Shown here: piece after piece, positions 1-64,000 of the stretch
How the letters are laid out: every line of letters starts with the position of its first letter
How positions within the stretch are numbered: the stretch's first letter is position 1
Origin: a virus
Lineage: Duplodnaviria > Heunggongvirae > Uroviricota > Caudoviricetes
DNA length: 64,000 nt
Virus record (IMG/VR): IMGVR_UViG_3300044655_003531
Coordinates: 64,001-128,000 of that record
Direction: 5' to 3' (one strand)
Made by a program: the position numbers and the translations under genes
Notes under the pieces: generated by a model
Databases searched by the model: none
Told to the model about the DNA's origin: nothing
What the model saw: the letters and a program-made list of their open reading frames with translations, nothing else

Positions 1-2
1 GA

Positions 3-461
3 GTAAAGATCAAAACATTTTTTGATGTAGTTTTTCAGCCTTAAATCGTTAATGGCAAGAATAAGTTCTTTGGGATCACCCTGCCAATCACAGGAAGCAA
101 CGACTTCCTCAAAGGTAACATAGTTGGAATCAGTATCAGAGTAAATGACAAGGGGTTTGGCCACTCTTTTAACCTCAGTTAGACCTAATTTTTCGTGCAG
201 TTCTACGTCCTCGTGCCAAAAATCGTGGAAGTACCGGTTGACTATCTTCTCCGAATATTTAATCATATCCTGACCCTGAAGGGTAACGGCTTCTGCTACC
301 TCGTGGTTGAAACACACAAAATAACTGTTCCCAATCGAACCATAGATAGAATTCATGGTCAATTTGATCGCCTGTTCTTCATTCTTATATTCGTTTTTCA
401 GAGCGGTCAGTTCTTCTTTTTTCTGAAGCAGTTCTGATTGGGACAAATTTTCGTACGACAT
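3..461 (-). CDS. polB: Family B DNA polymerase, C-terminal subunit (partial, runs off the left edge; missing from the ORF track)
   Basis: Manual translation from ATG at 461: MSYENLSQSELLQKKEELTALKNEYKNEEQAIKLTMNSIYGSIGN...VIYSDTDSNYV. Contains PolB motif B (K-x3-NSIYG) and motif C (YSDTDS); no stop before the edge. Confidence 0.93.
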   Translation of the reverse strand, partial: MSYENLSQSELLQKKEELTALKNEYKNEEQAIKLTMNSIYGSIGNSYFVCFNHEVAEAVTLQGQDMIKYSEKIVNRYFHDFWHEDVELHEKLGLTEVKRVAKPLVIYSDTDSNYVTFEEVVASCDWQGDPKELILAINDLRLKNYIKKCFDLY

Positions 462-476
462 TTTTTGATTGTGTTT

Positions 477-504
477 ATTTTATGCTAGAAGGCTGGTTTG
501 TTTC
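477..504 (-). promoter_or_regulatory. Putative early/middle promoter GAAAC-N17-TAAAAT
   Basis: Minus strand GAAACAAACCAGCCTTCTAGCATAAAAT upstream of the PolB C-subunit; the same architecture recurs at 6 or more other loci. Confidence 0.5.
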
Positions 505-512
505 CATTCCTA

Positions 513-520
513 GATATATA
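513..520 (+). promoter_or_regulatory. Putative late promoter GATATATA
   Basis: Motif 4 nt upstream of ATG at 525; recurs before about 16 late-type genes. Confidence 0.65.
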
Positions 521-524
521 ATTG

Positions 525-1340
525 ATGCAAAAGGAGAACCCCATTCAAAGTTTTAAAATTTTCGAGGCAAAAAAAGGAGATCGGGCAGCTGGCACAAGAT
601 TGTCCAGAAAGCAAACAGAAATCTTAAATAAACACGTTGTTGGCACCTGGGAAATGAACAGGAAAACTGACAGGGTGGACATCACAGGCAATTTTTATCT
701 TTCTGAACCTTTTAATCAGACCCGGGAAATTGATATTTTCAAGGGGATCGGATTTGGCAAGGTGACCGGGGTTTTTTATTGCACTAGAAATTTTTTTCAA
801 GATCTAGAGGGATTTCCACAAGAAGTTCAAGGAAGTTTCAACTGTAGCGATAACTCTTTGACCTCCTTGCAGGGAGGACCTACTAAAATAGGGAAGAATT
901 TCTCTTGCAACAACAACAATCTTAAAGATCTAGTTGGGGGTCCTGTTGAAGTTGGTGGGCAGTACTTGGCCTTTGGTAATCCCTTAACCAGTTTGGTAGG
1001 AGCTCCAGTTAAATTGAAGAAAGGTTTTTACTCCGATTTGGTCGATTTTAATGAAGGTAAATGGAATTATCTAGGTTGGATACAAGCCTTAGAAGAAGCT
1101 AAATCCAAAAATTTTACCCGTATTGAAGCTCTGATTTCAACCCTTCCTTTTTTAGATGTAAATTTCTTGAAGAATTATATTGTCGATAATCCAGATCGCA
1201 TGGTGGATCTAGCTATGTTTTGGGAATATCCAGAAGTTGCCAATTTCAGACGGGAGCTAGAAAAAGTTCTAGATCTCAATACGAAGAAAAAAGTGAAAAT
1301 TCTGAGCAATATGAGGGGATATTTCTCTACTTTTCGATAA
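525..1340 (+). CDS. LRR-like protein with capsid-targeting-like N-terminus; diverged relative of the 10197-13094 trio
   Basis: N-term NPIQSFKIFEA; repeats such as FNCSDNSLTSLQGGPTKIGKNFSCNNNNLKDLVGGP; same overall layout as the trio (GTW..VD cap, repeats, helical tail). Confidence 0.75.
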   Translation: MQKENPIQSFKIFEAKKGDRAAGTRLSRKQTEILNKHVVGTWEMNRKTDRVDITGNFYLSEPFNQTREIDIFKGIGFGKVTGVFYCTRNFFQDLEGFPQEVQGSFNCSDNSLTSLQGGPTKIGKNFSCNNNNLKDLVGGPVEVGGQYLAFGNPLTSLVGAPVKLKKGFYSDLVDFNEGKWNYLGWIQALEEAKSKNFTRIEALISTLPFLDVNFLKNYIVDNPDRMVDLAMFWEYPEVANFRRELEKVLDLNTKKKVKILSNMRGYFSTFR

Positions 1341-2088
1341 TGCCGATAGCGGTGGAAGTAGGGGTTTGATCAGAGGCAAAGACTATTCTGTTCTCATGGA
1401 AGAAGCAAATGCATGATTCAGGATCTACATAGTTCAAATGTGATTTGTAAATCGAAGCATCTAAGGGCTTGGCACAATCTATGTCAGAGCTTCCAATAGT
1501 CAATTTATAGTCAAAAGATTCTCCGATAACTCTGACGTAGTCCGAGTGAAGTGAGAAGTTTAGCAGCTCTTCGGAGTTGGACTCCATTCCACAGAGGGAA
1601 GAAACAGAAGAGAAATCAGAAACAAAAAATTTGAAACTGGCCAAGGCATCTTCTTGACTTTGAACCAGATCAGAAATGGAATCCTCCACATAAGAAAGCA
1701 AAGATAGATCAGCACATTTGATCCTTATTTTCAGAGAGGGGGAGATCAATTTTAATTCCGTTGCGACACACTCATCATCAATAGTGGCAATTTCCAGGTG
1801 TAAAAAAACTTCCTCCTCCGACCTAAAATAGCGGAAGCTATCCATCAGTCTGGTAATATCCAGCAGACCTATTTTAATTCTGTCACACTTAAGGGCTGAA
1901 AATTCAGTTAAGGAATCAAAAATAAGATTAGTGGGAATTCTGGAGAATTTCATGACAGATTTATCGGGGGTGTGAACTTTACAAAAAAGATCCGTTTCTG
2001 TTAATTCTAGCAAGACGCTTCGGTCGACGACTTTTAGCTTCTTGAGAAAAAGGATGAAATTACTCGTGCTGGTTACTCTAATTTTCAT
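1327..2088 (-). CDS. Probable DNA polymerase sliding clamp (gp45/PCNA-like)
   Basis: About 253 aa from MKIRVTS (ATG 2088); alternating beta/alpha pattern, clamp-like size, next to the polymerase subunit. No diagnostic motif. Confidence 0.5.
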   Translation of the reverse strand: MKIRVTSTSNFILFLKKLKVVDRSVLLELTETDLFCKVHTPDKSVMKFSRIPTNLIFDSLTEFSALKCDRIKIGLLDITRLMDSFRYFRSEEEVFLHLEIATIDDECVATELKLISPSLKIRIKCADLSLLSYVEDSISDLVQSQEDALASFKFFVSDFSSVSSLCGMESNSEELLNFSLHSDYVRVIGESFDYKLTIGSSDIDCAKPLDASIYKSHLNYVDPESCICFFHENRIVFASDQTPTSTAIGIIEK

Positions 2089-2114
2089 GGATTTAGATTT
2101 TTTTATTATAGGGT

Positions 2115-2783
2115 TTAGATGGAGGATTCTTTCGATGCATCGCAAAGAGAATCTGATTTTTTTTCTGAGAAATTTGTGAAGTAATGGTAGTCTGTTTCAT
2201 ATTTACCATTCCCTTCGATAGAATAGACCCTCATGTCGATCTTGTAGCCGGGATTTTTATCAATCCGGTTAAAAGTCCAGGCATTATCCATCCAGATGAT
2301 TCTGTTGTTGGGGTAGATAAAGAAATTACCATTGTCCATTTTAAAAACGTGTCCGCACTTGTGTTCGGGGGTTTCTGAGAAATTGGTGTCTAGAACACTT
2401 CTGTTTTCGTGGGACCAGTCCAAGGTAAATAGATAGACACCCTGCCTTTTGAGCCCCGTGATCGAAATCAGATCGGCCCTGAGACCCGACAGCCTTTCTC
2501 TTACCTGGACGTCAATGTAAGAACTGAAACAGTCCCAGTACATGTGTTCACTGAGGGGAAGAACTTCGGCCTGACGGTGCCAACAAAAGGCATGAATGGG
2601 CCGGCGGGTCCAGTTAACCCCATTTTCTAGAAATGCCTCGAAGAGAGGAACTCTTTTCTGAATAGATGCCACCGAATGAACATCGGCTAGGGTTAGATCC
2701 CCGTGTCCTTTTTCGTGATTGAATAAGAATTCATTTCTGATAAAACAGGTGAGGGTTGGAATGTTGTGATTTAGGTAAGACAT
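2115..2783 (-). CDS. Conserved hypothetical phage protein
   Basis: 222-aa ORF (MSYLNHNIP...PNNRIIW) resembling a common aquatic-phage family of unknown function. Confidence 0.6.
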   Translation of the reverse strand: MSYLNHNIPTLTCFIRNEFLFNHEKGHGDLTLADVHSVASIQKRVPLFEAFLENGVNWTRRPIHAFCWHRQAEVLPLSEHMYWDCFSSYIDVQVRERLSGLRADLISITGLKRQGVYLFTLDWSHENRSVLDTNFSETPEHKCGHVFKMDNGNFFIYPNNRIIWMDNAWTFNRIDKNPGYKIDMRVYSIEGNGKYETDYHYFTNFSEKKSDSLCDASKESSI

Positions 2784-2790
2784 AGGTGTT

Positions 2791-4155
2791 TTATTCTTGT
2801 TCCTCGTCGCTAGGGGTAAAAATTTCTATCTCTGCATCTGATAATTTAAAAGCAGTCTGGGTTGGACCTGCCAGTAACACCGCCGCTCCTTTTTTCTGGG
2901 TCGCTTTAATCTGGGCAACTGCTTTTTGTTGCTGTTGGATTGCCTTTTTGGTGGATTGAAGGCGAGACTTGATCTCTTTGATTTCTTGCTCTGTCTCTTG
3001 GATGTGATTCGAGGAGAGTTTAATCAATTGGATAGAGGAAAGTCTTCCTGCAATTTCTTTAGAAAACTGGGTTAGAAACTGGGAAATCTCATCGTTCTTT
3101 CTTCTAGTTTGACTCATGTAGATTAGGAATTTGAGTTTGGCCTCTAAATAGGCCAACTCATGGGTTAGATCCTTTTCATCTTTCATGAATCTTTTAAGTT
3201 TTAGGTCCTCCAGATGCACCGCAAATTCCCCCAGGTATTCTTTAATTGAAGAATATTGGCGTACTGCTCCGTCTTTGATAAAAACAACATCTTCTTTAAC
3301 AATAATCTGGGTCATCTTTTTAACTGCGTCCGTCATGACAGAAAATTCTGGTGCCGAAAGTTTCGAGAAGGTGAGAGTCAGATCACATTTACTTTGCGAA
3401 TTGTTACCCAACCTGTATTCCTTGCCCATTTTTTCCAGTTTAGTCAATAATTTATCCATGAAAGAATCATATCTCATAACTGGAGGAAGATCAAAGATTC
3501 GGATCGATTTTTTTTCGGGTTGAACCTCAAATCCGCTTTCGAGCAGCCACACGTTATCCTGATCTTCGTATTTGAAAATTTTGCCTCCAAAATCTTTGAA
3601 ATGTGGTTTAAGAATCTTGTTCTTGCCTTCTAAAAATTCTTGAATGTCTTCTAGTTTTCTCGGTAGAATGTTGCTTCTGTATCCGACGGCAATCCCCACA
3701 ATGTGGGTTAAAAGTCCAATAGGGGTTTCAATGTGCAACCAATCAAAACCCCCTTCCTCGTTCTTTTCATTCAGATCGTAGTGTTTAAAGATGATTTCTT
3801 TGATGCCCCGATTGACCCTGACTGAGGTGTACCTAGGAGCAGAGGGATTGGGATTGACAGGAGAACCAAAAAAACCATCCCCTTCCAACAGGGACCCTGA
3901 GCACCCAAAGGGTCTGGCTAATTTAGAGATCGCTCCGGCGATTGAAGAATCTCCGTGGTGATATCTGCCAGTTCGAATAACCTCCCCTACCAAGCCGATG
4001 GTTTTTTGAAAAATAGCTGGGCTGTTTTCTAGTACGATCCTCTGGACCGGGGTCAATGAATCATAAAAATTAGGTATACCTCTGGATTGCAGGACGTACA
4101 GGGCATATTCACGATACTGGGTTTCGATCTGCTCTGTGATACTAAGTACTTTCAA
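2791..4155 (-). CDS. Type II DNA topoisomerase, GyrA/ParC-like subunit (gp52-like)
   Basis: DSLTPVQR, YHHGDSSI, GFFGSP, catalytic SAPRYT. Confidence 0.92.
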   Translation of the reverse strand: MKVLSITEQIETQYREYALYVLQSRGIPNFYDSLTPVQRIVLENSPAIFQKTIGLVGEVIRTGRYHHGDSSIAGAISKLARPFGCSGSLLEGDGFFGSPVNPNPSAPRYTSVRVNRGIKEIIFKHYDLNEKNEEGGFDWLHIETPIGLLTHIVGIAVGYRSNILPRKLEDIQEFLEGKNKILKPHFKDFGGKIFKYEDQDNVWLLESGFEVQPEKKSIRIFDLPPVMRYDSFMDKLLTKLEKMGKEYRLGNNSQSKCDLTLTFSKLSAPEFSVMTDAVKKMTQIIVKEDVVFIKDGAVRQYSSIKEYLGEFAVHLEDLKLKRFMKDEKDLTHELAYLEAKLKFLIYMSQTRRKNDEISQFLTQFSKEIAGRLSSIQLIKLSSNHIQETEQEIKEIKSRLQSTKKAIQQQQKAVAQIKATQKKGAAVLLAGPTQTAFKLSDAEIEIFTPSDEEQE

Positions 4156-4171
4156 GATTTTAATTTTTCAG

Positions 4172-4201
4172 ATTGTAGCAGCCCTGCAGATAAGAAGTTT
4201 C
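4172..4201 (-). promoter_or_regulatory. Putative early/middle promoter GAAAC-N19-TACAAT
   Basis: Minus strand GAAACTTCTTATCTGCAGGGCTGCTACAAT upstream of the topoisomerase A subunit. Confidence 0.45.
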
Positions 4202-4212
4202 CCCTTGAGCCG

Positions 4213-5283
4213 TTAATTAATTGAATCTAGATCTAAAAGAACCAATTCGATCTGATCTTGGCCGGCATCTTTCAATTTCTTGATGATCTCTTTCATGTCT
4301 TTTTTGTACTGGGTGGCAAGACAGCCACTGCTAATGTTATCGACGGTATCTATATCAGCTCCTTGATGAATGTTGATTCCAAATTCACCTTTTTCTTCAT
4401 TGCCCGGTGAAAAAGTTTTAAATGTTGCCTGACTTTCAGAATCGACTGGCGTGTATCTATGAACCGTGACTGGTTCTGCCTGGATTAATGCATCCTCTTT
4501 CCCTTTGTGCTTACCCAATTTATAGGTATAAACACCCGGTTGAATGATGGCTAGCCCCTTGGGGTTAATGCCGGAAGCATTGCCCCTACTAGCCATTAAA
4601 TTCCGATAACTTTTTACCATAAAGGCTGGCCCAGGTGTGGTGGTGGCTGGATAAAATTGGACTGTTTTATTGGAGTCGGGACCTAGTAAGAAAAGTGCAT
4701 CGGTGAAACGATTGGGCATTTTTTTCTTCACCACCAGGTTGTTTCTCAGAGCAACAAGAGTGTATTTATCGGACGGGTACTTGATTCCTTCTTTTTTCAA
4801 TAGTTGGCTGAGATCACTCCAATCCATTTCTTTGGCCTCACTAAATTCGTAAGATCCTCCGTCTGGTAACTTACCGAAATCTATATCTCCACTTTTTCCC
4901 ATTCCCATTCTATCGAGCATATCTTGCAATTCTTTTTCCTTTGAGATATTGCCGGAAGGTGCATTTCTTGATCCAGTTCCTTCATCAGATAAATATTTGC
5001 TGTCTAGGAGACCTTTCTCGGACATCTGCTTTCGATAATCTTCATCCGTTTTTTCTAAAAATCTCTTGCCCATACTGGTAGACCAAAACATATTCTGTAA
5101 ATCTTTACCTGACTTGATAATTGGTTCTTTTAGACCACCGCTTTCTCCCCCTGTTTTGGGAATCAGTGGGGCAACTTCCCCAATGGCATCTTTTAAAATA
5201 TCCTGAATTTTTTCATTCTCTGTTATTCTGTCCGTTGACAGACCGAGAAAATCTTGAAAATTCAGAACTTTAGATGATTTCAT
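4213..5283 (-). CDS. Capsid-tagged protein with C-terminal L,D-transpeptidase/peptidase-like domain
   Basis: N-term VLNFQDF; C-terminal GINIHQG...NISSGCL (His...S-x-G-C as in the YkuD-like catalytic motif); GATATATA at 5300-5307. Confidence 0.5.
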   Translation of the reverse strand: MKSSKVLNFQDFLGLSTDRITENEKIQDILKDAIGEVAPLIPKTGGESGGLKEPIIKSGKDLQNMFWSTSMGKRFLEKTDEDYRKQMSEKGLLDSKYLSDEGTGSRNAPSGNISKEKELQDMLDRMGMGKSGDIDFGKLPDGGSYEFSEAKEMDWSDLSQLLKKEGIKYPSDKYTLVALRNNLVVKKKMPNRFTDALFLLGPDSNKTVQFYPATTTPGPAFMVKSYRNLMASRGNASGINPKGLAIIQPGVYTYKLGKHKGKEDALIQAEPVTVHRYTPVDSESQATFKTFSPGNEEKGEFGINIHQGADIDTVDNISSGCLATQYKKDMKEIIKKLKDAGQDQIELVLLDLDSIN

Positions 5284-5309
5284 GAGGGATTTTTTTCTTT
5301 ATATATCCC

Positions 5310-5672
5310 TTATAGTTCTTTTTTCATTCCCATTTTGGCAAAAGTTATCAGGAGGGTGTTGAAGATGACACTCACTCCGCTGATCCAAACGCCCGAGGTG
5401 AAAATAAGGAGCAAAAATTCTATAAAATGCCTGATTTTGCCTGCCGTTTCCCCTTGAAATTGAAAAAAATCGGACCAAGGGTTCTCAATGATTCCGGCAA
5501 AATTAAAAAGACCCAGAAGTACACCTACCCAAAACCCAGAGCATTGCATACAGGTGAGGAGTTTACCCAACTTAGGGTGCATCACGAGAAGGTAATTTCT
5601 GATATCATCAAAAATAGACCCATTGACTAAAAGATTGGTGATTCCCCAGCCTATAAAAGAATAAATAAACAT
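5310..5672 (-). CDS. Small membrane protein, DUF1360-like
   Basis: Hydrophobic segments plus LLTCMQCSGFWVG (CxxC); ATG 5672 lies 1 nt after the dnaJ stop. Confidence 0.5.
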   Translation of the reverse strand: MFIYSFIGWGITNLLVNGSIFDDIRNYLLVMHPKLGKLLTCMQCSGFWVGVLLGLFNFAGIIENPWSDFFQFQGETAGKIRHFIEFLLLIFTSGVWISGVSVIFNTLLITFAKMGMKKEL

Positions 5673-5673
5673 C

Positions 5674-6717
5674 TTAAAATATTTTTTGATATGTAGCCAG
5701 AAATTCCCGCTGAGTTTCATCCAGCTCCTTGGGAATTAGCAGTTTAATTCTCACCAGAAGATCTCCTCTAAAATCAGTGTTAAATTCAGGAACACCTTTC
5801 CCCGCCAGTCTCAATATTTTACCAGGATCCGTGCCCGGGGGAATAGAAATTTTATATTCACGATCAGGATTTTCCAGACTCGGGATTTTGACTTCAGTCC
5901 CAAGGCAAGCCTGAACAAAGTTGATCTCGCAGTCGCAGATTAAATTAATGCCATCTCTTTTGTAAAATGGATGGTCCATATCTTCTACAACGACGATCAG
6001 ATCCCCAGGATCGCAAGGTACTTTATCAAAATCACCTTTGCCATCCAGTTTAAAAGAAATCCCAGAGACGGATCCAGCGGGAATTTTTATTTCAACCTGA
6101 TCTGTTTTTCTGATGGTGCCAGATCCTGTACAATAGATACAAAGCTCTTCCGCTATCTCACCGATCCCCGAACAGGTATAGCAGGTTTCATCGATCGACA
6201 TTTGACCAAATCCAGTATTGACGACCTTTTTAATGAAACCCAAACTCATGCAAGCAGGGCAGATTCTAATTTTACCGTCTTTAGCTCCAGTTCCTTGACA
6301 GGGATTGCAGGGCAATCTTCTAAAGATGTTAACGATCTTCTTAGAACCCTTGATGCTCTCCTCTAGAGTCACCTGGAGTTTTGCGGTGATATTTTTGCCC
6401 CTTCTTATACCTCCATTATAGGTAGTATTATTATTAAAATTGTTAAAAAGATCTCCAAATCCCCATTGGAATGGTCCTCTTCCTCCCTGGAAAGGATGAT
6501 TTCCAAATGGGGACGCAGGCCGATCATATTGAGACTTTTTTTGGGGATTGCTTAGAACCTCATAGGCTTCAGAAACTTCTTTGAATTTTTCGGCGGCAGC
6601 AGGATCCTGATTGTTTTTATCTGGATGGTATTGAAGAGCTAGCTTTCGGTAATTCTTTTTGATTTCCTCCGGAGTAGATTCTTTGGTCACCCCAAGAATT
6701 TGATAATAATTCTTCAT
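5674..6717 (-). CDS. dnaJ: Class A J-domain co-chaperone DnaJ
   Basis: J domain with HPD, G/F-rich linker, four CxxC zinc-finger repeats ([32 protein letters not shown]), C-terminal GDL motifs. Confidence 0.95.
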
Positions 6718-6722
6718 ACAGT

Positions 6723-7067
6723 TTAAAGACCCTGTAAAAAATCCCTTAATTTTTTGGCCTGTGTTTTATCTATGAGAGGCATCCCCTTCCATTTCTGAAT
6801 GACCTGCGTTTTTAATTTTTGAATCTCGGCGCAAATTTCATATTTTTCTTCCTCCTCCCAATATTTCAGAGTTCTGCTGACAAAGTCTTCGATTTTATTC
6901 TCGGACTCGAAAATTGATAAGAATTCATTGTGTTGCTCTCTCAGAGCCTGAAGAAAAATATCGTGGACTGCCCGATCGATATTTTTCTTCAGCACGGCGT
7001 GTTGTGGATGATCTTCAAAGGAAGATCCCCAACCGGACAAATCGAAGTTTCTAGTAAAACTGCTCAC
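6723..7067 (-). CDS. Hypothetical protein
   Basis: 114-aa ORF in operon, stop/start overlap with the upstream gene. Confidence 0.7.
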
Positions 7068-7324
7068 TGGGCCAGGGTATTTTGAAGGGTTTTGTTAACT
7101 TGAAAAAAGAGGTGATCTACTCCTAGATCTCGGGCTTCGAATCCAGTTGCAGCCAAAACTTCGGCCAGCTTCTCTTCCCCGAAATTCTCAGCTAGGACCT
7201 GTCTTCTGACTTCGGCCTGAATTTCTAAATCTGGAGTGTACTTGACACGGGGAACTTCAAGTTGGAGAATTTCTTGCTCAAATTCCTGGAATTTTTGGAG
7301 GTCTATTGGTTCTATTTTTTTCAT
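7064..7324 (-). CDS. Hypothetical protein
   Basis: 86-aa ORF preceded by GAAATTTT-N-TATAAAAT (7331-7361). Confidence 0.65.
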   Translation of the reverse strand: MKKIEPIDLQKFQEFEQEILQLEVPRVKYTPDLEIQAEVRRQVLAENFGEEKLAEVLAATGFEARDLGVDHLFFQVNKTLQNTLAQ

Positions 7325-7359
7325 AAGTGCATTTTATATGACAGGTTGACTAAAAAATT

Positions 7360-8286
7360 TCATGGGAGAATGAAAGGAAAATCTCTGAGGTAGGCTAAGA
7401 GAGCAAGTTCTTTCATTTTGACCTCGAATTCTATATCTATCTCTAATCCGTAATGAGCCACACTTTCATAGATCCAATCTGAGTGGGCAACCTCTCTTGC
7501 CTGGGCATCTTCGTACTTCTTTTTGGAAGAAGAGAAGTGAACTACGGGCACTGTTCCAGCCGGCCAGGTAGAGAAGCAGAGCTTAAGGGCTTCTTCTTCG
7601 GAGAGAGCAGAGGGGTGACATTGATTATGAAGAAAGTCGAAGGTAATGGGAATCCCTACTCTCTGATGAACCAGCCTAAAAAGATCCTCGGCGTGAAAGC
7701 CAGACTTCTTGTCATCCACCTCCACTACCAATCTTTTTCTGACATTAGGAGGAGTGAGCTCTACCTGTCGGCAGAATCTCTCTGCTGCTTCTTCTTTCGT
7801 AGGCTGGGAAGTGTTGACGTGGATGTTAATGGGGTAGAAATATGACTGATCTAAACCCATCAAATCCATAATTTCTGCGTGTTGCCTAAGATCTTTTTGG
7901 GCAGCCCGAACCACTGAGTCTTGTTTGGATGCCAGAACTGCGAAGTGGGAAGGGTGGAAAGTTAGTCTTTGATCCCCCATTTTGGCCTCTTCTCCCGCCA
8001 TTTGCAAAAAAGATTTGATCTCGGCAAACCCAGGTAGATCTGAAAACTCGTATTCACTACACCAGGGAAAAATATCAGAGGACATTCGATACATTCTTAC
8101 CCCCTGCTGATTGTTCCATTTAATGATTTGAATTAGATCTCTGCAATTGGCCAAAGCCAGTTCAGACACATAGTCCAGTCCTTTGGCCAGAAATGTTTTT
8201 TTCACCATTGACCTGTTGGTGGTAATCCGGGGTTGGCCCTGAGTTTCACCCAGAGTTAGATTGATGCAGCAGTAGCCGTGTCTCAA
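7360..8286 (-). CDS. uvsE: UV damage endonuclease UvsE/UvdE
   Basis: GYCCIN, MYRMSSDIFPW, RLTFHPSHF, INIHV, RLVVEVDD, FDFLHNQC, VHFSS, HSDWI, EVKMKE. Confidence 0.93.
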   Translation of the reverse strand: MRHGYCCINLTLGETQGQPRITTNRSMVKKTFLAKGLDYVSELALANCRDLIQIIKWNNQQGVRMYRMSSDIFPWCSEYEFSDLPGFAEIKSFLQMAGEEAKMGDQRLTFHPSHFAVLASKQDSVVRAAQKDLRQHAEIMDLMGLDQSYFYPINIHVNTSQPTKEEAAERFCRQVELTPPNVRKRLVVEVDDKKSGFHAEDLFRLVHQRVGIPITFDFLHNQCHPSALSEEEALKLCFSTWPAGTVPVVHFSSSKKKYEDAQAREVAHSDWIYESVAHYGLEIDIEFEVKMKELALLAYLRDFPFILP

Positions 8287-8297
8287 GATAGAAGGTT

Positions 8298-10085
8298 TTA
8301 GATTTTATTTTGCAACCAGTTCTTACGAAGCTCTGAAGAATTACCGAAAGCCATTTCGAGCATTTGTTTAGATTTCTTATCTCCCACAATGGCAACTATT
8401 CTTTTATTTTTCATGACATAATCCCAATCGTCCAAAGATAGAGAACCTAAACCTTTAAGATATCTGATGTTGGACATTTTCTTCTTGGAGCTAGCCTCTT
8501 TATACTCCGCCAGAGAATAGAAATACTCTTTCTGCTTGTCACCAGAGGTAACCAAGGGTGTTTCTAGAATATAAAGCATACGTTTGGCAATAACCCAGGG
8601 AAACCAGTTGTGAAAGAGGGAGATGAGAAGGGAAGTAATGTGGGATCCATCAGGATCCTGATCGGTGGCGATAATGATTTTTTGGTAGGGGCATTGGCCT
8701 GAGTCTAATCCTGGGTCCAGATTCAGGATGTGCATCAATTCCAATATCTCTTTGTTATCTGAGAGGTCGGACAGATTTCTGGCGTTTTTGATCTTGCCTT
8801 TCAGTGCATAAACACCGTCCCGGGCAGGGCTTCTTTTCTGAAGAATACTGCCCATGGCCGATAGACCTTCAACAATAAAAATATTTTCTGCTACTCTAGA
8901 GTTAGGCGGAAAATACTTATGAGAGAATTTGATATTAATTGATTTTTTCTCTTTCCTGATTTTTTTGAGGGCCGTGTCTTTTTTTCTTTCTTCAACCTTA
9001 TCTCTGATTTTTTTGAAAAGAGGTGTGGAAAAAAATTTTTTGATTTGAGGTTCAAACGAATCAGTAATAAGCCTTTCAATCTCTTCCCGCTTTGTCACAT
9101 ATTTGGTTTTGTTCTGGTCCCCGAACTTTACTAAGGCGGGGGGTAGGTTCAGAATTAAGCAAAAATCGTAGAAGTGATGACCCAAAGAATCCTCGAGTTC
9201 TCCGTTGATGAGATCCAGAATAATCTTCTGGTGGATCCCTGTACACATGGCACTGTTTACAAAAGCTAACGACCCCGAATTCTCCGTTTTTTCCCAGATT
9301 AAAATTTCCCCCAGTGAATTCTTATAAGATAACTGGTGGAGAACATCGGTTGTAATATAAATTCTTTCGGGTCCCCAGTGAAACTCAATGTCGATTTTTC
9401 GGGTGTGAGCTTCAGATTCTAAGACTCTTTTCTTCAGAATCAGGATGGAATGAAGAATTTGGCGATCCCATCGGCACCCATCAAAAATTGTTTCTAAAGG
9501 CACAAAAGACACTGAAGTACCTAATTCTTCCGTCTGCCTGGGCAGAACCTCAGGTTTGCTGGATTTAAAATTCTTCCATTCCTGACGGTAGGATTCTTTA
9601 GTGTTAGTGGTGTGAATTGAAAAGAAAGATGACAGAGCATTGACTAAACTAACCCCCATTCCGTTGGTACCAATCAGAGTTTCAGAGGTGCCCTCATTGT
9701 CAAAATTAGAACCAGCTCTGAGCATAGAAACAGCAGTCTGGATGTTGCTCATTTTGCTCTTTTCGTTAATTTGAGATCCATCAACAAAACCTCCTCCGCT
9801 GTCAGTAATAGTCACTGAGTTTCGAATTGGATCCACAAAAACTTTTATCCAGGGCATGGATTTTTTCATGCGTTTGGCTTCATCCACACAGTTGGAAAAG
9901 ACTTCGTCAAAGAGTTTGTACATCCCAACTGAAATTTGTTTAGGGACCAGACAAATTTTATCGCTTTCTACCGAAGGAATCATTTCCTCCGATAACTTAA
10001 CGGAGCCAACGTAGATAGTAGGCCTTTTTAATATGTGCTCGAAGTCGCTAAGGACCTGGATTTTTTTGCTGGGTTGGATAGTCAT
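8298..10085 (-). CDS. Type II DNA topoisomerase, GyrB/ParE-like subunit (gp39+gp60-like, unsplit)
   Basis: EHILKRPTIYVGS, EVFSNCVDE, GSNF, GTNGMG (GHKL domain); VEGLSA, PLKGK-like ALKGK, TDQDPDGSHI (TOPRIM), YLKGLGS. Confidence 0.93.
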   Translation of the reverse strand: MTIQPSKKIQVLSDFEHILKRPTIYVGSVKLSEEMIPSVESDKICLVPKQISVGMYKLFDEVFSNCVDEAKRMKKSMPWIKVFVDPIRNSVTITDSGGGFVDGSQINEKSKMSNIQTAVSMLRAGSNFDNEGTSETLIGTNGMGVSLVNALSSFFSIHTTNTKESYRQEWKNFKSSKPEVLPRQTEELGTSVSFVPLETIFDGCRWDRQILHSILILKKRVLESEAHTRKIDIEFHWGPERIYITTDVLHQLSYKNSLGEILIWEKTENSGSLAFVNSAMCTGIHQKIILDLINGELEDSLGHHFYDFCLILNLPPALVKFGDQNKTKYVTKREEIERLITDSFEPQIKKFFSTPLFKKIRDKVEERKKDTALKKIRKEKKSINIKFSHKYFPPNSRVAENIFIVEGLSAMGSILQKRSPARDGVYALKGKIKNARNLSDLSDNKEILELMHILNLDPGLDSGQCPYQKIIIATDQDPDGSHITSLLISLFHNWFPWVIAKRMLYILETPLVTSGDKQKEYFYSLAEYKEASSKKKMSNIRYLKGLGSLSLDDWDYVMKNKRIVAIVGDKKSKQMLEMAFGNSSELRKNWLQNKI

Positions 10086-10127
10086 GGTGTAGAAGTGTAA
10101 ATGTAAAACATAAATGCAATTGAAAGT

Positions 10128-10155
10128 CTTCTATGACAGAATTTTTTAAGGTTTC
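10128..10155 (-). promoter_or_regulatory. Putative early/middle promoter GAAAC-N17-TAGAAG
   Basis: Same spacing as the other GAAAY sites; weaker -10 match. Confidence 0.35.
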
Positions 10156-10196
10156 GAGGTGGTGCTATTCAGGGAGGTATAACAGATATATAAGGC

Positions 10197-11180
10197 GTGA
10201 AACACCTCCAATCCTTTTCCCTGTTCGAAGCTCGGAAGACTTCAGATCTGACCCAAAAGCAAAAGACTTTCCTGACCAAATACACGCAAGGGACCTGGTC
10301 GGTCAACCGACAGACCGGTCTGGTCGATGTGGAAGGAGATTTTGACTGTAGTTACAGCGGACTGAGGTCTCTATCGGGCATCTCGTTCGGACATGTCAGT
10401 GGGAATTTCTCCTGTGCCGGCAACGATCTGACCTCCCTGGCCGGGGCACCCCAGACGGTGGGTGGGTATTTCTCCTGCGACAACAACCAGCTGACCTCCC
10501 TGGTCGGGGCACCCCAGACGGTGTGTGGGAGTTTCTTCTGTCAAGGCAACCATCTGACCTCCCTGGCAGGGGCACCTCAGACGGTGGGTGGGGTTTTCGA
10601 CTGTTCCGGCAACCAGCTGACGACCCTGGCCGGGGCACCTCAGAAGGTAAATAGGAGTTTCGGCTGTTCCGGCAATCGACTGATCTCTCTGGCCGGGGCA
10701 CCTCAGACGGTGGGTGGGAATTTCTACTGCGACAACAACCAGCTGACCTCCCTGGTCGGGGCACCTCAGACGGTGGGTCGGGATTTCTGGTGTTCCCACA
10801 ACCGGCTGACGACCCTGGTCGGGGCACCTCAGACGGTGGGTGGGTATTTCTTCTGCGACTCTTTCAAACTCCGGAGTGGGGAATGGAATCCCCAGGGCTG
10901 GTTGGCCATTCTGGCCACTGGAGATAGAAAAGCCCGGAGGCTGATTGTGACCCTGCCCATGTTCGATGCCGGCTTCTGGCTGCAGAAACTGAAGGGAGAC
11001 TTGAAGAAAGACGGTCAGGTGCTTCTGCAGCTGGCAGACCTCTGGGATAAGTCAGGCTGGGAGGAGCAGAGACAGGAGATCGAACAGAGACTCAGTCCTG
11101 AGCAGCTTCGGGTCATCAAGGCCCTAAAGACCAAATTGGGCTACGTCAATCCCTGGAAAGACTTTGACGGGATTGTCTAG
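10197..11180 (+). CDS. Variable LRR protein copy A (7 GAPQ repeats)
   Basis: GTG start 4 nt after GATATATA (10185-10192); MKHLQSFSLFE tag; 21-aa repeat V-x-G-x-F-x-C-x-x-N-Q-L-T-S/T-L-x-G-A-P-Q-T. Confidence 0.9.
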   Translation: MKHLQSFSLFEARKTSDLTQKQKTFLTKYTQGTWSVNRQTGLVDVEGDFDCSYSGLRSLSGISFGHVSGNFSCAGNDLTSLAGAPQTVGGYFSCDNNQLTSLVGAPQTVCGSFFCQGNHLTSLAGAPQTVGGVFDCSGNQLTTLAGAPQKVNRSFGCSGNRLISLAGAPQTVGGNFYCDNNQLTSLVGAPQTVGRDFWCSHNRLTTLVGAPQTVGGYFFCDSFKLRSGEWNPQGWLAILATGDRKARRLIVTLPMFDAGFWLQKLKGDLKKDGQVLLQLADLWDKSGWEEQRQEIEQRLSPEQLRVIKALKTKLGYVNPWKDFDGIV

Positions 11181-11193
11181 AGATATATAAGGC

Positions 11194-11976
11194 GTGAAAC
11201 ACCTCCAATCCTTTTCCCTGTTCGAAGCCCGGAAGACTTCAGGCCTGACCCAAAAGCAAAAGACTTTCCTGACCAAATACACGCAAGGGACCTGGTCGGT
11301 CAACCAGCAGACCGGTCTGGTCGATGTGAAAGGAGATTTTGACTGTAGTTACAAAAGACTGAAGTCTCTGCGGGGAATCTCGTTCGGACATGTCAGTGGG
11401 GATTTCTGGTGTTTCAGAAACCAGCTGACGACCCTGGCCGGGGCACCCCAGACGGTGGGTGGGAGTTTCTTCTGTGGCGGCAACCAGCTGAAGACCCTGG
11501 CCGGGGCACCCCAGACGGTGGGTGGGGATTTCTACTGTCAAGGCAACCAGCTGACTTCCCTGGTCGGGGCACCCCAGACGGTAAATGGGGATTTCTACTG
11601 TTTCAGAAACCAGCTGACGACCCTGGCCGGGGCACCCCAGACGGTGAGGGAGGGTTTCTACTGCGACTCTTTCGAAGTCCGAAGTGGGAAATGGAATCCC
11701 CAGGGCTGGACCGAGATTCTGGCCAAAAAAAATAGCAAAGCCCGGAGCCTGATTGTGATCCTGTTCGATGCCGGCTTCTGGCTGCAGAAACTGAAGGGAG
11801 ATCTGAAGAAAGACGGCCAGGTGCTCCTGCAGCTGGCAGACCTCTGGGATGAACCAGGCTGGGAGGAGCAGAGACAGAAGATCGAACAGAGACTCAGTCC
11901 TGAGCAGCTTCGGGTCATCAAGGCCCTAAAGACCAAATTGGGCTACGTCGATCCCTGGAAGGACGGGATTGTCTAG
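11194..11976 (+). CDS. Variable LRR protein copy B (4 GAPQ repeats)
   Basis: Same caps and repeat; GATATATA at 11182-11189. Confidence 0.9.
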   Translation: MKHLQSFSLFEARKTSGLTQKQKTFLTKYTQGTWSVNQQTGLVDVKGDFDCSYKRLKSLRGISFGHVSGDFWCFRNQLTTLAGAPQTVGGSFFCGGNQLKTLAGAPQTVGGDFYCQGNQLTSLVGAPQTVNGDFYCFRNQLTTLAGAPQTVREGFYCDSFEVRSGKWNPQGWTEILAKKNSKARSLIVILFDAGFWLQKLKGDLKKDGQVLLQLADLWDEPGWEEQRQKIEQRLSPEQLRVIKALKTKLGYVDPWKDGIV

Positions 11977-11990
11977 AGATATATAAGGGC

Positions 11991-13094
11991 GTGAAACACC
12001 TCCAATCCTTTTCCCTGTTCGAAGCCCGGAAGACTTCAGATCTGACCCAAAAGCAAAAGACTTTCCTGACCAAATACACGCAAGGGACCTGGTCGGTCAA
12101 CCCAGAGACAGGGCTAGTGGATGTAAAGGGAAGTTTTGCTTGTGGGGGTAAAAGATTAAAGAGCTTACAGGGCATCTCGTTCGGACATGTCAGTGGGAAT
12201 TTCTACTGTTCCGTCAACCAGCTGACCTCCCTGGCAGGGGCACCCCAGAAGGTGAGTGGGGATTTCTCCTGTTTCAGAAACCAGCTGACCTCTCTGGTCG
12301 GGGCACCTCAGACGGTGGATGGGCATTTTTACTGTGGCGGCAACCGGCTGACGACCCTGGTCGGGGCACCCCAGACGGTGGATGGGGATTTAGACTGTTC
12401 CTACAACCAGCTGACGACCCTGGCCGGGGCACCTCAGACGATGGATGGGCATTTCTTCTGTTCCTACAACCAGCTGACGACCCTGGTCGGGGCACCTCAG
12501 ACGGTGGGTGGGTATTTCTCCTGTTCCAGAAACCAGCTGACCTCCCTGTCAGGGGCACCCCAGAAGGTGGGTGGGAATTTCTCCTGTTCCGGCAACCAGC
12601 TGACCTCCCTGGCAGGGGCACCCCAGACGGTGGATGGGTATTTCTCCTGTTCCTACAACCAGCTGACGACCCTGGCCGGGGCACCTCAGACGGTGGGTGG
12701 GAATTTCTACTGCGACAATAACCGGCTGACCTCCCTGGTCGGGGCACCACAGACGGTGGGTGGGATTCTCCGGTGCGACTCTTTCACACTCCAAAGTGGG
12801 GCATGGAATCCCCTGGGCTGGACCAAGATTCTGGCCACTGGAGATAGCGAAGCCCGGAGCCTGATTGTGACCCTGCCCATGTTCGATGCCGGCTTCTGGC
12901 TGCAGAAACTGAAGGGAGACCTGAAGAAAGACGGCCAGGTGCTCCTGCAGCTGGCAGACCTCTGGGATAAGTCAGGCTGGGAGGAGCAGAGACAGGAGAT
13001 CGAACAGAGACTCAGTCCTGAGCAGCTTCGGGTCATTAAGGCCCTGAAGACCAAATTGGGCTACGTCGATCCCTGGAAGGACGGGATTGTCTAG
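11991..13094 (+). CDS. Variable LRR protein copy C (9 GAPQ repeats)
   Basis: Same caps and repeat; GATATATA at 11978-11985. Confidence 0.9.
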   Translation: MKHLQSFSLFEARKTSDLTQKQKTFLTKYTQGTWSVNPETGLVDVKGSFACGGKRLKSLQGISFGHVSGNFYCSVNQLTSLAGAPQKVSGDFSCFRNQLTSLVGAPQTVDGHFYCGGNRLTTLVGAPQTVDGDLDCSYNQLTTLAGAPQTMDGHFFCSYNQLTTLVGAPQTVGGYFSCSRNQLTSLSGAPQKVGGNFSCSGNQLTSLAGAPQTVDGYFSCSYNQLTTLAGAPQTVGGNFYCDNNRLTSLVGAPQTVGGILRCDSFTLQSGAWNPLGWTKILATGDSEARSLIVTLPMFDAGFWLQKLKGDLKKDGQVLLQLADLWDKSGWEEQRQEIEQRLSPEQLRVIKALKTKLGYVDPWKDGIV

Positions 13095-13125
13095 AGATAT
13101 AACATAGGTAAAGTATATATAGATA

Positions 13126-14007
13126 ATGAAAGAAAAAATAAGAAGGATTCAAAACTTCAGAGATTTTAGCAACTTGAATAGTTCCTTTAATTTAGATTTA
13201 GTTCTGGAAAAAATGGGTCGAAGAAGCCCAGTTGAATTGGCAAATTTACTGGAAAAATCCATCAAAGGTCTAGGAACGGACGAAGAACTGTTGCTGAAAA
13301 CTTTATTAGAAATTCCTGATTTGAAAACTCTGGGGGAAATTGATGCCATTTTTGCTAAATTTCCAGCCGTTTATTCATATAGAAGTGTTGGATCCCTTAT
13401 TAATTCCGAGTTAGGTTTTTTTGATCAGAAAATAATCGATGAAATAAAAAAACACACGGATCAATTGAAAGTCACAAATGACTTCTTACAAAAACAAGAA
13501 GAATCTCGTTTGAAGGACGAAAAAGTTAGAAGAACCGCGGAAGAAAGCATTAAATTGCACGAGGGTATTAAATATCAAATTTACCGGGACTCTAGAAAAA
13601 ATCTATCAATTGGAATTGGAATGAATCTAGAAAGATCGGATGCAGATACCAGGTTAAAGGAAATTGGGGCCAATCCAAAATTAATCAGGTCGGGAAAAGA
13701 GAAATTGAATGACAGTCAAATTCAGATTCTGTTTAAAAAAGACGTGGATAAAGCTATCGAAGATGCCAAATCTCTGGTTCCTGATTTGGGTCAACAGCCC
13801 TTACCGGTACAATGTGTTTTGATAGAAATGGCATTCAACCTCGGAAAGTCGGGCCTGTCCGAATTCAAAAAATTCTTATCTCACATCCAAAACATGAATT
13901 ACAAATTGGCTTCCCAAGAGATGCTCAATTCAACCTGGGCCAAGCAAGTGGGGAACAGAGCAAAAGAGCTGGCCAAAAGAATTGAAACTTACGAAGTAAA
14001 AAAATAA
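13126..14007 (+). CDS. Annexin-repeat + phage lysozyme (GH24-like) fusion with capsid-targeting-like N-terminus
   Basis: LEKSIKGLGTDEELLLKTLLEI matches the annexin K-G-x-G-T-D-E motif; C-terminal IKLHEGIKYQIYRDSRKNLSIGIGMNL...EMAFNLG...STWAKQVGNRA is T4-type lysozyme-like. Confidence 0.8.
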   Translation: MKEKIRRIQNFRDFSNLNSSFNLDLVLEKMGRRSPVELANLLEKSIKGLGTDEELLLKTLLEIPDLKTLGEIDAIFAKFPAVYSYRSVGSLINSELGFFDQKIIDEIKKHTDQLKVTNDFLQKQEESRLKDEKVRRTAEESIKLHEGIKYQIYRDSRKNLSIGIGMNLERSDADTRLKEIGANPKLIRSGKEKLNDSQIQILFKKDVDKAIEDAKSLVPDLGQQPLPVQCVLIEMAFNLGKSGLSEFKKFLSHIQNMNYKLASQEMLNSTWAKQVGNRAKELAKRIETYEVKK

Positions 14008-14015
14008 AAAAAAAA

Positions 14016-14579
14016 ATGAAAATACTGAACTTCGGAGAATTTAGGGATCAGATCAGTGAAAATCTGCAATATCACCTCCAAAATGATCTGACTCTAGCCA
14101 CTAGCGTCTTTAGAATTGGCTCCGAAGCCTGGTACGGGGTAATAGATGAGACTAGACGCCTTTGGGAATCAAATTCGATTGAATTAGACGACGACGACAC
14201 TTTTTTGATTAGCACCGAACTGGGCCGAAGGGGAATCTTTGAAGGGAAAGAGGTGTGGCTGGATTTACCTCTCCCTGAAGAGGATCTGCACGAGGCAGAA
14301 TATAAGGGCAGGAAGGTTTCTCTGAACAAACCTTTCAGAACCCCGGGTGCTCCTAGAAAATTTGGGGTTTACACTAAAAACGAGTCTGGTAACGTCGTTC
14401 TAGTTAGATTCGGCCAGCCAGGTATGAGAATAAGAAATGACGATCCTCAGAGATCAAAATCTTTTAGAGCAAGACACAATTGTGATAACCCAGGTCCCAA
14501 ATGGAAAGCCAGATACTGGTCCTGTAACGTGTCAAGATACAGAAAACTACTGGGCATTAAATCTTCAAGTCCATGGTAG
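14016..14579 (+). CDS. Conserved hypothetical head-associated protein
   Basis: N-term MKILNFGEF..ISE tag; basic C-terminal domain KFGVY..VRFG..RSKSFRARHNC..ARYWSC common in large phages. Confidence 0.7.
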   Translation: MKILNFGEFRDQISENLQYHLQNDLTLATSVFRIGSEAWYGVIDETRRLWESNSIELDDDDTFLISTELGRRGIFEGKEVWLDLPLPEEDLHEAEYKGRKVSLNKPFRTPGAPRKFGVYTKNESGNVVLVRFGQPGMRIRNDDPQRSKSFRARHNCDNPGPKWKARYWSCNVSRYRKLLGIKSSSPW

Positions 14580-14878
14580 AGTCTAGACCTTTTTCAGAAA
14601 AACAGATCGAGGAAAGCACCTACGAAAGATTCTTTTCTGCTAAAACAGACAGATCCGAACTTCATTGGCACATTGATCTAGAAGATCGATTGGTGAGGGC
14701 TCTCGAAGAAAACGACTGGTTGATTCAGTTGGACAACGATCTACCTCGGGAAATAGGGGAGCACGAATTACTTATTCCCCAAGGCGTGTGGCACAGACTG
14801 ATTCAGGGAACTTCCGATCTCAGGATCTCGGTCAAGAAACTGAATCGGAATTTGACGTCATTAGAGTCTGAATCCTGA
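14573..14878 (+). CDS. Small cupin-fold protein
   Basis: ELHWHIDLEDR and LIPQGVWHRLIQG fit the two cupin His motifs. Confidence 0.65.
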   Translation: MVESRPFSEKQIEESTYERFFSAKTDRSELHWHIDLEDRLVRALEENDWLIQLDNDLPREIGEHELLIPQGVWHRLIQGTSDLRISVKKLNRNLTSLESES

Positions 14879-15275
14879 TTCTAGCTCTTTCTGAAATAGG
14901 GATCGAATTACCGTCCTCGTCTATTCTAACAAATCTGATGTGGGTTCTTAGAATTAATCTCTGCTCACCCGTATAAACATTGTGGGCTCTAGCTTCAACA
15001 TAGAGAGTGATAGAGGAGTTTCCTATTTGTGATGGCAGCCCGTAAATTTTAAGCAACTGACCTTCTCGAGCTGGTTTTTCAAAGAAGCACTTATCAATGG
15101 AGACAGTCACCATTCGGGGAGTGTCGCACAACTGCATGGCGTATCCAGCAGCAGCAGCATCTATCCACTTCAGGAGCTGACCTCCGAACAAATTACCGTG
15201 AAATCCTAGATCTGATTTTTTTACTGGGTACATGGAAAGCATTTCCATGCTATGTAAAATCTTATCCTGCATCAA
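14832..15275 (-). CDS. Acyl-CoA thioesterase (hotdog fold, YciA-like); start may be 15248
   Basis: DLGFHGNLFGGQLLKWID, VTVSID, GNSSITLYVE, FVRIDEDG. Confidence 0.85.
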   Translation of the reverse strand: MMQDKILHSMEMLSMYPVKKSDLGFHGNLFGGQLLKWIDAAAAGYAMQLCDTPRMVTVSIDKCFFEKPAREGQLLKIYGLPSQIGNSSITLYVEARAHNVYTGEQRLILRTHIRFVRIDEDGNSIPISERARIRIQTLMTSNSDSVS

Positions 15276-15586
15276 AAAAGGAGCCAGACCAAATTAATCG
15301 CGGTAAACTTAGGATCAAAACCAAAAGCCACCTGTAGAACTACAAGGGATGACAAAATAACAATTCTTTTTTTGTTTAAAAATTTTTCTTTTTTAGGTTG
15401 CATATTTATATTCTTAGAAAAAATAGAATCGGACGGGACTAATGAACTTGAAGAAATAGTATATGCTAAAAGAGAATCCTCATTCTCTATAGGATTAACA
15501 ATTTCGCAAGAATCTACCGATTGTGCATTCGCCGAAAACACACAAGTGAACGCCAATAGGAATAAAGTCACTACAATTTTTTTCAT
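15272..15586 (-). CDS. Hypothetical secreted/membrane protein
   Basis: Signal peptide MKKIVVTLFLLAFTCVFSANAQ and hydrophobic C-terminus. Confidence 0.65.
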   Translation of the reverse strand: MKKIVVTLFLLAFTCVFSANAQSVDSCEIVNPIENEDSLLAYTISSSSLVPSDSIFSKNINMQPKKEKFLNKKRIVILSSLVVLQVAFGFDPKFTAINLVWLLF

Positions 15587-15592
15587 AATTTT

Positions 15593-16837
15593 TTATTTGT
15601 TTCTTGCCTGTTCTTGCTGTATTTTTAATTTTTGGGCTGCCGCTCCCCTGAAATTATCCAAATTTCTTTTGATCCTTTGCTGTTCTTGGAGATTTAGGCT
15701 AGAAAAAGCTGGCATTTCAACCACAGCCTTCATTTTCTCGTAGGAGATCTCTGGATTTCCGGTTTGGAAGGCGGCCAATGAATATTCATCCAGCAGTCTC
15801 CACTGCCAAACTTCAGGTTCCACAAAGAGGATATCTTGGGTGCCTGGATTTTTTAGGGCCATGCTTCCGTAGGTGAAAGATAGAATCCATCTGTTTTGCT
15901 CCCTTAATTTTCTCATGCAGTGAAAAACTGCCTCCAACCTTTCGGGCCGGAATTCCCAGGCTTTAGAATAGGCGGTAATAACTTCTTCAATCGGATGCCC
16001 CAGTTTTTCTTTGATCCTGCCTATCATGTACATCGAGTAGTAAACCTCTTCAGGCCAGCCTCCGGCGTCAACTCTTTTTTGATACCAGGTCAGAGATTTT
16101 TCGTGCTGGGAAGAATCCCGATAACTTTGGGCGAGATAAAACATGTACCGGGTGTTGTTGGGATCTTCCTGCAGAGCCTGAAGTAGAATATCCGCATCTT
16201 TGGAATATTTTTCTTCCAATGAAGATGCTCTTTTCAAAGGAGAAATGTTAGCATTGACCAGACACCTATCACCAGGTATTTGAGCTTGAACTAGAGGTGC
16301 CTTGCCGGGAAGCTCTAAATACTCGTGGAGAACTCCCCGATAAACCCAATCCTGGTCAGATCTGACTATCTGGGCCCTAAAATACTGCAATGAGTTCAAT
16401 TTATACTGCAGTTGAAAGCAATCTATATCGGCAGGCAAATCCATGAAAGGATTGGTGCCAGGTTTAAGGTTTGTAAAGGTGTCGTCGGCATCAATGATCC
16501 ATCTGTAGTCACAAATTCCTTTGGAGAGTTCCAGGCTTTCTGTTCTATTCACCTCGAAATTAACCCAAGGCCTGTGGTGGAGCTCCCCTGGAATTCCTAG
16601 ATCCTGCATGGTAGTTTCGATCACTTGAACCGTGTTATCAGAGGAACCTGTGTCACAGATGACCCAATAAGAAATAAAAGGGGCAACGTGTGTAAGACAT
16701 TTTCTAATGGTGTCCTCCTCGTCTTTGACGATCATAACCAGACAGAGAGAATATGTTTGGCGGGGGTCTTTAGGTTTGATAGAAGAAGATACTTGTGAAG
16801 CTGGAAAAATATCAGTTTCTGGCAGAATTTCAGGCAT
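15593..16837 (-). CDS. Glycosyltransferase family 2 with C-terminal TPR repeats
   Basis: LVMIVKDEE, ICDTGSSDNT, IIDADD, YRGVLHE; TPR-like RYMFYLAQSYRD, EEVYYS, PERLEA. Confidence 0.88.
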   Translation of the reverse strand: MPEILPETDIFPASQVSSSIKPKDPRQTYSLCLVMIVKDEEDTIRKCLTHVAPFISYWVICDTGSSDNTVQVIETTMQDLGIPGELHHRPWVNFEVNRTESLELSKGICDYRWIIDADDTFTNLKPGTNPFMDLPADIDCFQLQYKLNSLQYFRAQIVRSDQDWVYRGVLHEYLELPGKAPLVQAQIPGDRCLVNANISPLKRASSLEEKYSKDADILLQALQEDPNNTRYMFYLAQSYRDSSQHEKSLTWYQKRVDAGGWPEEVYYSMYMIGRIKEKLGHPIEEVITAYSKAWEFRPERLEAVFHCMRKLREQNRWILSFTYGSMALKNPGTQDILFVEPEVWQWRLLDEYSLAAFQTGNPEISYEKMKAVVEMPAFSSLNLQEQQRIKRNLDNFRGAAAQKLKIQQEQARNK

Positions 16838-16852
16838 AGAAAATTATTTCTC

Positions 16853-16880
16853 ATTATATTCTAGGAAGAGAAAAAATTTC
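16853..16880 (-). promoter_or_regulatory. Putative early/middle promoter GAAAT-N17-TATAAT
   Basis: Minus strand GAAATTTTTTCTCTTCCTAGAATATAAT; perfect -10 hexamer. Confidence 0.55.
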
Positions 16881-16922
16881 AGGAATGACGAATAAAAAGT
16901 GAGAATTTTTTCTCAAAGAGGT

Positions 16923-17612
16923 TTACACTCGCTTGATATCTCTAATCTTTTGAAGCATGAGGCCTCTACCTGCATAAAAGGTAAAATCCGCCTCCATCTT
17001 CCAATTTCCTTCTTTGGTGTGAGCCATCAACTCTAGATTTTGAACTAGATCCTGCGGTTCAAGTGAAACACACTTCTGGTCGGAAGAAGATTCAAAGTTC
17101 ATCTTTGCCATTTTATTACCAGTCCAGATAACAGCCCTCAAGTTGCTGATTTGGACATCCAGAATCTTGACCACTTGATGATCTTGAAGAAGTTCTAATT
17201 TAAAACAGGGTTTTCTGGAGTTGCCATGAGAGGTCAAAGTCAATAAACTGTGGGATTTACTTGCCAGTAAAGAAGGGATGGAGGGATTGTAAAGAGAAAA
17301 GATAGGGTAACAACCGGGATACTTGTGTCTTTTGAATACAATCCGCTGTCCTTTCAGGATATCCTCCAACTGGGAGAGCATATGGTCGACCGAGGTGAAA
17401 TTCTTGGACTTGAGGTAGACCACGGGATTTCTACTCAAAGAAACCCGATAGGGAGAAATTTCAATCCCCAGAGACAACCACCGTGTTTCTAAAAATTTGG
17501 CAATCTCTTCAAGATGATTCCGATCCGAGGTGGATGTTTTAGATTTATGGGTCAGAGAATTCTTAAACTTATCGATGAAATCATCAACCAAGGAAAACTT
17601 GTAGGCAGACAT
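16923..17612 (-). CDS. Hypothetical protein
   Basis: 229-aa ORF; no motif recognised. Confidence 0.65.
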   Translation of the reverse strand: MSAYKFSLVDDFIDKFKNSLTHKSKTSTSDRNHLEEIAKFLETRWLSLGIEISPYRVSLSRNPVVYLKSKNFTSVDHMLSQLEDILKGQRIVFKRHKYPGCYPIFSLYNPSIPSLLASKSHSLLTLTSHGNSRKPCFKLELLQDHQVVKILDVQISNLRAVIWTGNKMAKMNFESSSDQKCVSLEPQDLVQNLELMAHTKEGNWKMEADFTFYAGRGLMLQKIRDIKRV

Positions 17613-17635
17613 AGAAAAAAATTAGAACTGAAAAA

Positions 17636-18268
17636 TTATTCTGAATCAGGGGTCCGGTTTAGTTCTAAGGCCTTCACGATCTTCTTGTAAACGCTCTCGC
17701 TACCTTTGGCGGCATTATATTTTTTCAGTTTTCTGTTTTTTGTGTAGAGATCAATCAGGGGTGCAGTTTTTTCTTCATAGTCTCTGAATCTTTTAGCCAC
17801 CACCTCTGGATCTTTGTCGTCCTTCCGGTCTTCTCTTTCCGCCCTGGCAGTAATTCTGCCTTTGGCCGTTTCTTCGTCTATATCCAGATAGATGGTGTGG
17901 CTCAGGCCCAAGCCCATTTTTCCGAGCAAAGAATCTAACAGAGAGGCTTGTTTAACGGTCCGGGGGAATCCGTCAATAATGATCCCATCATCAGGATCAA
18001 TTTTCTTCAGTTCCCTCCGGATCATCTTTACAACTGTCTGATCGTCGATGAAATCACCCCGTTCAACTTTTTTCTTGATCTCCGGGTTTTTTGATTTCCT
18101 GAGCAATTCTCCGGTTGAAATGTGGTGGAAGCCTTGCCTATCTGCCAGTTTTTCGGAAAAAGTTCCTTTACCTGATCCCGGAGGTCCCATCACAACTAGA
18201 ATTTTTCCTTGAGAATCCGGCAATTCTCTTTCTATTAAAAAATCTGAGAAATTCTTAACTAAATCCAT
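17636..18268 (-). CDS. adk: Adenylate kinase family (short LID) with capsid-targeting-like N-terminal extension
   Basis: GPPGSGKGT P-loop, HISTGELLR, IIDGFPRT, R..DD; preceded by MDLVKNFSDFLIERE; GATATATA at 18273-18280. Confidence 0.9.
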   Translation of the reverse strand: MDLVKNFSDFLIERELPDSQGKILVVMGPPGSGKGTFSEKLADRQGFHHISTGELLRKSKNPEIKKKVERGDFIDDQTVVKMIRRELKKIDPDDGIIIDGFPRTVKQASLLDSLLGKMGLGLSHTIYLDIDEETAKGRITARAEREDRKDDKDPEVVAKRFRDYEEKTAPLIDLYTKNRKLKKYNAAKGSESVYKKIVKALELNRTPDSE

Positions 18269-18293
18269 GTGCTATATATCCAAACATAACTCG

Positions 18294-20003
18294 TTAAGAT
18301 TCACAGGCAACACACTGAAGATCGTTTAAATTTAATTTTTTTCTGGAAAAAGCCTGGGCAGAGTTCATAGAATGCTGGTAGTACAAAGTTTTAATCCCGA
18401 GCTTCCAGGCATCGATCAGAAGTCTGTTCACGTCTTTGGTTGGCATTTCAGGAGAAATCATCAGATTGAGAGATTGAGCTTGATCGATGTAATCCTGTCT
18501 CACAGCCGCCTGGTTGATAATGGCCGCCTGGTTGATCTCGGAGAAAGTTCTGAACACTTCTTTCTGATGGTCAGTCAACCAATCGAAATGCTGGACAGAT
18601 CCATCGTGCTTTTTGATGCTGTCCCAGATGTATTTGGTGTCTTTATCCAGTTCAACTAGCAATTTTCTCAAAACCGGATTCTTGATTGAGACCTTGATCT
18701 TGGCGACATCCTTAACAAAACAATTGGACCAAATTGGTTCGATAGACTGAGAAACCTGGCCTAGAATAAAGGCAGAAGATGTGGTGGGAGCAATGGCATT
18801 CAGAGTCACATTTCTCCGGCCGTATCCAACGAGCATTTCGGGTTCTCCGAAGATGGTGGCTAGCTGCCTAGAAGCAGCATAGGATTCATCTTTGATGTAT
18901 TTGAAAACCTCCACGTTCAACTGGGCACTCTCTTTGCAGTCAAAGGGCAGAGATTTGGATTGAAGCAAGGAATGCCAGCCCAATACACCTAGACCCAGAG
19001 CTCTCTGTCTTTTGGCAAAATTGTAGGCTCTAGACAAATAAAAGAATGCTCTTTGTCCTTCCACTGTGCCGTCCTGCCTCAGATTATCTATTTTGGTCAG
19101 AAATTCCGTTACCACGGCATCCAAGAAATAGACCATGGTTTGAACTGCATCTGTGCCTTTCCATTCGTCGTAATGAAGTAAATTCATCGAGGACAGAACA
19201 CAAACAAAAGATTCGTCATCAGAATTGTGCAAGGCAATCTCAGAACAAAGATTAGAATTGGAAATTTTAAGATCTTTATCCCGATAAACATCCGGTGACT
19301 TGGAGTTCATGGTATCGCTAAACATGATGTAGGGATAACCTATCTCCCCTCTTCTCTGAATGACTTTAGCCCACACCGCTCTTTTTTCCTGATCTCCCAA
19401 GGTCATCTTGGTCATGAAGTCGTCAGAGACCGTCACGGCGTGGGTCAAATCCTGAATGGGAAATCCCTCGGTTCCGATGTCTAAAAACTCCAGAATGTCC
19501 GGATGGTCGATGGGCAGATAAGGTGAAAATCTGCCTCTTCTGGTCGAGCCCTGGGAGATGTTGTCCACCACACTCTGAAAAAGGTTCATGAAGTGGACTG
19601 CCCCTGGGGCGTGGCCGTTATCACTGACCGTGGCTCCTCGACCTCTGATGTTGCCAAAATAACCTGAAGTTCCTCCTCCCATCTTGCTCATTTCACCTAC
19701 TTCTCCTTGGGTATACAGGATAGACTCGATATTGTCCATTAGATGAGAACCAAAGCAAGAAACGGGGAGACCTCTTTTTTTCCCAAAATTAGCCCAAACT
19801 GGAGAGGAAAGGGAGTACCATCCTCTGCCCATATAATCAAAGAATTTGTCGGAAAATCCGGGCATGCCCAGCAATTTTTCTGCATGATCGGCAATGACTT
19901 TTACCCGGACCCCGGGATCTTCATGCTCGGCTAAATAGCCCCTTTTGAGAAAAGTCATGGATTCCCAATTGATCCAGTCGAAAGGTTTTCTGTCCCCTGT
20001 CAT
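18294..20003 (-). CDS. nrdA: Ribonucleotide reductase alpha subunit (class I, no ATP cone)
   Basis: LSSPVWAN, PVSCF, GGGTS, SNLCSEI, GLGVLG, IAPTTSS, KTLYY, C-terminal CVAC. Confidence 0.96.
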   Translation of the reverse strand: MTGDRKPFDWINWESMTFLKRGYLAEHEDPGVRVKVIADHAEKLLGMPGFSDKFFDYMGRGWYSLSSPVWANFGKKRGLPVSCFGSHLMDNIESILYTQGEVGEMSKMGGGTSGYFGNIRGRGATVSDNGHAPGAVHFMNLFQSVVDNISQGSTRRGRFSPYLPIDHPDILEFLDIGTEGFPIQDLTHAVTVSDDFMTKMTLGDQEKRAVWAKVIQRRGEIGYPYIMFSDTMNSKSPDVYRDKDLKISNSNLCSEIALHNSDDESFVCVLSSMNLLHYDEWKGTDAVQTMVYFLDAVVTEFLTKIDNLRQDGTVEGQRAFFYLSRAYNFAKRQRALGLGVLGWHSLLQSKSLPFDCKESAQLNVEVFKYIKDESYAASRQLATIFGEPEMLVGYGRRNVTLNAIAPTTSSAFILGQVSQSIEPIWSNCFVKDVAKIKVSIKNPVLRKLLVELDKDTKYIWDSIKKHDGSVQHFDWLTDHQKEVFRTFSEINQAAIINQAAVRQDYIDQAQSLNLMISPEMPTKDVNRLLIDAWKLGIKTLYYQHSMNSAQAFSRKKLNLNDLQCVACES

Positions 20004-20018
20004 AAATAATTATTTTTT

Positions 20019-21326
20019 TTAGAATAAGTCGTTAACGGTAATTGATTTAGATTTTTTGCTGTAATTAATGGATCTTTTATTGAAGAAGTCGGTGTGCTTA
20101 GTGGTCAAAATTTCATCATTCAGCCACTCTGTTTTTTCTAGCAGATTCTCTTTGACCTCAAAGATATTTTGAATGCCTATGGCGTTCAGAGAAAGATTAA
20201 ACCGATGTTTGATAAACTCAACAGTTTCGACCGCGCTTAAAAAATCGAGATCTCCTGCTTCGAAAATCCATTCTACAATTTCAAGCTCTGCTTCATAGGC
20301 TTCAAAGGTGGCATCAATGAGGTCCTCAACCAGGTCCTGAGTCCACCAAGAAGGATTCTCTTTTTTAATCAAATTCACCAGATCAAAACCAAATTCTGCG
20401 TGGATGTTTTCTTCTTTCGAGGTTGCCTCTACGGCATTGCTAATTCCTTTCAACATGTTCTTGTGTTTATTGAAAGAAAGAATAACCAGAAACTGGGAGA
20501 AGAGAGAGACATTTTCAACAAACATCGAAAAAAGGACAATGGATTCAAAATAGTCTCTGTTGTCGACAGATTTTGAATTTGAGATAGATTTCTCCAAATA
20601 TTTAATTCTTTTTCTGATGGCGGGTACTTCGAGCAAATTCTCAAATTCGGAGTTTAAGCCGAGAACCTGAATGAGATTGGAATAGGCATCGGCGTGTCTC
20701 ACCTCAGATTCGGCAAAGGTTGCACCGACACTCCCAATCTCCGGTTTTGGCATTCTCTTGTATAGATCACCCCAAAAAGTTTTAACTGCAATCTCGATCT
20801 GGGAAATGGCCAGCATCGCCCTCTGCACGGCCGACCTCTCTGGTTCTGACAGGTAAACCTTAAAATCCTGAATATCCGAAGTGAAATTGAATTCTGTGTG
20901 AACCCAATAGGAATGCCTGATCGCATCTACGTATTCCACTAACTCTGGGTACTCGTAAGGTTTAAGATTGATGCGTTTTGAGAAAAGGTTTGGTTGGTGC
21001 TTTGCCCTGTAGATGATGTACTCCTTGGCAACCTCATTCAGATTGTTGTCCATCAGTTTGTTCTCCACCATATCATGAACCTCATCTACGTGAGGAACCC
21101 TGTTCTTGTCACCTCTAAAGAGGCTTTTTTTGGTCAATCTTGCAATTCTGGCCGCCATTTCAGGATCCACTGTATTAACGCTCCGCATTGCCTTGACGAC
21201 CGCCTGTTCTATTTTCTGGGTTTCGAAAGGAACTTTGTCCCCACTTCTCTTAATGACGAAGTGACTTTCGCTGGGAAGAATTTCTTCTGAATTGTGCATG
21301 GTGGTTATTTTTTTGGTTTTCTCCAC
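20019..21326 (-). CDS. nrdB: Ribonucleotide reductase beta subunit with N-terminal ATP cone, class Id-like
   Basis: VIKRSG...YIIYR ATP cone; QIEIAVK, ESEVRHADAY, EENIH ligands. Confidence 0.95.
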   Translation of the reverse strand: MEKTKKITTMHNSEEILPSESHFVIKRSGDKVPFETQKIEQAVVKAMRSVNTVDPEMAARIARLTKKSLFRGDKNRVPHVDEVHDMVENKLMDNNLNEVAKEYIIYRAKHQPNLFSKRINLKPYEYPELVEYVDAIRHSYWVHTEFNFTSDIQDFKVYLSEPERSAVQRAMLAISQIEIAVKTFWGDLYKRMPKPEIGSVGATFAESEVRHADAYSNLIQVLGLNSEFENLLEVPAIRKRIKYLEKSISNSKSVDNRDYFESIVLFSMFVENVSLFSQFLVILSFNKHKNMLKGISNAVEATSKEENIHAEFGFDLVNLIKKENPSWWTQDLVEDLIDATFEAYEAELEIVEWIFEAGDLDFLSAVETVEFIKHRFNLSLNAIGIQNIFEVKENLLEKTEWLNDEILTTKHTDFFNKRSINYSKKSKSITVNDLF

Positions 21327-21365
21327 AGATAGGTCTCCCTAGAGTGAAGTGGATGGTTGTTTTTT

Positions 21366-21848
21366 TTAATAATTATTGGCCTGCCTCTCGATGTTGTGTC
21401 TGTTCTTGGCCACGTAATAATTGGTGATGGATTCCGGAGTTAAACCCAGGGCAATAGCCTCATTCATCATAAAATGGAGTTTATCTATCCATTCGTACCT
21501 TAATTCTTTCAGTTCATCTTCGGTCAAATCAGCCAGAGATCTGGACATTGCTTCCGCGTGTTTGGACTTCCAGGGTTTCCAGCAGGCTGGGTAGGTGTGA
21601 ATTCCAGTCAAGGCGTTTTGTAATTCCCGATCCTCGTCTCTAATGGCTTCTTCATTCCAGTCGATAAACTCTTTTAACTTCTTGATCGAAGATTGAATCT
21701 CCTCAAAATTGTACCCGTAGACTTCTTCCTGGATTGATTTTTGGAGGTTAAAAATTAGAGCTAGAGCGTCTTCCCCCTGGTCTCTTAATTCCTGATAATT
21801 GTTGTTGATCTCTAAATGGGCACAAGTCTGAAAATTGAGGTTTGTCAT
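21366..21848 (-). CDS. All-alpha dimeric dUTPase/dCTPase (MazG-like superfamily, T4 gp56-like)
   Basis: ELRYEWIDKLHF and KNRHNIERQANNY C-terminal pattern; co-transcribed with RNR. Confidence 0.75.
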   Translation of the reverse strand: MTNLNFQTCAHLEINNNYQELRDQGEDALALIFNLQKSIQEEVYGYNFEEIQSSIKKLKEFIDWNEEAIRDEDRELQNALTGIHTYPACWKPWKSKHAEAMSRSLADLTEDELKELRYEWIDKLHFMMNEAIALGLTPESITNYYVAKNRHNIERQANNY

Positions 21849-21922
21849 TATTTAAAAGTTTTTTAGGTCTGTTTGAATGAGTAGACTATATATCTAAATA
21901 GTCCCCTGCGGTCTGAAATTTT

Positions 21923-23326
21923 CTACGTTAAGTTTTTTAATTGTTTCTCTATTTTGTCAATTTCAATCTGCAATTGCAACATTTTATCTTTGGTCGATCT
22001 TCTCTGGGCATAGAGATCTTTAATGATCGATTTCAGAATGGGCTCCTCGTCGTCACCTCCAAAGAACGAACCTGAAGAGGTTTTGGTCCAGGAGTCCTGG
22101 GAGTGAGATATGTTCTTACCCTTGAAAACTTCTGGGGACAGACCCCACTGAACTATTGTGTTCGGATATAGGGAAGCAAAGTCGTAACAGGCAACCCATT
22201 CGTGCAGACCCTGGATGGGTTCTTTGACATAGCCACCCGTGAATTTGATGTGGTTTTCTTCTTTGCGGAGATTTACAAAAACTTGCTTCCGAGCCAAGAA
22301 TTTTCGGAGCATAATGACTTCCGTAGACCAAACAGGGGATAAAGCCCTGCCGATCTCGACCCCGTTGAGACAGGCAATCTTAAAATAAGTCAGGAGAGTG
22401 CCCAATTTTTTATCGATGTAATGGACCAGGGCACAGTCAATGGCGTTGTAAAGAATAAACTTTTTGAAATCTGATTGGTACAAGGTTCGGAGAGAGCCAT
22501 CATAGTGAATTTTCTTGAGACCCGTTGCCTTTTCTGCCACATAATCCAGTCGATTACTTTCTTTGATTTTGATAACCCTATCCCATTTTTTGTAGATTTC
22601 CAGATAGTCGACCATCTGCAAGTGAACCGGAATTTGGTTCTGACCGATGAGATATTTAGAGGGTGACATGATCTTGGGATCGATGCCCAGCCTTTTGGCT
22701 CGATTAAGCAAATAGGGCCAGTCGTAACCAAACCAGTTCCAGCCGGTGATCAGAGACATTTTGGCTCCAATGTCTTTGAAAAAAGTGTACATCATATCAT
22801 ACTCGGACTCGAATTTCATGTATCTGAAAGACCATTCATCACCCATCTTGCCGAGGTAGGTGTTCACTTCTTCATGAATCTGTGCCTGTGCCTCGGGGGT
22901 TAACTCATCCAAACCCAACACAATCAGTTTACATCTGTCAGTGGCAATACCGATCGACAAGACCCTATTTTTGGCACTTGAGGTGTCCAAAGAATCACCT
23001 AGCTCATCAGTCATCTCGACCTCAATGTCCACGAAATATTTTTTCGGGGTTTGAGATTCCCAAAGAGGTGCAGTTAGATCCCGATCACTCTCTTCTAACA
23101 GTTGAACTATTCGGTATTTGTCGTACTTTTGATTTTTGACTTTCTTGATGGGCTTGCCGTCCCAATTTTTCCAAACAGTGTCTCTGGCCCTATCGCTAGC
23201 TGAACAAATTTCCCACACGAATCTTTCTTCCTCAGGAATTTCAATGTTGACAAATTCAACATTCCCCTCCTTTGAAAAAGTAGAGACCGTTAAACCAGTC
23301 CCTTTATTTTCTATATCAATGATCAT
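21923..23326 (-). CDS. polB: Family B DNA polymerase, N-terminal subunit (3'-5' exonuclease + motif A)
   Basis: Likely start MIIDIE (23326); ExoI FVDIE, ExoII GWNWFGYDWPYL, ExoIII YNAIDC, motif A YDFASLYP; ends after the first fingers helix, lacking motifs B and C. Confidence 0.93.
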   Translation of the reverse strand: MIIDIENKGTGLTVSTFSKEGNVEFVNIEIPEEERFVWEICSASDRARDTVWKNWDGKPIKKVKNQKYDKYRIVQLLEESDRDLTAPLWESQTPKKYFVDIEVEMTDELGDSLDTSSAKNRVLSIGIATDRCKLIVLGLDELTPEAQAQIHEEVNTYLGKMGDEWSFRYMKFESEYDMMYTFFKDIGAKMSLITGWNWFGYDWPYLLNRAKRLGIDPKIMSPSKYLIGQNQIPVHLQMVDYLEIYKKWDRVIKIKESNRLDYVAEKATGLKKIHYDGSLRTLYQSDFKKFILYNAIDCALVHYIDKKLGTLLTYFKIACLNGVEIGRALSPVWSTEVIMLRKFLARKQVFVNLRKEENHIKFTGGYVKEPIQGLHEWVACYDFASLYPNTIVQWGLSPEVFKGKNISHSQDSWTKTSSGSFFGGDDEEPILKSIIKDLYAQRRSTKDKMLQLQIEIDKIEKQLKNLT

Positions 23327-23372
23327 AATTACGAAGTCAATTTTTGTCTTCTCCAGTTGGATATATACACAT

Positions 23373-23699
23373 ATGACCCCCCGTATTAAAAGTTTCAAAA
23401 AATTTTTATCCGAAAGCTGGAGCGCCTTCGCTCCAGGGAGTGTGGTAGTGCCAGGTGATTGGTATAAAGACAACGTTAACTCCAGAAATTATCGTCCAGC
23501 CTACACTCAGATGCCCCAGGTAGTTGACGATCTCTACAACACAACTGACTTGTATTCGTATCTAGACGAGTTAGCAGAGGAAGAAGAATTTCAAAAAATG
23601 CTTTCAAAAGACCACAAAGATTCTAAGAAAGTGCTAAAGTACGTAAAACAGAGAATTCATGAGACTCTATCTGGCAAGGCCAAAACGGAAAGTAAATAG
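23373..23699 (+). CDS. Small capsid-tagged hypothetical protein
   Basis: ATG 5 nt after GATATATA (23360-23367); MTPRIKSFKKFLSE. The longer ORF-track start overlaps polB. Confidence 0.7.
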   Translation: MTPRIKSFKKFLSESWSAFAPGSVVVPGDWYKDNVNSRNYRPAYTQMPQVVDDLYNTTDLYSYLDELAEEEEFQKMLSKDHKDSKKVLKYVKQRIHETLSGKAKTESK

Positions 23700-23703
23700 A
23701 GAG

Positions 23704-25401
23704 TTATAAGCCATATCTGGCTTTTGTGGCATTGTAAACTTGTGTAATTTCAGCTGAGCTAAGAGCTCTATTGTAAATCAAGGTCATACCAACCTGTTGA
23801 TTTAGATATGACGCATACTGTGAATTGTATGAAATTGTGATCGGCAATGTGTTGTTTACATCTCCGCTAAATGTTCCTAAAGTTGTAACTGTGGTGTTGT
23901 TGATTTGATTCCAATTGGTTCCACTTCTTTGGACACCAATTAATTTATATCCACTCCAGCCGTTCAAACCACCATTTGGACTTGTTCTTCCTTCCAGTCT
24001 TGCCGTAGAACTGCTGATAATAAAATACAAATCCTGAGGACTTCCCGCCCATACAATAGACCATCCCGCCACGTTACCGTCGAATCTGCTTCCCTTTCTA
24101 ATTATAGTTTTAGCGGAACCAGGATAAGAAGGTATTCCACCCACCCACATAAGAATTGTAAAACCTCCGGTTCCAAAATTCAAACTTGTCGCGTCCGCTA
24201 TTTCCACGTAGTCATTGATCCCATCGAATGTGATTATTCCTCCTTCATTCGAAGAATAAGTTGGAGAGTTAACTAAAGTGCCATTAAATCCATTCCCACT
24301 CAGATCGTACCAGGTTGTTCCAGTCGTGGGATAAGAAGGGGTAAATCCCGCATCTAGATTTAGTACCAAACCGGAAGTAACTATCGGCTCGTATTCTCGG
24401 TTAACGATCAGAATGTCGTTCTGAGGAGCAGCCCAGCTCAATACGTCGCTGGCTGAACTAAAAGTATTTCTGAACACAACGCCAGACACAGTCACTAAAT
24501 CATTACCGCTTGATGCAGTGTAAATAACAGGGGGTGAGGCAGAAGCCCCCGCTGTGGCAGGATTACCCAGATAAATCGTGTAACCACCGGAAGCCGGAAG
24601 GATACCGTTCCAATACCCACCCTGTGATGTTTCATAATAGGAAACAGTATCCGAAGGGCCTAATAAAAAATTGCTTTTTTGGAGAGAGACAGAAGACAAA
24701 GCGCCATATCCGCCCAATAATTGGGCTATGGTAGGCTCGGTTCCATCTACAATATCGACTCTAGGGTAACACCAATATTGTCTAGGTAAGTTGCTCTCTG
24801 CATAGTATAGATAAGTTCTGTGTCTAGCCTGGGTAGATTCTGTTCGCCAGACGAAATCTAGAGAAATACCAGCATATCTACCCAAGCCAATAGTATATCT
24901 GCCAGATTCTGGTTTGTTAGCTCCAGTCCCCGATCCAGATGGCCAAACGTGTCCAACCACTAAAATCCAGGTGCTGTTAGGCATCTCGGCTGTAGTTGGC
25001 GGATCAGACGACGTCCAAAAATAGGGGTTAGTGTTGTTTGTTCCGGTGGAACGACTTAAAACTCCATTAGTAGAACCAAATCCATTTGTTCCAAAATAGA
25101 ACCGACCCTCCACATACACTGTCCTTTTTACCCACACAGAAAAACGATAGAGCTTAGTGTGATCTATAGAAAAATTTGTCGTGTTCCAACCTCCGTCATC
25201 ATTTCCACCTCCGTCGGGTAGTGACAACCACAAAACCGTTTCGTTGCCCCAAGGGTCCAGACCGTTTACCAGTAGATTCTCTGCTGCCCCGCCATTTCTG
25301 GAGAAACCAGTAGCTGAGCTATTCCCAGCTACCCAAGTTGTGTAGTTGAGTAAATTTTTGGTGTCCCTGGTAACTATCTGGGATTTAATGACATTGCCCA
25401 C
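23704..25401 (-). CDS. Virion protein with C-terminal LamG/concanavalin A-like domain
   Basis: GLVLNLDAG..SYP..GTTWYDLSGN, FDGINDY, IYNRALS..EI.Q.Y; GATATATA 4 nt upstream of the GTG start. Confidence 0.8.
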   Translation of the reverse strand: MGNVIKSQIVTRDTKNLLNYTTWVAGNSSATGFSRNGGAAENLLVNGLDPWGNETVLWLSLPDGGGNDDGGWNTTNFSIDHTKLYRFSVWVKRTVYVEGRFYFGTNGFGSTNGVLSRSTGTNNTNPYFWTSSDPPTTAEMPNSTWILVVGHVWPSGSGTGANKPESGRYTIGLGRYAGISLDFVWRTESTQARHRTYLYYAESNLPRQYWCYPRVDIVDGTEPTIAQLLGGYGALSSVSLQKSNFLLGPSDTVSYYETSQGGYWNGILPASGGYTIYLGNPATAGASASPPVIYTASSGNDLVTVSGVVFRNTFSSASDVLSWAAPQNDILIVNREYEPIVTSGLVLNLDAGFTPSYPTTGTTWYDLSGNGFNGTLVNSPTYSSNEGGIITFDGINDYVEIADATSLNFGTGGFTILMWVGGIPSYPGSAKTIIRKGSRFDGNVAGWSIVWAGSPQDLYFIISSSTARLEGRTSPNGGLNGWSGYKLIGVQRSGTNWNQINNTTVTTLGTFSGDVNNTLPITISYNSQYASYLNQQVGMTLIYNRALSSAEITQVYNATKARYGL

Positions 25402-25404
25402 CTC

Positions 25405-25797
25405 TTATATATCCAACCGAACCTCCTCTAAAAACTTGGCCAATTTTTTATCGGTCACCTCTAGATCTCTCATTTTTTGGATGAAAATTTTCCAGGAGTC
25501 GTGGGCATATCTGCCCACACCTGGCAGTTCTGAAACTTGATGAAACCCCTCTAGCCATTTGTGGCTCATCTGAATAATTCTTTGGGCTTTGACCCGAGAA
25601 AAGCCGGTGCTTTTGATCAACTGAATCAGCTGATCAACATCACAATTTACGGCAGTGTCAGGATCGGGCACGAAAGAAAAAACGTCAGGGAGCACTTTTC
25701 GGACTTGCTGGTTTGAGGTCTGGTTAAGAAGAATGCAGCAGACCAGCATTCTCCAGGGTTCTTCTACATAATCTTCTTGAATAAGTCTTTCTCTCAT
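25405..25797 (-). CDS. MBD4-like HhH-GPD DNA glycosylase
   Basis: PWRMLVCCILLNQTS, HhH ELPGVGRY, catalytic-Asp region AHDSWKIF; likely start 25797. Confidence 0.8.
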   Translation of the reverse strand: MRERLIQEDYVEEPWRMLVCCILLNQTSNQQVRKVLPDVFSFVPDPDTAVNCDVDQLIQLIKSTGFSRVKAQRIIQMSHKWLEGFHQVSELPGVGRYAHDSWKIFIQKMRDLEVTDKKLAKFLEEVRLDI

Positions 25798-25810
25798 AGA
25801 GCAAACATAC

Positions 25811-25836
25811 AAAAAACCCGGCTTAGTTCAGCCGGG
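25811..25836 (-). terminator. Rho-independent terminator after hsp20
   Basis: Stem CCCGGCT/AGCCGGG, 6-nt loop, followed by 6 U on the minus strand. Confidence 0.85.
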
Positions 25837-25862
25837 CTTGCCTAAAAAGGAACTTCTGAAGG

Positions 25863-26219
25863 CTATAAAATTTCAATTTTTTTAGTCAGAGACTCTTTTC
25901 TTTTGGGGATTCTAAGGTGGAGAATTCCGTCCTGAAGTTTTGCCTCCGTCTTTTGACCTTGAACAGAGTTTGGAAGTTTGAACTTTTTAGAAATTTCAGA
26001 TGACCAGGGATTGGTGTCAGATTTTGCCTGCAGGGTCAGAATATTGTCGCTGACCTCTGCCAGGATTTCGCTCTGTTTATAACCTGGCATTTTGAATTGG
26101 GCTTCGAAGGCATCCTCTTGTTCTGAAACTTTATAGTCCAGATTTTCGACGATCTTAAGATCGTTGCCGAGGATTCTCTCCATCATTTCCAAGGGGTGGT
26201 AATAGTACATAGTTTTCAT
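25863..26219 (-). CDS. Small heat-shock protein Hsp20
   Basis: MPGYKQSEI, FKLP, AKLQDGILHLRIPK alpha-crystallin motifs. Confidence 0.9.
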   Translation of the reverse strand: MKTMYYYHPLEMMERILGNDLKIVENLDYKVSEQEDAFEAQFKMPGYKQSEILAEVSDNILTLQAKSDTNPWSSEISKKFKLPNSVQGQKTEAKLQDGILHLRIPKRKESLTKKIEIL

Positions 26220-26244
26220 AGTGATTTTTTTTAATCACTGCTAA

Positions 26245-26325
26245 TCAATCTTTGTACCAAAAAGAAATTTACGAGGATAATCGAAATTTTGTCACCCTTT
26301 CCCAGGTTTTTTAAGACAATTTGTC
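26245..26325 (-). promoter_or_regulatory. Sigma54-like -24/-12 site plus GACA-N3-TGTC palindrome upstream of hsp20
   Basis: Minus strand TGGTAC-AAAGA-TTGA (26245-26259); palindrome GACAATTTGTC (26315-26325); half-site TGACAAAATTTC (26283-26294). Confidence 0.4.
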
Positions 26326-26326
26326 G

Positions 26327-26803
26327 TTATTTGCCTTGAAATTTTTTCATGATCTGGATAAAGTCACTGAAGGATTGAATCGGGTTGGACGTTCTTCCAG
26401 TTTTTTTCTTTTTCGTGGATTGGGCGGCTGGAGTTCCAACTTTCAGACTGGGAAATTTATCGCCTGAGCCCTGTTTGGCAGGATCGTAAAAATTTTGGTT
26501 CGTACCAGGTCCTTCAGGAGGGGTGACCGCTCCCATGCCAGGAGTAGCGTTCAAGGTGGCAAAGGCACCCTCACTTTCACTTAGATCGTAGTCGGGATAG
26601 CCAGAATCTTGAACAAACTTTTCGGCTTGCCATGTTTCTGCACAGTATTCATTTTCGTGCATCCAATCGGCCAGTCTCTCTAGAATGCTGTCTGAACCAG
26701 AACATTCTGATTCGAAAAAAGGCATCTCGTCAGAGAGATCTTCTAGACACACAACTGCGTAACCTTGAGTCGAATTGCCTGTTGGAAAATAGGTGTTTTT
26801 CAT
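26327..26803 (-). CDS. Hypothetical protein with C-terminal CTS-like motif
   Basis: Acidic N-half, LNATPGMG segment, ends NPIQSFSDFIQIMKKFQGK. Confidence 0.7.
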   Translation of the reverse strand: MKNTYFPTGNSTQGYAVVCLEDLSDEMPFFESECSGSDSILERLADWMHENEYCAETWQAEKFVQDSGYPDYDLSESEGAFATLNATPGMGAVTPPEGPGTNQNFYDPAKQGSGDKFPSLKVGTPAAQSTKKKKTGRTSNPIQSFSDFIQIMKKFQGK

Positions 26804-26807
26804 GGGT

Positions 26808-27047
26808 TTATGCTAATATTTCTGAGACGTCTTTGGCGAAAATCCTGACAGTTCGATTTGGATCTTCGATGGCAATATAGCCGATGACCATCCCATTGAC
26901 ATCTTTAATGGGAGATTGGATTGATAAAATTTTACCACTCGTGTGTCTGACCTTCTTGCCCACATAGGGGTCGTCGCTAGACTGAATCTCTTGTCTTTCG
27001 GTCAGAATTTGATTCAAATTTTGATTGTTGCCGCATCCACAGGACAT
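26808..27047 (-). CDS. Small hypothetical protein (MSCGCG N-terminus)
   Basis: 79 aa; GATATATA at 27070-27077. Confidence 0.7.
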   Translation of the reverse strand: MSCGCGNNQNLNQILTERQEIQSSDDPYVGKKVRHTSGKILSIQSPIKDVNGMVIGYIAIEDPNRTVRIFAKDVSEILA

Positions 27048-27084
27048 AAAAAAGAGTTTAAATTTTTAGTATATATCTCAAAAA

Positions 27085-27498
27085 CTATCTAAAGTTTCCT
27101 CTCATTTCTTTCCTTTTTAAATAATAATACAGGTAATTAAGGGCTCTGAGATAGTCGGCCGGTTTAGTAAAAGGCCCCGGAAATTTTTTGATTTCATTTC
27201 CAAATCCCTCGGGAATTGTGTCGTCAACTTTCGGATTGTATCTTCTAACAATGCCTGTGGGATGGATTGTATAGAAGATTTTCTCCTCACCTGGCTCTAA
27301 AGATTCCTGATCAGGACGAAAAAATTTAAGGGTGTTGTTGAGACCCTGTTGAAGAGAATGCTGCTCAACAAAGCCCAGATCCAGAATTTTTTGATAAATG
27401 TCAGATTTCCTGATGCCTCCAAGAGAAAGACTCCTACGGGTATCGGTTAGATATTCTTCCCGAGGATCGTAGTCTTCATATTCGAGCAGGAATCTCAT
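27085..27498 (-). CDS. Hypothetical capsid-tagged protein
   Basis: Start MRFLLEYEDY (27498) directly follows the upstream stop. Confidence 0.65.
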   Translation of the reverse strand: MRFLLEYEDYDPREEYLTDTRRSLSLGGIRKSDIYQKILDLGFVEQHSLQQGLNNTLKFFRPDQESLEPGEEKIFYTIHPTGIVRRYNPKVDDTIPEGFGNEIKKFPGPFTKPADYLRALNYLYYYLKRKEMRGNFR

Positions 27499-27499
27499 G

Positions 27500-27928
27500 C
27501 TATTTTTTCTTCTTCTTGCTCTTGATGTAATCTCTGTAGTCAACCAAATTAGACATTGTTTTTTTAGTTTTGGTTGCTTCTGGGTTCAGATGCGGAATGA
27601 TAGGTTTAATGCCTCCCCCGGGGCTGATACCAGGAGAAAAGCTGGGAACCTTCTTGGATCCAATCAAAGGAGAAGTAGCACCCGCCACTGGAATTCCTTT
27701 TTCTGAGATTTCATCCTCGTTTACTTCTTCTTCTTTTACATAATGAGGGAGTTTTTTAGATTTAGTGGAGGCAAATTTTTCCAACTCCTTGTTGGTCATT
27801 TCTCCGTCTGCTATTTCCTTAATGGCTTTTCTGTATCTAGGATCTATATCCTTCAACTTCAGTTGTCCTGTTCTTAAGGCCCAAGCCTGACCCATGAAAG
27901 ATTGCTGTGCTCTTGAAACTGCTGGCAT
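27500..27928 (-). CDS. DUF3008-like N-terminal domain protein
   Basis: MPAVSRAQQ...MTNKELEKFASTK..LP resembles DUF3008 (MPAKSKAQQ...ELEEFAST). Confidence 0.6.
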   Translation of the reverse strand: MPAVSRAQQSFMGQAWALRTGQLKLKDIDPRYRKAIKEIADGEMTNKELEKFASTKSKKLPHYVKEEEVNEDEISEKGIPVAGATSPLIGSKKVPSFSPGISPGGGIKPIIPHLNPEATKTKKTMSNLVDYRDYIKSKKKKK

Positions 27929-27972
27929 TTGTTTTTTTGTTTTTTTGTTATTCGGGAGGTCCCGCGGTGATC

Positions 27973-28290
27973 TTATTTTCTAAATTTATTCGGAAAAAGC
28001 ATCCTCCACTCGTGGCCTTTAGGCACCTGGGAAGTTTTGACTCCGAAGATTTTTTCTTCTGGACAAGGATCTTCTCCGTTGATGGTGAAGCCGTTGTTAC
28101 AAGCCCAGGTTTCTAAACTGCGATTGATGTTTTGTCCGACTGACCAGGGAAATCTCATGCCTCTAGGATTGTCGATGCTTTCTATTCTTGAACCTTGAAG
28201 AGTCAGAGTGATCTTTGCCCGATTCCGGGTGGATTCTAATTCTACTGTTCTCCCCCTGGACCAAGATTCATAAACAGTGATGTGTTTCAT
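27973..28290 (-). CDS. Small capsid-tagged hypothetical protein
   Basis: MKHITVYESW N-terminus. Confidence 0.7.
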   Translation of the reverse strand: MKHITVYESWSRGRTVELESTRNRAKITLTLQGSRIESIDNPRGMRFPWSVGQNINRSLETWACNNGFTINGEDPCPEEKIFGVKTSQVPKGHEWRMLFPNKFRK

Positions 28291-28299
28291 AGTCGTTTG

Positions 28300-28869
28300 C
28301 TAACCCTCTATTTTTTTTAGTTTGATGTAGTAGTTTGGATCCTCGTAGAGATGATCCATGGCAATTTCCCTGGCCTGCTGTGGTCTTTGGGTGTGTTCCA
28401 TCTCGACAAAAACTCCGTCCACTAGCTGTTGAGTTAAATGATCTAGAATTTCTGATAAAGATGAAGAATTTTTACCGGAGTGTTTAAGAGCTATATCTAA
28501 AATTGTCAGTTTATCCGATTTGCCTCCTTTCAAAAACTCTAAATTCGTCGCACCTTCTTTAAGATACAGTCCCTTCATTTTTTTCTTGATCTGAGCAGCT
28601 GTCATCGGTTTGCTGTTCAAATTCCAGTTGGCGGCAGGATTAATGATTTTAGAGGATTTCTTTTTCCACTCTGGAAATGTCCACAACCACTTATTGTAGG
28701 CTTTTCCCACTATCTCAAACCCTTTATCCCCCGGCTGAATAGCAATTGGAGACTGGGGAGGAATATAAGAACCCGTTTCAGCCTCGTGGGTCATCTCCGG
28801 ATCTCGATTTAATTTTTGATCGGATTCGTTGAGATATTTTCGAGACTGAAATGGGTTTTGACGTGTCAT
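28300..28869 (-). CDS. Hypothetical protein with DUF5661-like C-terminus
   Basis: GVFVEMEHT..AREIAMDHLYEDPNYYIKL. Confidence 0.65.
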   Translation of the reverse strand: MTRQNPFQSRKYLNESDQKLNRDPEMTHEAETGSYIPPQSPIAIQPGDKGFEIVGKAYNKWLWTFPEWKKKSSKIINPAANWNLNSKPMTAAQIKKKMKGLYLKEGATNLEFLKGGKSDKLTILDIALKHSGKNSSSLSEILDHLTQQLVDGVFVEMEHTQRPQQAREIAMDHLYEDPNYYIKLKKIEG

Positions 28870-28886
28870 GATCTATTGATTCTTTT

Positions 28887-29093
28887 TTAGCCTATCACGG
28901 CTTCTATTTTTGATTTGGTGATCTGAGTGGTTTCAAAAAAACCGGATATTCCAGAGAGGTGTGAAGCAACTTTGTGCTCCACCTCGAGCACAGACTCTGC
29001 CTCTACTAAGAATTCGGATTTAATCATAACAGGATCTCCATTTTTTTTGTTATCACCTGACTCAAATTGTACTTTTGCAATGTAGTAAGACAT
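28887..29093 (-). CDS. DUF4494-like small protein (Bacteroidota family)
   Basis: MSYYIAKVQF...FLVEAESVLEVE; GAAAC-N18-TAAAAAT upstream (29108-29137). Confidence 0.55.
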   Translation of the reverse strand: MSYYIAKVQFESGDNKKNGDPVMIKSEFLVEAESVLEVEHKVASHLSGISGFFETTQITKSKIEAVIG

Positions 29094-29139
29094 AAGATTT
29101 TTTTTCAATTTTTAGCAGATCGAATGGGCTTTGTTTCTG

Positions 29140-30483
29140 TTATATTCCAAGTTTCTCTCTAGTTTTAGGTCCCACTATTCCATCATCCACCAAACCTTTT
29201 TTCCTTTGAAATTCCTTAACAGCCTGTTCAGTTTTAGGACCAAAATTAGTTCTTTGGGTTCCTAAATTTGTCATGCCCAATGCATCCTGGAGTTTACCGA
29301 CCTCCTCAGACTTCATTCCTCTTTTTAAGACTTCTTTTCCTCCGCTGCCTGCTGACTGGACGGATCCAGATCCTCCCGAGTCCTTTCCTTCTGAGTCTTC
29401 TTTTTTAACTTCACTAAATCCCAAGGCACCCAATAGAACTTGTTTTTGATCGGAGCTTAAACTGGAAGCCCATTTTTTCAAATCTTCCTTTGTTTTGATT
29501 GACGAAGGAAATTTTATATCTTTTACTTCTTCTTCTTCTTTATATTTTTGATCTTTTTCTCCTTTATTATCTTCTTCTGAAGTTAAAAGTTTTCTGAATT
29601 CTTCTATTTGTTTAACGATTGTTTCGGCCCAAACTTCTTTTGATGATTTGCCAAGGTCAACATTTTCCAATTCTTGCTGACCCCCTTTAGATTTTTGAGA
29701 GGACTTGAAATTGATTTTTGCTCCTTTTGCATTTAGATCCGTGACCAATTTTCCCATCATTTCTTGGGAAACTTCCACTGCCTTGTCTTTGAAAGTCGTA
29801 GAAAAAGCCAAGCCAAAAAGTTCCAATAAGTTCGATAATTGTTCGGACACAACTTCATTGTATCCTGAGAATTCCTCATCCGATAAAGCCTTACCCACCA
29901 TTTCTATCAATTGGTCATAGGTAGTTTCTTCTCTTAAGGAGGTCATACTTTTAACAATCCCCCTTTCTACTGCATTCATTTCTTTCCAGATTTGGGGCCA
30001 AACCTGGAGCCAAAATTCTTTAGGCTCGATTTTAGTTTCTTCAATAATAGGCTTACCATCAAATTTGACAGACGGAATAAAGTACTTAGACACTATAGGA
30101 AAAATCTTATTGAGTGACCTTTCGATTAGAGCCTTAATAGCCACTTTATATTTGGAATCGATGTTGTCTAGGGTTTCAGTTTTGACTTCTTCGATCCAGG
30201 TATTCATAACATTGTTTGCTATCCCGTATGGTTCAACACTTTGACCGTTAATGTCGATTTTTTGCTCCATAGGTAATTCTTTGCCCTTAATTTGATAAAA
30301 GGGCGTACTCAAACGTTTTTGGCTTTCTTCTTGATCACCCAGGACTGGAGAATCCCCTCCTCTTTTTTTTCCGATTTTATCGAGTTTTTTTTCTAATCTT
30401 TCTTCCCTTCTTTGCAGTCTCCTCTCCTTTCGACTCATTTCTTCTTCTAAAATATAATCAGAGAATTTAATAATAGAGTTCAT
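29140..30483 (-). CDS. Capsid-tagged protein with C-terminal peptidoglycan-binding domain
   Basis: MNSIIKFSDYILEEE; LKRGMKSEEVGKLQ..FGPKTEQAVKEFQRKKGL..DGIVGPKT (PG_binding_1 pattern); GATATATA at 30499-30506. Confidence 0.8.
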   Translation of the reverse strand: MNSIIKFSDYILEEEMSRKERRLQRREERLEKKLDKIGKKRGGDSPVLGDQEESQKRLSTPFYQIKGKELPMEQKIDINGQSVEPYGIANNVMNTWIEEVKTETLDNIDSKYKVAIKALIERSLNKIFPIVSKYFIPSVKFDGKPIIEETKIEPKEFWLQVWPQIWKEMNAVERGIVKSMTSLREETTYDQLIEMVGKALSDEEFSGYNEVVSEQLSNLLELFGLAFSTTFKDKAVEVSQEMMGKLVTDLNAKGAKINFKSSQKSKGGQQELENVDLGKSSKEVWAETIVKQIEEFRKLLTSEEDNKGEKDQKYKEEEEVKDIKFPSSIKTKEDLKKWASSLSSDQKQVLLGALGFSEVKKEDSEGKDSGGSGSVQSAGSGGKEVLKRGMKSEEVGKLQDALGMTNLGTQRTNFGPKTEQAVKEFQRKKGLVDDGIVGPKTREKLGI

Positions 30484-30566
30484 AGAATTTTTTTTTTGTA
30501 TATATCCAAATGATGTACCACAAAAAAGCAGTCCGAAGACTGCTTTCTAAAATAAAGAAGAAAATT

Positions 30567-30746
30567 CTAAGCTGCCTTGGATTTTTGATCTTGTATATCA
30601 ATTCTGATCTGCTGGGCAAGTTTTTTCAGTTCTTGCATTGCAACTCTTACCCGAGTACCAGCGGCTTTATTTCCTTTTTCAGTGAATTTCTGGAATTCAG
30701 GTTCAATTTGAGAGATGAGATTTTTAATTTCTTGAAAAGCTTCCAT
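30567..30746 (-). CDS. Histone H1-like (Hc1-type) nucleoid protein, 59 aa; missing from the ORF track
   Basis: MEAFQEIKNLISQIEPEFQKFTEKGNKAAGTRVRVAMQELKKLAQQIRIDIQDQKSKAA; GNKAAGTR signature; own GAAAC-N17-TATAAT promoter. Confidence 0.85.
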   Translation of the reverse strand: MEAFQEIKNLISQIEPEFQKFTEKGNKAAGTRVRVAMQELKKLAQQIRIDIQDQKSKAA

Positions 30747-30764
30747 AATAGATAATTTTTATTT

Positions 30765-30792
30765 ATTATAGAATAGTATAAGAAAAAGTTTC
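30765..30792 (-). promoter_or_regulatory. Putative early/middle promoter GAAAC-N17-TATAAT
   Basis: Minus strand GAAACTTTTTCTTATACTATTCTATAAT. Confidence 0.55.
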
Positions 30793-30799
30793 ATCAAAA

Positions 30800-31333
30800 C
30801 TAGCGATTCAAGACGTAAACTCCTTTTCTAGATCCGGGTTGCAAATGCCATTCATCACCTAGGATCGAAATTAACATAGATCTAGCGTACTCCTCGTAGT
30901 TATTCAGAACTAGATTTTGATTCATCTCATCCACTATTCTGATTGTTTTTGGGTTTTTCTCCAAGTAATTCAAAAGACATTTGCCAATCTGCTTGTAGAG
31001 CCTCGCCAATTCTCCTCCCTTAAGTTTAAATTTATTGGAGTTAGCTTCGGGTAAATTCTTGGTGTTCTCAATTGCAATGTCTTCGATCACCTCGGGCTCG
31101 ATCTGGTTGAGATTAATGACGGCATAAGAATTTTTTGGACCCTCCATATTTTCAAATCTGGAGTATTTGCCAATCAAAAAAACATAACCTTGCTGGTCTC
31201 CTTTTTCTTTGTCTATCTGGAAAAAATAGTAACATAGATCCCCGTCTTTCTTAAAGAGAAAGGGCAAGGTTCCAAACCCATCGGCTTCATTTAGCTGGGT
31301 AATGAATTGAGAATAAGGAAGAATAACTTTCAC
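30800..31333 (-). CDS. Capsid-tagged hypothetical protein
   Basis: MKVILPYSQFITQLNE; GATATATA at 31351-31358. Confidence 0.7.
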   Translation of the reverse strand: MKVILPYSQFITQLNEADGFGTLPFLFKKDGDLCYYFFQIDKEKGDQQGYVFLIGKYSRFENMEGPKNSYAVINLNQIEPEVIEDIAIENTKNLPEANSNKFKLKGGELARLYKQIGKCLLNYLEKNPKTIRIVDEMNQNLVLNNYEEYARSMLISILGDEWHLQPGSRKGVYVLNR

Positions 31334-31372
31334 TGTGGATTGTTTTATGTTATATATCTCTAGAATTTTGTT

Positions 31373-33322
31373 TTATTCTTTCAAAGCGGACTTCAAAATC
31401 TCGTAATTGTTTAAAACAGCTTTAGGTAACATTTTTTTGGCAGCTGTAAAATTGCCTTCCTTCAATTTTGTCCTCACCTCTGTGGCAGACATGGATCTTT
31501 TACTGACGTGAAGAGCGAAATCAGAAGGTAATTTATCGTGCAGCTCTGTTTTTTTAATGTACTCAAACTGTTTACCGTAATCATCCGCCCTGTCTTCTCC
31601 AGATCCCACCAGATGAGGGATGTAGCCCTCTTCGACCAATCTATTAACAACTGAACCCAATAGACCCAATTTGACAATCTTGTAACCGGCAAAGTCTTCT
31701 GGATAAGCTTCCATCAAGGAATCCATGTACTGCTTGATAATCTCTTCATTAAATGGGGAATTTTTATTTCTGTTGTGACCTGGATAAACGACCACAACAA
31801 AAACAGGAAAATCGTTTTTTTTCTTCATCTCTTGGGCCATCTTCAAATGTCCCAGATGGAAAGGTTGGAATCGTCCGAGCATCACATTGATGTTTTTCTC
31901 CTCCTTTTTCCCCGTAGATTTTTCTTCTGCTTCTTCAACCGTGTTTTCTTCCCGTTGCTCTAGGTATTCTTCGTGTTTTTGATCGATGGTCTCTAACTTG
32001 GAAATGAATTCGTCGAAGGAAAAGAGAGGATTTTCTTCCTCTTCATTGTCATCAAGTTCTTCTCTGAGATAATCTACGGAAGGAGAATTTATTTTCTTGA
32101 ATTCGAGGAAGCTCGTAAAATCTTGTTTTTCTTGCTCGTTGATTTTTTTCTTGGCCACATAATTTTTGATTTTCTGAACTAGTAGATTGAATTGTTCTAA
32201 AGTACCGGCTTTTACCAGTCCCGAAGCTCGAGTCTTGATTTTTCTGAATGAATTGAGCATCAACTTGAACAAGGACTCAAAGGCCGGGTCTTCTTCGACC
32301 CATTTTAGAACTCTCCTGTCCGAAATGAGTTGTTTGTTCAATCTGAATTCTTCTTTCTTCAGATAATCAGGTTCATCAAAATCAGTGCCTTTATACTTCT
32401 CCGAGTACTGACTCAGAAACTTGGCAAACACGTCCGACATATAGGAGATGTATCTTTCCTCCTCAGAATCCCCTTCTGTTTCGAAAGATTTTACCCCCTT
32501 TTGGAGAATGTAGTTCATAACGTCCAAAAGGGTCAGACCCAGAAAATCACTGGGTTTTCTTTCCATCTGTTGTTGGGTCTTTTCCTTGGCCAACTCCGTG
32601 AAGATGGGATCAACCATCTTGGCTAAAACTGTTTCGCTTTCTCTATCCGGATGACCAAACCTAAACACGATTCCCTCCACATCTTTATCCAGGTTATCGT
32701 TCAGAGCAGTTTTCTCTAAAGCTGGGTTAAGGACCGAGATGATAAACCTCACGAAACTTTGAGTGGAAAATTTTCGGGTTAGCTCTTTGAAGGGGGTAGA
32801 CAAAAATTCCATCAAGGCAACTTTTTGATCGGGCTGAAGCAGGCCCTGAAAAATAATAGGACTTCTTTCCACTCCCAAAAGATCAGCCCATTCGTCCAGC
32901 TTTTCTTTCTTTTGAAGGGTTCTGGCGACTTTGCCTCCCGGCGCCATTTGATGAATGTAAGAAAGAATCAGATTATTTTTGGGCACCCGATCATAGACTA
33001 TTTCAACTGGCTGGGTGTTGGCGAAATACTCTAGGCCAAATCTCCAGCCTCTGGGGATTCTCTCTATAATGTGAGGGGGAAGACTCGTGATATAAGAAAT
33101 AGGTTTCTCATAGTATTTCATCAAAGTACGGTCAACTAGGGTAATTGGATTCCTTTGATCCCGCCGATAAAATTTGAAATTCCCAGTCTCTTGATCCCTC
33201 TCGAAACTAAAGGCAGAACCATCCATCTTTTCATTGATGGTAACAAATTCCCTGAAAAGAGAATTGATAAAATTTTCTCCTTTTTTGTGGTAAAGATCGT
33301 ATAGATGATTAATGCCAGACAT
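31373..33322 (-). CDS. Fusion: ligase-superfamily nucleotidyltransferase (RNA ligase-like) + NMNAT/cytidylyltransferase-like (HxGH) domain
   Basis: Motif I EKMDG, motif III-like RFGLEYF, motif IV DVEGIVF, motif V LAKMVD; C-terminal MLGRFQPFHLGH and SMSATEVR. Confidence 0.8.
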   Translation of the reverse strand: MSGINHLYDLYHKKGENFINSLFREFVTINEKMDGSAFSFERDQETGNFKFYRRDQRNPITLVDRTLMKYYEKPISYITSLPPHIIERIPRGWRFGLEYFANTQPVEIVYDRVPKNNLILSYIHQMAPGGKVARTLQKKEKLDEWADLLGVERSPIIFQGLLQPDQKVALMEFLSTPFKELTRKFSTQSFVRFIISVLNPALEKTALNDNLDKDVEGIVFRFGHPDRESETVLAKMVDPIFTELAKEKTQQQMERKPSDFLGLTLLDVMNYILQKGVKSFETEGDSEEERYISYMSDVFAKFLSQYSEKYKGTDFDEPDYLKKEEFRLNKQLISDRRVLKWVEEDPAFESLFKLMLNSFRKIKTRASGLVKAGTLEQFNLLVQKIKNYVAKKKINEQEKQDFTSFLEFKKINSPSVDYLREELDDNEEEENPLFSFDEFISKLETIDQKHEEYLEQREENTVEEAEEKSTGKKEEKNINVMLGRFQPFHLGHLKMAQEMKKKNDFPVFVVVVYPGHNRNKNSPFNEEIIKQYMDSLMEAYPEDFAGYKIVKLGLLGSVVNRLVEEGYIPHLVGSGEDRADDYGKQFEYIKKTELHDKLPSDFALHVSKRSMSATEVRTKLKEGNFTAAKKMLPKAVLNNYEILKSALKE

Positions 33323-33330
33323 GGTATGAA

Positions 33331-33762
33331 TTATTTATGGGGAGGAAAACTTGTTGGAAAATTTGGAAAAAAAGATAAAGGACCGTATTCTTGAAGTTCA
33401 AAATCAACATATCCTCTGGACTCCAAAAAAAGAAGACTATTGAGAATTTTGCCAATAATTAATTTAGATTTATCATGTAATGGTGAGTTCCAGGTCATTA
33501 AGAGCAAGGGAACATAAACGGATAAAGGAGGAGGAGAAAAACCAAAATTGATCAAATCGTAGACTGATTTTTCCATCGTGTAGATAATTTCATCTCCAAT
33601 CTGAACTTCGTAATCTCCGGTTGAATTGGCCATGACAGAACCATTTAAACCCAGCACTGTCCTAAACAAAATGACTTCGGGGTGTTTAAAGATGGATTCT
33701 ATTCCATCTCCTTCCAGCAAGAAATCCAAAGTGGTGTAGAAAAGATTAGGGAAAACGTTCAT
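33331..33762 (-). CDS. Hypothetical protein
   Basis: 143-aa ORF overlapping the upstream stop; no motif recognised. Confidence 0.55.
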   Translation of the reverse strand: MNVFPNLFYTTLDFLLEGDGIESIFKHPEVILFRTVLGLNGSVMANSTGDYEVQIGDEIIYTMEKSVYDLINFGFSPPPLSVYVPLLLMTWNSPLHDKSKLIIGKILNSLLFLESRGYVDFELQEYGPLSFFPNFPTSFPPHK

Positions 33763-34684
33763 TACTAACCAGTTTTTTTATTTCCCAAGGAATGTCGTGA
33801 TTGGTTCTCTCTAAGTATCTGACAAAATCTTCCACTATAGATTGTAGTTTATCGGCATGGATAAAAGTCGGTTTTTTTATTAAAGACCAGACATCCTCGA
33901 AGGTCTTAACATCACTCGGTCTAACACCAGAACCAAAAAGTAGATCTAGCATCTTTTGAGGATCCCTGGTGACTAGAAAGGTGCTATCTTCTAAAATTTT
34001 AGGTCGGGAGAGTCTTTTTGTTGCTCCCCGATAGGTCTTACGATTCTTATAAACGCCATCTCCTAGTTTGAGAACATACCCAGTATAATCCATGATTTGC
34101 CCTTCTTTATCAACGGAATCTACATCCTTCAAGGCCGAAAGAATGGCCTGGAAAAGCCAATTCCTGTGGGCAGATTTATACTTGGATTCTTTTTTTCTCT
34201 GGTCCGGGGAGTAAAAAATAAATTTAGCCCAATCCATATCCGCAATTGGAATCAGATCAAGTTGAACCGTGCCGTTCTTGATGTTCCCCTCAATGGGCCA
34301 TTCAACGCTGACTATGTTGATCCCTTTAAACATTTTGATCTCCGGTTTGTAACCCAAAATGTCGGGGAGTTGGTCCTTCAGTTTCTCGGTCATTACATCC
34401 AACACCTTGGATTCAGGAACACCCCATTTTTGGGCCAGGAAGGGTTTAGAAACTCCCAAATCCACGTCCCCGGAAGTGTCATCTGGACTTTCTTTTTTTC
34501 CAATGCTGCCAATGAGCAAAAAGTCCCTGTTTAATTTTCCATCGCCCAGCAAGGGAAAAAGGGCTTCCCCTAAGTGGGTCAAAGTTTTGGCCACTTCATC
34601 CTCTCGGATCTTTCTAGAACTGCCAATAGCAGCCCCTCCTTCATTTAATTCCATATATTGTGTGTAGGTATAAATCATGCTCAA
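33746..34684 (-). CDS. Pol-beta superfamily nucleotidyltransferase with capsid-targeting-like N-terminus
   Basis: IGSIGKK..TSGDVDL (GS..DxD) and third acidic VQLDL; N-term MIYTYTQYMELNE. Confidence 0.75.
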   Translation of the reverse strand: MSMIYTYTQYMELNEGGAAIGSSRKIREDEVAKTLTHLGEALFPLLGDGKLNRDFLLIGSIGKKESPDDTSGDVDLGVSKPFLAQKWGVPESKVLDVMTEKLKDQLPDILGYKPEIKMFKGINIVSVEWPIEGNIKNGTVQLDLIPIADMDWAKFIFYSPDQRKKESKYKSAHRNWLFQAILSALKDVDSVDKEGQIMDYTGYVLKLGDGVYKNRKTYRGATKRLSRPKILEDSTFLVTRDPQKMLDLLFGSGVRPSDVKTFEDVWSLIKKPTFIHADKLQSIVEDFVRYLERTNHDIPWEIKKLVSNERFP

Positions 34685-35235
34685 ATATCGTAAAATCTTC
34701 TGGCCCCTTTAATGTAACTTGAATACACCCTGCCTTCTTCAGAGCTGGGAGAATCTAGATCAAAATCATCTCCAAATGTTCTTCTGCCACTATCGTAGGC
34801 TCTACTATAGAAATCCTCATAGTCTTCTCTTGTGTTTCTGCCACTTTTTGTAATGGTTTCACCCCATTTTTCTAGCATATCTTTCTTTTGTCTCTTAAGA
34901 CTCTCCAGAGAATCCCCACCTCTAAAAGGCATTTTAAAAACATCAACAATAGATTTAGCCACCTTCTGAACAAGGGACAGGCCCATTCGGACCAATCTTA
35001 GCGGAGCTCCACTCGGATCTTCTGCCATAGCTTGAAATCTTGCTCTGGCTCCCGAATCTGAAAATTCACCAATTCCCGTTTCCGATTCTTTTCTTGAATA
35101 TCGATCCTCTATCCTTCTCTCTATTTCTTCGAACTTACTCCAATCGTCCTCTTTATCAAAATTGGATCTAAACCTGCTTCTTTCTCTGTTTATTGCCTCA
35201 GAAAACATGGAAAAGTTTTTTAATCTGGGAGTCAT
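34681..35235 (-). CDS. Capsid-tagged hypothetical protein
   Basis: Start MTPRLKNFSMFSEA (35235) follows GATATATA at 35254-35261. Confidence 0.7.
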   Translation of the reverse strand: MTPRLKNFSMFSEAINRERSRFRSNFDKEDDWSKFEEIERRIEDRYSRKESETGIGEFSDSGARARFQAMAEDPSGAPLRLVRMGLSLVQKVAKSIVDVFKMPFRGGDSLESLKRQKKDMLEKWGETITKSGRNTREDYEDFYSRAYDSGRRTFGDDFDLDSPSSEEGRVYSSYIKGARRFYDI

Positions 35236-35270
35236 AAATCTGATTTTTTGATTTATATATCCCAACTTGT

Positions 35271-36794
35271 TCACAATTTAACCTTGAAGACTTTGTATTT
35301 GAATTTCTCTTTCTTATAAATTTGCATTCGAACGTCCCCGTGTTTCATCAGGTAGTTAAGGTATTTAGGAGTAGAAAAGTCATCCACAAAATCGATTACG
35401 TTCACTTTCTCCTTGCCCTCCATTTTTCTCATACCCCTGCCCAGACTTTGCTTGATCAAAACCTCGCTTTTGTATGATTCAACCAAGAAAATGTTATGAA
35501 GATTGTTGATCGAAATTCCAGTTGAAAATGTACCAAAGGTTGCTACCAGAATCTTATTTTCTCCGTCCTTCATTCTCTCTTTGTATTCCTCCCTTAATTT
35601 TTCATCAGTGTCTCCATCCACGTAGAAAACCTCTTTCGTACTATCTATTTCTCTCAGTCTATTCCAGATTTGCTTTCCGTATTCATCCTTTACGGACTGA
35701 AAAAGCACCAGGGAGTTCTTGGATGTTTTCGAAATAAAATCAACGATATATGAAATTCTTTTTTCACTCTCTATCACCAATTTTCTTTCGATGTTGTAGA
35801 TGTCGTTGCCCTCTAAATTCTGGGCAGAGAATTTCAACTGGGCAAGTTTATCCTTGATCTCCTGATCTAGCCAATCGAGGATCACAACCTTAATAGAAAC
35901 AGGGGTGGCGTGGTCGTTCCGAAAAAGAAAATCAGGAGAGATCTCGACCAACACGGGGCCCAGATACTGCTGGATGGTCAGGTGATCGGCAGAAGACCGA
36001 TTGGTCAAGGTTCCGGTTAGACCAAATCTCCACCCCGTGTGCATGCATTTGGATAGAATTTTTTTGATGGAAACTGAATTGGAATGGTGACACTCGTCCA
36101 CAAAAACAGCATCCACGTCCTCGAAAAATTCCTTTTCCTGCTTGACCAGAGATTGAAAGGTGCCAATGATCAGATCGCAGCCTTCTCTCATTTTACTGCC
36201 TCCTCCTATCTGTTGGATCTTAACCCCCAATTCATCGATCCCGTAGTCAATGAAATCGTCATTGCCCTGAAACACAAGGTTAGTACTAGGAACTACAATT
36301 AAAAACTTTTTTATCATGCCCCTCTGCTTGAGAAAGGCAAAAATCATGAAGGCAATCAGTGTCTTACCCGAAGAGGTTGCTATCTCCGACACAGAATACC
36401 TAAATTTAACAATCTTCCAGGCTGCCTCAATCTGGTAGTCCCTGGGTTTCATCTCCTTATTGGCAAAAAATTCATTGACCCAAGAGGTAAATTCCTCCAG
36501 TGTCAGGTCTGAAAAAATAAGGTCCTCCAGTCCCTCAATCTCCACCTCGTAACCGTATTCTTTTCCTAATTTATGAATCTCCATCCAAAGACCCGTTGGA
36601 ACTTTCCACACCGGTCCTCTTTTATCGACGAAACTGATGGAACCATCCCACAGTTTTTTCTTTACCAAGGGATGAAAGAACCAATTGTTTACCTTTCGGG
36701 TCAGAGAAATCTCAACCTGCTTTTTTTCGACTTCAGGGGTCAAAGAATTCAGTAACAACCATTGTTTATCATCTGACACTAAAAATTTTAACAT
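35271..36794 (-). CDS. uvsW: UvsW-like SF2 DNA helicase
   Basis: PRDYQ, IATSSGKT, DECH, GLTGT, TFGTFSTGISI, QSLGRGMR. Confidence 0.92.
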   Translation of the reverse strand: MLKFLVSDDKQWLLLNSLTPEVEKKQVEISLTRKVNNWFFHPLVKKKLWDGSISFVDKRGPVWKVPTGLWMEIHKLGKEYGYEVEIEGLEDLIFSDLTLEEFTSWVNEFFANKEMKPRDYQIEAAWKIVKFRYSVSEIATSSGKTLIAFMIFAFLKQRGMIKKFLIVVPSTNLVFQGNDDFIDYGIDELGVKIQQIGGGSKMREGCDLIIGTFQSLVKQEKEFFEDVDAVFVDECHHSNSVSIKKILSKCMHTGWRFGLTGTLTNRSSADHLTIQQYLGPVLVEISPDFLFRNDHATPVSIKVVILDWLDQEIKDKLAQLKFSAQNLEGNDIYNIERKLVIESEKRISYIVDFISKTSKNSLVLFQSVKDEYGKQIWNRLREIDSTKEVFYVDGDTDEKLREEYKERMKDGENKILVATFGTFSTGISINNLHNIFLVESYKSEVLIKQSLGRGMRKMEGKEKVNVIDFVDDFSTPKYLNYLMKHGDVRMQIYKKEKFKYKVFKVKL

Positions 36795-36803
36795 GTCTTT
36801 TCC

Positions 36804-37244
36804 TTATTTGATTGTATTACCCCTGAGGTAATCTTCCAAGGCTATTCTTTGACGGATCCCATATAGCATATGGTCTACAGTTTGAACTGTTTGATCAATA
36901 TATTTTCTATGGCCCTCAACTAGTTCAATTTTCTGATTAATCTCGGCCACCTCACCCTCTATCATTGTTTTTAAATCATTAGAACCATACCGAACATCTT
37001 TGTTCTCCTGGTAATCCTTCATTTTTCTAGCCCTCTCCTGTCTTTCTTTGGAGGACAGTTTGGTAACGATGGTTGCTAACTTAAAGCCATATTCAATCAG
37101 GATTTGTCGAGTAGTAAAAAGATCGATCTGGGCTTCCGCCACGGTATGAATGTTTTTAAGACTGAACGAAATCCCCTGAATTTTTTCTCTCCAATCGGCT
37201 CTTTCCTCTTCGAATAGTTTGACAAAATCTTTTTCTGACGACAT
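36804..37244 (-). CDS. uvsY: UvsY-like recombination mediator
   Basis: 146-aa helical protein directly upstream of uvsW, ending YGIRQRIALEDY; T4-like synteny. Confidence 0.6.
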   Translation of the reverse strand: MSSEKDFVKLFEEERADWREKIQGISFSLKNIHTVAEAQIDLFTTRQILIEYGFKLATIVTKLSSKERQERARKMKDYQENKDVRYGSNDLKTMIEGEVAEINQKIELVEGHRKYIDQTVQTVDHMLYGIRQRIALEDYLRGNTIK

Positions 37245-37248
37245 AGTG

Positions 37249-37452
37249 TTAAAATAAGCCTCCTTTGCTCTTTTTATTTTTTCCTAGCTCTACCATCTGG
37301 CAGCGATTTACTTTTTTGACAGGTTTTGGCATTTGAAAGTTTTCTTCAATGTTTTCTAAATTGTCCAGATCTTGAACCTCGTGCAAGGTACAAGGAAATT
37401 TTAGTTTGGGAGGTGATTTTGGTTTCTCCTCTGGTGTGTAGTTGATGAACAT
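37249..37452 (-). CDS. Small hypothetical protein
   Basis: 67 aa; stop/start overlap with the primase gene. Confidence 0.55.
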   Translation of the reverse strand: MFINYTPEEKPKSPPKLKFPCTLHEVQDLDNLENIEENFQMPKPVKKVNRCQMVELGKNKKSKGGLF

Positions 37453-38516
37453 TAAGTTGTAACGAACGAAACTAGATCTAGTACCTCGGAGGTAAAGTAT
37501 CCATCGAATCTTTTTATTTTAATTGATTTTTCTCTCAAATAATTAACTAGATCATTCAAATCCCATTTTCTATTTTCAGGTATAGAATTTTCTTCCAGAA
37601 ATTTTTTCCAGTTAAAAACAGAATGTCCTTGCGTCAGAAGCTCCGATGTTTTCCTTCTGCCTGCATCATCCCAGTCATACCAATATCGGACATCATCAAA
37701 CTCGAAAGGAAATTTGTTTTCTACGGAGCAAAGGGCAACTGAATTCTTCCAAAGCCAGGCATCCATTGGCCCCTCGAAGATGGTGATGGTGTGGTCAAAA
37801 GAAACCTGAAAGAGGTTGAACACATGGGAAACTGGATCTATCTTTGTGCATTGTTTCAAGAACTCGACATCTCTAACCCCTAAAAGCTTTTCCCAAATGC
37901 CGGACAACTTGTAAGTGTAATATTTAGATCCCCCCTTTTGCAGGGACATGTTTCTCAATTGGAGACCCACCACCTCATTATGATTGGTCAAATTAAATAG
38001 AAATAATCTCTCCTGTTTAGGGTCCCAGGCAAATCTGTGATCTGTAGGCTGATTCCTACGGCGTAAATATGATTCGACTTGAGAACCTTCTACTTCCACT
38101 AGAGAAAGTCTTTTCATCAATTCCTTTCGGGAAATGACATATTTCTTGAAATCAAGATTGAAAAGCAGAGAAAAATCAAAAGAACCATATAAAGTTTTTC
38201 TTTTTTCTTTATTTTCTCTAATGATATCTAGAATATCTTTTTTTTCTTCTTGAGTCAAATCTGAGGCCACTCCAAAATCGCGAAAAAAAGCGTACCCATC
38301 TTTGAAAACCCCACATCCTCCGTTGTAACATTTGTAGGCAAAAGTGTTGGTGTAAAAATTGCCTCTTTTCTTTCTGGCATCGTCACTATCACCACAATAG
38401 GGACAAGAAAAATTTAATCTATTACCGGCTTGAAAAATTTTCTGTTTTCCACCTTCACCCGGAAAGGCATTATGGAGTGAATGTCCAATCAGAGATTTAA
38501 TTCTTTCTAGTTCCAT
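37452..38516 (-). CDS. DNA primase (gp61-like)
   Basis: Zn finger FSCPYCGDS...YKCYNGGC; TOPRIM FEGPMD and WYDWD. Confidence 0.88.
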   Translation of the reverse strand: MELERIKSLIGHSLHNAFPGEGGKQKIFQAGNRLNFSCPYCGDSDDARKKRGNFYTNTFAYKCYNGGCGVFKDGYAFFRDFGVASDLTQEEKKDILDIIRENKEKRKTLYGSFDFSLLFNLDFKKYVISRKELMKRLSLVEVEGSQVESYLRRRNQPTDHRFAWDPKQERLFLFNLTNHNEVVGLQLRNMSLQKGGSKYYTYKLSGIWEKLLGVRDVEFLKQCTKIDPVSHVFNLFQVSFDHTITIFEGPMDAWLWKNSVALCSVENKFPFEFDDVRYWYDWDDAGRRKTSELLTQGHSVFNWKKFLEENSIPENRKWDLNDLVNYLREKSIKIKRFDGYFTSEVLDLVSFVTT

Positions 38517-38530
38517 AGATCCTGTAAATT

Positions 38531-38565
38531 AAAAAAAGAGGAGAACCTCCCCAGGTTCTCCTCTT
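38531..38565 (-). terminator. Rho-independent terminator after the SSB gene
   Basis: Perfect 13-bp stem AAGAGGAGAACCT/AGGTTCTCCTCTT, 4-nt loop, U tract on the minus strand. Confidence 0.9.
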
Positions 38566-38583
38566 ACCCCAACACATTAAAAA

Positions 38584-39582
38584 TTAAAGATCTGCGTAAA
38601 GATCATCCAAAGTGGAAGCAGAGACAGGTGAAGATGGTCTCTTGATTCCTGCTTTAGTCTTTTCTTCGGGTTCTGGACTTTTGCCCACCGAGGTTGAAGA
38701 AGCTTCTTCAAAAATGTCGTTCGTCGTAGGCTGGTAAACAGGGGAAGCTGTAGGGACCGAATATCCACCTCCAGAACTTTTAGAATCTGATTTGTTAACA
38801 CCAGCCAAGATTTCGTTGACTAACCTTCCATCGGGTACTGTGTTTTTAATGACATTCATTACCCTTTGAGTTGTGTCCTCGTCCCACTCTCTATAATCGA
38901 AGGCGGTAAGATTCTTAGGACCTGTTTCCAGGTATTCAAGGATCACCCTCATATCTTCCGGTGTTTTCTTCATTTTTCTGCCATTGATTTCAATAGGACA
39001 TTTATCACCTACAAAAGAACAAAGATCGTAGTTGTTCCACTCCCCAACTTTTCTAGAGTGAACAGAGAAGAGTTTACCTCCAAACAGATCAAATGGATTA
39101 CAGGGTTCTCCGTATTCGGGTTTTAATTGGGCCTCCAGAGTTTCATTTAATTTTTTGCCAAATTTGAAGATCATGATTTTACCTTCAAGATCTGGATTGT
39201 TCTTGTCCTGAACAACTTGAATCAAGGAATAGTAATCTTCCTTTCGACTGAACCCTTTGGCCAATTCCTGATCGGCTGCAGAATGTGAATTCTTGAGCTT
39301 CCAGAAAATATCTTTTAAGATGGATTTTTTACCCACCGTTGATGGACAGTCAACTGAAAATCCCTCGCCAGTTTTTGGATCGGTCAAATACACATAATAT
39401 TTGTGGATCTTGGATTTGGCAGGATCTGCCTGATTGGGTAAAAATCTGATGAGAGATTTGTAGACTCCATCTTTACCTGATTCTGGGTAAGGCTTGTAGA
39501 ATTCAAGGTCCTTGCCCTCTTTTTCCTTAGATTTCGTAATAAAATTGTCCAAATCTAAATTAAAAATGTCTAAATTTTCCAT
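38584..39582 (-). CDS. Single-stranded DNA-binding protein (gp32-like)
   Basis: IRFLP, IFKFGKK, PFDLFGG, WNNYD, acidic C-terminal LDDLYADL. Confidence 0.85.
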   Translation of the reverse strand: MENLDIFNLDLDNFITKSKEKEGKDLEFYKPYPESGKDGVYKSLIRFLPNQADPAKSKIHKYYVYLTDPKTGEGFSVDCPSTVGKKSILKDIFWKLKNSHSAADQELAKGFSRKEDYYSLIQVVQDKNNPDLEGKIMIFKFGKKLNETLEAQLKPEYGEPCNPFDLFGGKLFSVHSRKVGEWNNYDLCSFVGDKCPIEINGRKMKKTPEDMRVILEYLETGPKNLTAFDYREWDEDTTQRVMNVIKNTVPDGRLVNEILAGVNKSDSKSSGGGYSVPTASPVYQPTTNDIFEEASSTSVGKSPEPEEKTKAGIKRPSSPVSASTLDDLYADL

Positions 39583-39647
39583 AATTTCTTTAATTTTTTT
39601 AAGTTTGATCTTTTAATGGAGAGAATAATAAAAAGTTTCACCCCTTT

Positions 39648-40334
39648 TTATATATCCTTTGAAAATTTTTTTTCTGATGACATGAGGTATAGACAGATCC
39701 AGGTGGCATCGATTAGATCATCGAGAGGCTTTTGAACTACCTTACTGGATGAGATCCAAGTGGAAGCTCCTGCTCTCAATGTATCTAAGAAATTGTTCAG
39801 ACCAGTCTCAAGATCTCTTTTTTCTAACAGGGCATGATAGAGCTCGTCTTTTTTACAGTTTCCCTTATAGGCATATTTTTTAATGGCAGTAGGAGAATAA
39901 ACATAAAAGTTGTCGAAGCCAGTCCTCGTGATTATTCTTTCTCTGAGTAGGGCCGTAGCCATAGAAATATCAATTAACGAATTTCCGTTAGAGGCAAAGC
40001 TCAAACCCTCCATCGCAATCACTAGTTCATCTTCAGGCTCTAACTGAGAAATAAGATGATGCCACAGGGTGTCTACAATTTGGATGTAGTTCTGCATCTT
40101 TGCTCTTTCTTTTTCCGGATAAGAATCAGGAAATGACAATTTATTCAAAAAAAGCAAATGCACATCAGGCATTTGCTCTAAGACAGAATAGGGTTTGATT
40201 GCGGATTTAATAAGAGATTGCTGGGTTCTATCTGATCTAGTAATAGACAGCCAACTGTAGTTGCCATTTTTATACAAACAATAGGCAGGGGAATTAAGAG
40301 AAAAATCTATCCCAACGTAAATTGGATTGGACAC
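39648..40334 (-). CDS. RuvC-like (RNase H fold) nuclease / Holliday junction resolvase
   Basis: YVGIDFS, IAMEG, DDLIDA acidic tetrad. Confidence 0.75.
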   Translation of the reverse strand: MSNPIYVGIDFSLNSPAYCLYKNGNYSWLSITRSDRTQQSLIKSAIKPYSVLEQMPDVHLLFLNKLSFPDSYPEKERAKMQNYIQIVDTLWHHLISQLEPEDELVIAMEGLSFASNGNSLIDISMATALLRERIITRTGFDNFYVYSPTAIKKYAYKGNCKKDELYHALLEKRDLETGLNNFLDTLRAGASTWISSSKVVQKPLDDLIDATWICLYLMSSEKKFSKDI

Positions 40335-40344
40335 CTAAACAGAT

Positions 40345-40590
40345 TTAAAGGTTTGCTGGGACTGCTTCCCCAACTTTACCCGTGTAATTATAAACTTTCA
40401 CCAAATTATCGTAGCATTTTTTCATCTGCTCATCAGTAAGACAATCCACTATATCATTTAAGACCCTTTGATCGTTACCCGAGGCGGCAACTAGAAGATT
40501 TTTCATATGCTGCTTCAGGTCACTTTCCCCGTACATCGGCTGACCGTATTTCATTTCATTTACTCTGGCTAGTTCTGAGAATTTTTTCAT
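40345..40590 (-). CDS. Small capsid-tagged hypothetical protein
   Basis: MKKFSELARVNE; GATATATA at 40609-40616. Confidence 0.7.
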   Translation of the reverse strand: MKKFSELARVNEMKYGQPMYGESDLKQHMKNLLVAASGNDQRVLNDIVDCLTDEQMKKCYDNLVKVYNYTGKVGEAVPANL

Positions 40591-40615
40591 GGATGTGTTT
40601 GTTTTACTTATATAT

Positions 40616-41176
40616 CTAATTTGTTTTCTGGACTTCTGAATTCAGTTCCATAAAATTACATTTAAAGCCCACGGTAAAAGTTGAAACTGTAGGGGCATTA
40701 GCGGTGTAATTTAAATCAATGTTGTTGACTGAGGTAAGAGTTACTTCTTTAAAAAGAACTGAAATAACTACTCCCCCCTCATTATCTAAGATTCGAAGAG
40801 GTAAGATAGGAGTGAACAGGGCATCGTTTTGAAAGGCCAGTTTATCTAAGACAGTTTCCAACATGATAAAGTAATTCACAAATCCTTCACTGATCCTAAA
40901 AGAAACAGAGAAATCTCTGGAGAATAAATCCTGCACAGGGGTTGCACTCTGGTAATTAATCTGTTTGCCGAGATTTCTGGTTTGTGACACTAAATCAATG
41001 TTCATGGTCGGAAAAGAGACAGATTGAATACTGCTGTTCATATAAGAGGTCAGGGTATCGTAGGGGGTGGGCTGTTTTTTCAGATAATCAACCCACTTGG
41101 TCTCTACCGAGCCGGGAAAAAATCCTTTCGGGAAATTGAAATAAAAACTATTCGATCTGACATTTAGTATCGCCAT
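40616..41176 (-). CDS. Probable tail tube / tube-initiator-like protein
   Basis: 186 aa beta-rich (IQSVSFP, FSVSF, FTVGF) at the end of the structural block; no unique motif. Confidence 0.45.
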   Translation of the reverse strand: MAILNVRSNSFYFNFPKGFFPGSVETKWVDYLKKQPTPYDTLTSYMNSSIQSVSFPTMNIDLVSQTRNLGKQINYQSATPVQDLFSRDFSVSFRISEGFVNYFIMLETVLDKLAFQNDALFTPILPLRILDNEGGVVISVLFKEVTLTSVNNIDLNYTANAPTVSTFTVGFKCNFMELNSEVQKTN

Positions 41177-41185
41177 GTTAATGAA

Positions 41186-43711
41186 TTATAAAGTTCCTAA
41201 TCCCCTATCGGGTCTGGGCCTAGGGGATCCGCCGCTCGAAGGAGGAAAGGCAGGAGATGCGCTGCCGCTATCCTGCCCGCTTTGATTGGTGGTACTACCT
41301 CCTCCGGAGGCTGGACCTCCGTTTGTTCTACCCCCTCCTGTATTGCCATATTCATTCAGCAGGGCCAGATCAAAATTGTTGAAAATACCGGTGACCGCAT
41401 CAGTAAAGATCTGTTTTGTAATGCCAGAGTAAATTTGGAATCCAGCTGCTCCGGGGTTGAGGAAATAATCAATAATTTCTGCCGTGGTCCAGCCAAGAGA
41501 GATCTTACCCTGAACATCAGAAGCAATAGCCGATTTAAAAGCTGCCAGGCCCAAGACAGAAAGCGAATTAGCGGAACCAGTGGTGTTTTGCCCTCCTGTG
41601 TTAGAAGAAGTTGCTGTGCTTGAATCGGTCCCTGCCGCAGGGGCAAAGTTTTGCCAAGAACTCTTGCTGTTCTGTACCACTGACGCACTCTCATTTGGAT
41701 TAGATCCCCCAATTGAAATCTGAGGGTTCTTTTGCAACAGAATAGAATCTTGAACAACATTTTGACCGGTGATACCTGGGGTTGGAAGTGGTTCACCATC
41801 CTTCAGCCAATTGCCATAGTACAGGACGGAAGCAGAATTAGCAGAAATCCTGGCGGTACCTAGATTTGTGTTGGCATTCACAACCTCAGTTGCTGCCAGT
41901 TGAATATCGGAAATAGAATTGCCTAGGGCAAGAGATTTTTTGGCCAACTTGTTTTTAATACCTGTCAATTTTGGAACTGCGTTTTGACCTAGCACAGTGT
42001 TGGTTTCAGCTTGAATGGGCTGATTTGAGATGTAAAATCTTCGATTGCTGAAAGTTAAAACCTGAGTTGCCAGACTTTGATCCAACTTAAATGCCAACTC
42101 ACCTCTGGCGGAATTGGCCAGATTTTTGTCTGAGATGGAAGGAGCAAAAAGTTTATTGTTCTGGTTGTCTATAAAAACAAGTTTAAAAGTGCCCGAGGAG
42201 GTGAGATCAATTAGATCAGTTGTGCCATCGGGATTTTTCTTGAAAAAAGTGAATTTGTAGTAGTTGTCAAAAGGCAGGATGGTAACGTAGGCCTGTCCTA
42301 AACCATAGGCTAGACCGTCAGTGGCACCAGCATCTGCCTGTGTGATGATGTTTCCCTTAACCACCAGATTTGTCAGAGTGGTGTTAACCAGATTCCTTTC
42401 AAAAAACACATTCTGATATTTAATGATCTCTTGGGGTGCAATAGTATTTGCAGGAACAGCAATATTAGATTGGGTGGCTAGTTTATTGTAGATCTTTTGA
42501 GTTTGAGGATAGATCGAAAGTTGAAGGGGAGCAATATAGGTTCCGTATTTGGCAGGATCGTTAGAAGTGTAGGTTGCTATTCTGACTAGTCTCGTTTGAT
42601 TTAGACTGTTGACCAGGGTCATGGTGTATCTAAGGGTAAAACTGGAAGCAAGGGCTGAGTTTCTGACAATGGGTCTGTAAAGGAGAGGTAGGTCGTAGGC
42701 AGTTGTCTGAAGGGTTGAAAAATTGTCGGTTATCAGAAGAGCAGCTCCAATTTGTTCAATGGTCTCAATCTTGTGATCGATGTAGTATTGATTGCCAATA
42801 GAATTTTGAAAGAGAATAAAATTTTCAATGAAGCCTCCATCGTCGGTGGCAAAATACTCGAAGAAATCCCCCGTGTCGGCTGGAGCAATATAGGCACCCA
42901 CATTTTTAAACGGGTCTTCAGTTTCAAGAGACAAAGTTGCATAAAGGTTTGAACCAAGTTTATTGTATCCGTTGACCTGGGTTGTGTCTAAAATTTGCCA
43001 CACGTTGATTCTCATTGGGGCTCCATTGACATATCCCTGGCCGTTTTTACTGGTTTTTCCTGCCAAAGTGTTGGGTTTATTCTGGGCAGAGGCGACGGAA
43101 AACTGATTGTTCATATCCACAAAAGAGGGGATCTTGATCTCAAAGTACTTGTTGTAAATATTCGAACCGATAGTTAAAGGAACTGGGTTGAAAGTGTAGT
43201 TTTGTGCATTACCCGAGCTCAGTTGAACCTGAGAGAAAGTGACATAGCTACCATCTTGACCTAGATATGCAATACTTAGCACCAGACCATCGATGTTTTC
43301 TAGATTGTAACCCTGGAGAATGTGGTACCTCACAGAGTCATAAACAACCGAGATGTCCGAAGGAAAAACTATAGGCAGGTCGGCAGTAGGTGTTAATTTA
43401 GGGTTGAAGTCGTTGTAAGGAACAATCAAATTGGGATTCAGAGAAATAAAAGAATTTTCCGATACTTGAACAACACTGTCTAAAGATGTATTCTGGGTCA
43501 CGCTATAGTTTTCATCCCAGTTGTAAATCTGAACATCGTTCATGGGTGATCCCTTGTACTCCAAAATACCGTTAATTAACTTGTTGAAAGAAACTGTCGG
43601 GTTACCACTGTTAACATTGTAGGTTTCCGGATTAGGTTGGTCAGCATACATGTATTCCAGCACCAAATAAGGGGTGAGCTGAACGTACTTAGAAGTTGTG
43701 GTAAAGGCCAT
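41186..43711 (-). CDS. Virion structural protein (baseplate region)
   Basis: Likely start MAFTTTSKY (43711) after GATAAATA (43723-43730); G/S-rich low-complexity tail. Confidence 0.6.
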   Translation of the reverse strand: MAFTTTSKYVQLTPYLVLEYMYADQPNPETYNVNSGNPTVSFNKLINGILEYKGSPMNDVQIYNWDENYSVTQNTSLDSVVQVSENSFISLNPNLIVPYNDFNPKLTPTADLPIVFPSDISVVYDSVRYHILQGYNLENIDGLVLSIAYLGQDGSYVTFSQVQLSSGNAQNYTFNPVPLTIGSNIYNKYFEIKIPSFVDMNNQFSVASAQNKPNTLAGKTSKNGQGYVNGAPMRINVWQILDTTQVNGYNKLGSNLYATLSLETEDPFKNVGAYIAPADTGDFFEYFATDDGGFIENFILFQNSIGNQYYIDHKIETIEQIGAALLITDNFSTLQTTAYDLPLLYRPIVRNSALASSFTLRYTMTLVNSLNQTRLVRIATYTSNDPAKYGTYIAPLQLSIYPQTQKIYNKLATQSNIAVPANTIAPQEIIKYQNVFFERNLVNTTLTNLVVKGNIITQADAGATDGLAYGLGQAYVTILPFDNYYKFTFFKKNPDGTTDLIDLTSSGTFKLVFIDNQNNKLFAPSISDKNLANSARGELAFKLDQSLATQVLTFSNRRFYISNQPIQAETNTVLGQNAVPKLTGIKNKLAKKSLALGNSISDIQLAATEVVNANTNLGTARISANSASVLYYGNWLKDGEPLPTPGITGQNVVQDSILLQKNPQISIGGSNPNESASVVQNSKSSWQNFAPAAGTDSSTATSSNTGGQNTTGSANSLSVLGLAAFKSAIASDVQGKISLGWTTAEIIDYFLNPGAAGFQIYSGITKQIFTDAVTGIFNNFDLALLNEYGNTGGGRTNGGPASGGGSTTNQSGQDSGSASPAFPPSSGGSPRPRPDRGLGTL

Positions 43712-43725
43712 GTAGATTATTATAT

Positions 43726-44553
43726 TTATCTCCCGAATTGGAGGAAGGTTGGGGTGTAGGTCAGTCCGACAGTGATACCTGGGCCCATGATATAACCGCT
43801 TCTTCCTGCTGCTATCGACCAACCAAAATTTATCCCCACCCCAAACTTTTTTCTGGCTTTTTTGAGAGCTTGACGAGTAGCAGAATCGTCAATCATCTCC
43901 AGAGCTTGTAGATCGGAGAAACTGATTCCCGGAAAATCTGTGGTTGCCCTGACATAAACTCTTCCTGTTTTTGGATCAGTATAAAGACCAGTGACTAGAT
44001 CAATTTTTTGCTCAAAATTCAAAACAACGGGCTGAGAAACAAGTCTGAAATTCAGTTGATATGAACCATCCGGGTTAAGGACTGAATCTGTCACTATGCG
44101 ATAAGGGATTTGTCCTGTGAGGGAGAGAAAGTTATTACCAGGTAATTTCGGTTGGTGTTTGAAGACTAGCTGTTTTGTGCTGTCTCTGATAATTGTTGAA
44201 GTGGGTACCGAAATTCCGGTATCTCTGTAAACTACTTCCGTTTGAATAATAACGCTTGGCTTTTTATTATTCGCCAGCTCTAGTCTGTCTATCAGATCTT
44301 TATTATCCTGAGATAATTCATCGTATTTCAGTTTGAGAGCAGATTTTTCTGCCAGCACACTCCCGAAAGAAGAGCTGAGAATACGAACCGAATCTTGCTT
44401 CGCTAAATAATTATTGTAGTTTCGGGCAGCTTCTTGTTCTGCTTCTTGGGTCAATTCGTATTGTCTCAGCAAAAAAAGACCTGCTAGAAGAAGCAAAATG
44501 AAGAAAAATAAAGATACAACGACTGTGTTAGATCCGGATTCTATTTTATTCAC
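43726..44553 (-). CDS. Membrane-anchored coiled-coil protein (possibly spanin-like)
   Basis: N-terminal TM helix, coiled coil, beta-rich C-terminus ending in F. Confidence 0.45.
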   Translation of the reverse strand: MNKIESGSNTVVVSLFFFILLLLAGLFLLRQYELTQEAEQEAARNYNNYLAKQDSVRILSSSFGSVLAEKSALKLKYDELSQDNKDLIDRLELANNKKPSVIIQTEVVYRDTGISVPTSTIIRDSTKQLVFKHQPKLPGNNFLSLTGQIPYRIVTDSVLNPDGSYQLNFRLVSQPVVLNFEQKIDLVTGLYTDPKTGRVYVRATTDFPGISFSDLQALEMIDDSATRQALKKARKKFGVGINFGWSIAAGRSGYIMGPGITVGLTYTPTFLQFGR

Positions 44554-44791
44554 GGTGATAGATTAATTTGAAGGGTTCCAAAGCACCCGATCCATATTTA
44601 TCGGACAATCTGGTCATAAAAGCTTTTTCTGAATTTCTTAAATTTTCAAGTTTGGTCAGGAGATGACCCGCCTCTGTTTGAAGATTCTTGATTTTACCAT
44701 CCACAATAGAGATGTCTTCTAACACTCTAGAGAATTGTATTTTTAGATCTTCTGCCGAGATCATTTCATCTTGGGTCAAAGGGGTTTGCAT
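44546..44791 (-). CDS. Small coiled-coil hypothetical protein
   Basis: 81 aa, LSDKYGSG motif; GAATATATA at 44813-44821. Confidence 0.65.
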   Translation of the reverse strand: MQTPLTQDEMISAEDLKIQFSRVLEDISIVDGKIKNLQTEAGHLLTKLENLRNSEKAFMTRLSDKYGSGALEPFKLIYHRE

Positions 44792-44847
44792 AAAAAAAAT
44801 TTAAATCCTCTGTATATATTCGGTCCAGAAAAAAACGAACTACGGGG

Positions 44848-45561
44848 TCAGTAATTCTGGATCTGAATAAATTCTAGTTCGGTTAGACTTAAAAAATCAG
44901 AAACTGTCATGAAATTGATCAGAAGATTTTTTTCAGAATTTGCTATCCTTTTGATGATTTTATCGTGTAAATCAACTTCAGAAAAATCAATCATAACCAG
45001 ATGTTCACCAAATAAGAGGGAAGTTTTTTGTGCAGTTCGGGGGGAATCTCTATAATCAAAAACTTGAATTGTGTCCCCTATCTTTTTTTCCATTCTGCTT
45101 ATTTTTACATATTTATGGGAATATTTTCCCTGCAGGGGCGGGCTAATTCTGGGAAAATTCCATTCAGAAGCTGGTGTGTTTTGATTGTGTTCAACTAGAT
45201 CGGATTTGGTTGGTAAAAGACAGGCAACATTGAGATGTGAAACAGTGATATCCACGAGAAGACAGTGTCTATTTAGAGCTAGATTGTAAAGCTTGTGGAG
45301 ATCTGCAGAAATTCGTGACCAATCCGCGATATTAAAATCACAGGCCAAACCCAAATCAAGATCCCACGTCTGAAAATTTTTCCACAGGAAATGCCCGTAA
45401 ATATAGACGTTTTGATATTTAGAAAAAATTTGCTGACAATCAGGATCTAATAAAAATTCTCTAGCGGATGCGTAAGTTAGCATGGGCCAAGGCCAAGTGG
45501 TGATTACCTCCCCTATTTGATACCTGAATTCCTTTCCTTCTTCGTAAAAAATTTTTTCCAC
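44848..45561 (-). CDS. Hypothetical protein, possible minimal nucleotidyltransferase fold
   Basis: YIYGHFLWKNFQTWDLDL (G...DxD) and later LVDI. Confidence 0.45.
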   Translation of the reverse strand: MEKIFYEEGKEFRYQIGEVITTWPWPMLTYASAREFLLDPDCQQIFSKYQNVYIYGHFLWKNFQTWDLDLGLACDFNIADWSRISADLHKLYNLALNRHCLLVDITVSHLNVACLLPTKSDLVEHNQNTPASEWNFPRISPPLQGKYSHKYVKISRMEKKIGDTIQVFDYRDSPRTAQKTSLLFGEHLVMIDFSEVDLHDKIIKRIANSEKNLLINFMTVSDFLSLTELEFIQIQNY

Positions 45562-45570
45562 AACAAAAAA

Positions 45571-47679
45571 TTAGCTACCAATTCCGCCCCCTCCAGAAAC
45601 TGGATTGGTATAAACATAAGGGATATAACCGCATCTATTGGCAGTGCCCGAATAGTTAAACTGATAAAAGATAGACTCGTTGTTTATAAAAATTAATCTA
45701 ATATGGTAGCATCTGAAAGATGAATTACTAATAGATACAGAGGAACTTCCACCTGCATAAACAGTTCTAATGCCACCAAAAGATATGTAGCCAGACGGCC
45801 AAATTCCCGACTCATCCTCTAGAAAAATGTCGAAAATTCTCCTTGATGTATTAGAAAAAGAAATACCCATACCAGGATTTACAGGATCAACTGTTGTAAT
45901 ATTTTGAAACCCACTTAACTGTAAATAAATGGAATAGTATTCTCCGTTTGCGGTGGGAGTGTTTGCATCTGGAGTTAACAAGTATGCGTAATAAGCCTTA
46001 ATACAAATAACATCAGAATTATTACCATTTATTTCTAATGAAGCATAATTATTCAAAAATCCATTAGCAGAAAATTGGCTTCCGCTTCTTCCATTCAGAC
46101 TATATGAATCAACAACATCTATTTTCTTCACTAGGCAGCCAGAAGCGGAACCAGAGGGGCCAGTTTCACCAATCATCGTTAGATTGTTGCTTCTACTTTC
46201 TAAAATTCTATACCCCGCAGGATTTCTAAAAGTATAAATAGGGGTTCCGGTCGAAGAACCTAAAATTTGAATATTCAATCCCTGATTTCCCGAGACGTCG
46301 ATCAAGGTGCTGGCATCTGCGGTCAGACCGGATGAATCGGCCAGATTCTGATACGACAAACTGTTACTAGTCAGTATCTTGTTAGCAGAATTCATCAAAA
46401 TCGTAGAGGGTGTAGCCAGGGTCAAGCTGCCAGTGGCTCCCGTAGAAGATTCAAAAGTGATTTGATTTTGAGAAGTCAGTTGCACAAAAGTATTGCCGGC
46501 TAGTATCACAGATTCCCCAGATCCCCCGGTAGCAGAAAAACTACCAGTAGTTCCTAATAAAATTCTAGTTTCTCCCGGATTGCTAAAAGTGATATCATAA
46601 GATTCTGCAGTTGGAACAGTCCAATTAAAAGATGGAATGGAGACAGATCCTACAAAGGTTTTATCGAACCCTAAAATCGGATATTGAACAGTTCCAATGT
46701 CATTTAATGTAAAAGTTCTTACTGGCCTCACCAGTCTGGAATTTGATTTATTTGAAAATCCTGAGACACCAAAATTTAAAACACTAGCCAGTCCGGGGTT
46801 TAACTGTGTACTTGTCCAAAAAGTACCAGCAAAAGAAGCAGGGTCTAAAGGCTGTAGTTCTTGATACATTAAAAACATTTCATCGTAACTAGGAAGATAC
46901 CAGTCGGAAAATCCATTAAGAGAAAGATCTGCACAGACGCTGGCGGCAATAGGTCTAGTAGCACACCCAAATAAAATCAAATTTGTATTTGCTGCTCCTG
47001 TACCTAAGGCTGAAGATGTACCAGAAATATTAGTTCCAGCGCATCCCCAAGCATAAGTAGTATTCAGGTTGTTTGGCGCACAGACCAAACCCCCATTACC
47101 AGCAGGATTAACATAAAAAACAACCCCTCCTGCCAAAAAAGAACCAACTTTTATATTAACCACAGGAGCCGTACTTACCATTAGTTTCGAGAGGTTCGGA
47201 TTGACATTGGAGGTAGTTCCAACAGCATCAGAAATAACTAGGCTGTAATCAGAGGCCGAAGGTCCTGGGAAGACAATGCTATTATGAGTTGTGCTTCCAC
47301 CTGGTCCCGATACTCCGGTGATTGCTTCAAATTCAGAGTCCTGCAGAATACTTTCTCCAGTATCAACCCAATTGGTGCCATCATAGAAATAGACACTTTG
47401 AAATCCAGTGATCCCAATATTAACCCAGATGTCATCAGTTGAAGATTCTGTGGATAATGGGGGCTCAGGAGAAAAAAACCACCTTGCTGCAGGCGAACCT
47501 GTCGCTCCAGGTAAACCGTCTAATCCCACAGGTCCAATCATACCCGTGGGTCCAAATTCTCCCAACGGTCCTGGACTTCCTATCGCATTAAAATAGATTT
47601 GGGCAAAATTAGAATTAATCTTGGACAGGATTTCGTTCTTGTCGTCCCCTGGAAAAATGTATTTTGAATTGAAAGACAT
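45571..47679 (-). CDS. Tail fibre-like protein with collagen segment and inserted DUF1566 (Lcl/CLec-like) domain
   Basis: G-x-y repeats near the N-terminus; GGVVFY...GFSDWYLPS.DEM...FWTST...VRPVR domain. Confidence 0.75.
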   Translation of the reverse strand: MSFNSKYIFPGDDKNEILSKINSNFAQIYFNAIGSPGPLGEFGPTGMIGPVGLDGLPGATGSPAARWFFSPEPPLSTESSTDDIWVNIGITGFQSVYFYDGTNWVDTGESILQDSEFEAITGVSGPGGSTTHNSIVFPGPSASDYSLVISDAVGTTSNVNPNLSKLMVSTAPVVNIKVGSFLAGGVVFYVNPAGNGGLVCAPNNLNTTYAWGCAGTNISGTSSALGTGAANTNLILFGCATRPIAASVCADLSLNGFSDWYLPSYDEMFLMYQELQPLDPASFAGTFWTSTQLNPGLASVLNFGVSGFSNKSNSRLVRPVRTFTLNDIGTVQYPILGFDKTFVGSVSIPSFNWTVPTAESYDITFSNPGETRILLGTTGSFSATGGSGESVILAGNTFVQLTSQNQITFESSTGATGSLTLATPSTILMNSANKILTSNSLSYQNLADSSGLTADASTLIDVSGNQGLNIQILGSSTGTPIYTFRNPAGYRILESRSNNLTMIGETGPSGSASGCLVKKIDVVDSYSLNGRSGSQFSANGFLNNYASLEINGNNSDVICIKAYYAYLLTPDANTPTANGEYYSIYLQLSGFQNITTVDPVNPGMGISFSNTSRRIFDIFLEDESGIWPSGYISFGGIRTVYAGGSSSVSISNSSFRCYHIRLIFINNESIFYQFNYSGTANRCGYIPYVYTNPVSGGGGIGS

Positions 47680-47680
47680 G

Positions 47681-49165
47681 TTATGCTAATTTACCGCAGA
47701 GTCCACCACAGGTTGAATAATAAACTTGATAATCAGTATCGGAAGAGAGCCTAATGATGGTGAAATCGACAAAACTTTGACCACTGGCAAAAGTAGCCGC
47801 CGTGTTAGAACCCGCATTAATGGTTCCTGAGCCTGTCCACAAAGCAACACTTTTGACCAAATTGTTCGAGTTTGTACTAATAACTCTTAATTGGATAGAT
47901 TCATAATTTCCTAGATACTGAGTCCAGCTATTAGAGACGGTACCCCCGACAGGAAGGGCTAGTCCCTTATCTGAAGGAGAGGAAGAAGTATCGAAAAGAA
48001 GAAGGTTTCCAGTCTGGATAATATTTGTTCCCAAATACCAATAATAGTAAGTTGTGGCGGAGATAGTCGCAGAATTATCATAGGTAGAGGAAAGAGATCT
48101 AAAAGCAGATCCTAATTGAGACACGAAAATCTTTCCATCCGCCCTAACTGAGAATTTACTGGATCCCCCTGAGGCAAAATTGGCCAAAAACTGACTAGTG
48201 CTGGTCGATGTTCCTGATAACAAGAGACCTGATCCTGAACCGGAGTTGTTAAAAGTCATGGCATAGCCACTTGCACTGGAGGTCAAACTCAGAGGCACAG
48301 ATAAACTCAAAGAGGATGATGAAAGATTGTAGTTCTGAGAACTGAAATTCATCGGCTGGGAACCTGATGAAAAATTCATGACCGAGGCCGAGGTAACAGT
48401 CATAGTTGCAGCCGAGGTTAAAGACAAAGTATTGGCTGAAGAAAACTGAAGGGAAGAGGCGGAGCTTTGAACTAGCATCGAGCCTCCTGCTCTGAATTCC
48501 ATGCTGTCTTGAGGAACAGTAAACAGCAAATTATAGTTGGAAGAGCTGGGGTTTAACCACCTAAATTGTGGGTGTCTGTTGTAGTCCTGTGGTGTACCAG
48601 CTCCAGTGGCGTTGGTTTTCGAAAATTCCAGGAGAGGGTAATCAGAGGACGAGTTGGTTGAGATCAGAAGTTTCGCATAGGTGGGATTGGTGGTTTGGGG
48701 CACCGACACCGCATCGCTTAAAACTAGGGTGTTTAAATTAGGAAAAGGGGAGTTGAAAACGACCGCATTCTTAGAACCACTCGGGCCTGAAATTCCGACT
48801 AAAGTAGTAAAGACCTCCGTGGATTGAAGATCGAACCCTGTATCTGTCCATCCTGCTGCAGTGTACTCAAAAATAGAATTCTGATTGAAAGTGTCTACCC
48901 AATAATCACCTTCAATTACGGGATCGGAAGTTCCACCCGCCGGAAACGAGGGTTGAACATACCAACGAGTTCCCCTCAGTCCTTGCTGACCAGGATCACC
49001 CTGAGGTCCCTGAGGACCTACTGGACCTTGAGGTCCAATCTCTCCTTGCAGACCTTGGGGTCCACCTCCATTTTGGATCAAGGACTCAAAGTTTGCATTA
49101 ACCTTGTTCCTGATATCTTCTTGGGAATCCCCCAGATTTAGATTAAGAATGTTCAAAGTAGGCAT
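47681..49165 (-). CDS. Tail fibre-like protein with collagen segment; paralog of the downstream gene
   Basis: GPQGLQGEIGPQGPVGPQGPQGDPG; colinear motifs with 45571-47679; GAATATATA at 49184-49192. Confidence 0.75.
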   Translation of the reverse strand: MPTLNILNLNLGDSQEDIRNKVNANFESLIQNGGGPQGLQGEIGPQGPVGPQGPQGDPGQQGLRGTRWYVQPSFPAGGTSDPVIEGDYWVDTFNQNSIFEYTAAGWTDTGFDLQSTEVFTTLVGISGPSGSKNAVVFNSPFPNLNTLVLSDAVSVPQTTNPTYAKLLISTNSSSDYPLLEFSKTNATGAGTPQDYNRHPQFRWLNPSSSNYNLLFTVPQDSMEFRAGGSMLVQSSASSLQFSSANTLSLTSAATMTVTSASVMNFSSGSQPMNFSSQNYNLSSSSLSLSVPLSLTSSASGYAMTFNNSGSGSGLLLSGTSTSTSQFLANFASGGSSKFSVRADGKIFVSQLGSAFRSLSSTYDNSATISATTYYYWYLGTNIIQTGNLLLFDTSSSPSDKGLALPVGGTVSNSWTQYLGNYESIQLRVISTNSNNLVKSVALWTGSGTINAGSNTAATFASGQSFVDFTIIRLSSDTDYQVYYSTCGGLCGKLA

Positions 49166-49205
49166 GGGAAGAATGTCTTTCTGTATATATTCAGACTCTT
49201 AAAAA

Positions 49206-52200
49206 TTAAATTTTCTGGATTCTGAAGGAGAAAGTCAAGGAATAATTTTGACCGACCGTTAGAGGATATTCGAAAGAGTAAATCAAATCGGTGATTTTAG
49301 TTAATCTGTAGTTATTTTGTTGATAGTAACCATATCTGATCCGATCTGGATTAATAAGATCTCCTCTTACCAATAATTCAGTTGTTGTTAACGCCTCTCC
49401 TGTCTTCTTGACAAACAGATCAAAAGTAATCCCTTCGTAGATAGGAACTATATTCTGGTCAATGTAGGTGTTGATATCGTCGTAGATGCTGTTGGGATTC
49501 CCCAATCCAAACTCGCTCACCATGTTGTCGACGAAAACCTGGCTAACCCCGGAATTTAACAGATACCTTCTTAAGATCCTATCCAATCTGATAGAACCGA
49601 TGACGGTGTTGGAAATTTCGTTCCTTTGCCAGAAGATTTCCACTTGGGGGAAGATGTCTTGATCGAAAACGGGTAAATCAACATTACTGAGATAATTTCC
49701 TAATTGTCCTACCCCAGTGTTAGAAGTGGAGGGGTTTAAATTTTGAATGGCAGGAACCGCGGCAACCGCCTGAGTGTTAATCGCATCGACATTGGTGTTG
49801 CCTGATGTTCTCACCAGTTCTAGAGTGATGAAAGTGTAGATGGTAACAGTGTAGGGGGTCTGCATCATCTTTGAACCCAGAAAACTTTTGTTCTCCTTCA
49901 TCGATCTAGTTCCGGCAACTGGATTCTGGGTTGTAGCCGAGGTCCAAAGATTGTAGTAGCCAGGATCCCAGCTGGAAAGGAAGACTGAGAAATTCTTGTA
50001 GGAAATTGGTGATTGACCCACTAAAGGAAACACCGGTCCTTGTGGCAAATTCTGAGAAGCCTGAAGAATATTTTGATCCAGAGAGACTTTAGAAAAAGCC
50101 AGATTTTCTATGAGACCAAATCCTTCTTGCTCGGGGGCAAAGGTACAGTTTCTGAAAGTAATGTCTGCCCCTGGGTTGCCGGAGATTGAATCCGTTTTAT
50201 CACCCTTGAATCTGAGCACCTTCTTAAACAAAGGTTCGTATGCGCCTCCATACCTTAAAATATCACTGGCCAGCTCGGAACCACCGTTTTCAATCTGATA
50301 ACTGGTAACAACACTAGTGCCTAGAGTTTGAGGCCCTTCGTAGCTCTTGACTGGATATAAGCCAGTTGGTTTATAGAGAGCAGTTGGCTCAGTAAAAGAA
50401 ACTTGAAAAGAATTCTGAGAAACCAGGGTACTTTCAGCAATCGGATCCCAATCGTAAGTAGTATAACTAATATAGGGGCTTTCGTTATTAACACGCAAAT
50501 AAATTTGGGATAGGGAAATTCTTTTTAGAATAAAGTCGAAATAATCTTCTCCCCCGTCTACTTGAAAAACTGGATAATTAGCGTAGGCTGATCTTGGTCC
50601 TACTGGGATTGTAACTGGCGAGGAGAACGCAAAGGGAATTTGGAATTCATAGGCTCCTGGCTCGATAGCTTGAAAATCAACTAAATTTTGGGATCTTCCA
50701 ACTGGCCAGGGGTAAGTGTAAGACTGACTGGGGACGTAGAAACTACCAGGTCCGGTATCGGAGACGGACCCGGTAGATCCTATTGGGTAAAACAAATTGA
50801 TCTCTTCTCTTAAATCGGTGTCAAAATCTGGATTTTCAATGGTGAAGATTTTTCCAGAATTAGAAAATAGAGTAACTGAACTGTCTGAAGTAGTGGAGAG
50901 ATTCAAGGCCGCAGACAACTTGATATCAGCAATATCGTAGAGAGGTGATCCAGTAGGACCCGTAGCTCCTGTTGTTCCAACGTCCGTGGCCTCTTTCTTG
51001 TCACTCATGCAATACATCAGCAGATAATCCAGGTAGGGTGTTCCTCCAGTTCCTCCAGTCGACCCCAAAGGTAAAGCTCTGTAATCTTTAATGACGACGT
51101 ACACTACCAAGAGGACACATTTTTGTTGCACGTTTTCAATAAACTCATACCTAACTGGACTTTGGATTTCAGAATCATCCTCCGGCACAACTTTGAGGAT
51201 GGCAGAGAAATTGTAATTTTCATACCCTCTGTAGTTGATAATGTATTTTTCAAGCTCTGATTTGGGGTTCGTAACACTGCTTCTTTTCTTCAGTACTATC
51301 TTTACTCCCCTAAAGACCGTTTCATAAAAACCGGTGGCATAATTGAAATTGAGGTTGCTAAAGTATTCGTACCCCTGATATTTCAGGCTGTAGTAGGGAG
51401 CTGGATAATCTGCGGTTGAGACAGTAAAGAATGAATTAAAGTACAGGGCGTAATTAGGATTGCCACTACGCAATTTCTGAAAATCAACCTCGCCCGGCAG
51501 ATAACTTTTCTGTTTTGAAATATCATCAATTGGGAACTGAGGAGGAACCCCCTGAAGAATCAACCACTCGTGGGTCAGATATCGAGGATCTGGGCTTTCT
51601 TTCTGAAAACTAGGGGAAAAATTGGTGGGGCTGAATGCAGGAGAAGAATTCAGTCTGTAAACATTGCCCCTGGCGTCGGTGCCACCTAAGAATCCCCATT
51701 TGTTCACGAAAGGCACTATTCTAGAAAAATTGGCCCGGGTCTGGGTGAAGTTTTCCCAGAGATACTGGTATTCTGTTTCAAGCTTACCATATTCAAATAA
51801 CTCTGCCTTTTCAAGAGGATTTGGGATCGGCATTTCGTTAGAGATGGATTGAATTCCGTAAAAACCCTCAAACGAGTTCAGATTTTGCTCGGGGACAATT
51901 GTTGTAGGGTAGGGGGTCTGAGGGTCTACCCAACCAACCTGGCTGAAAACTGCTGGATACACGACAGAAAGAGTTCCAGTTTCAGAGAATAATATATCCT
52001 GGAAATAGTTGACCGTAGTGCCAATAAAGGCAGAGCCTGGGCCTAAAATCCTCTCCGTGGGTGAACCTTTATCAACCAGTATTTCACCACTCCTTACGAT
52101 GTATTTTACACCCTCTACGATTTGACCAGGTTGATCAGGAACAAGTTGGAAATATCGATGGAATTCAGGGGTTGGTGTTTCTCCGTATTTAGAGGATAGA

Positions 52201-55200
52201 AAATCGTAGTCAAAATCTTTCAGATCGAAGAAACTGAAAGCACCTGAGTAGAGAGTAGCTACATCCCAAACATTGAAATTGCCATCACTACCCAGGCTGA
52301 TAATAGCTTTAGTATCTTCCAAACTTGCGACCAAAAATTCATTGTAGCCCCTGAATTCAGTCACGGTGCCCGAAGTCAAGGAGGGATTATTATTGTAGAT
52401 TGGACGGTCGACGTATCTGGTAACCGAGGAAATTCTAGAAACGGAACCTACCACTCCCCTACCTCCTTCCACTTCGATCCATTTGCCAGGGGTAATTTTA
52501 TCTTTCTCGTTGATTGAAAAGGCAACTCTAGATTTGGAGAAATCAGTACCACCAACGAAATTCAGATTTCTATCTAAAGCTGAAACGTCATAGTTCTCAA
52601 TTTTAATCAGACCTGAAGTTGTAAAGGTGAAGTAATTTTGCCAAGTGTTATCCTCCGTAGGAGGAGGATTCGTGTTGCCGGAACTTGGGGCTGTAATGGC
52701 AGAAGAAGCTGTGTAGTAGACATTAAAATAGGAGACAATTTGACCTGCGGAATAGCCGGCCGTGCTGGACCAAATTCCGGCATAAGAAGACTCAAAAGAA
52801 TCATAGTCAGAAAAGACTGCAATCTTAAAATCTGTGTTGTAATTCGCTCCGCTGTTTCTGGCTCTAATGATAGCGTTATTGTCAGAATTAGCAGAATCCC
52901 AGATAGTGCTGCTGATGGAGAGAACACATTGAACAAACGAAGATGCGACTTGGGACGTTTGGCCCTGAGAGAAATTGAAATAGTGGGTGTTGCCGTTGTT
53001 ATAAGAACTTCCAGCCTGCCAATTGAGAACGCTGCCTCCCAATAAGGAAGATTGAATCAGGTCGTATTTTTCATTTAAAGGTCCTCTAGTTCCATTCGGC
53101 CAAATGATCTTGAAGGTAACTGGAGTACTGCTATTAAAAGTTGATAAAAACTGGATATTAATGTTGGCGTGACCGGAAGATTCAGGTAAAAAACCCGAAA
53201 AACCACCTATTCTTTCATTGGGGCCGGTAAAATCAAGTAGATTTAGTTGCCTATTGAACACAACTAAATTACCGGATTTCATTTCCATATTCGACTCAGT
53301 TCCGAAATTACCAGAAGGCAAAAGAGGTCCGAATTGACCACTTACCGGGGTGTTGTTGGACCAAGTTTGGGTGGTGGAATCGTAATTTTCATTTCTGAGG
53401 AGGGAATAAAATTTGTCGTTTTTATCGGTGATATAGAAAAGCTTCTGTGGCTCTAAAACATTTACATCATAGGAGCCAGGAATCCAAGAATTTGCCTCTT
53501 GATAGAAAAGTCTGACTCCGGTCGTGCTACTCAAATAATTAGGGTCAGTACTACTAGCATATCCGACATTATTGGTGGAAGGTTTAGGTAGATTGTTGTT
53601 GCCGGACAGGTTACGATATTGATAGAAGAAATCTCCATTCAATTTAAAACTTCCTAAATCATTTCTGGAAACATACAGACCAAAATATCTGTTGATGGAA
53701 TATAAATCAGAATCAGGATCATTAAAGAGAAATTCTAAATTCAATAAATTGGGAATTATGATCCCATTTCTCTCAAAACCTCCTGTCACATAATTCTCGA
53801 AATCTATCTGGGGGGTGGAGTTGTTGGAAATCAAGAAATCGTACATCAACTCCCCTTTTTTACTATAACTACCTGTTTTGATATCTACTCCTTGGTAGTA
53901 AGTAAAGGCATTAAGCTGATAGGAGAAATCCAAAGGAGCTGAAGAAAATCCAGGATCGTTAATGATAGATCTAATATATTTACCTATAACGGTGTCCTCT
54001 CGAAGATCAAAAGTTGCTATAGCAGCCGCGTTTGGAAGGATTTTACTGTTGAAGTATGAATTAACGTCATCAACTTCAGGCTGGAAAAGAGTCTCGTTCA
54101 TTAGCACAACTTTACCAGATCCTGATACAATTTCGTAGGTTGAGTAAACAGAATTTCCAACCATAAATTCTCCAGCCCTATACAAAATAGGCCGGGCAAA
54201 ATTATCAACCCCATAAGAGATGACAAAAGGATCAGGTGAATTGACGTCTTGAATAATTTTGTACTGGGTCCCGCTCAGAATTTCGGTTTGGTTTGTCGAA
54301 TACGGATAACTCAAAGGCCCCGGGATTTTAAAGATGACAAAGAAATCTGGAATCTCATCCCGCAACCACAATGGCTGGAAGTACCGGAAATTCTCGTTGT
54401 AATTTCTATCAACAAGTGTAGAGGCACCAGAGCCATAGAAGAAATCGTACTGAGAGCTAAAGCCTTCCACTGGCCGGTCCTCCCCATCAGTAAGTTTTGC
54501 AACTTCAAAAATAACATTTTCTGGCACGGTTCCGTTCATGAAGAATCTGTACAGATCTTTAGAATAGGCGTTTTGTCCCGAAACTCGGTATTTTTTGAAT
54601 CTTTGATCGCTAAGAACTGGATTTGCATCCATTGAATTCATCCAAACTGAACCATTAGAGTCCAGTGTTAATTTCACATTTCCTGTTAATTTTGGATTTG
54701 TTCTTAGAACTCCAAAGGAAGAATTGTAATCAAAAAGTTTGGGTAAGAAAGTGCAAAGTCTACCTGTATCGGTTGCTATAACACCCGCAATGGTGGTCAC
54801 ATTTCTGAGGCAGATATTGCAGATTTCAGAAAAAGCAGAAAGGGAAAAAGGTTGTGAAGTGCCATCGCATCTGGTAACAGTGATAGTAACGGGATACGAA
54901 TTTGTGTTTGCGATACACCATCTGATACAATCGTAAATAATAGGAGTAGGGGTAACACTCGGGGTAACACTCGGGGTCGGGGTGCTAGTAGGGGTGATAC
55001 TCGGGGTTGGTGTGTTGGTAGGGGTGATACTCGGGGTTGGTGTGTTGGTAGGGGTGGTACTAGGGGTCGGAGTATTAGTAGGAGTGATACTCGGGGTCGG
55101 GGTGTTAGTAGGAGTGATACTCGGGGTCGGGGTGTTAGTAGGAGTGATACTCGGAGTCGGGGTGTTAGTAGGGGTGACGCTCGGTGTTACACTAATAGAA

Positions 55201-58200
55201 GGAGTAATGCTAGGGGTTGGGGAGTTAGTAGGAGTGATACTAGGTGTCGGGGTGTTAGTAGGGGTGACACTCGGGGTTACAGTGGCAGTAGGGTTTGAGC
55301 ACTCACAAATATCAAAACCAACTCCCGCTGGACTGCTGCTGCCTGGATTAGGTGGCCAAACATTAGTTAAGGTTAGGCTTGAGAAGCCCAAGGGGTTCTT
55401 AATTTCCACAACCAGAGAAACCTCATCGTCATAATTGCCAGGAACGGTTGTTAAGAGATTTTTTATATAGCTACCGTTTACATTGGTTCCTATTTCAAAA
55501 CTTGATCTATCACCGCACCAAATAACTGGTTCTAGACTAGGAGTTCCAGTGTTTGTTGTAAAATAGATAAACTCTGAATTACTGTTTTCATCTACACTAA
55601 GGTACAAAATCCTTAAAGTAATTGTAGAAATTGGTTGGCTGAAATTCAGGGTATAATTAGCATTAACCGGCGAAGAGTAGAAAGTATCGATCAATCCTGA
55701 ATATTTGTTATTATAGGAATCGAAAATAATTTGCTGAATGTCGCAACCGTAAGTAGGTTCGGGTGCCGCGATTCTCAGTGCATTAGGTGTTGTAGTTGAA
55801 GCTGTAATAGTAACACCATTCCAATTAATTGATCTATACAACCAACTTGTACTAGGAAAAACGTTATTAGGAAAGGGTGGAGAAATGAATTTATTAGCAG
55901 TTATACAACAAGGGGCAGGACTAGTAGAAGTTAAAGTAGGGGTAGGAGGAGGTGCGCAAATATACCCAGTTCCTCCAGGATTGGTGCATCCTCCTTGCTG
56001 TGAAACTATATCACAAGGATCTGAAACTATCCACTGGGCACAGAAAGTTCCACTTTCCCCCGGAAGCACAGAAAATGAAACAAAATTTACCGAGGGATCG
56101 CAATCGGCATATGAAACCTCGCAAGGCTCACCTATTAGATGTGCATCACAGGCTTGTTGGCTAGTGATGTACCCGTTACCCCTACCGTATAAGGGATACC
56201 AAGTACCAACAGGAGAAAGAGTAGGGGATACAGTAGGGGTAACCGTTGGGGTAGGGGTTGGAGAAGGAGTTGCAGATTCAGAAGGGGTTAAACTATTAGT
56301 TGGAGTTGGAGTCGGGGTACCAGTTTCGCTCGGGGTTGGAGTTTGAGTAGCAGTTTCACTTGGGGTTGGAGTCGGGGTTCCAGTCTCCGTTGGGGTTGGA
56401 GTTAGAGTTGGGGTCTCGCTCGAAGTTGGGGTTGGAGAAGCGGTGATACTCGGGGTTGGGGTTGAACTAGCGGTTTGAGTAGGTCCTGGTATTTCAGGTT
56501 CTCCTGAAAAAGACTCACTCGAAGCCCCTTCGATATTCATGAACACCGTATACACTCCTAAATTGTCAGATACGGAAGGAGTTGGGGTTGGAGTTGAGGA
56601 GGGGGTTGGAGTTGGGGTAACATCACAAACACCAGACAGTGAAATTTGTCCCGACGATGCAGTTCCTAGCAAAAGCCAGCGGGGCTCTAAATCACACGGG
56701 TCCTGTCCAAAAGCATAAAAAGAATTGGCAGAGTTGCTAAAAGGATCTGCTAAATTCGGGGTGTTATAAATAAAATCGCCAGGGCCCAGATCAGATAGAG
56801 GCTTAGTGGACCAGGCAACTACAGGAAGTGGACACGGATCATTATCATTATAGTAATTATAGCAATTACAAATGATTGGTGTGGTAGAAGGAGTTGGGGT
56901 GTTTGTCGGGGTTATGCTGGGAGTTGGTGTTTGTGAGGGAGTCTGAGTGGGGGATGGAACTGGATAAGCACTGGACTCAACCAAGCAAACATTATCTAAA
57001 ACCGGTCCGAAACAAGTATTTGGAGAGCTTCCCCTAAATTGGATAGTATTTGAAATTTGGGTAGCAGTAAAAATAACAGATTTAGTTTCCCATCCAAAAT
57101 CAAAGAAAGGGTTATTGGAAGTAGTCCCGATTACTGCACTAGGGAGTATGTTATTAGTGGATAACAAAGTCCCATTTAGTCTAACCTGAACAGTTCTCGA
57201 AGAATTGTCAGCAAGATTTTGTTTATTAGCGCCAATGTTATAACTTAAAATATAGACAGTACCAGGAGTGAGTGTTAAAGCTTGTTGAACGGTCCCAAAG
57301 GCTGCACAGGAGGATAAATTAATAAAGACGTTGTCTGAATTCGGGCCAAAGAAATTAGGAAAATAAGCTGATCTAATGCTTCTAACATCCACGTTGCTAA
57401 GGGACCAACCTACTACAGAACCACCCGTTTGGGAAGCTACAGAATTTTGAAAATCCCCATTGACGAAAAGATTAGCCTGAGTACAGGGGCTATTGGGGCA
57501 GATAAAATTAGTAGCTTGAAGAGCGGCGTTGTAAATAGTTTGTAGGCCTGGGGTATTGTTATAAAGACTTTGGATGGAAGAAGGACCTGGGCCTGGACCC
57601 ACCAGGTTGATCATCATTGGATTCCCTGTGATTGGGTCATTGGAAGCAACTTGGGAATATAAGGCAGATGAATAGCACAAATCTGTAGGAATTCCTGAAA
57701 TGCTAACCGAACAAGCAGTAAAATTTGGATCATCAGAATTCCCACCAACTCCAATGACAACTATCTCTGAAGTTCCAGGCATGCCATAAAGAGACAACTG
57801 TTTGAAAAGTGTAGCTTGCTGTAAAAGATAAGCATTAGGTGAACTAGGATTTGTACTCGGATTTCCATCAACTATTAAAACAAGAACTTTCTTGGCATTG
57901 GGTCTACCATAGGAAGTTGCCAGGCTAATAGCTGTATTAATCCCCAATCCTGGATTGGTACCACCAGGAAAAGAAACCCCTGAATAGTCCAGACAGGAAG
58001 GATAAGAAACCGACTGTTGGCAGAAATAATTATAGATCTGGTTATAATTAGATGAAAACTGCAAACTGTTCAGAGAAGGCTGAATTTGGGGGTCAGGAGA
58101 CACATCTGACCAAGAATAAGCTGCAACTCTTACTTTACCCGAATTTATTTCATTGATAAAATTATTGACTATCTGGAGAGAAACTAGTCTTTCTGCAATG

Positions 58201-60614
58201 ATTGATCCATTGTATGGGGTGTTAGTGCCAGCTGAAACTGAAATGTCGTATGCAATAATCAGATCAACTTCACAAGGTGGGGGTTCCTGAGTGCAAATAC
58301 CCCAAACGAAATTAACAGCCATTGCATTAGTTATCGATACACTTATAGATGTGTGAGTACCTGGAAAATAAATAGTTCCAAAACTTTCATTTCCCGTTAC
58401 TTCGTTAGGACCAGTTTTAGTTAATGGGAAAGAGAGGGTTGGGTCCTGCAGAACACAGACAATTTCTAAGTTACTGGTGAATTGAGCAACTCCCGTTGTT
58501 CCTCCACTTCCAAGAGAGTAAATTGCTAGAGAAGGATCCGTAACTGGTCTATCGAAAGTGAAAGTGTATACTTCCGTTCCCGTTACCTGATTTACATTCA
58601 GGCCCAAAGCTTCAGTCAGCTGGGGATTTTTAGGACAAAGTAAAGCAAAATATGGGGTATTTGTAACATTATAATAGGAAGTGTTGGGTTGAGTGGACGA
58701 AACGGTAACAGTGGCAATCTGACTGTTCCCCGTATTGTTATTTTCATAAAATCTACCTACCCTATCAAATATATTATTTAAATTCCAAAAACTCCAAGAA
58801 ATGTCTTGAGGAGGACATCCAGTGGATCCGGCAGGGGAAGGAGAAACAGTTGGAGTATTTGAAGGGGTGGGTGAATTGGTTGGGGTGACGCTTGGTGTTT
58901 GTGATGGTGTGTTATTAGGGGTTTTTGTGGGGGTGTTTGTTGGAGTTTTGGTAGGAGTCTGGGTGTTGGTAGGGGTCTGGGTGTTGGTAGGAGTCTGGGT
59001 GTTGGTAGGGGTCTGAGTATTGGTGGGGGTCTGGGTGTTGGTAGGGGTCTGGGTGTTGGTAGGAGTCTGGGTGTTGGTAGGGGTCTGTGTATTGGTGGGG
59101 GTCTGGGTGTTGGTAGGGGTCTGGGTGTTGGTAGGGGTAACAGTAGGAGTTACGCTGGGCGTAACGCTAGGTGTTTGAGAAGGGGTTGAGTTAGGAGTCT
59201 GGGTGTTGGTAGGAGTCTGGGTGTTGGTAGGAGTCTGGGTGTTGGTAGGAGTCTGGGTGTTGGTAGGGGTCTGAGTATTGGTGGGGGTCTGGGTGTTGGT
59301 AGGAGTCTGGGTGTTGGTAGGGGTCTGGGTGTTGGTAGGGGTCTGGGTGTTGGTAGGAGTCTGGGTGTTGGTAGGGGTAACGCTCGAGGTTGGAGTGTTG
59401 GTAGGAGTCTGAGTGTTGGTAGGAGTCTGAGTGTTGGTAGGAGTCTGGGTGCTGGTAGGAGTCGGGGTGTTGGTAGGGGTCTGAGTATTGGTGGGGGTCT
59501 GAGTGTTGGTAGGAGTCTGGGTGTTGGTAGGAGTCGGGGTGTTGGTAGGGGTCTGAGTATTGGTGGGGGTCTGAGTATTGGTGGGGGTCTGAGTGTTGGT
59601 AGGAGTCTGGGTGGGGGTTGGGGTAGGAGTAGGAGTAGGACAGACTCCTCCTGTACAAAGAGGAGCAGAATTGTTGTATCCGCAAGTAGTGGCATTAGTA
59701 AAAATAGAAACGTTATCTACAATTGCCCGGGCACACAACCTTCCCGAATCACCTGTGGAAAGATCAATGGCTTGAACTGCACCTTCACAATCAATATAAT
59801 TGACAGCAATAGTATTTCCCGTTGTGTTGTTGTACTCATAACATCTACATTCAAAACCACAAAAACCCCCTGGGGAACATCCTACTACGGTATTCCAACA
59901 ACCTGAATTATATCCAGGGACAGGAATTACATTAAAAGCAGCATTGATCCCCTTATAACAAACCTGAATCCTTGTTCTAGGGCTGAGCGTCGTTGATATT
60001 GTCAGATTGTTACAACCCGTATAAGAAATAAATCCTGTTTGGGTGTAAGAGATGTTAACAACTTGCATGCAGTAACATGCATCTTCGGGGACAACACTGT
60101 TCTGAATGGGTCCCGTGGATCCGATGAAATCGGCCGTTCCTCCTTTTACTTCAGGCTGGGCTACCCCTATAAAAAAACCAAAAGATCCTGTTCCCCCTGT
60201 AAGTCCTTGGTCAGGTCCAAAGCTTAGAACTTCCTGTCGGCAGGAACAACTTTCTAGATCAACTGAAAAATTGTCGAAATTTTCATATTCATAGACATAA
60301 CAAGGAGCCGAAGTAAGACACGGAGTTGGAGTAGGGGTTGGAGTCACGGTACTCGTTACCGATGGTGTAGGCGTAGGGGTGGGAGTAATAGAGGGGGTGG
60401 GAGTTGGGGTAATCGAACCACAAGAGCTTTCTTGTGAGACCCCACCTTCTTCACCAATAATAAATAAAACAGAATTTTCTATAGCACAAATTGAAGCGGT
60501 TGCACCCGCTCCCACATTAAGTTGTTCGGTTGACCCATCAACACAATCTTGGTAATCATAAGTTGCTGCTTGTAAACCTACCTGACTTACTAAGTAATTA
60601 TAACAATTTGGCAT
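49206..60614 (-). CDS. 3802-aa virion protein: mucin-like Thr/Pro linkers, Cys-rich modules, vWA and carbohydrate-binding-like domains fused to a baseplate-type C-terminal half
   Basis: Single open frame; TPTNTQ and [10 protein letters not shown] arrays; vWA DISVS...GGTN...IVDG; ordinary globular sequence from [11 protein letters not shown] (aa about 1958); GATAAATA at 60661-60668. Confidence 0.8.
54945..55290 (-). repeat. 30-nt coding tandem repeats ([10 protein letters not shown])
   Basis: Plus-strand unit GGAGTGATACTCGGGGTCGGGGTGTTAGTA and variants. Confidence 0.9.
58840..59640 (-). repeat. 18-nt coding tandem repeats (TPTNTQ), about 35 copies in two blocks
   Basis: Plus-strand unit GGAGTCTGGGTGTTGGTA and variants. 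Confidence 0.95.
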
Positions 60615-60663
60615 TTAGATTCTGGTTTAGTAACTCTATCATTCTGTTTAATCTACTCTCTAT

Positions 60664-63600
60664 TTATCCAACGTTCAAACCACCTTGCGAAGAGAAATTA
60701 GGAGAAGAAAGGGTGTCATTCTTGTATTTTCCTGTCGCTTCTAGATCGAAAGAAAAAGGACTTTGATTTTTTACCTGAATATCAATGCCCATTTTTTTTG
60801 TATAAACAATATTGGTTGGATTACCATCTGCCCTAAATCCACCAATATAACCTAACTTATCAGTTGTCCTAAATTGAAAGATAATAGGGATAATAATGGC
60901 ATTATTTGAACCCTGCTGGACTGGCTGGAATGCCAAAGAAGTTGAACCTTGAACCTGAACTACGGATGAAGTTACGGGACCTAAAAAGAAATAAGAGCCA
61001 CAACTATATCTGCCAATCAGCCATTCATCAGAACTTTCAAAACCCCACTTTAAAGGAAACATAGAATCTTCTCTAGTAGCAGTAGGTCCCTGTACAAAAT
61101 CATCTGTAACCGGACTGTATGAAATCTGCTTCCAGTAGTTGGGTAGATTCGCATCATAATAGAAATAATCGGATTGTCTGAAGGCCGGGTACACTACCAC
61201 ACCACCGGCAAAATTGGGTTTAACTAAATTAGTAAAAGTTTGACCTGTCACCAAAGCTGGGTGATCTTTATGAATACAAAATTCGCTCAGATAGCCACCG
61301 CCAACTCCCGCATAACTACCCGTAGAGCCAGTATAATTACCATTCCAAACCGCCGGACCTGTGCCTGAAGCTGTAGGGACAGTGGACACGGAAGGGTCAT
61401 AGGGAATCAAGGATGAGCCATTCTGTGGTAGACCCTGGCCATTTCCTTGGTAATTGTAACCCGCTGAATAGGGCTGCGTGCTAACATACAGATCCTGATC
61501 TAGACCGACACTTTTCCATCTGGGGTAAATAAACTGGCTGTTGGCGTTACCCGACATATAAGGGGCAGCTTGTCTAAGCTGCTGGAAAGACTCATCGTTG
61601 GCGTTGCCGGTAGATCCAGGAGGAATAATATCGGCTGGAGTTAGTGATGTAATAGAAATACCAATTTCACCGTACCTCAGACTCTGATTGTAACCTTCTG
61701 GCAGAGAGTAAGTTGTAGAAGAGCCAGCAACTGTGTTAAGTCCACCTGGCACAACCGAAGAAAGTTCTAGAATTCCAGCTGCTGTGTTAATCAATTTAAG
61801 CTGATAAATAGAAGAAGCGATTTTTCCTGCATCAGAAGTAAGAGGACTAGTAAAAATTTGGTTAGTGTAACCTGCATTAAGTTTGATAGTTTGCCCACTT
61901 GTAATAATTTGGCTGTTTCCTGCAGAATCTACAATTTGAACCTCAAGAACGCCAACACTTCTTTCAATCGTTGCTCTTAGTGAAACGATCTCATTCTGGA
62001 GATCTGTTAATTTCTGAAACAAGTCGACTGGATTTCCGTTCGAGTCGTAAAATCCACTTGCAATTGCAGGAGTATCCAAAACAAAAACTTTTGATCCAGC
62101 AGTGAACTGTCTTGACAACAGATTGTCTAGACCTTTAGAAGACAAATCCTGTTGGATTGCCAAAACAGCCTCGTCTTTTAAATTAGTTGTTACCGCAGCA
62201 GCCGTGTTTTGGGTGCTGGCATCGGCAGGAAATCCGATGATAACACTATCTGACCAGTCGGAAGTTAAGGGGTTGTCTGGCCATCCTGCCTCTGAAACTG
62301 ATTTAATTCTAATTTCCACTTGTTCTCCGCTGGTGATAGGAATATCCAATTGGTTAATGTTGTTGGCATCTGCATCATCAGTTAATTCAGGAGCCCAGGT
62401 ATAAGTGCCAGTGTTAGGATCATAAATTTTTGTTCTTATGTCTGTAATAACTCTGTTCCAATTACTAAAGGAGCCTGTTTTCTGTTGACCGTTGTTATCT
62501 AGGAAATTAATTTGTTGAACAGCCGGAGAAATACCAGAATCTGATAAATAACGGTATTCTATAATAAATTGGATAACTTGTTGAGACCCTGTCGAAGGAT
62601 TGATTCTGGGAGGAGGAATAGCCCAAAATCCCCTTACCCTATACTTTGGATCTACAGTTAGTTGAGGGGTACTTGTAGATAGGGTGTTAATGTCGCTAAC
62701 AACAGAAGCCAACAGTTGCTGTTTTTGAACTCTTTGTTGGGTTAAAGAGTTTAGGTTGGCTGTTAGAGCTTGAGAATTTTGGGTTGTTGTTCTCAGACTG
62801 GTATCGATTGAGGATGTTAAACTGTTGCCTGAAGTCTTAGAGAATGGAGTTACAGAGGTAGTACTCAAACTATTAATCTGTGCTCGATTGGTGTTGATCG
62901 CCGTATCGAGCTGAGCTATTTCACTTTGGAGGGTTGCTTTTAAAGCCACCTTTTGATTCAGAGTTTGAATATCGGTGCCTTGGGTTAGCTGAGTGTTAAT
63001 CTGAACAACTTTGAAATTACTGTTTACAATACTAGGGGGTTCCGGCACGAGGCCGCTCACGGCCGAGATTTTTTTCTCTTTTGCCATCGCCAGTAGCTGC
63101 TGCCCCAGATCTGCCACCGAGGTCAAATAAAATTGTTCGAGAGTCTGAACCCCGCTGGTGGTATTGATTCTGAGTTCATTGCTGAAAAAAACAATGCCAG
63201 GGGACCAGTTAGAAGCAACTATATTGTAATTGTCGTCGATCTTTTTAAAGAAAACACCTTGCCTCTCATCGTAACCAACGTTGACGTCTACAAATCGTGC
63301 ATTGAACTGGGTAGACAATAGGCTCAAGGAGTTATTACCTATTTGAACAGGCTGATAGCCAGAAATTCTTTTAAGTTGGACCGAAGTTTGACTGATGTTA
63401 ATAGAAGTAATCTCGTATCTAGTGCCATCTGAGGTTAATAAAACATTCCCGACATTTAAAGTTCTACCGTTTTGAACTCCCGTACTGGTATCGGTGTACT
63501 GAACAGAGTTAAGTTTGTAATTCCTTCTCGTTTCTTGTACAGTCTGACCGTTAGCATCTGTTGTACTAACAGTGTCATCGTAAAAAGAAAGAACCCCAAA

Positions 63601-63999
63601 CGAGCCCTGATTTCTAATAGTGCGAAGAGGCAGTGGAATTATGTCCTCGTCCACAAAATAATTGATGCCTGCTCCGGTGAGTTCTGAAATAAAATTTTGT
63701 TCTGAAATTTCATTTCTTCCTTTCAGATTGGTGTCAAAATAGGCTTTTTTATCATCCGTGTCGGTGTTGGCGATGATTCTCTTCACCAAAATTCGATCTG
63801 CGTCATCGGGTATTTGCCCAGTTACGTCCAGACTGATGTAGAGTAAAGGAGAAAGAAAACTTTCAAAAAACCAGTTGTCCCTGGCAGAAAAAGTGCTGGG
63901 TACTTGTAAGTTTACCAGAGGGGTTGGATCTCTGAGAGGTTCTGATTTGTAGATTTGTGAATAAGTCCCATCAGGGTTTCTGACCGTTGAGAAATTATC
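60664..63999 (-). CDS. Large virion structural protein (partial; frame is open to the right edge)
   Basis: The frame of ORF 60664-63789 continues without a stop to 63999 (DNFSTVRNPDG...NWFFESFLSPLLY...DRILVKR); coiled-coil segments. Confidence 0.7.
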   Translation of the reverse strand, partial: DNFSTVRNPDGTYSQIYKSEPLRDPTPLVNLQVPSTFSARDNWFFESFLSPLLYISLDVTGQIPDDADRILVKRIIANTDTDDKKAYFDTNLKGRNEISEQNFISELTGAGINYFVDEDIIPLPLRTIRNQGSFGVLSFYDDTVSTTDANGQTVQETRRNYKLNSVQYTDTSTGVQNGRTLNVGNVLLTSDGTRYEITSINISQTSVQLKRISGYQPVQIGNNSLSLLSTQFNARFVDVNVGYDERQGVFFKKIDDNYNIVASNWSPGIVFFSNELRINTTSGVQTLEQFYLTSVADLGQQLLAMAKEKKISAVSGLVPEPPSIVNSNFKVVQINTQLTQGTDIQTLNQKVALKATLQSEIAQLDTAINTNRAQINSLSTTSVTPFSKTSGNSLTSSIDTSLRTTTQNSQALTANLNSLTQQRVQKQQLLASVVSDINTLSTSTPQLTVDPKYRVRGFWAIPPPRINPSTGSQQVIQFIIEYRYLSDSGISPAVQQINFLDNNGQQKTGSFSNWNRVITDIRTKIYDPNTGTYTWAPELTDDADANNINQLDIPITSGEQVEIRIKSVSEAGWPDNPLTSDWSDSVIIGFPADASTQNTAAAVTTNLKDEAVLAIQQDLSSKGLDNLLSRQFTAGSKVFVLDTPAIASGFYDSNGNPVDLFQKLTDLQNEIVSLRATIERSVGVLEVQIVDSAGNSQIITSGQTIKLNAGYTNQIFTSPLTSDAGKIASSIYQLKLINTAAGILELSSVVPGGLNTVAGSSTTYSLPEGYNQSLRYGEIGISITSLTPADIIPPGSTGNANDESFQQLRQAAPYMSGNANSQFIYPRWKSVGLDQDLYVSTQPYSAGYNYQGNGQGLPQNGSSLIPYDPSVSTVPTASGTGPAVWNGNYTGSTGSYAGVGGGYLSEFCIHKDHPALVTGQTFTNLVKPNFAGGVVVYPAFRQSDYFYYDANLPNYWKQISYSPVTDDFVQGPTATREDSMFPLKWGFESSDEWLIGRYSCGSYFFLGPVTSSVVQVQGSTSLAFQPVQQGSNNAIIIPIIFQFRTTDKLGYIGGFRADGNPTNIVYTKKMGIDIQVKNQSPFSFDLEATGKYKNDTLSSPNFSSQGGLNVG

Positions 64000-64000
64000 G

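Follow-up and report, generated by a model that had tools for sequence, protein, structure and literature searches.

A putative T4-type capsid-targeting peptide on many proteins of an uncultured jumbo phage

Among 195 ORFs on a 150-kb fragment of an uncultured, T4-related jumbo myovirus, ~21 encode proteins that begin with a short peptide in which two spaced aromatic residues are usually followed by an aliphatic-x-Glu site, and these proteins are spread over at least 15 families. The explanation that we consider likely, from the patterns in these sequences, is that the peptides are capsid-targeting sequences (CTSs) of the T4 type, expanded to 20-30 or more cargo proteins. If so, the tag would be a short docking peptide, probably helical, through which proteins made late in infection enter the scaffolding core of the assembling prohead. 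A T4-type serine prohead protease would then remove it by cutting behind the Glu of a [LIV]-x-E site close by, L-N-E being the commonest. The mature cargo would stay inside the head alongside the DNA and probably exit with it at infection. By analogy with T4, we infer that the tagged proteins dock to the scaffold, lose their tags, are present in virions, are injected, and act before transcription.

The window analyzed is a stretch of 64,000 nucleotides (positions 64,001 to 128,000 of IMG/VR record IMGVR_UViG_3300044655_003531) within this fragment, which is 61% complete. For comparison, five contigs with 65-74% tail-sheath identity, all incomplete and including G001 and G004, served as relatives, and T4 sequences were taken from AF158101 (100 kb, 152 ORFs scored). 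The tag profile is a HMMER profile built from the tags of this phage alone, which replaced an over-fitted first PSSM. Protease, capsid and portal genes (the head module) were not found in the phage's own 150-kb contig, so the link to a T4-type head rests on the relatives, a point against the CTS reading; ARAGORN found no tmRNA at genome positions 48-68 kb. No paper describing expanded CTS sets in uncultured phages was found in the literature.

The N-terminal motif and the proteins that carry it

An earlier note on this DNA had listed 17 N-termini as variants of one tag. All 17 exist where it placed them, apart from a shift of one gene start from 34684 to 34678 (that at 23373 belongs to a 108-aa ORF on the plus strand), and 15-16 of them fit [ILV]-x-x-[FY]-x-x-[FYW], as do at least five proteins encoded outside the window (Table 1). 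The protein starting at 28869 is a doubtful member, since its orthologues do not keep the motif and their N-termini differ. Those at 27498 and 28290 had been counted as full tags and do possess the aromatic core, but neither has a clear cut site nearby (in the former, the first [ILVM]xE is 87 residues off). In all, 2 or 3 of the listed tags are without one, which counts against the CTS reading. The core at 27498 is retained in G004 and L008, and no orthologue of the protein at 28290 was found among the relatives examined. To call the tagged proteins unrelated, as had been done, is an overstatement for the three LRR genes and the gene at 525, which are paralogues, so the 17 proteins make ~13 families.

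Several measures indicate that the motif is concentrated at N-termini. An F-x-x-F pair in the first 18 residues occurs in 25 proteins, versus 9.6 expected (p 1e-5); few other spaced pairs of residues are as strongly over-represented there. Most tags have [ILVM]-x-Glu within 8 residues downstream of the aromatic core; counted from the second aromatic residue, 25 of 41 tags (61%) have [ILVM]-x-E within 8 residues, versus 14.9% of 1913 internal controls. The tags are 10-28 residues long, the third residue before the predicted cut is L, I, V or M, the Glu is followed in most cases by A, G, S or N, and the commonest predicted site is L-N-E. The distance from start codon to aromatic core varies from 4 to 11 residues, Phe codons within the tags are mixed (TTT 18, TTC 13), and orthologues at 50-85% identity differ in tag residues while keeping the aromatic spacing and the Glu. 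The N-terminal enrichment, the retention of a pattern despite residue change and the mixed Phe codons together argue that the motif acts as a peptide.

Scanning the genome with a profile of the tags had been proposed as a check. The best matches in this phage are N-terminal, and two matches outside the training set lie at C-termini. In G004, seven of the nine best matches begin no more than 5 residues from the start codon. When the N-termini of the 152 T4 ORFs are ranked with the same profile, the internal proteins IPII, IPI and IPIII come 2nd, 4th and 5th, which bears out the parallel that had been drawn with the T4 internal-protein tag. All 16 replication, nucleotide-reduction or tail proteins are tag-free, so the absence that had been reported for replication proteins extends to the other two classes. 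The expected Glu-ending site does follow the tag and is invariant in orthologues, and on these points the in silico evidence supports the testable parts of the earlier interpretation.

Table 1. Tags, related motifs and upstream boxes. A slash marks the predicted cut; positions are those of the window except in the last row. Scores are profile matches in bits; that of the 649-aa fusion is for its G004 counterpart.
Protein	Gene	Tag or motif	Position	Strand	Box	Score
271-aa LRR-family paralogue	525-1340	MQKENPIQSFKIFE/A	525..566	+	513-520, 4 nt before ATG	6.2
356-aa protein, phrog_3000, function unknown	4213-5283	core VLNFQDF, site ITE/N	5218..5283	-	5300-5307	7.9
LRR protein 1	10197-11180	MKHLQSFSLFE/A	10197..10229	+	10185-10192	
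LRR protein 2	11194-11976	MKHLQSFSLFE/A	11194..11226	+	11182-11189	
LRR protein 3	11991-13094	MKHLQSFSLFE/A	11991..12023	+	11978-11985	
293-aa lysozyme-domain protein	13126-14007	core IQNFRDF, first site VLE/K	13126..13209	+	variant TATATATA, 4 nt upstream	12.0
187-aa protein	14016-14579	MKILNFGEFRDQISE/N	14016..14060	+	none of its own	8.1
adenylate kinase, complete	17636-18268	MDLVKNFSDFLIE/R	18230..18268	-	18273-18280	
108-aa protein	23373-23699	MTPRIKSFKKFLSE/S	23373..23414	+	23360-23367	
158-aa protein	26327-26803	NPIQSFSDFIQIM, C-terminal end	26348..26386	-		8.4
137-aa protein, weaker member	27085-27498	core MRFLLEYEDY	27469..27498	-		6.4
105-aa protein, weaker member	27973-28290	core MKHITVYESW	28261..28290	-		
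189-aa DUF5661 protein, doubtful member	28300-28869	loose match MTRQNPFQSRKYLNE/S	28825..28869	-		
447-aa protein	29140-30483	MNSIIKFSDYILE/E	30445..30483	-	30499-30506	
177-aa protein	30800-31333	tag ending QFITQLNE/ADGF	31286..31333	-	31351-31358	8.4
649-aa ligase-fold / cytidylyltransferase-like fusion		NPLFSFDEFISKLE, residues 431-444, between both domains	31991..32032	-		5.6
310-aa protein, probable nucleotidyltransferase (lead)	33746-34678	MIYTYTQYMELNE/GG	34640..34678	-		
184-aa protein	34681-35235	MTPRLKNFSMF(SE/A)	35203..35235	-	35254-35261	9.4
81-aa protein	40345-40590	MKKFSELARVNE/M	40555..40590	-	40609-40616	
further tagged genes outside the window (at least 5)	genome 34261-35178, 57811-58827, 59439-59969, 60290-60616, 61365-62831					

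Besides many proteins of unknown function, the cargo would include adenylate kinase, an ATP-grasp enzyme and a probable nucleotidyltransferase, two or three proteins that hydrolyse or bind the cell wall, and a variable LRR family. The tag had been described as sitting on enzymes, and its presence is confirmed on the adenylate kinase, on the 293-aa protein, which ends in a phage lysozyme domain (PF00959, residues 145-285) and whose tag is the best profile match, and on the 447-aa protein with a C-terminal peptidoglycan-binding domain; the nucleotidyltransferase assignment of the 310-aa protein is a lead only. In the adenylate kinase the ADK domain begins at residue 26, so the tag is an add-on, and the orthologues differ in tag residues and keep F-x-x-F and L-x-E before a conserved RE[LI]PD. 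Adenylate kinase is an odd cargo, which counts against the CTS reading.

Orthologues of other tagged proteins follow the same pattern to varying degrees. In both G004 and L008, the orthologue of LRR protein 1 retains L-x-x-[FY]-x-x-[FY]-E. For the 81-aa protein, whose gene lies immediately upstream of that for the tail tube, F-S-[ED]-L and [IVM]-N-E/MK are retained in nine relatives. The G004 orthologue of the 177-aa protein has an altered tag yet retains LNE/ADGF, and those of the 310-aa and 184-aa proteins carry MIANFNQFMRLNE/GG and LLKFDEFNFINE/N, respectively; a public gene call for the 310-aa protein begins at residue 9 and would delete its tag. In the G004 orthologue of the 187-aa protein, whose gene lies in the same direction behind that of the lysozyme-domain protein, the core is further into the sequence. 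Across 25 cluster representatives of the 108-aa family, down to 60% identity, M1, K6, F8 and E14 are invariant; its AlphaFold2 model is poor (mean pLDDT 55.6), and the tag appears in it as a short helix at low confidence only.

Promoter box, head genes and scaffold

A box, GATATATA, occurs 15 times in the window, versus 1.2 expected, and several start codons lie only 4-5 nt past it. Tagged genes make up 13 of the 27 box-bearing genes versus 8 of the 168 others (p 4e-8). In G001 the box stands ahead of the protease-scaffold gene, of neighbours of the capsid gene, and of genes for the baseplate and fibres. It is also found ahead of non-virion genes, such as those for a gp32-like SSB and PhoH, which counts against the CTS reading. 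The shared box ties the tagged genes to the head, baseplate and fibre genes, and its position suggests that it is a late promoter.

Peptidase_S77 and Gp23-type proteins are encoded by four of the five relatives, and the head genes are flanked by at least 8 tagged genes. The protease, a T4-type prohead protease that also has a weak match to Peptidase_S80, is fused to a scaffold of ~15 repeats of 14 residues that contain Y-x-x-Y-L-A-E (consensus I-x-Y-x-x-Y-L-A-E-N-x-D-x-x). The protease-scaffold family numbers 299 clusters at E < 1e-30. In the gp23-type capsid protein, L-N-E/S is the last Glu ahead of the conserved core; it could not be aligned in register with the L-T-E/A of T4, the region being too divergent.

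The T4 CTS is said to associate with the core, with no binding partner named (PMC5694885, PMC3012670), and the likeness between tags and repeats suggests the scaffold repeat unit as a concrete candidate for that partner. A profile of 15 scaffold repeats run against this phage, G004 and T4 retrieves neither the tags nor the T4 CTS, which counts against the CTS reading, and the strict 7-residue pattern has 12-15 occurrences per genome elsewhere, so this likeness is at the level of pattern only. A complex prediction for scaffold repeats (residues 232-500 of the G001 protease ORF) and the N-terminal 45 residues of a tagged protein gave no answer on binding either way.

Other positions of the motif and alternative explanations

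The motif also occurs away from N-termini. The C-terminal NPIQSFSDFIQIM motif of the 158-aa protein lies outside the training set and is conserved in G004 and L008; residues 72-120 of this protein are a copy of the capsid protein N-arm, including the cut site (blastp 2e-11 against the G001 capsid protein), and its N-terminal domain is unrelated. The domain-junction motif NPLFSFDEFISKLE is conserved in G004, and a further occurrence lies near residue 700 of a ClpB-like ATPase, towards its C-terminus. These C-terminal, domain-junction and ClpB-like occurrences count against a classical CTS reading. A tentative extension, to which we give well under an even chance, is that the CTS is a general, position-independent cargo code in this clade that copies the scaffold repeat unit. 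Each repeat contains an aromatic-x-x-aromatic-aliphatic-x-Glu unit, like the tags and T4 YQEFIAE; such a unit at an N-terminus, a C-terminus or a domain junction would allow co-assembly with the repeat array and release after the Glu, and at least 30 proteins would be loaded, including metabolic enzymes, cell-wall hydrolases, the diversifying LRR family and perhaps the ClpB-like unfoldase.

The tag may direct proteins to the prohead core without marking an injected kit; most tagged proteins would then have a part in assembly or in the core itself, and would be broken down or retained in the capsid. The T4 core proteins gp67, gp68 and gp22 have similar N-termini and are cut to pieces, many of the tagged proteins are small and of unknown function, and several of their genes adjoin the protease and capsid genes in relatives. 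However, the tag is also found on complete enzymes (adenylate kinase, lysozyme, ATP-grasp) and on a diversifying LRR family, none of which has an obvious head-building role, and the cut site is mostly right behind the tag, where cleavage would leave the protein body intact, so we regard this explanation as unlikely. Rather improbable, too, is a role unrelated to the capsid, in which the peptide would be a docking or recognition motif of some other late machine (the ClpB-like ATPase or DnaJ of the phage, for example, or another assembly). The phage does encode a ClpB-type double AAA+ protein, which bears the motif itself, and a DnaJ, and the motif's occurrence at both termini and internally would suit such a role, but it would not explain why the Glu site is conserved, why the tags resemble the T4 CTS, why tagged genes cluster around those for protease, scaffold and capsid protein, or why the capsid N-arm copy bears the motif.

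A radical-SAM gene that sits between tagged genes in G004 raises the idea of a leader peptide for a modifying enzyme of this kind. This is very improbable: no radical-SAM gene was found in the 150 kb of this phage or in four of the five relatives (all incomplete contigs), and no SPASM domain was found, the G004 enzyme being without one. Least probable of all is that the motif has no function as a peptide and arises as a side effect of composition or of mRNA signals around the start codon (very short leaders, AT-rich codons). MK-rich starts are general, and with 4-5 nt between box and start the first codons could hold initiation signals, but the varying start-to-core distance, the mixed synonymous codons, the exchange of residues within a retained pattern in orthologues, and the conservation of C-terminal and internal copies largely refute it.

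Comparison with known systems and implications

Short terminal peptides that load diverse enzymes are also known from encapsulins, in which a peptide at either end directs cargo into an HK97-fold shell without a portal, scaffold, protease step or delivery into another cell; the encapsulin peptide sequence is unrelated to the tags. The CTS and Glu-specific cleavage are established in T4 (PMC5694885, PMC3012670), in which the CTS is carried by IPI, IPII, IPIII and Alt (Mullaney and Black 1996, as cited in PMC5694885 and PMC3012670). The likeness of the tags to this CTS is at the level of pattern only: both are N-terminal peptides of 10-20 residues on otherwise unrelated proteins, with aromatic-x-x-aromatic and then aliphatic-x-Glu (T4 YQEFIAE/A; here FSDFLIE/R and FKKFLSE/S), and the 356-aa protein has the layout of IPI, with ~12 residues from core to site in IPI and ITE/N 10 residues past its own core. 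Late expression (here suggested by the box) and the presence in the clade of a T4-type protease and capsid protein are further parallels. Unlike T4, which has ~6 tagged proteins with near-identical tags, this phage has ~21 in 61% of its genome, probably 30 or more overall; its tags are diverse, with L-N-E as the commonest predicted site, its predicted cargo includes whole metabolic enzymes and the variable LRR family, and it has the motif at C-termini and a domain junction, where the classical T4 CTS is not used.

Other large phages (phiKZ, 201phi2-1 and SPN3US) likewise have many internal head proteins that are cut after Glu by a related protease. Their head and ejection propeptides are mostly >100 residues with A/S/G-x-E sites (PMC5694885, PMC10052503), and do not form a single shared short tag, whereas the tags described here are short and have L/I/V/M-x-E sites. 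Among more distant phages, Flavobacterium phage MaF61 showed no evident tag in 41 kb, nor did LR756500 and Lak-A1 in the surroundings of their capsid genes.

Should the tags function as they do in T4, they would allow the proteins that uncultured large phages inject, among them those that encounter host defences first, to be read from sequence alone. This would provide a candidate list of anti-defence or takeover proteins, including the cassette-variable LRR family and whole enzymes. It would also imply that the packaging signal of T4 occurs widely and lends itself to extension, which would be relevant to engineering phage heads as protein carriers.

A recurrent N-terminal peptide and its predicted cut site

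An earlier note proposed that about 17 unrelated proteins begin with a candidate capsid-targeting sequence (CTS) of the form [ILV]-x-x-[FY]-x-x-[FY]...[LI]-x-E, hereafter the tag. All 17 of these N-termini exist, but the gene at window 23373 and the start of that at 34684 were corrected (see table), and the proteins are not all unrelated, since the three tagged leucine-rich-repeat (LRR) family genes and their relative at window 525 are paralogues. When spaced residue pairs in the first 18 residues were counted without bias, F-x-x-F was among the most enriched (25 proteins vs 9.6 expected), and a loose regular expression matched 22 of 194 ORFs (8.6 expected), with the matches clustered at genome 59-105 kb. 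A profile HMM built from the 17 tags revealed a distinct top group in this genome, all N-terminal except two C-terminal matches on which it had not been trained, while seven of its nine best matches in the relative G004 begin within five residues of the start codon. At least five further tagged genes lie outside the window, including those for a GH19-like hydrolase and a RimK-type ATP-grasp enzyme, and none of 16 replication, nucleotide-reduction, tail and baseplate proteins has an N-terminal match to this profile above -2 bits.

The tag acts at the peptide level. The first aromatic residue lies anywhere from 4 to 11 residues after the start codon, both Phe codons are used (18 TTT, 13 TTC), and in orthologues from G004 and from a 12-kb relative contig (L008) the residues of the tag differ while its spacing and Glu are kept. 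For example, adenylate kinase orthologues carry three different tags ahead of a conserved RE[LI]PD. Since the kinase domain starts only at residue 26, the tag is an addition to a whole enzyme. In the family of the 108-aa protein, M1, K6, F8 and E14 are invariant across 25 cluster representatives with identity down to 60%.

A candidate cleavage site accompanies most tags. Among 41 tags from this phage, G004 and a further relative, G001, [ILVM]-x-Glu occurs within 8 residues of the second aromatic in 25, compared to 14.9% of 1913 internal F-x-x-F controls, and within 15 residues in 73% (23.5% of controls). The commonest predicted site is L-N-E, followed mostly by A, G, S or N; two or three tags have no such site nearby.

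The motif is also found away from N-termini: two proteins carry it C-terminally, a ligase-fold/cytidylyltransferase-like fusion has it at the junction of its two domains, and a ClpB-like ATPase has it near residue 700. All of these occurrences are conserved in G004. In the fusion the motif occupies residues 431-444 and is followed by K-L-E exactly between the domains, where the head protease might split the protein into two enzymes. The ClpB-type protein, a double AAA+ ATPase encoded outside the window, has a C-terminal extension of ~160 residues that holds R-I-N-S-F-S-E-F ... L-D-E|A (the bar marks a predicted cut).

Coordinates of features discussed
Feature	Location	Strand	Remark
Corrected gene at 23373	window	+	108-aa ORF
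Corrected gene at 34684	window 34678 (start)
GATATATA boxes close to starts (examples)	window 513-520, 5300-5307, 10185-10192, 18273-18280, 23360-23367 and others
Polymerase, N-terminal part	window 21923-23323	-	~467 aa
Polymerase, C-terminal part	genome 63307-64461	-	384 aa
Capsid N-arm copy	window 26327-26803	-	158 aa
Ligase-fold/cytidylyltransferase-like fusion	window 31373-33322	-
ClpB-type ATPase	genome 55341-57806 (L004:7341-9806)	+
Protease-scaffold	G001 45748-47775 (L031:5748-7775)
Protease-scaffold	G003 57426-59459
Radical-SAM protein	G004 58595-59440 (L044:18595-19440)		281 aa
Shared-leader protein	Lak-A1 (L051) 8545-9708	+
Shared-leader protein	Lak-A1 (L051) 33478-34527	-
T4 gp57B	AF158101 73952-74410		MMEFKDFS...
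T4 rI.-1	AF158101 58819-59205		MKFSDFS...

Head machinery in related phages

The window spans bases 64001-128000 of an IMG/VR viral contig of 150,077 bp, a linear fragment estimated by CheckV to be 61% complete. The contig contains T4-like modules (gp5-like hub, gp6-like wedge, tail tube, gp32-like SSB, gp41-like helicase, gp61-like primase and PhoH); a search of these 150,077 bp found no capsid, portal or prohead-protease gene, and the head module is probably located in the missing part of the genome. Two genes ~22 kb apart seem to make up its family B DNA polymerase, and L008 has the same N-terminal gene with the same end point.

Twelve contigs share 65-74% sheath identity with this phage, and four of the five largest encode both a Peptidase_S77 domain, which scores 36-39 bits and exceeds the cut-off, and a capsid protein of Gp23 type (121-127 bits). 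The protease is the N-terminal portion of a 675-aa ORF in which the catalytic domain is followed by a tag-like F-S-F-S-E-F, then L-N-E|S, a helical stretch and fifteen 14-residue units with the pattern I-S-Y-S-E-Y-L-A-E-N-V-D-R-N. G001 and G003 both encode such a fusion of a T4-type prohead protease to a Y-x-x-Y-L-A-E repeat scaffold. Within the ORF, a GATATATA box and an ATG in frame at residue 232 point to a nested gene that would also yield the scaffold portion by itself. This fused family comprises 299 clusters in public data (E < 1e-30), and 93 of the best 150 representatives contain at least three Y-x-x-Y-[LIV]-x-E units, frequently at a spacing of 14 residues.

The relatives' capsid protein, whose closest counterparts belong to huge phages of Bacteroidota type (LR756500, 45%; Prevotella Lak phages, 39%; Tenacibaculum PTm1, 32%), has an N-terminus homologous to the T4 gp23 propeptide. 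L-N-E|S holds the last Glu ahead of its conserved core, a position occupied by L-Y-E|N in LR756500. At least eight tagged genes, of families absent from our phage, flank the relatives' head genes.

Residues 72-120 of a 158-aa protein reproduce the N-arm found in the major capsid protein of the relatives (blastp 2e-11), including the predicted site (L-S-E|SEGAF vs L-N-E|SAGAY); it terminates in the targeting motif and may be a decoy or accessory for head maturation. A radical-SAM gene sits amid tagged genes in G004 only, and a SPASM domain was not detected in its product. Two proteins near the capsid gene of Prevotella phage Lak-A1 share the N-terminus M-N-K-[LQ]-I-K-[RQ]-L-[IL]-E-[SN]-L-F-D-D, which differs from the tag here and could be a leader common to that clade.

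A promoter-like element upstream of tagged genes

The window contains 15 copies of the element GATATATA (1.24 expected; 0 of 100 shuffles reached 15), and 11 of these copies stand 4-18 nt upstream of tagged genes. Contig-wide, tags are found on 13 of the 27 genes that have a box and on 8 of the 168 that lack one (Fisher p 3.6e-8), and no box was found in genome 1-35 kb. In G001, copies lie upstream of the protease-scaffold gene, of the genes either side of the capsid gene, and of genes for the baseplate and fibres. Because of these associations and its absence from 1-35 kb, the box is read as a putative late promoter; it also lies upstream of the SSB and PhoH genes and is therefore not purely structural. 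Some boxes are only 4-5 nt ahead of the start codon, as in the LRR genes, which begin with GTG, so these mRNAs may be leaderless or nearly so.

Comparison with T4 and a possible packaging route

In phage T4, the CTS loads the prohead core with internal and also with foreign proteins and is removed by gp21, and both T4 and giant-phage proteases cleave after Glu (PMC3012670, PMC5694885). The T4 record gives the N-termini MKTYQEFIAE|A (IPII and IPIII), MKTFKEFTS...ITE|A (IPI), MELITELFDE|D (Alt) and MLKEQLIAE|A (scaffold protein gp22). When the HMM, trained on this phage's tags only, was applied to T4 50-150 kb, IPII, IPI and IPIII were the second, fourth and fifth N-terminal matches among 152 ORFs. 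The N-termini of T4 gp57B and rI.-1 score as high as those of the internal proteins under this profile.

We infer that late-made tagged proteins would use the tag to dock to the scaffolding core. A possible partner within it is the repeat array, whose aromatic-x-x-aromatic-aliphatic-x-Glu unit resembles the tags at the level of pattern only. The capsid shell would then close around them, and protease cuts after Glu would destroy the scaffold and free the cargo of its tag, leaving it to remain with the DNA and exit with it. A literature search found no paper on such expanded CTS sets. At the sequence level the tag system resembles the T4 CTS in its short shared N-terminal peptide, aliphatic-x-Glu site, residue pattern and putative late promoter, and differs from it in scale, tag diversity, cargo type and the positional freedom of the tags.

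Follow-up and report, generated by a model that had tools for sequence, protein, structure and literature searches.

A family of leader-tagged leucine-rich repeat genes diversified by recombination and selection in an uncultured giant lake phage

The genome of an uncultured giant lake phage (~267 kb) carries three back-to-back leucine-rich repeat (LRR) genes, the array A–C, within the 64,000-nucleotide stretch of DNA analysed here (the window). Gene A (10197–11180, plus strand, 327 aa) comprises a leader (10197–10229), an N-cap extending to 10403, seven 63-nt LRR units (10404–10844) and a C-cap with helical domain (10845–11180). Gene B (11194–11976, plus strand, 260 aa) joins a leader (11194–11226) to four LRR units (11401–11652) and a C-cap with helical domain (11653–11976), and gene C (11991–13094, plus strand, 367 aa) is built likewise from a leader (11991–12023), nine LRR units (12198–12764) and a C-cap with helical domain (12765–13094). 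All three were delimited by open reading frame, TRF, alignment and GAPQ anchoring, with an AlphaFold2 model in addition for gene C. They are intact tandem paralogs with complete reading frames, each starting at a GTG codon and separated by intergenic gaps of 13–14 nt. TRF returns a period of 63 nt with 7.3, 4.3 and 9.1 copies in A, B and C, and anchoring on GAPQ resolves exactly 7, 4 and 9 units of 21 aa, the 21-aa spacing being kept in 20/20 units. By alignment, ~69 N-terminal and ~105 C-terminal residues are near-identical among the three proteins. An earlier note on this DNA had described three tandem genes with constant caps and 7, 4 and 9 copies of a 63-nt/21-aa LRR, and the reading frames, TRF and GAPQ anchoring confirm that description. 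The same note had claimed that half-cassettes recur within and between genes, and every string it quoted is found where reported: exact copies of TGTTTCAGAAAC lie at 11410 and 11599 in B and at 12270 in C, TGTCAAGGCAAC at 10539 (A) and 11536 (B), TGTGGCGGCAAC at 11473 (B) and 12333 (C), and GGGAATTTCTACTGCGAC at 10716 (A) and 12699 (C), with the CSYN string occurring three times in C.

Directly upstream of each gene stands AGATATATAAGG(G)C, which aligns as AGATATATAAGG(G)CGTG when the start codon is included. Alignment of the three upstream regions places a GATATATA box at 10185–10192 on the plus strand, 5 nt from the start of A, with copies at 11182–11189 before B and 11978–11985 before C. 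With 15 copies of GATATATA in the window where 1.24 would be expected by chance, the motif is real. It precedes most of the leader-bearing genes and also an SSB-like gene, and a late promoter is therefore not a necessary reading. The distance from box to GTG is only 3–5 nt, which fits poorly with the −10 element of a leadered mRNA. The T4 late promoter TATAAATA was counted 3 times in the window against 2.1 expected, a chance level, with no copy at the locus, and scans for sigma-70 promoters and terminators likewise stayed at chance level. The earlier note gave each gene its own late promoter. An over-represented box does precede each, but the box is not the T4 late consensus, a T4 late promoter was rejected, and the label ‘late promoter’ is unproven.

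The AlphaFold2 model of the gene C protein is a confident curved LRR solenoid (pLDDT 93.8) in which residues 1–12 are disordered and DSSP assigns two short strands to each repeat. In a profile search the closest solved sequence is Listeria Internalin-J (InlJ, PDB 3bz5, E 2.9e-21), and in the alignment F-x-C-x-x-N-x-L of the phage repeat is in register with L-x-C-x-x-N-x-L of InlJ. With their 21-residue period, LxxLxCxxNxL core and modelled solenoid bearing strands on both faces, the predicted A–C proteins are members of the LRR superfamily of the Internalin-J/IRREKO type, a class for which a structure prediction has been presented and which is described as almost exclusively bacterial (PMC2946307). 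Beyond the period and the two short strands per repeat, the likeness to InlJ and IRREKO proteins extends to the cysteine ladder of the core. The second half of the repeat differs, being L-D-L-x-x-N in IRREKO and L-x-G-A-P-Q-x-V-x-G in the phage, and InlJ is a surface protein anchored to the cell wall whereas those of the phage bear a leader and are cytoplasmic. The best PDB matches by Foldseek are the LRRs of YopM, IpaH and SspH, with InlJ also among the best. The LRRs of YopM, IpaH and SspH1/2 are short-repeat domains that recognise targets on behalf of proteins sent into another cell, and IpaH and SspH resemble the phage proteins further in joining a variable LRR to a constant C-terminal domain. 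In contrast to these type III effectors, the phage proteins have no NEL ligase domain, and they would be delivered by phage ejection rather than by a secretion system. Their C-terminal domain is predicted as a six-helix bundle of ~100 residues, which folded alone at pLDDT 85.3; searches of the PDB, AFDB clusters, BFVD and the VIA-wide set gave no convincing match (Z at most 5.4, to generic helical repeats), and scores in an Atlas feature search were <0.8.

Entropy along the repeat unit peaks at positions 1, 3, 5, 6 and 20 (x-F-x-C-x-x-N and V-x-G), and L..L.GAPQ is fixed. Across 80 units drawn from 13 genes, dN/dS is 5.2 at codons 1, 3, 5, 6 and 20 versus 0.13 in the framework. Strong diversifying selection acts on these five codons of each repeat, and framework and caps are conserved. 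Judged from the DSSP pattern and from how the repeats line up with InlJ and canonical LRRs, the variable positions flank the F-x-C strand, which corresponds to the ligand face of solved LRRs, and their assignment to a predicted binding face is supported. Both the entropy profile and the confident solenoid agree with the earlier claim that variation concentrates at concave-face positions while LTxLxGAPQ is fixed.

The variable codons follow an NNT or NNC pattern, in which each position keeps one third base and bases 1 and 2 vary. This could point to a diversity-generating retroelement whose targeted hypermutation acts on AAY template codons. We consider such an origin very improbable, and the reading was rejected. 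No reverse transcriptase (PF00078) was found in the 150-kb record, out of a genome of 267 kb, and there was no all-AAY template repeat. Variation extends beyond consensus adenines, with T, C and G sites reaching minor-allele frequencies of 0.39–0.49, and third-base non-synonymous changes (TGG, CAA, AGA, AAA) are common at the variable codons. Framework polymorphisms are present and unlinked, 80 different units in 13 genes are a mismatch for a single template, and alleles were stable from 2020 to 2024.

The framework polymorphisms also record how the repeats have been reshuffled. Linkage is complete between the adjacent nucleotides 30 and 31 (r2 = 1), r2 is 0.14 for the adjacent pair 38–39, and all other framework pairs, 7–45 nt apart, contain the four gametes with r2 <= 0.033. 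Because framework polymorphisms at least 7 nt apart are in linkage equilibrium, the repeats are fine-scale mosaics. Recombination tests had been suggested in advance for the aligned repeats, and PHI concurs for the N-terminal regions (p = 0.0005) and likewise for the A–C units (p = 0.0005); it is not significant for the C-terminal regions, nor over all 80 units, the latter because incompatibilities are saturated whatever the distance. Patchworks of different paralogs are seen in gene 1 of strain L016 and at the end of L009. Within the repeat region itself exact-match mosaics are uninformative, since the framework alone yields matches of 25–45 nt. Cap identity is 81–90% within a genome versus 25–52% between positional orthologs, and by this comparison the caps are homogenised within each genome. 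GC3 is 0.70 in A–C versus 0.36–0.50 in neighbouring genes. Mosaic repeats and homogenised caps indicate frequent homologous recombination among repeats and paralogs, in the form of unequal crossing-over and gene conversion.

The array sequence is identical across several assemblies. Logan contigs from four runs between 2020 and 2024 (including 2020, 2023 and 2024) contain window-specific junction pieces at about flank depth and no joints, although these contigs break inside the repeats and do not bridge the array, so that rare variants can stay hidden. L040, a relative whose topoisomerase is only 74% identical, has the 7/4/9 layout as well. In strain L016, by comparison, the flanks are 99.5–100% identical and the array has been replaced. 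A lineage keeps its array unchanged for years, and the 7/4/9 arrangement is itself old, but arrays are occasionally swapped outright between otherwise identical strains. Polymorphism at the locus, which the earlier note proposed to seek in reads, appears as the replaced array of L016 but not in the Logan contigs of the four runs. Rapid retargeting is not supported: one array persists across assemblies and years, and its layout recurs in a distant relative.

The comparison with lamprey variable lymphocyte receptors (VLRs) holds at the level of architecture. Constant N- and C-caps, a variable number of LRR modules and diversity on the concave face are common to both, and the strings common to different units might suggest that cassettes are put together by programmed copy-choice to form the expressed genes at each infection or generation. 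The chance of such a process appears negligible. Lamprey VLRs arise by somatic copying of flanking cassettes into an incomplete germline gene, whereas every phage gene in both arrays is complete with start and stop, silent cassette fragments next to an incomplete gene are absent, none of the 80 units is identical to another, and the alleles are heritable, being unchanged between several assemblies and across four runs that span four years, and conserved in layout in L040. The VLR-like logic put forward in the earlier note thus survives as constant caps with variable modules, and a VLR-like assembly mechanism is not supported. The diversity is the product of ordinary recombination and strong selection over evolutionary time, not of programmed assembly.

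The LRR gene is present in at least 11 copies in this phage, three of them A–C and one the paralog D, with seven or more in a second array. Paralog D (525–1340, plus strand, ~271 aa) is a divergent fourth member, 38–43% identical, with the same leader, PIQSFKIFEA, a GATATATA box at 513–520 and native codon usage. Downstream of the array on the same strand lies a 293-aa protein (13126–14007) with a related leader, IQNFRDF, and a C-terminal phage-lysozyme domain (PF00959, E 1.6e-6 in Pfam; PHROG ‘internal virion lysozyme motif’), for which viral contigs gave no confirmed relatives, followed by a 187-aa protein (14016–14579) that has a related leader, MKILNFGEF...ISE, and is conserved beside LRR genes in the relative L025. 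Replication genes surround A–C, and the phage also encodes a ClpA/B-like AAA+ protein and DnaJ.

The leader of A–C is 11–12 residues long, reads MKHLQSFSLFEA and ends in L-x-E, with Glu11 conserved in at least 90% of 60 diverse family members. Its motif [ILVM]xx[FY]xx[FYW] stands at 19 of 184 N-termini versus 5.8 expected, and 8 of 13 of these leaders continue with [LI]xE, versus a background of 21%. In L023, L025 and L040 the leader of A–C stands before bodies that are not LRR proteins, and in the window it is carried by two proteins with peptidoglycan-hydrolase domains; a kinase-like enzyme bears it too, and among cultured phages of the collection no leader-bearing homolog was found. In T4 the capsid-targeting sequence (CTS) is 10–19 residues long, residues 4 and 7 acting in targeting and residues 8 and 10 governing processing, and the bodies it carries are diverse, specific anti-restriction proteins (PMC9026906, PMC3012670, PMC12373910). 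In its letters the phage leader resembles the T4 CTS, with aromatics three apart and then [LI]xE as a processing-type site. Since it does so and is common to unrelated neighbouring proteins, we infer targeting to the prohead, and capsid packaging via the leader appears evenly poised between true and false. The kinase-like enzyme would be odd capsid cargo and counts against packaging. Searches of the 150-kb record (61% complete) for a T4-type prohead protease (PF03420) and gp23 (PF07068) gave no match, but control genomes were also silent, and the result therefore does not speak for absence of these genes.

T4 Ip1, Ip2, Ip3 and Alt provide the closest precedent, as otherwise unrelated proteins that have in common a short N-terminal leader with aromatics three apart and then [LI]-x-E, and as variable loci in which leader and upstream box are conserved and bodies are swapped (PMC9026906, PMC3012670, PMC12373910). 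Ip1–3 are target-specific injected inhibitors, which for the phage proteins is a proposed role. Their bodies are small, basic and unrelated to one another, whereas the phage here has a single LRR family of at least 11 paralogs. The leader also departs from the T4 CTS in its length of 11–12 residues, its shifted motif and its GATATATA rather than TATAAATA box.

The leader could instead mark intracellular binders that are made during infection and never packaged, the LRRs acting as adaptors or inhibitors of host proteins and the leader serving some other end, such as joint regulation of translation, docking, or recognition by a Clp-type unfoldase of the phage itself. That the kinase-like enzyme carries the leader, that a GATATATA box precedes the SSB-like gene, that the genes sit among replication genes of a phage with ClpA/B-like and DnaJ proteins, and that a head protease was not found in 61% of the genome all lend weight to this alternative. 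Even so we regard it as unlikely, though the most serious of the rivals, given that the leader fits the T4 CTS logic of aromatics three apart, [LI]xE and an almost invariant Glu (PMC9026906), that it is predicted to be disordered, and that two of its bearers have peptidoglycan-hydrolase domains, such proteins typically being ejected virion proteins. Display on the virion surface is improbable. In that case the LRR proteins would be adhesins or host-range determinants decorating head or tail, with the LRR face directed at variable host surface structures, as might be suggested by the closest solved relative, itself a Listeria surface adhesin, and by diversifying selection and strain-level replacement, which are typical of receptor-binding proteins. 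They have no fibre, trimerisation or baseplate-attachment domain, however, and their C-terminal domain is without a match; tail-fibre-like genes lie far away, enzymes carry the same leader, and at least 11 copies would be unusual for receptor-binding proteins.

We therefore favour a model of a recombining, selected family of LRR binders that are packaged by their leader and injected to act against host proteins. Each protein consists of a 12-residue disordered leader, an N-cap, 4–9 Internalin-J/IRREKO-type 21-aa repeats and a six-helix C-terminal domain. Recombination shuffles repeats and paralogs, with selection keeping the predicted binding face diverse; the leader would direct the proteins into the prohead and be cut after L-F-E, and the proteins would enter the host along with the phage DNA, where each may have its own host protein to bind, a defence component being the most plausible target, as for T4 Ip1–3. 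As a whole this explanation seems to us slightly better supported than its negation. Its observed parts, namely selection, mosaic repeats, cap homogenisation, stability and array replacement, can be held with high confidence on their own, and the anti-defence role is tentative. It is likewise a speculative extension that giant freshwater phages keep a heritable repertoire of about a dozen LRR ‘receptors’, diversified by recombination, loaded into the capsid by a T4-like leader and injected, each neutralising a different host immune protein.

Should injection take place, every LRR paralog would point to a host protein whose inactivation the phage needs at the moment it enters, and the thousands of family members in lake metagenomes would, if this is true, offer a route to undiscovered bacterial defence components and their natural inhibitors. 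The family might then be seen as the viral equivalent of immune receptor repertoires built on LRRs, and as a natural collection of compact proteins that bind bacterial defence systems. It would also carry the principle of the T4 internal proteins beyond a handful of small, unrelated bodies to one scaffold that can be expanded and whose face can be tuned. For binder engineering, too, the great regularity of the 21-aa scaffold may be of interest. Homogenised caps, a diverse face, linkage decay within 7 nt and raised GC3 make the array a clean microbial case of concerted evolution combined with diversifying selection; similar dynamics have mostly been considered in eukaryotes and pathogens, for their immune and effector gene families. 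Searches of the literature for LRR proteins among phage internal proteins, or for IRREKO repeats in phages, found nothing, with no paper describing leader-tagged LRR arrays, and a near-DNA search of the phage collection gave no match. At the protein level 24,009 representative clusters match the LRR family at E<=1e-3, and the Atlas clusters nearest to it are viral.

The three LRR genes A, B and C occupy the plus strand as open reading frames with GTG starts at 10197-11180, 11194-11976 and 11991-13094, separated by spacers of 13-14 nt. A divergently transcribed gene for a topoisomerase II large subunit, only 30% identical to T4-like ones, and a lysozyme-domain gene flank the block. All three carry a 63-nt period (TRF) which, when anchored on GAPQ, resolves into seven, four and nine units of exactly 21 aa, and the genes are nearly identical over their first ~69 and last ~105 residues. 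This agrees with the tandem genes with near-identical caps described in the earlier note, whose short quoted strings were likewise all located where it had placed them. The 150-kb IMG/VR virus record that contains the window is 61% complete by CheckV and also carries a divergent fourth paralog, D (window 525-1340). The same phage was found as a 267-kb lake-metagenome contig, the start of which falls within a second tandem array. At least seven genes make up this array in a 40-kb contig recovered from a different sample; they encode 280-409 aa, have 5-11 units each and, as in A-C, are spaced by 13-14 nt.

Pfam returns only a borderline LRR_4 match for A-C, and their PHROG matches are families of unknown function. 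The AlphaFold2 model of C, built from a 60-sequence alignment (pLDDT 93.8, pTM 0.88), has a disordered segment at residues 1-12, a helix and N-cap, a regular solenoid in which every repeat contributes two short strands, and a six-helix C-terminal domain. Among PDB entries, Foldseek ranks the short-repeat LRRs of YopM, IpaH and SspH highest, while the nearest solved protein by sequence is Internalin-J (profile E 2.9e-21), whose L-x-C-x-x-N-x-L is in register with F-x-C-x-x-N-x-L of A-C. The repeats belong to the 21-residue 'IRREKO' LRR class, for which strands are predicted on both faces (PMC2946307). Folded separately, the C-terminal domain reaches a pLDDT of 85.3, and four structure libraries yielded no convincing relative for it. 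In an alignment of C-termini, many family members from many phages share a conserved acidic-hydrophobic tail (for example DELGLF, DDLGF, RDFGI or KDGIV), which may serve as another address or docking signal at the very end of the protein.

Variation within the unit is sharply confined. Only positions 1, 3, 5, 6 and 20 show high entropy, both across the 20 units of A-C and across 80 units drawn from 13 closely related genes; the L..L.GAPQ.V framework is fixed, in line with the earlier note's picture of variation outside a constant LTxLxGAPQ. In the canonical LRR core the variable positions are the x residues next to F and C, whose side chains point inward; established LRR structure and the register with Internalin-J predict that these x positions occupy the ligand-binding strand and its margins. 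By pooled Nei-Gojobori estimates dN/dS is 5.2 at the five variable codons and 0.13 at twelve codons of the framework; dS is similar in the two classes (0.18-0.24). The third base of the variable codons is set by position (T at 1 and 20, C at 3, 5 and 6) and bases 1-2 are free to vary; the third-base changes that do occur are nearly all non-synonymous (TGG, CAA, AGA, AAA). The ratio and the codon pattern bear the signature of selection favouring altered amino acids, acting on a shared framework that is young.

Each of the 80 units is distinct, the closest pairs showing two differences; for 63 of them the nearest neighbour lies in a different gene. Linkage is the most telling pattern. The adjacent framework sites at nt 30-31 are in perfect linkage (48:0:0:30). 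All other pairs of common framework polymorphisms, 7-45 nt apart, show all four gametes with r2 <= 0.033, synonymous sites included; the adjacent pair 38-39 is the one exception (r2 = 0.14). Recurrent mutation would not readily produce this and keep nt 30-31 intact. Fine-scale recombination among repeats can account for the linkage pattern. PHI supports recombination in the N-terminal regions of 13 paralogs and in the A-C units (p = 0.0005 for each); over all 80 units, where the test is saturated, it is not significant. Positions 5 and 6 are strongly coupled (z = 7.9; preferred pairs SY, SG, GG, DN, QG, FR, SV and HQ) and only weakly coupled to positions 1 and 3, which fits the earlier impression of recurring half-cassettes. 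A VLR-like system is not supported, since every gene is complete and heritable. Nor is a diversity-generating retroelement (DGR): the 150-kb record contains no reverse transcriptase, no AAY template was found, non-adenine sites vary, and alleles are stable. Base composition sets the arrays apart, with a GC of 0.56-0.57 in A, B and C and a GC3 of ~0.70 in A-C and the second array versus 0.36-0.50 in neighbouring genes and 0.37 in paralog D, which looks native. Arrays of other phages (L014, L023 and L017) show a smaller GC3 excess. GC-biased gene conversion or the spread of a foreign, horizontally moving cassette lineage are possible sources.

A, B and C recur at 99.99-100% identity in contigs of several JGI and NCBI assemblies. 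Logan contigs from four lake runs (2020, 2023 and 2024) break at the repeats; in these broken contigs window-specific junction pieces have about the depth of the flanks and no alternative joints at the array were seen. Among relatives, in metagenome contigs anchored on the topoisomerase gene, the locus holds 0 to 3 LRR genes. The topoisomerase of one of them, L040, is only 74% identical, yet it has three LRR genes of seven, four and nine units, arranged in that order, whose best matches are A, B and C in turn. Within a genome the caps share 81-90% identity, but positional orthologs share only 25-52%, a pattern of concerted evolution. By contrast, in strain L016, with flanks 99.5-100% identical to the window, the intergenic region and the first 156 nt of gene A are also identical; beyond this point the repeats (six units) and C-terminus differ, and the second gene has a different C-terminal type. 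The conserved assemblies and layout, cap homogenisation and L016 thus depict an old repertoire that stays stable within a lineage, undergoes continual homogenisation and fine-scale reshuffling, and is now and then replaced wholesale. This contradicts rapid retargeting in any programmed sense. The earlier note had named a monomorphic population with repeats evolving as a simple tree as grounds for refutation; the data agree with the first part of that condition but not with the second.

Between lineages the LRR block seems to have been flipped with respect to the topoisomerase, being co-oriented with it in L025 (9001-11416) and L040 (2525-6000), whose topoisomerases are about 74-75% identical to the window's, and divergent in the window (10197-14579). 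At the end of contig L009 (7795-8012, equivalent to window 11991-12208), assembled from the same sample series, the N-terminal region of the third gene mixes A-like with second-array-like segments and has 36 differences in 220 nt; either a genuine minor allele or a switch from one paralog to another during assembly may explain this. A second recombination mosaic lies near the array at window 6400-8000, where a patch of 87-95% identity to L016 over a UvdE-like gene region sits inside 99-100% identical flanks of the two strains.

All family members begin M-[KQR]-H-[LIV]-x-x-F-x-[LIV]-[FY]-E-[AS], with Glu11 at least 90% conserved among 60 diverse members and disorder predicted for this leader by AlphaFold2. 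Of the 184 N-termini in the record, 19 carry a looser motif, [ILVM]xx[FY]xx[FYW], versus 5.8 expected; these are concentrated in the window, and [LI]xE follows the leader in 8 of 13 cases versus a 21% background. Unrelated proteins with [ILV]xx[FY]xx[FYW] and a subsequent [LI]xE are encoded at window 4213-5283(-), 13126-14007, 14016-14579, 17636-18268(-), 29140-30483(-), 30800-31333(-) and 33746-34684(-). Leader carriers include two peptidoglycan-hydrolase-domain proteins and a nucleotide-kinase-like enzyme, and unrelated bodies beside LRR genes carry the same leader in L023, L025 and L040. Most carriers are preceded by GATATATA, which occurs 15 times in the window versus 1.24 expected, a 12-fold excess (513, 5300, 10185, 11182, 11978, 18273, 21887, 23360, 25406, 27070, 30499, 31351, 35254, 39649 and 40609), at distances from a few bases up to roughly 70 nt ahead of gene starts, mostly those of leader-bearing genes. 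In related phages the same place is occupied by (G)GATATATA or AATATATA.

A short leader ahead of diverse bodies, with an upstream box before most carriers, is reminiscent of T4, in which a capsid-targeting sequence of 10-19 residues (residues 4 and 7 target, 8 and 10 govern cleavage) heads diverse internal proteins, each inhibiting one GmrSD restriction enzyme (PMC9026906, PMC3012670, PMC12373910). Counting against the parallel, GATATATA is not the T4 late promoter motif and also precedes an SSB-like gene; it is probably the phage group's own promoter or regulatory box. Homologs of gp21 and gp23 had no match in the 61%-complete record, a search in which control genomes were silent too. We consider the chances of A-C being packaged in the capsid to be even, and an anti-defence role for them a tentative and rather doubtful proposition.

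The family extends well beyond this phage: it comprises at least 3,360 near-length clusters and, at E<=1e-3, as many as 24,009 representative clusters. Tandem LRR arrays recur in other lake phages, such as L023, where a leader-bearing non-LRR gene comes after four LRR genes, and in some relatives the same repeats are fused to other N-terminal domains, for example PcfJ-like. We found no literature linking LRR proteins with phage internal proteins; the system combines known kinds, namely T4-type leader-tagged cargo and multigene LRR effector families under recombination and diversifying selection. Elsewhere in the window, a 3,802-aa ORF lies at 49206-60614 (-), followed by a 1,041-aa ORF matching solely a PHROG family of unknown function, and a DnaJ homolog lies at 5674-6717 (-). 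Some 6-9 kb ahead of the window start, near a phage tmRNA, is a gene for an 821-aa ClpA/ClpB-like AAA+ unfoldase with AAA_2, AAA_lid_9 and ClpB_D2-small domains (G000:C1:55341-57806 on the 150-kb record, equivalent to L026 9342-11807).

Follow-up and report, generated by a model that had tools for sequence, protein, structure and literature searches.

The stretch of DNA analysed here, which we call the window, comprises 64,000 nucleotides (positions 64,001 to 128,000) of the viral record IMGVR_UViG_3300044655_003531, a record of 150 kb that is 61% complete and thereby limits all of the whole-record searches described below. Three tandem paralogous genes on the plus strand of this large uncultured phage (Table 1) share a common plan in which a conserved N-terminal part is followed by an array of 63-nt units and then by a conserved C-terminal part. 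Each unit encodes 21 residues of the form V-x-G-x-F-x-C-x-x-N-x-L-T-S/T-L-A/V-G-A-P-Q-T. The motif that precedes each of the three genes, GATATATAAGG, is found 7 times in the window when up to one mismatch is allowed, against 0.89 matches expected. Antisense ORFs within the arrays (e.g., 10371-10799 and 12274-12750, minus strand) were set aside as by-products of the repeat.

Table 1. Features of the leucine-rich repeat (LRR) gene cluster and its surroundings, in window coordinates
Feature	Positions	Strand	Basis and remarks
LRR gene 1, 327 aa	10197..11180	+	ORF, translation; propeptide-like N-terminal segment, N-cap, 7 core units, C-cap strand, helical C-terminal domain
Gene 1 N-cap strand	10329-10391	+	unit table
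Gene 1 core array, 7 x 63 nt	10395..10835	+	unit table; Tandem Repeats Finder period 63
Gene 1 C-cap strand	10836-10898	+	unit table; directly after core array
LRR gene 2, 260 aa	11194..11976	+	ORF, translation, unit table
Gene 2 core array, 4 units	11392-11643	+	unit table
Gene 2 C-cap strand	11644-11706	+	unit table
LRR gene 3, 367 aa	11991..13094	+	ORF, translation, unit table; population-polymorphic member
Gene 3 core array, 9 units	12189-12755	+	unit table
Gene 3 C-cap strand	12756-12818	+	unit table
Motif GATATATAAGG directly upstream of gene 1 GTG start	10185..10195	+	motif match
Motif GATATATAAGG ahead of genes 2 and 3	11182-11192; 11978-11988	+	motif match
Divergent patch with sharp edges in otherwise near-identical gene 3 N-cap	12103..12170	+	three-way nucleotide alignment
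Distant fourth paralog, 272 aa, degenerate units	522..1340	+	~38% identity, GC3 0.37

The unit consensus x-F-x-C-x-x-N-x-L, an AlphaFold2 model of the gene 3 product and the Foldseek matches of that model together indicate that the proteins are LRR solenoids whose concave face is formed by a parallel beta sheet. The model (pLDDT 89) has a regular strand in each unit, with the strands at F5-x6, and it matches the LRR domains of YopM, IpaH and SspH and the cysteine-ladder domain of InlJ, although the similarity is modest, at 12-26% identity and E 1e-4 to 7e-3, and the Pfam match to LRR_4 is marginal. Alternation of the variable residues with F5 and C7 of the core, together with the DSSP strands, predicts that they are exposed around the concave strand.

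Five codons of each 21-residue unit (codons 2, 4, 6, 8 and 9) are hypervariable, and it was the spelling of such codons that had attracted an earlier note, made from the letters of the sequence. Over 23 strands (20 core units and three C-cap strands), that note had counted T-ending codons before Phe in 23/23 cases, with eight different codons for eight residues (aat, tat, agt, gtt, gat, ggt, cat, att), and after Val in 22/23, and C-ending codons between Phe and Cys in 20/23 and after Cys in 21/23. Our recount reproduced each of these figures exactly, and we also found the exceptions that it listed (tgg, caa, aga and cgg) as well as its constant gca in the GAPQ segment, which is present in 20/20 core units. 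The recurrence of identical codon 8-9 pairs was considered as a sign of unit duplication and dropped (12 observed against 8.8 expected from shuffled pairs, P 0.16).

The note had offered two readings of these counts, i.e., strong positive selection followed by shuffling, or the output of an AAY-templated system resembling a diversity-generating retroelement (DGR) or of some other trans-acting mutator; the first has held up and the second has not. By the Nei-Gojobori method, the hypervariable codons of the 20 core units have a pN of 0.50, a pS of 0.10 and a dN/dS of 7.3, as compared to 0.077, 0.195 and 0.36, respectively, for the framework. Minimal-change counting, which is conservative, gives an omega of 4.5 for the hypervariable codons (P 0.055, 20 units) and of 4.7 when population alleles are included (P 0.009, 36 units), with 0.4 for the framework; these P values are rough, as the units recombine and are not independent. 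Both methods bear out the strong selection proposed earlier, with the dN/dS of the five codons in the range ~4.5-7 and that of the framework at ~0.4. The same contrast appears in the distribution of minimal changes between codon positions: the hypervariable codons have 22 at positions 1-2 and 4 at position 3, and the framework codons 11 and 14, respectively (Fisher P = 0.003), an excess of position 1-2 change that is greater than chance. A dN/dS above 1 cannot by itself tell selection from a mutator aimed at the same positions. The residue set is biased towards N, D, S, Y, H and G, with no K, E, Q, M or W at codon 4, which argues for functional filtering.

The impression that the third letters of the hypervariable codons are specially frozen did not survive comparison with the rest of the unit, since mean per-site third-position diversity is 0.16 in hypervariable codons and 0.18 in framework codons. 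Across 59 related arrays, wobble diversity in the hypervariable codons tracks that of the framework codons (slope 1.09, r 0.83; means of 0.28 and 0.29, respectively), while diversity at positions 1-2 stays steady near 0.48. The frozen wobble is gone from old arrays and is retained in the young arrays of two complete genomes that have no reverse transcriptase (L031 and L092). The wobble positions of the variable codons behave like any synonymous sites in a repeat family that is young, and their frozen third letters reflect the youth of the repeat and not the action of a reverse-transcriptase mutator. The whole gene cluster is young as well, because the N- and C-terminal domains of the paralogs differ by a dS of only 0.07-0.48. 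A T/C pattern common to two families (7/8 of the choices at Y-ending codons) was examined as a possible nucleotide-level constraint and rejected, as codons 5-10 flip freely between lineages (79 loci). Over the same 79 loci, codon 4 alone is T-rich across lineages (30 T against 3 C patterns, with T far commoner than in framework Y-ending codons), codons 2 and 6 being partly so. A modest codon-context bias, in which NNT is used ahead of TTY in 74% of cases as compared to 60% elsewhere, accounts for this T-richness only partly.

How the arrays change in nature can be judged from nine metagenome contigs, which are consensus assemblies that could hide minority variants and which come from nine samples that may derive from one study. 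Two of them (L015 and L017) match the window at 100% identity along 5.6-7 kb, and positions 8001-11987, which hold genes 1 and 2 and sequence upstream of them, show zero differences in any contig within the coverage of each. The gene 1 protein is identical on 8 contigs and the gene 2 protein on 15, a 267-kb contig of the same phage has identical genes 1 and 2, the arrays of both genes are identical in each contig that covers them, and the same haplotype was found unchanged in several samples. The window's allele of gene 3 likewise has an array without point differences among contigs, and the only differences seen in gene 3 are block replacements, mosaics and 1-2 SNPs in the C-terminal domain. 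Alternative gene 3 alleles, including a mosaic, occur on contigs L016, L021 and L022; L016 carries an extra paralog after gene 3, and the differences in the mosaic, L022, start at 12250, no more than two codons from a unit boundary. Within the window itself, the divergent patch in the gene 3 N-cap is a tract brought in from a more distant donor by gene conversion or recombination, and N-terminal dS is 0.36-0.48 in pairs that include gene 3 as compared to 0.11 between genes 1 and 2. From the alternative alleles, the extra paralog, the mosaic, the conversion patch and the different numbers of core units (7, 4 and 9), it is clear that recombination between repeats and paralogs creates new arrays, and the shuffling postulated in the earlier note is seen directly in the recombinant alleles of the population contigs.

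We consider it very probable that the locus records diversifying selection together with recombination in a phage LRR family that is young and tandemly expanded, with no retroelement involved, a reading that accommodates the fold, the raised dN/dS, the missing retroelement parts, the stability in the population and the recombinant alleles. One founder unit would have given rise to all of the units, recently, by duplication and unequal or homologous recombination, and synonymous sites, including the wobble of the variable codons, would be alike throughout because the units descend so recently from that founder. Codons 2, 4, 6, 8 and 9 would specify the outward residues around the concave strand x-F-x-C-x-x-N, and diversifying selection for new binding surfaces, in which variable host (defence) proteins would be the agent, would have pushed these five codons to near-saturation. 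The NNY appearance would then have two sources, in that the residues preferred there (Asn, Asp, His, Tyr, Ser-AGY, Phe and Ile) have NNY codons only and the choice of T or C would go back to the founder unit. New combinations would be spread by recombination, whether between units, paralogs or alleles.

The reading to which the codon spelling most readily lends itself, namely that a DGR or another templated or trans-acting mutator, encoded by phage or host, turns AAY codons of the unit into NNY, can draw on the NNT/NNC codons that yield many residues at five positions per unit, on a dN/dS far above 1, on a residue set like that of DGR output (for the properties of AAY, see bioRxiv 10.1101/2024.11.15.621889) and on the incompleteness (61%) of the record. 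It is nonetheless largely refuted already, and we regard it as extremely improbable. The absence of a reverse transcriptase and template repeat from the window, conceded by the earlier note, extends to the wider searches: no RVT_1 domain was detected in the 150-kb record or in 30/30 related viral records that carry such arrays, a search in which controls were detected; the seven related records that are at least 90% complete display the same NNY signature. The search for a template elsewhere in the genome, which the earlier note had proposed, also came back empty for this 61% complete record, where a framework-position scan matches only the 20 units themselves (nothing elsewhere reaches 36/53 framework matches), the best blastn match between the gene cluster and the remainder of the record has an E of 0.37, and the template sequence suggested in the note is absent. 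Of the 51 minimal changes, 29 (57%) fall outside positions 1-2 of the five codons, so variation is not limited to putative template adenines; at least seven framework adenines per unit, in aac, cag, gca and acg, are invariant; and non-NNY codons make up ~9% of the variable codons here and many more in the closest relatives (gaa, aaa, atg, gga). An internal LRR solenoid, with 23 strands in three genes, carries the variable codons, which do not lie in a C-terminal C-type lectin (or Ig-like) region, and the DGR expectation of a variable region that differs between near-identical genomes with identical flanks is contradicted by arrays that lack point variation across contigs. A mutator that dispenses with reverse transcriptase and is aimed at the first two codon positions is a residual and likewise extremely improbable variant.

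Two other explanations retain the recombination but assign it a different role. If there were no positive selection, the variable positions would simply be unconstrained while concerted evolution by gene conversion homogenised everything else, wobble included; recombination and conversion are demonstrably active, framework dS is low and LRR surface residues tolerate many substitutions. We think this unlikely, however, for neutral sites cannot outpace the synonymous rate as these do with an omega of 4.5-7, contiguous conversion tracts cannot fix the third base yet spare the first two in five interleaved codons, and unconstrained sites sit poorly with the biased residue set. Assembly of expressed genes from a silent library of LRR cassettes, after the fashion of lamprey VLRs, might be suspected from the mosaic alleles, from crossovers near unit boundaries or the gene start and from the replacement of gene 3 alleles. 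This is a very remote prospect, given that every copy is a complete gene with its own start, motif and stop, that no LRR cassettes or partial units were found outside the genes in the 150 kb, and that one haplotype recurs unaltered in several samples.

Among GenBank phages, megablast found nothing that matches the cluster, there was no exact 42-mer match among the IMG/VR records searched, and Pfam and PHROGs yielded no informative family beyond the marginal LRR_4 and two PHROGs of unknown function. The homolog family of gene 1 is huge, and the phage LRR family has thousands of metagenomic members. Tandem expansion of the family was found in 9/9 records searched (seven of them at least 90% complete), with ~2 to 35 matching places per genome, and reverse transcriptase is absent from all eight relatives among these nine.

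The properties of T4 capsid-targeting sequences and the role of T4 internal proteins in arms races with hosts have been described (PMC9026906, PMC3012670), and the N-terminus of the LRR proteins (M-K-H-L-Q-S-F-S-L-F-E) bears a resemblance to such a protease-cleavable propeptide. Across the family the pattern is M-K-x-hydrophobic-x-x-F/Y-...-hydrophobic-x-E-A/S, with E11 invariant, and residues 1-8 are disordered in the AlphaFold2 model. Peptidase_S77, which represents the T4 gp21-type protease, is present in 4/4 complete relatives tested that carry the family; neither it nor a gp23-type capsid gene was found in the record, which is uninformative for 61% of a genome. In view of these sequence features, packaging of the LRR proteins in the capsid, followed by injection, is probable, and they would then bind variable host (defence) proteins. 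More tentatively, and with considerable doubt, the trio may be one small instance of a very large and undescribed family of big and jumbo phages, consisting of tandemly expanded LRR binders with a capsid-targeting propeptide that are packaged in the head, enter the cell together with the DNA and are driven in their variable faces by an arms race against variable host proteins such as defence systems. If so, injected LRR binders would be the viral side's equivalent of LRR immune-receptor repertoires, their variable faces would mark the current sites of battle between phage and host, and the family would amount to a natural scaffold library.

The LRRs of plant NLR (R-gene) proteins are under diversifying selection at the solvent-exposed residues of xxLxLxx, and fungal NLR-like genes show diversifying selection in highly conserved repeats. 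The phage genes share with both a dN/dS above 1 that is limited to exposed strand residues, repeats that are highly identical in nucleotide sequence, unequal crossing-over and birth and death of paralogs; NLRs, however, are immune receptors of eukaryotic hosts, whereas the phage family would serve the attacker's side. Short units of ~20-22 residues are also found in the LRRs of Listeria InlJ (PDB 3bz5), YopM and IpaH/SspH, and the cysteine ladder of InlJ, in which Cys takes the place of one core Leu of LxxLxLxxN, is like the F-x-C-x-x-N seen here, but the phage family has different caps and a helical C-terminal domain of its own. With DGRs (Bordetella phage BPP-1 Mtd and those of Bacteroides, bioRxiv 10.1101/2024.11.15.621889), the locus has in common NNY codons, a broad residue set like that of binding sites, variation that is almost wholly non-synonymous and a phage context; it differs in having no reverse transcriptase (in a 61% complete record), template repeat or adenine specificity, in having an LRR fold where DGR targets have a C-terminal C-type lectin and in being stable across population contigs. 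A DGR cannot be called merely because a phage gene has hypervariable codons of NNY type, and a tempting false positive is removed; comparing wobble diversity between variable and framework codons, along with its decay with array age, provides a simple control for such calls, and strong diversifying selection with live recombination is documented in a phage LRR multigene family.

The T4 internal proteins IPI-IPIII (PMC9026906, PMC3012670) resemble the phage proteins described here at the N-terminus, in a short propeptide (putative in the phage proteins) that has its key hydrophobic residues close to positions 4 and 7 and a hydrophobic-x-Glu end, in forming a hyperplastic gene set shaped by an arms race and in their association with a gp21-type protease (present here in related genomes); their mature parts, however, are small, basic and unrelated to LRRs, and packaging of the LRR proteins is suggested by sequence. 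The loci of tandem LRR genes in Flavobacterium psychrophilum (Altae-Tran et al. 2020, PMC10392669) likewise consist of arrays of tandem paralogs with variable numbers of ~21-22-residue LRR units, have a few hypervariable positions on one face, differ between strains through recombination and are without mobile-element or retroelement genes. The F. psychrophilum proteins are secreted to the bacterial cell surface, with a signal peptide and a T9SS signal, and gene fragments abound in their loci, whereas the phage genes have no signal peptide, no fragments that we could see, an N-terminus like that of capsid-targeted proteins and a helical C-terminal domain.

The three tandem leucine-rich-repeat (LRR) genes, here called the trio, are flanked by a topoisomerase II gene and a lysozyme gene in a 150,077-bp IMG/VR virus record (CheckV completeness 61%, G+C ~41%; its bases 64001-128000 form the window). 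The phage is large and uncultured, and its T4-like replication genes are only ~30% identical to those of known phages. In each gene of the trio, conserved N-terminal (~65 residues) and C-terminal (~105 residues) parts flank an array of 63-nt units that has N-cap and C-cap strands; the unit consensus is V-x-G-x-F-x-C-x-x-N-x-L-T-S/T-L-A/V-G-A-P-Q-T. The trio is compositionally foreign to the genome, with a GC3 of 0.56-0.76 across its N-terminal, repeat and C-terminal parts as compared to a genome G+C of ~41% and a GC3 of 0.37 in a fourth, distant paralog. The same GC-rich units lie inside flanks of 40-46% G+C in the closest relatives (record G001, loci L024 and L037). Public gene calls give gene 1 as a 114-aa product on four population contigs (L015, L016, L019, L023) that match the window DNA exactly where they cover it; this is a gene-calling artefact within the repeat and not a truncation.

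Features of the LRR locus and related elements, in window coordinates
Feature	Position	Strand	Remarks
LRR gene 1	10197-11180	+	327 aa; 7 core units
LRR gene 2	11194-11976	+	260 aa; 4 core units
LRR gene 3	11991-13094	+	367 aa; 9 core units
Fourth, distant paralog	522-1340		
Divergent patch	12103-12170		68 nt; gene 3 N-cap
Lysozyme-domain protein	13126-14007		propeptide-like N-terminus
Next ORF	14016-14579		propeptide-like N-terminus
Unrelated ORFs with a like N-terminus	14016, 18268(-), 30483(-), 31333(-), 34684(-)		
Motif GATATATAAGG	10185-10195, 11182-11192, 11978-11988	+	immediately before starts of LRR genes 1, 2, 3
Motif GATATATAAGG	5297-5307, 25403-25413, 40606-40616	-	one mismatch each; just upstream of ORF starts or flagged starts

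Counted over 20 core units and three C-cap strands (23 strands), the codon before Phe (codon 4) ends in T throughout while encoding eight residues, the codon after Val ends in T in 22, and the codons between Phe and Cys and after Cys end in C in 20 and 21, respectively. These figures, the invariant gca and the exceptions (tgg, caa, aga, cgg) are as the earlier note gave them, and its codon observation is confirmed; 16 more units from population alleles obey the same rule and add act and ttt before Phe. Its view that the wobble positions are specially frozen did not hold. Mean third-position diversity in the 20 core units is 0.16 at the five variable codons (2, 4, 6, 8, 9) vs 0.18 at the 16 framework codons, which vary as, for example, ccc/cct, acc/acg, tgt/tgc and gtg/gta/gtc, and the two measures track one another across 59 related arrays taken from other phage contigs (slope 1.09, intercept -0.04, r 0.83; means 0.28 and 0.29), with first and second positions of the variable codons at ~0.48 at any array age. 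Since the frozen look is found in young arrays and is absent from old ones, the variable-codon wobble bases behave as ordinary synonymous sites. The anomaly is in the first two positions of the variable codons, for which the Nei-Gojobori method gives pN 0.50, pS 0.10 and dN/dS 7.3, as compared to 0.077, 0.195 and 0.36 for the framework. A conservative count that scores every distinct codon once gives an omega of 4.5 (P 0.055) for 20 units and 4.7 (P 0.009) for 36 units, vs 0.4 for the framework.

The gene 2 protein occurs in identical form on 15 contigs, nine of which were examined, each from a different JGI sample. L015 and L017 match the window at 100% identity for 7.0 and 5.6 kb, respectively, no contig differs from window 8001-11987 over the part that it covers, and in L019 and L020 the sole differences are 1-2 SNPs in the gene 3 C-terminal domain. 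Four contigs carry a different gene 3 allele: L016 (344 aa, with an additional paralog downstream), L021, and L018 and L023, which stop shortly past its start. Gene 3 of L022 is a mosaic: its N-terminus and unit 1 are those of the window, and from unit 2 onward it follows the other allele. Variation, then, comes in blocks. The AT-richer patch in the gene 3 N-cap has sharp edges and flanks near-identical to genes 1 and 2, and it is a conversion tract donated by a more distant family member. These block alleles, the mosaic and the patch show directly the shuffling that had been proposed; point hypermutation was not observed.

The NNT/NNC codons had been ascribed either to AAY-templated mutagenesis like that of diversity-generating retroelements (DGRs) or to positive selection followed by shuffling. 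The trio resembles a DGR in output only. The reverse transcriptase profile RVT_1 had no match in the 61% complete record or in any of the 30 related viral records in which such arrays occur, seven of them at least 90% complete (172-413 kb), and positive controls matched; complete genomes that lack the enzyme carry the same signature at variable codons (L031, pN 0.39 and pS 0; L092, pN 0.43 and pS 0). No template, the proposed one included, was found in the record, where at least 36 of 53 framework matches were reached by the 20 units alone and blastn of the cluster against the remainder gave a best E of 0.37. Of 51 minimal changes, 29 are at sites other than the supposed AA positions, the adenines of the framework codons aac, cag, gca and acg do not vary, and non-NNY codons, among them gaa, aaa, atg and gga, are frequent at codons 6 and 8 in G001. 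The variable codons of the trio sit in an LRR, whereas DGRs diversify C-terminal C-type lectin folds (bioRxiv 10.1101/2024.11.15.621889). With no point hypermutation in the contigs either, we reject a DGR or other mutator as a very improbable source of the variation. Gene conversion alone is insufficient, because its tracts are contiguous while variable and fixed bases interleave. The contrast in dN/dS, together with the block replacements and mosaic gene 3, makes positive selection followed by shuffling the highly probable reading.

Asn, Asp, His, Tyr, Ser-AGY, Phe, Ile and Cys are encoded by NNY codons only, and the variable codons are NNY because such residues are preferred; K, E, Q, M and W never occur at codon 4 in the trio or its closest relatives. 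The choice of T or C is near-fixed inside each lineage and at codons 5-10 flips freely from lineage to lineage, and it is inherited. Among ~35 distinct lineage patterns from 79 IMG/VR loci of related arrays (L024-L102), codon 4 is T-ending in 30 and C-ending in 3, in contrast to the framework F, C and N codons, which are C-ending in about half; all 30 units of L024 and L037 have NNT there. In the phage's own genes, the codon before TTY is NNT in 74% of cases vs 60% elsewhere, a context bias that accounts for only part of the T excess.

AlphaFold2 predicts (pLDDT 89, pTM 0.83) an N-capped LRR solenoid, with one short strand per unit at F5-x6, and a helical C-terminal domain. Foldseek matches include the LRR domains of YopM, IpaH and SspH, the InlJ cysteine-ladder domain and viral LRR proteins. 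F5, C7 and N10 are equivalent to the core L, L and N of LxxLxLxxN, so that positions 4, 6, 8 and 9, judging from alternation and strand assignment, would be the classical exposed, ligand-contacting x positions. BFVD entry A0A481YU71 ('Marseillevirus LCMAC102', metagenomic; annotated as dUTP diphosphatase) also matched the LRR part (rmsd 2.1, with 41% identity across 182 columns), suggesting either that this LRR type extends to bins classed as giant viruses or that phage DNA is present in those bins.

Homologs at E <= 1e-10 number more than 2,980, nearly all metagenomic. Large and jumbo phages carry the family in tandem clusters; in the nine records searched, each genome has ~2 to 35 matching places. 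Family N-termini, disordered in the model, read M-K-x-hydrophobic-x-x-F/Y-...-hydrophobic-x-E followed by A or S, with E11 invariant. T4 internal proteins, a diverse arms-race set, are directed to the prohead by a 10-residue propeptide in which residues 4 and 7 serve targeting and residues 8 and 10 (Glu) serve gp21 cleavage (PMC9026906, PMC3012670). The N-termini of the LRR genes and of several unrelated ORFs (hydrophobic-x-x-F/Y-x-x-F/Y ... hydrophobic-x-E) resemble this capsid-targeting propeptide; a strict regular expression has 9 matches in the genome. The PHROGs matched by the adjoining lysozyme-domain protein are lysozymes of the baseplate-hub, internal-virion and endolysin types. All 4 complete relatives tested encode a gp21-type protease (Peptidase_S77); neither it nor a gp23-type capsid gene was found in the 61% complete record. 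From the N-termini and the protease in relatives we infer, with about even chances, that trio-type LRR proteins are packaged and injected, a role that would provide the selective pressure. The motif GATATATAAGG has 7 matches in the window at <= 1 mismatch vs 0.89 expected, relatives have similar ATATATA-rich upstream sequence, and it could act as a late-promoter or ribosome-binding element common to head-cargo genes.

The trio evolves in the same mode as the LRRs of plant R genes and the NLR-like repeats of fungi. Among described systems it is closest to the tandem LRR gene locus of Flavobacterium psychrophilum (PMC10392669).

Follow-up and report, generated by a model that had tools for sequence, protein, structure and literature searches.

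What does a phage do with an RNA-ligase fold, an HxGH adenylyltransferase and a Pol-beta-superfamily palm encoded in two near-adjacent genes of a late-type operon? The locus lies in a stretch of 64,000 nucleotides (hereafter the 64-kb window) from a not yet cultured jumbo phage whose core is of the T4 type; its virus record is ~61% complete, and complete relatives measure 319–434 kb. A first-pass annotation had remarked on the three nucleotidyl-transfer chemistries and read them as late, packaged enzymes. The observation is confirmed, all three being borne out by motifs and folds, and the interpretation is partly supported. The whole gene block lies on the minus strand and contains the following features.

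35254–35261, minus strand: GATATATA late-type promoter box (exact motif) at the head of the four-gene operon.
34681–35235, minus strand: 184-aa tagged protein; ATG at 35235 is the likely start, the longest ORF beginning at 35274.
33746–34684, minus strand: 312-aa predicted family-X-polymerase-like nucleotidyltransferase (PolX-like enzyme), palm and thumb, with a capsid-targeting-sequence (CTS)-like N-terminal propeptide at residues 1–15.
33331–33762, minus strand: 143-aa protein, poorly conserved, overlapping the end of the nucleotidyltransferase gene by 17 nt.
32579–33322, minus strand: RNA-ligase adenylyltransferase domain, fusion residues 1–248, from fold matches.
32093–32578, minus strand: helical C-terminal domain of the ligase module, residues 249–410, helices modelled at high confidence.
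31898–32092, minus strand: acidic linker, residues 411–475, pLDDT < 50, with a tag-like motif.
31373–31897, minus strand: HxGH (HIGH) adenylyltransferase domain, archaeal/NadM-NMNAT-like, residues 476–649, motifs GRFQPFHLGH and SATEVR.
31351–31358, minus strand: second GATATATA promoter box (exact motif), with the GTG start of the 177-aa gene 17 nt downstream.
30800–31333, minus strand: 177-aa tagged protein, whose N-terminus VKVILPYSQFITQLNE fits the tag.

Four abutting genes sit behind the single GATATATA promoter at 35254, in the order tagged 184-aa protein, tagged 312-aa nucleotidyltransferase, 143-aa protein and 649-aa fusion (ORF 31373–33322), and the tagged 177-aa gene has a separate GATATATA promoter at 31351. 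There are 15 copies of the motif in the 64-kb window where 1.2 would be expected, a count that none of 100 shuffles attained, and most copies lie immediately upstream of gene starts, including those of baseplate and tail-fibre operons and of other tagged genes. For the exact T4 late box, TATAAATA, the window shows no enrichment (3 seen, 2.1 expected). A third late promoter had been proposed at 33332, but this site reads CATAAATA and does not match the GATATATA motif, and the fusion gene is thus without a separate promoter. We read the block as one late transcription unit.

The tag, [ILVM]xx[FY]xx[FY], is present at 20 of 191 N-termini, compared with 59 hits in 1980 internal windows (p = 7e-6). 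The earlier description of a late-type operon with a tagged nucleotidyltransferase and tagged neighbours is supported. The pattern is that of the T4 IPII/IPIII start, MKTYQEFIAE, in which the N-terminal capsid-targeting sequence likewise has aromatics three apart followed by [IL]-x-E. Besides the 312-aa, 177-aa, 184/197-aa and 447-aa proteins, it is carried by a lysozyme, a peptidoglycan-binding protein, an adenylate kinase and an ATP-grasp protein. As with the T4 internal proteins, the tag marks many unrelated products of late-type promoters, and a gp21-type protease is encoded in the lineage (4/4 complete relatives). Unlike in T4, the putative cargo amounts to ~14–20 proteins, enzymes among them (PolX-like, adenylate kinase, lysozyme, ATP-grasp), and the motif is also found internally, in the fusion linker, and C-terminally, in standalone ligases. 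The N-terminus of the fusion has no tag; a second tag-like motif, LFSFDEFISKLE, lies inside its linker, and 33 of 55 homologs have such motifs there.

As regards the smaller proteins, the promoter falls within the longest ORF of the 184-aa gene, whose translation therefore probably begins 18 nt further on, at the ATG. Its N-terminus, MTPRLKNFSMFSE, matches the tag, and 53 of 79 related loci encode a homolog; the protein has no match in Pfam, PHROG or Atlas. The 143-aa protein has homologs in only 17 of the 79 and no family match in Pfam or PHROG. The 177-aa gene lies directly downstream of the fusion in 73/79 loci, and in the homolog P0243 (866 aa) its product is joined in frame to the fusion C-terminus; on the basis of this adjacency and in-frame joining, the 177-aa protein is functionally linked to the fusion. 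An Atlas search with it gave only weak DUF6934 and GNAT-like leads.

The fusion carries the motifs EKMDG (31–35), EGIVF (216–220), AKMVD (234–238) and GRFQPFHLGH (483–492). Per-domain structure prediction and fold search, which the first-pass annotation had suggested, returned an RNA-ligase N-terminal module here and a Pol-beta palm with a family-X thumb in the 312-aa protein. For residues 1–248 the top 40 Foldseek PDB matches are all RNA ligases, with VIA Z scores of 10.7–11.0 to T4 Rnl2, NgrRnl and REL1. Among 60 homologs, E31 is retained in 60, K32 in 52, E/D216 in 58 and K235 in 56. Sequence similarity to T4 Rnl2 and PF09414 (REL1, DraRnl/NgrRnl) is marginal: homologs pass the PF09414 cut-off, the source fusion itself scores 16.7 bits against 27, and a profile search gave no PDB match.

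Like T4 Rnl2 (rnlB/24.1), the fusion has the adenylyltransferase fold (Z ~11 over residues 1–248), an EKxxG motif I that aligns with E34-K35 of Rnl2, motifs III and IV, a helical C-terminal domain and a gene near uvsW and uvsY. In T4 the head genes hoc and inh lie in the ~3 kb that separate rnlB from uvsW; here the order is uvsY-uvsW-tagged genes-ligase. The fusion differs in its larger helical domain, its F-x-x-F end and the HxGH domain attached C-terminally. The ligase module ends in the F-x-x-F peptide DFTSFLEF, and the standalone ligases of the family (~400 aa) terminate in the same motif. The motif I lysine is retained, whereas the second motif V lysine is absent, its place being taken by V or I throughout the family (VLAKMV in the fusion, VAIKCK in T4 Rnl2), and classical self-adenylylation is therefore uncertain.

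Judged by its AlphaFold model (pLDDT 89.5), the 312-aa enzyme is family-X-polymerase-like, a more specific assignment than Pol-beta nucleotidyltransferase. Its top 8 matches among 48,161 PDB representatives are exclusively family X polymerases (Z 8.8–9.2, 164–194 residues aligned), and comparison with ASFV Pol X, Pol beta/lambda and TdT gave Z scores of 9.2–9.6. The overlap with ASFV Pol X spans 164/176 residues, i.e. the entire protein, at 18–21% identity, and the match likewise takes in the palm and thumb of Pol beta; other Pol-beta-superfamily enzymes match in the palm only (Z ≤ 6.8). The motifs are GS (59–60), DVD (73–75) and QLD (141–143), and G59, S60, D73, D75, D143 and E15-G16-G17 are invariant among 43 homologs. 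An aromatic FY pair is present in the family and sits where Pol beta/lambda have YF.

In its minimal palm and thumb and its GS/DxD/D catalytic residues, the enzyme resembles ASFV Pol X. It differs from family X polymerases in having no detectable sequence similarity to them, in lacking the 8-kDa lyase and fingers domains, and in adding a C-terminal helical region (263–308) and the capsid-targeting-like propeptide. The family consists of uncharacterised proteins found only in phages, and no PDB sequence match was obtained. RlaP was considered as an identity for the nucleotidyltransferase and rejected, PF10127 being absent from the contig and none of the 43 members having a Pfam match.

Agrobacterium phage Atu_ph07 encodes a homolog of this enzyme, gp65 (FDI40_gp065, 277 aa, ‘hypothetical protein’), which aligns with the family over 251 columns (hhalign probability 98.2, E = 5e-14; Foldseek TM 0.70/0.78 to the 312-aa protein) and retains the catalytic residues. 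In purified Atu_ph07 virions, ESI-MS/MS identified gp65 from 10 unique peptides at 36.8% coverage (PMC6102473, Table S5). It has no tag because its annotated start is the GG just after the cleavage site presumed in the 312-aa protein. A search of Atu_ph07 for the ligase–HxGH fusion found none. The 312-aa enzyme is probably carried in the virus particle. The earlier view of late, packaged enzymes gains experimental support for the nucleotidyltransferase family through gp65. It is not supported for the fusion, whose N-terminus is untagged and whose gene lacks a dedicated promoter.

A gene-neighbourhood survey, also suggested earlier, showed that 67 of 79 related IMG/VR loci retain the order, whereas the most distant ones do not; the PolX-like gene is not beside the fusion in the farthest relatives (40–45% identity) or in the huge phage LR756500. 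Since the two genes are adjacent only in one clade with a shared order of more than 10 genes, their adjacency is weak evidence for a pathway. The ligase–HxGH fusion itself is present in hundreds of proteins. Rnl1-type and Rnl5-type ligases are located in a separate early region, and relatives also encode a separate ATP-dependent DNA ligase; with all of these separate, the fusion ligase is a distinct third kind. In some relatives a calcineurin-like phosphoesterase (weak match) follows the fusion.

Our tentative best reading of the operon is a pair of nucleic-acid repair enzymes of the fill-in-and-seal type, accompanied by an accessory adenylyltransferase. Adding nucleotides and religating, as first envisaged, is still the most coherent logic. 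Most likely, the PolX-like enzyme would be loaded into the prohead through its 15-residue T4-CTS-like N-terminus, cut after Glu15 by the gp21-type protease of the lineage and delivered together with the phage DNA. On broken duplex nucleic acid it would extend the 3'-OH, leaving a 3'-OH/5'-phosphate nick for the Rnl2-like ligase to close, separately from the classical tRNA-repair set of the phage. The HxGH domain may supply adenylate chemistry, in the simplest case NMN + ATP → NAD+, as partner of the NadV of the lineage. In ASFV, Pol X and a ligase form a gap-repair pair, and in the giant virus PgV a PolX is fused to a ligase-like domain (PMC5537341). The reading builds on folds, catalytic motifs, a promoter, a gene order and a virion-borne homolog that have direct support, and from there we infer the substrates, the packaging in the source phage and the coupling of the enzymes. 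Against it, no result shows the two enzymes acting jointly, the PolX-like assignment comes from predicted structure only, and T4 Rnl2 itself has no established biological role. Moreover, with no tag at the N-terminus of the fusion, possibly just one of the two enzymes is packaged, and they would then be apart in both time and place.

NAD+ salvage as the main function is unlikely. The HxGH domain would then be an NMN adenylyltransferase acting with a NadV-like NAMPT, in the manner of NARP2, against NAD+-depleting defences, with the ligase and the PolX-like enzyme as unrelated passengers. In its favour, NAD+ reconstitution pathways are established in phages (10.1101/2024.02.11.579819; PMC13464706), and the domain is closest to archaeal/NadM NMNAT over its full length. 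With MJ0541 (1f9a) and F. tularensis NadM (2qjt) it shares a size of ~170 aa and the motifs GRFQPFHxGH, (N/S)PF and SxTE(V/I)R...(L/V)PKAV (here SxTEVR...LVPKAV), and a profile of 31 homologs has M. jannaschii NMNAT 1f9a as its best match (E = 4e-8). It scores 26–28 bits against PF01467 (CTP_transf_like; cut-off 21) and 37.4 against TIGR00125 (cut-off 27.7), but falls far under every NMNAT equivalog cut-off (24.9 bits against 181 for the archaeal equivalog), and, unlike NadM or NadR, it is joined to a ligase in place of a Nudix or kinase partner. The earlier suggestion of NAD+ rebuilding is still possible in that 3 of 4 complete relatives encode a NadV-like NAMPT and that the fusion is the only CTP_transf_like match, and so the sole HIGH-type transferase, in the 434-kb relative. 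However, NadV lies 70–290 kb from the fusion and is missing in one complete relative that retains it. The fusion to a ligase is kept in hundreds of proteins, a sign that the pairing matters.

We give slightly less credence to an injected RNA/tRNA end-repair kit, in which the packaged nucleotidyltransferase would re-add tRNA nucleotides and the ligase reseal, as proposed for RlaP. The kinetoplastid TUTase and REL1 pair works likewise, and all the top structural matches of the ligase are RNA ligases. Phage RNA ligases travel with RlaP Pol-beta-type nucleotidyltransferases in jumbo-phage RNA-repair neighbourhoods (PMC7824862); here too a ligase stands beside a Pol-beta-superfamily nucleotide-adding enzyme, with a phosphoesterase-like gene near in some relatives. 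The enzyme here is not RlaP, however, and its thumb is of the DNA-polymerase-X type, while the module is late, beside replication/recombination genes and outside the early RNA-repair island that already holds the Rnl1-type and Rnl5-type ligases. Late transcription would suit a response to early abortive-infection nucleases poorly unless the enzymes were injected, and no tag is present at the N-terminus of the ligase. The classical tRNA-repair set, with these Rnl1-type and Rnl5-type ligases, lies elsewhere in the genome.

An adenylate relay, in which a ligase without the pyrophosphate-side lysine would rely on the HxGH domain to adenylylate the 5'-phosphate end or to present NAD+ as AMP donor, seems improbable. 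T4 Rnl2 K227Q seals pre-adenylylated ends only, and it is the K227 equivalent that is V or I across the family; NMNAT chemistry is itself the 5'-phosphate adenylylation of a nucleotide, and the fusion is widely conserved. Nevertheless, the nucleophile K32 persists in most homologs, many family members are standalone ligases that share the single-lysine motif V without an HxGH domain, and a long, disordered linker lies between the two parts. That the nucleotidyltransferase makes a decoy signalling nucleotide or NMPylates proteins, as raised in the first-pass annotation, is very improbable: the GS...DxD...D palm is common to CD-NTases and OAS (Z 5.5–6.5 to CdnE), but CD-NTase, OAS and cGAS match over ~100–120 palm residues only, against 164–194 including the thumb for family X, and a family-X polymerase thumb is not a cGAS/OAS- or Fic-like architecture.

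The fusion gene is the structural and positional counterpart of T4 RNA ligase 2. The parts of this late module are real and widely conserved, and their joint role in the phage may be to fill in and seal broken nucleic acid.

The stretch analysed covers bases 64001-128000 of one 150,077-bp IMG/VR record with a CheckV completeness of 61%. The genes of interest sit on the minus strand inside a replication/recombination block, for which megablast found no DNA-level relatives among 50,697 phage records. At the protein level, the nearest relatives are the ‘huge phages’ LR756500-504 and the Prevotella Lak megaphages, and the complete IMG/VR relatives are 319-434 kb long with direct terminal repeats. 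On these grounds the record represents part of a jumbo phage whose core is of T4 type. ARAGORN detected no tRNA genes in either the window or the whole contig. The block runs as follows:

37452-38516: primase
between primase and UvsW-like helicase: UvsY-like protein
35271-36794: UvsW-like helicase, followed by the genes of the finding
likely start at 35235, minus strand: 184-aa tagged protein (p197 in its longest-ORF form)
33746-34684, minus strand: 312-aa nucleotidyltransferase
between the nucleotidyltransferase and fusion genes: 143-aa protein (p143)
31373-33322, minus strand: 649-aa fusion of an RNA-ligase-like module and an HxGH domain
30800-31333, minus strand: 177-aa protein (p177)

The 312-aa enzyme and its 42 aligned homologs have no sequence matches in Pfam, PHROG or the PDB; the Pfam PolX palm and thumb models match none of the 43 members, and a profile search against the PDB returned no PolX. 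When its AlphaFold model (pLDDT 89.5) was aligned to 48,161 PDB representatives, the best eight matches were all family X DNA polymerases (Z 8.8-9.2, 164-194 residues aligned), the best comprising TdT, ASFV Pol X, Pol beta palm-thumb, Leishmania Pol beta, Pol lambda and Thermus PolX. TUTases, poly(A) polymerases, CCA-adding enzymes and CD-NTases rank after family X (Z ≤ 6.8), with only ~100-120 palm residues aligned. VIA aligned residues ~11-263 to Pol beta 102-335; for ASFV Pol X, a minimal enzyme, the match spans the entire length at 18-21% identity. The palm signature (G59-S60, D73, D75 and D143) is invariant in the 43 sequences, and a thumb subdomain, which binds the nascent base pair, is predicted after the palm, as in family X. 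The sequence FIFYSPD...YKSAHRNW is similar to the Pol beta/lambda thumb signature LLYFTGS...N..R. The 8-kDa lyase and fingers domains are missing, with a single helix (residues 28-45) ahead of the palm; ASFV Pol X likewise lacks both, so a minimal PolX is still compatible. On the model, the enzyme is thus best described as a palm-plus-thumb PolX-like enzyme, and the ‘Pol-beta nucleotidyltransferase’ of the first-pass annotation names the correct superfamily but is too general.

In BFVD, the enzyme groups with uncharacterised phage proteins, ahead of giant-virus PolX proteins. An identity as RlaP was rejected, there being no PF10127 match in the contig at E ≤ 1 and no Pfam family that matches the protein. 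Separately, in two complete relatives (G002:C1:233420-234340 and G003:C1:124299-125207) the PolX-like match holds one in-frame TAA; the match may overrun the true start, or the gene may be broken or recoded.

More than 590 metagenomic proteins of 633-639 aa are close relatives of the fusion. A search of a library clustered at 50% identity gave 709 representatives at E ≤ 0.001, among them standalone ligase modules of ~400 aa as well as extended forms with 860-1290 aa. The model of residues 1-440, built from 60 sequences, has a mean pLDDT of 90.1. Foldseek placed RNA ligases in all of the first 40 PDB positions, with full-length T4 Rnl2 on top (E = 9e-8). By VIA-align, residues 1-248 superpose on T4 Rnl2, Naegleria NgrRnl and trypanosome REL1 with Z 10.7-11.0 (rmsd 3.5-3.9, 186-197 residues aligned), whereas DNA ligases score lower (Z 7-8.8). 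The predicted structure of the N-terminal module thus has the covalent nucleotidyltransferase (ligase) fold and is Rnl2-like.

At the level of sequence, membership of PF09414 is marginal, the fusion scoring 16.7 bits vs a cut-off of 27 and the homologous proteins P0256, P0243 and P0244 reaching 27-32 bits; the ligase-module profile had no match among PDB sequences, and hhalign of the ligase family vs T4 Rnl2 gave a weak alignment (probability 3.4, residues 6-163). The motif I lysine nucleophile (KxxG) with its preceding Glu, as in Rnl2, lies in EKMDG (residues 31-35), aligned with E34-K35 of T4 Rnl2. Conservation by column across 60 homologs is 60/60 for E31, 52/60 for K32, 48/60 for G35, 40/60 for E98, 58/60 for E/D216 and 56/60 for K235. 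Motif V differs: T4 Rnl2 has K225 and K227, whereas the fusion has only K235. Read against T4 Rnl2 (NC_000866), VAIKCKNSKF vs VLAKMVDPIF equates K235 with K225, in an alignment by strand register rather than by superposed coordinates; across the ligase family, the position of K227 is V, I, S or L, mainly V/I. A role as replicative DNA ligase was ruled out, a separate ATP-dependent DNA ligase being present in relatives; an NAD-dependent DNA ligase is absent.

In the C-terminal domain (residues 476-649), GRFQPFHLGH at 483-492 and SATEVR near residue 612 are kept in most of 31 homologs. Superfamily-level cut-offs are passed (TIGR00125, 37.4 vs 27.7; PF01467, 26-28 vs 21), and the profile of the 31 homologs finds M. 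jannaschii NMNAT (1f9a) best, with E = 4e-8, followed by NaMNAT and PPAT. The likeness to archaeal/NadM NMNAT spans GRFQPFHxGH, the (N/S)PF element and SxTEVR...LPKAV. The archaeal NMNAT and NadM models of NCBIfam are those matched by most members (26/31 and 25/31), at a tenth of their cut-offs; the equivalog thresholds are not reached by the fusion (TIGR01527, 24.9 vs 181.2 bits; PRK01153, 28 vs 127). The proposed NadM/archaeal NMNAT signature is present, and these are the nearest families, but because the matches lie at a tenth of the equivalog cut-offs the domain is NMNAT-like by sequence and not a demonstrated NMNAT. A predicted complex of the ligase module with the HxGH domain scored 0.00, which gives no verdict and is evidence neither way. 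The initial observation is real, and more specific than originally stated.

The surroundings are conserved. Across 79 IMG/VR loci the genes follow the order primase-UvsY-UvsW-p197-PolX-(p143)-fusion-p177-small basic protein-p73-p189. The PolX-like gene accompanies the fusion in 67 of the 79; it is missing from relatives with a fusion of just 40-45% identity, and also from LR756500, whose genes between helicase and fusion have no homology to those here. The 177-aa protein directly follows the fusion in 73/79 loci and is fused to it in frame in one homolog; the Protein Atlas offered only weak DUF6934/GNAT-like leads for it, and none of use for the 184-aa protein. A small gene lies immediately after the 177-aa gene and is kept in 70/79 loci:

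30567-30746, minus strand: 59-aa lysine-rich protein

A third module of 350-650 aa is part of, or comes after, many fusion homologs (proteins P0241, P0244, P0247, P0252 and P0265-P0269; loci L058:11979-13481 and L039:11949-13034). These modules match no Pfam family; one version has a weak calcineurin-like phosphoesterase match (E = 5e-4), and another, a 361-aa gene after the fusion in some relatives, has only weak restriction-endonuclease-like Atlas leads.

T4 offers a positional parallel. In NC_000866 (108000-122000) the genes run rnlB-24.2-24.3-hoc-inh-(segE)-uvsW-uvsY; 3 kb separate rnlB from uvsW, and the head genes hoc and inh fall between the two, much as the fusion lies near UvsW here. 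Accordingly, the placing of an Rnl2-type ligase close to uvsW/uvsY, separated from them by late genes associated with the head, may be an old arrangement in T4-like phages.

Packaging of the PolX-like protein is suggested by its N-terminus, MIYTYTQYMELNE followed by GG, with an invariant E15-G16-G17 junction and a pattern that homologs keep. T4 IPII and IPIII both start with MKTYQEFIAE, and the PolX-like N-terminus has an equal pattern, ending [IL]-x-E; residues 1-20 of the model are of low confidence. The tag pattern [ILVM]xx[FY]xx[FY] occurs in 20/191 N-termini vs 59/1980 internal windows (p = 7e-6), this being a simpler, position-restricted pattern adopted after a first, more complex expression had given no significant result (p = 0.1). 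Tags are concentrated in genome kb 55-106, and the tagged set includes a phage lysozyme, a peptidoglycan-binding protein, an adenylate kinase, a RimK-like ATP-grasp enzyme and three LRR paralogs, of which the following were located:

17636-18268, minus strand: adenylate kinase (PF00406, E = 2e-36), N-terminus MDLVKNFSDFLIE, with its own GATATATA box
13126-14007, plus strand: phage lysozyme, tagged start
genome 61365-62831, minus strand: RimK-like ATP-grasp enzyme, tagged start

Judged by its N-terminus, the adenylate kinase would add a nucleotide-handling enzyme to the presumed packaged set. A T4 gp21-type prohead protease (PF03420) scores above cut-off in 4/4 complete relatives and is not found in this record, which is 61% complete.

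Support from virions comes through a homolog. In BFVD the PolX-like protein best matches one of 277 aa from Agrobacterium phage Atu_ph07 (TM 0.70/0.78), mapped as FDI40_gp065 via its homolog in Sinorhizobium phage Phosso, and hhalign relates the PolX-like family to it with a probability of 98.2 over 251 columns. MS of purified virions identified Gp65 (32.16 kDa) from 10 unique peptides, at a coverage of 36.8% (Attai et al. 2018, Table S5; PMC6102473). A virion-borne PolX-like family is thus experimentally supported through this homolog. The same table lists gp55-gp65 as eleven neighbouring virion proteins of ~29-41 kDa around the PolX-like gp65 (PMC6102473, Table S5). The flanking gp64 and gp66 were considered as gp65 paralogs and rejected on comparison.

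The fusion carries related peptides. The ligase module ends in a conserved [ST]-F-x-[DE]-[FY] peptide, which forms the very C-terminus of standalone ligases, and many fusions have a second copy ahead of the HxGH domain, here LFSFDEFISKLE. The pattern is that of the N-terminal tags, and from this resemblance the linker peptide may recruit the ligase to the prohead too, or dock on another hub.

Late expression was assessed with an empirically found box, GATATATA, in place of the exact T4 late box TATAAATA, which showed no enrichment and was dropped. GATATATA occurs 15 times in the window vs 1.2 expected, from a few to ~25 nt upstream of tagged-gene starts, and also precedes operons with baseplate wedge subunit and tail-fibre-like genes. 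Of the late promoter sites first proposed around the enzyme genes, those at 35254 and 31351 carry the box, but the one before the fusion does not. Terminators and sigma-70 promoters in the block are at chance level. The four genes between 35235 and 31373 abut or overlap one another, so the simplest view is that the fusion shares a transcript with the PolX-like gene. In several tagged genes GATATATA ends 1-6 nt before the start codon, as with agatatataaggcGTG before the three LRR paralogs (near-start boxes at window 10185-10199, 11182-11196, 11978-11993 and 513-527); from this spacing, the corresponding mRNAs would be leaderless or almost so.

Phages carry RNA ligases with nucleotide-adding partners, and they rebuild NAD+. 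As the most likely function here we tentatively favour repair of breaks in duplex nucleic acid by filling in and sealing, the adenylyltransferase being an accessory. NAD+ salvage by the C-terminal domain is rather unlikely, yet stays alive as a candidate because a NadV-like NAMPT occurs in 3/4 complete relatives and the fusion is the sole HIGH-type transferase in one of them. That NAMPT lies 70-290 kb away from the fusion, unlike the NAMPT/NMNAT adjacency of NARP2 (NAMPT + NMNAT NAD+ reconstitution), and this contig, part of a 61% complete record, has no NAMPT gene. Repair of RNA by injected enzymes we consider less probable still; the fusion is not the classical tRNA-repair set, as Rnl5-type and Rnl1-type ligases occupy the early region, and KptA/Tpt1 is absent, so the fusion is not KptA-linked.

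An adenylate relay across a split ligase is improbable. Equally slim is the chance of its extension, in which two fused enzymes share the ligase reaction and the capsid delivers the products, so that the incoming genome would be mended ahead of phage gene expression. Here the Rnl2-like module, having lost the pyrophosphate-side lysine, would depend on the NMNAT-like domain for its adenylate, supplied either in the form of a pre-adenylylated 5' end or by way of NAD+. Tag-like motifs in the linker would recruit the fusion into the prohead, where it would be cut into two enzymes, and both would enter the cell with the PolX-like polymerase.

Three elements appear to be undescribed: minimal polymerase-X-like enzymes that form a phage-wide family, with one member detected in virions; the linkage of an enzyme of this kind to a capsid-targeting peptide of T4 type; and the joining of an Rnl2-like ligase that lacks one catalytic lysine with an NMNAT-like domain, a fusion widespread in that hundreds of metagenomic proteins have it. 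Should the PolX-like enzyme be ejected together with the DNA, a tailed-phage capsid would be delivering a polymerase along with its genome, which raises the question of what in the incoming DNA requires filling in. The module described here may also help to reveal what T4 RNA ligase 2 does biologically, its gene lying in an equivalent place.
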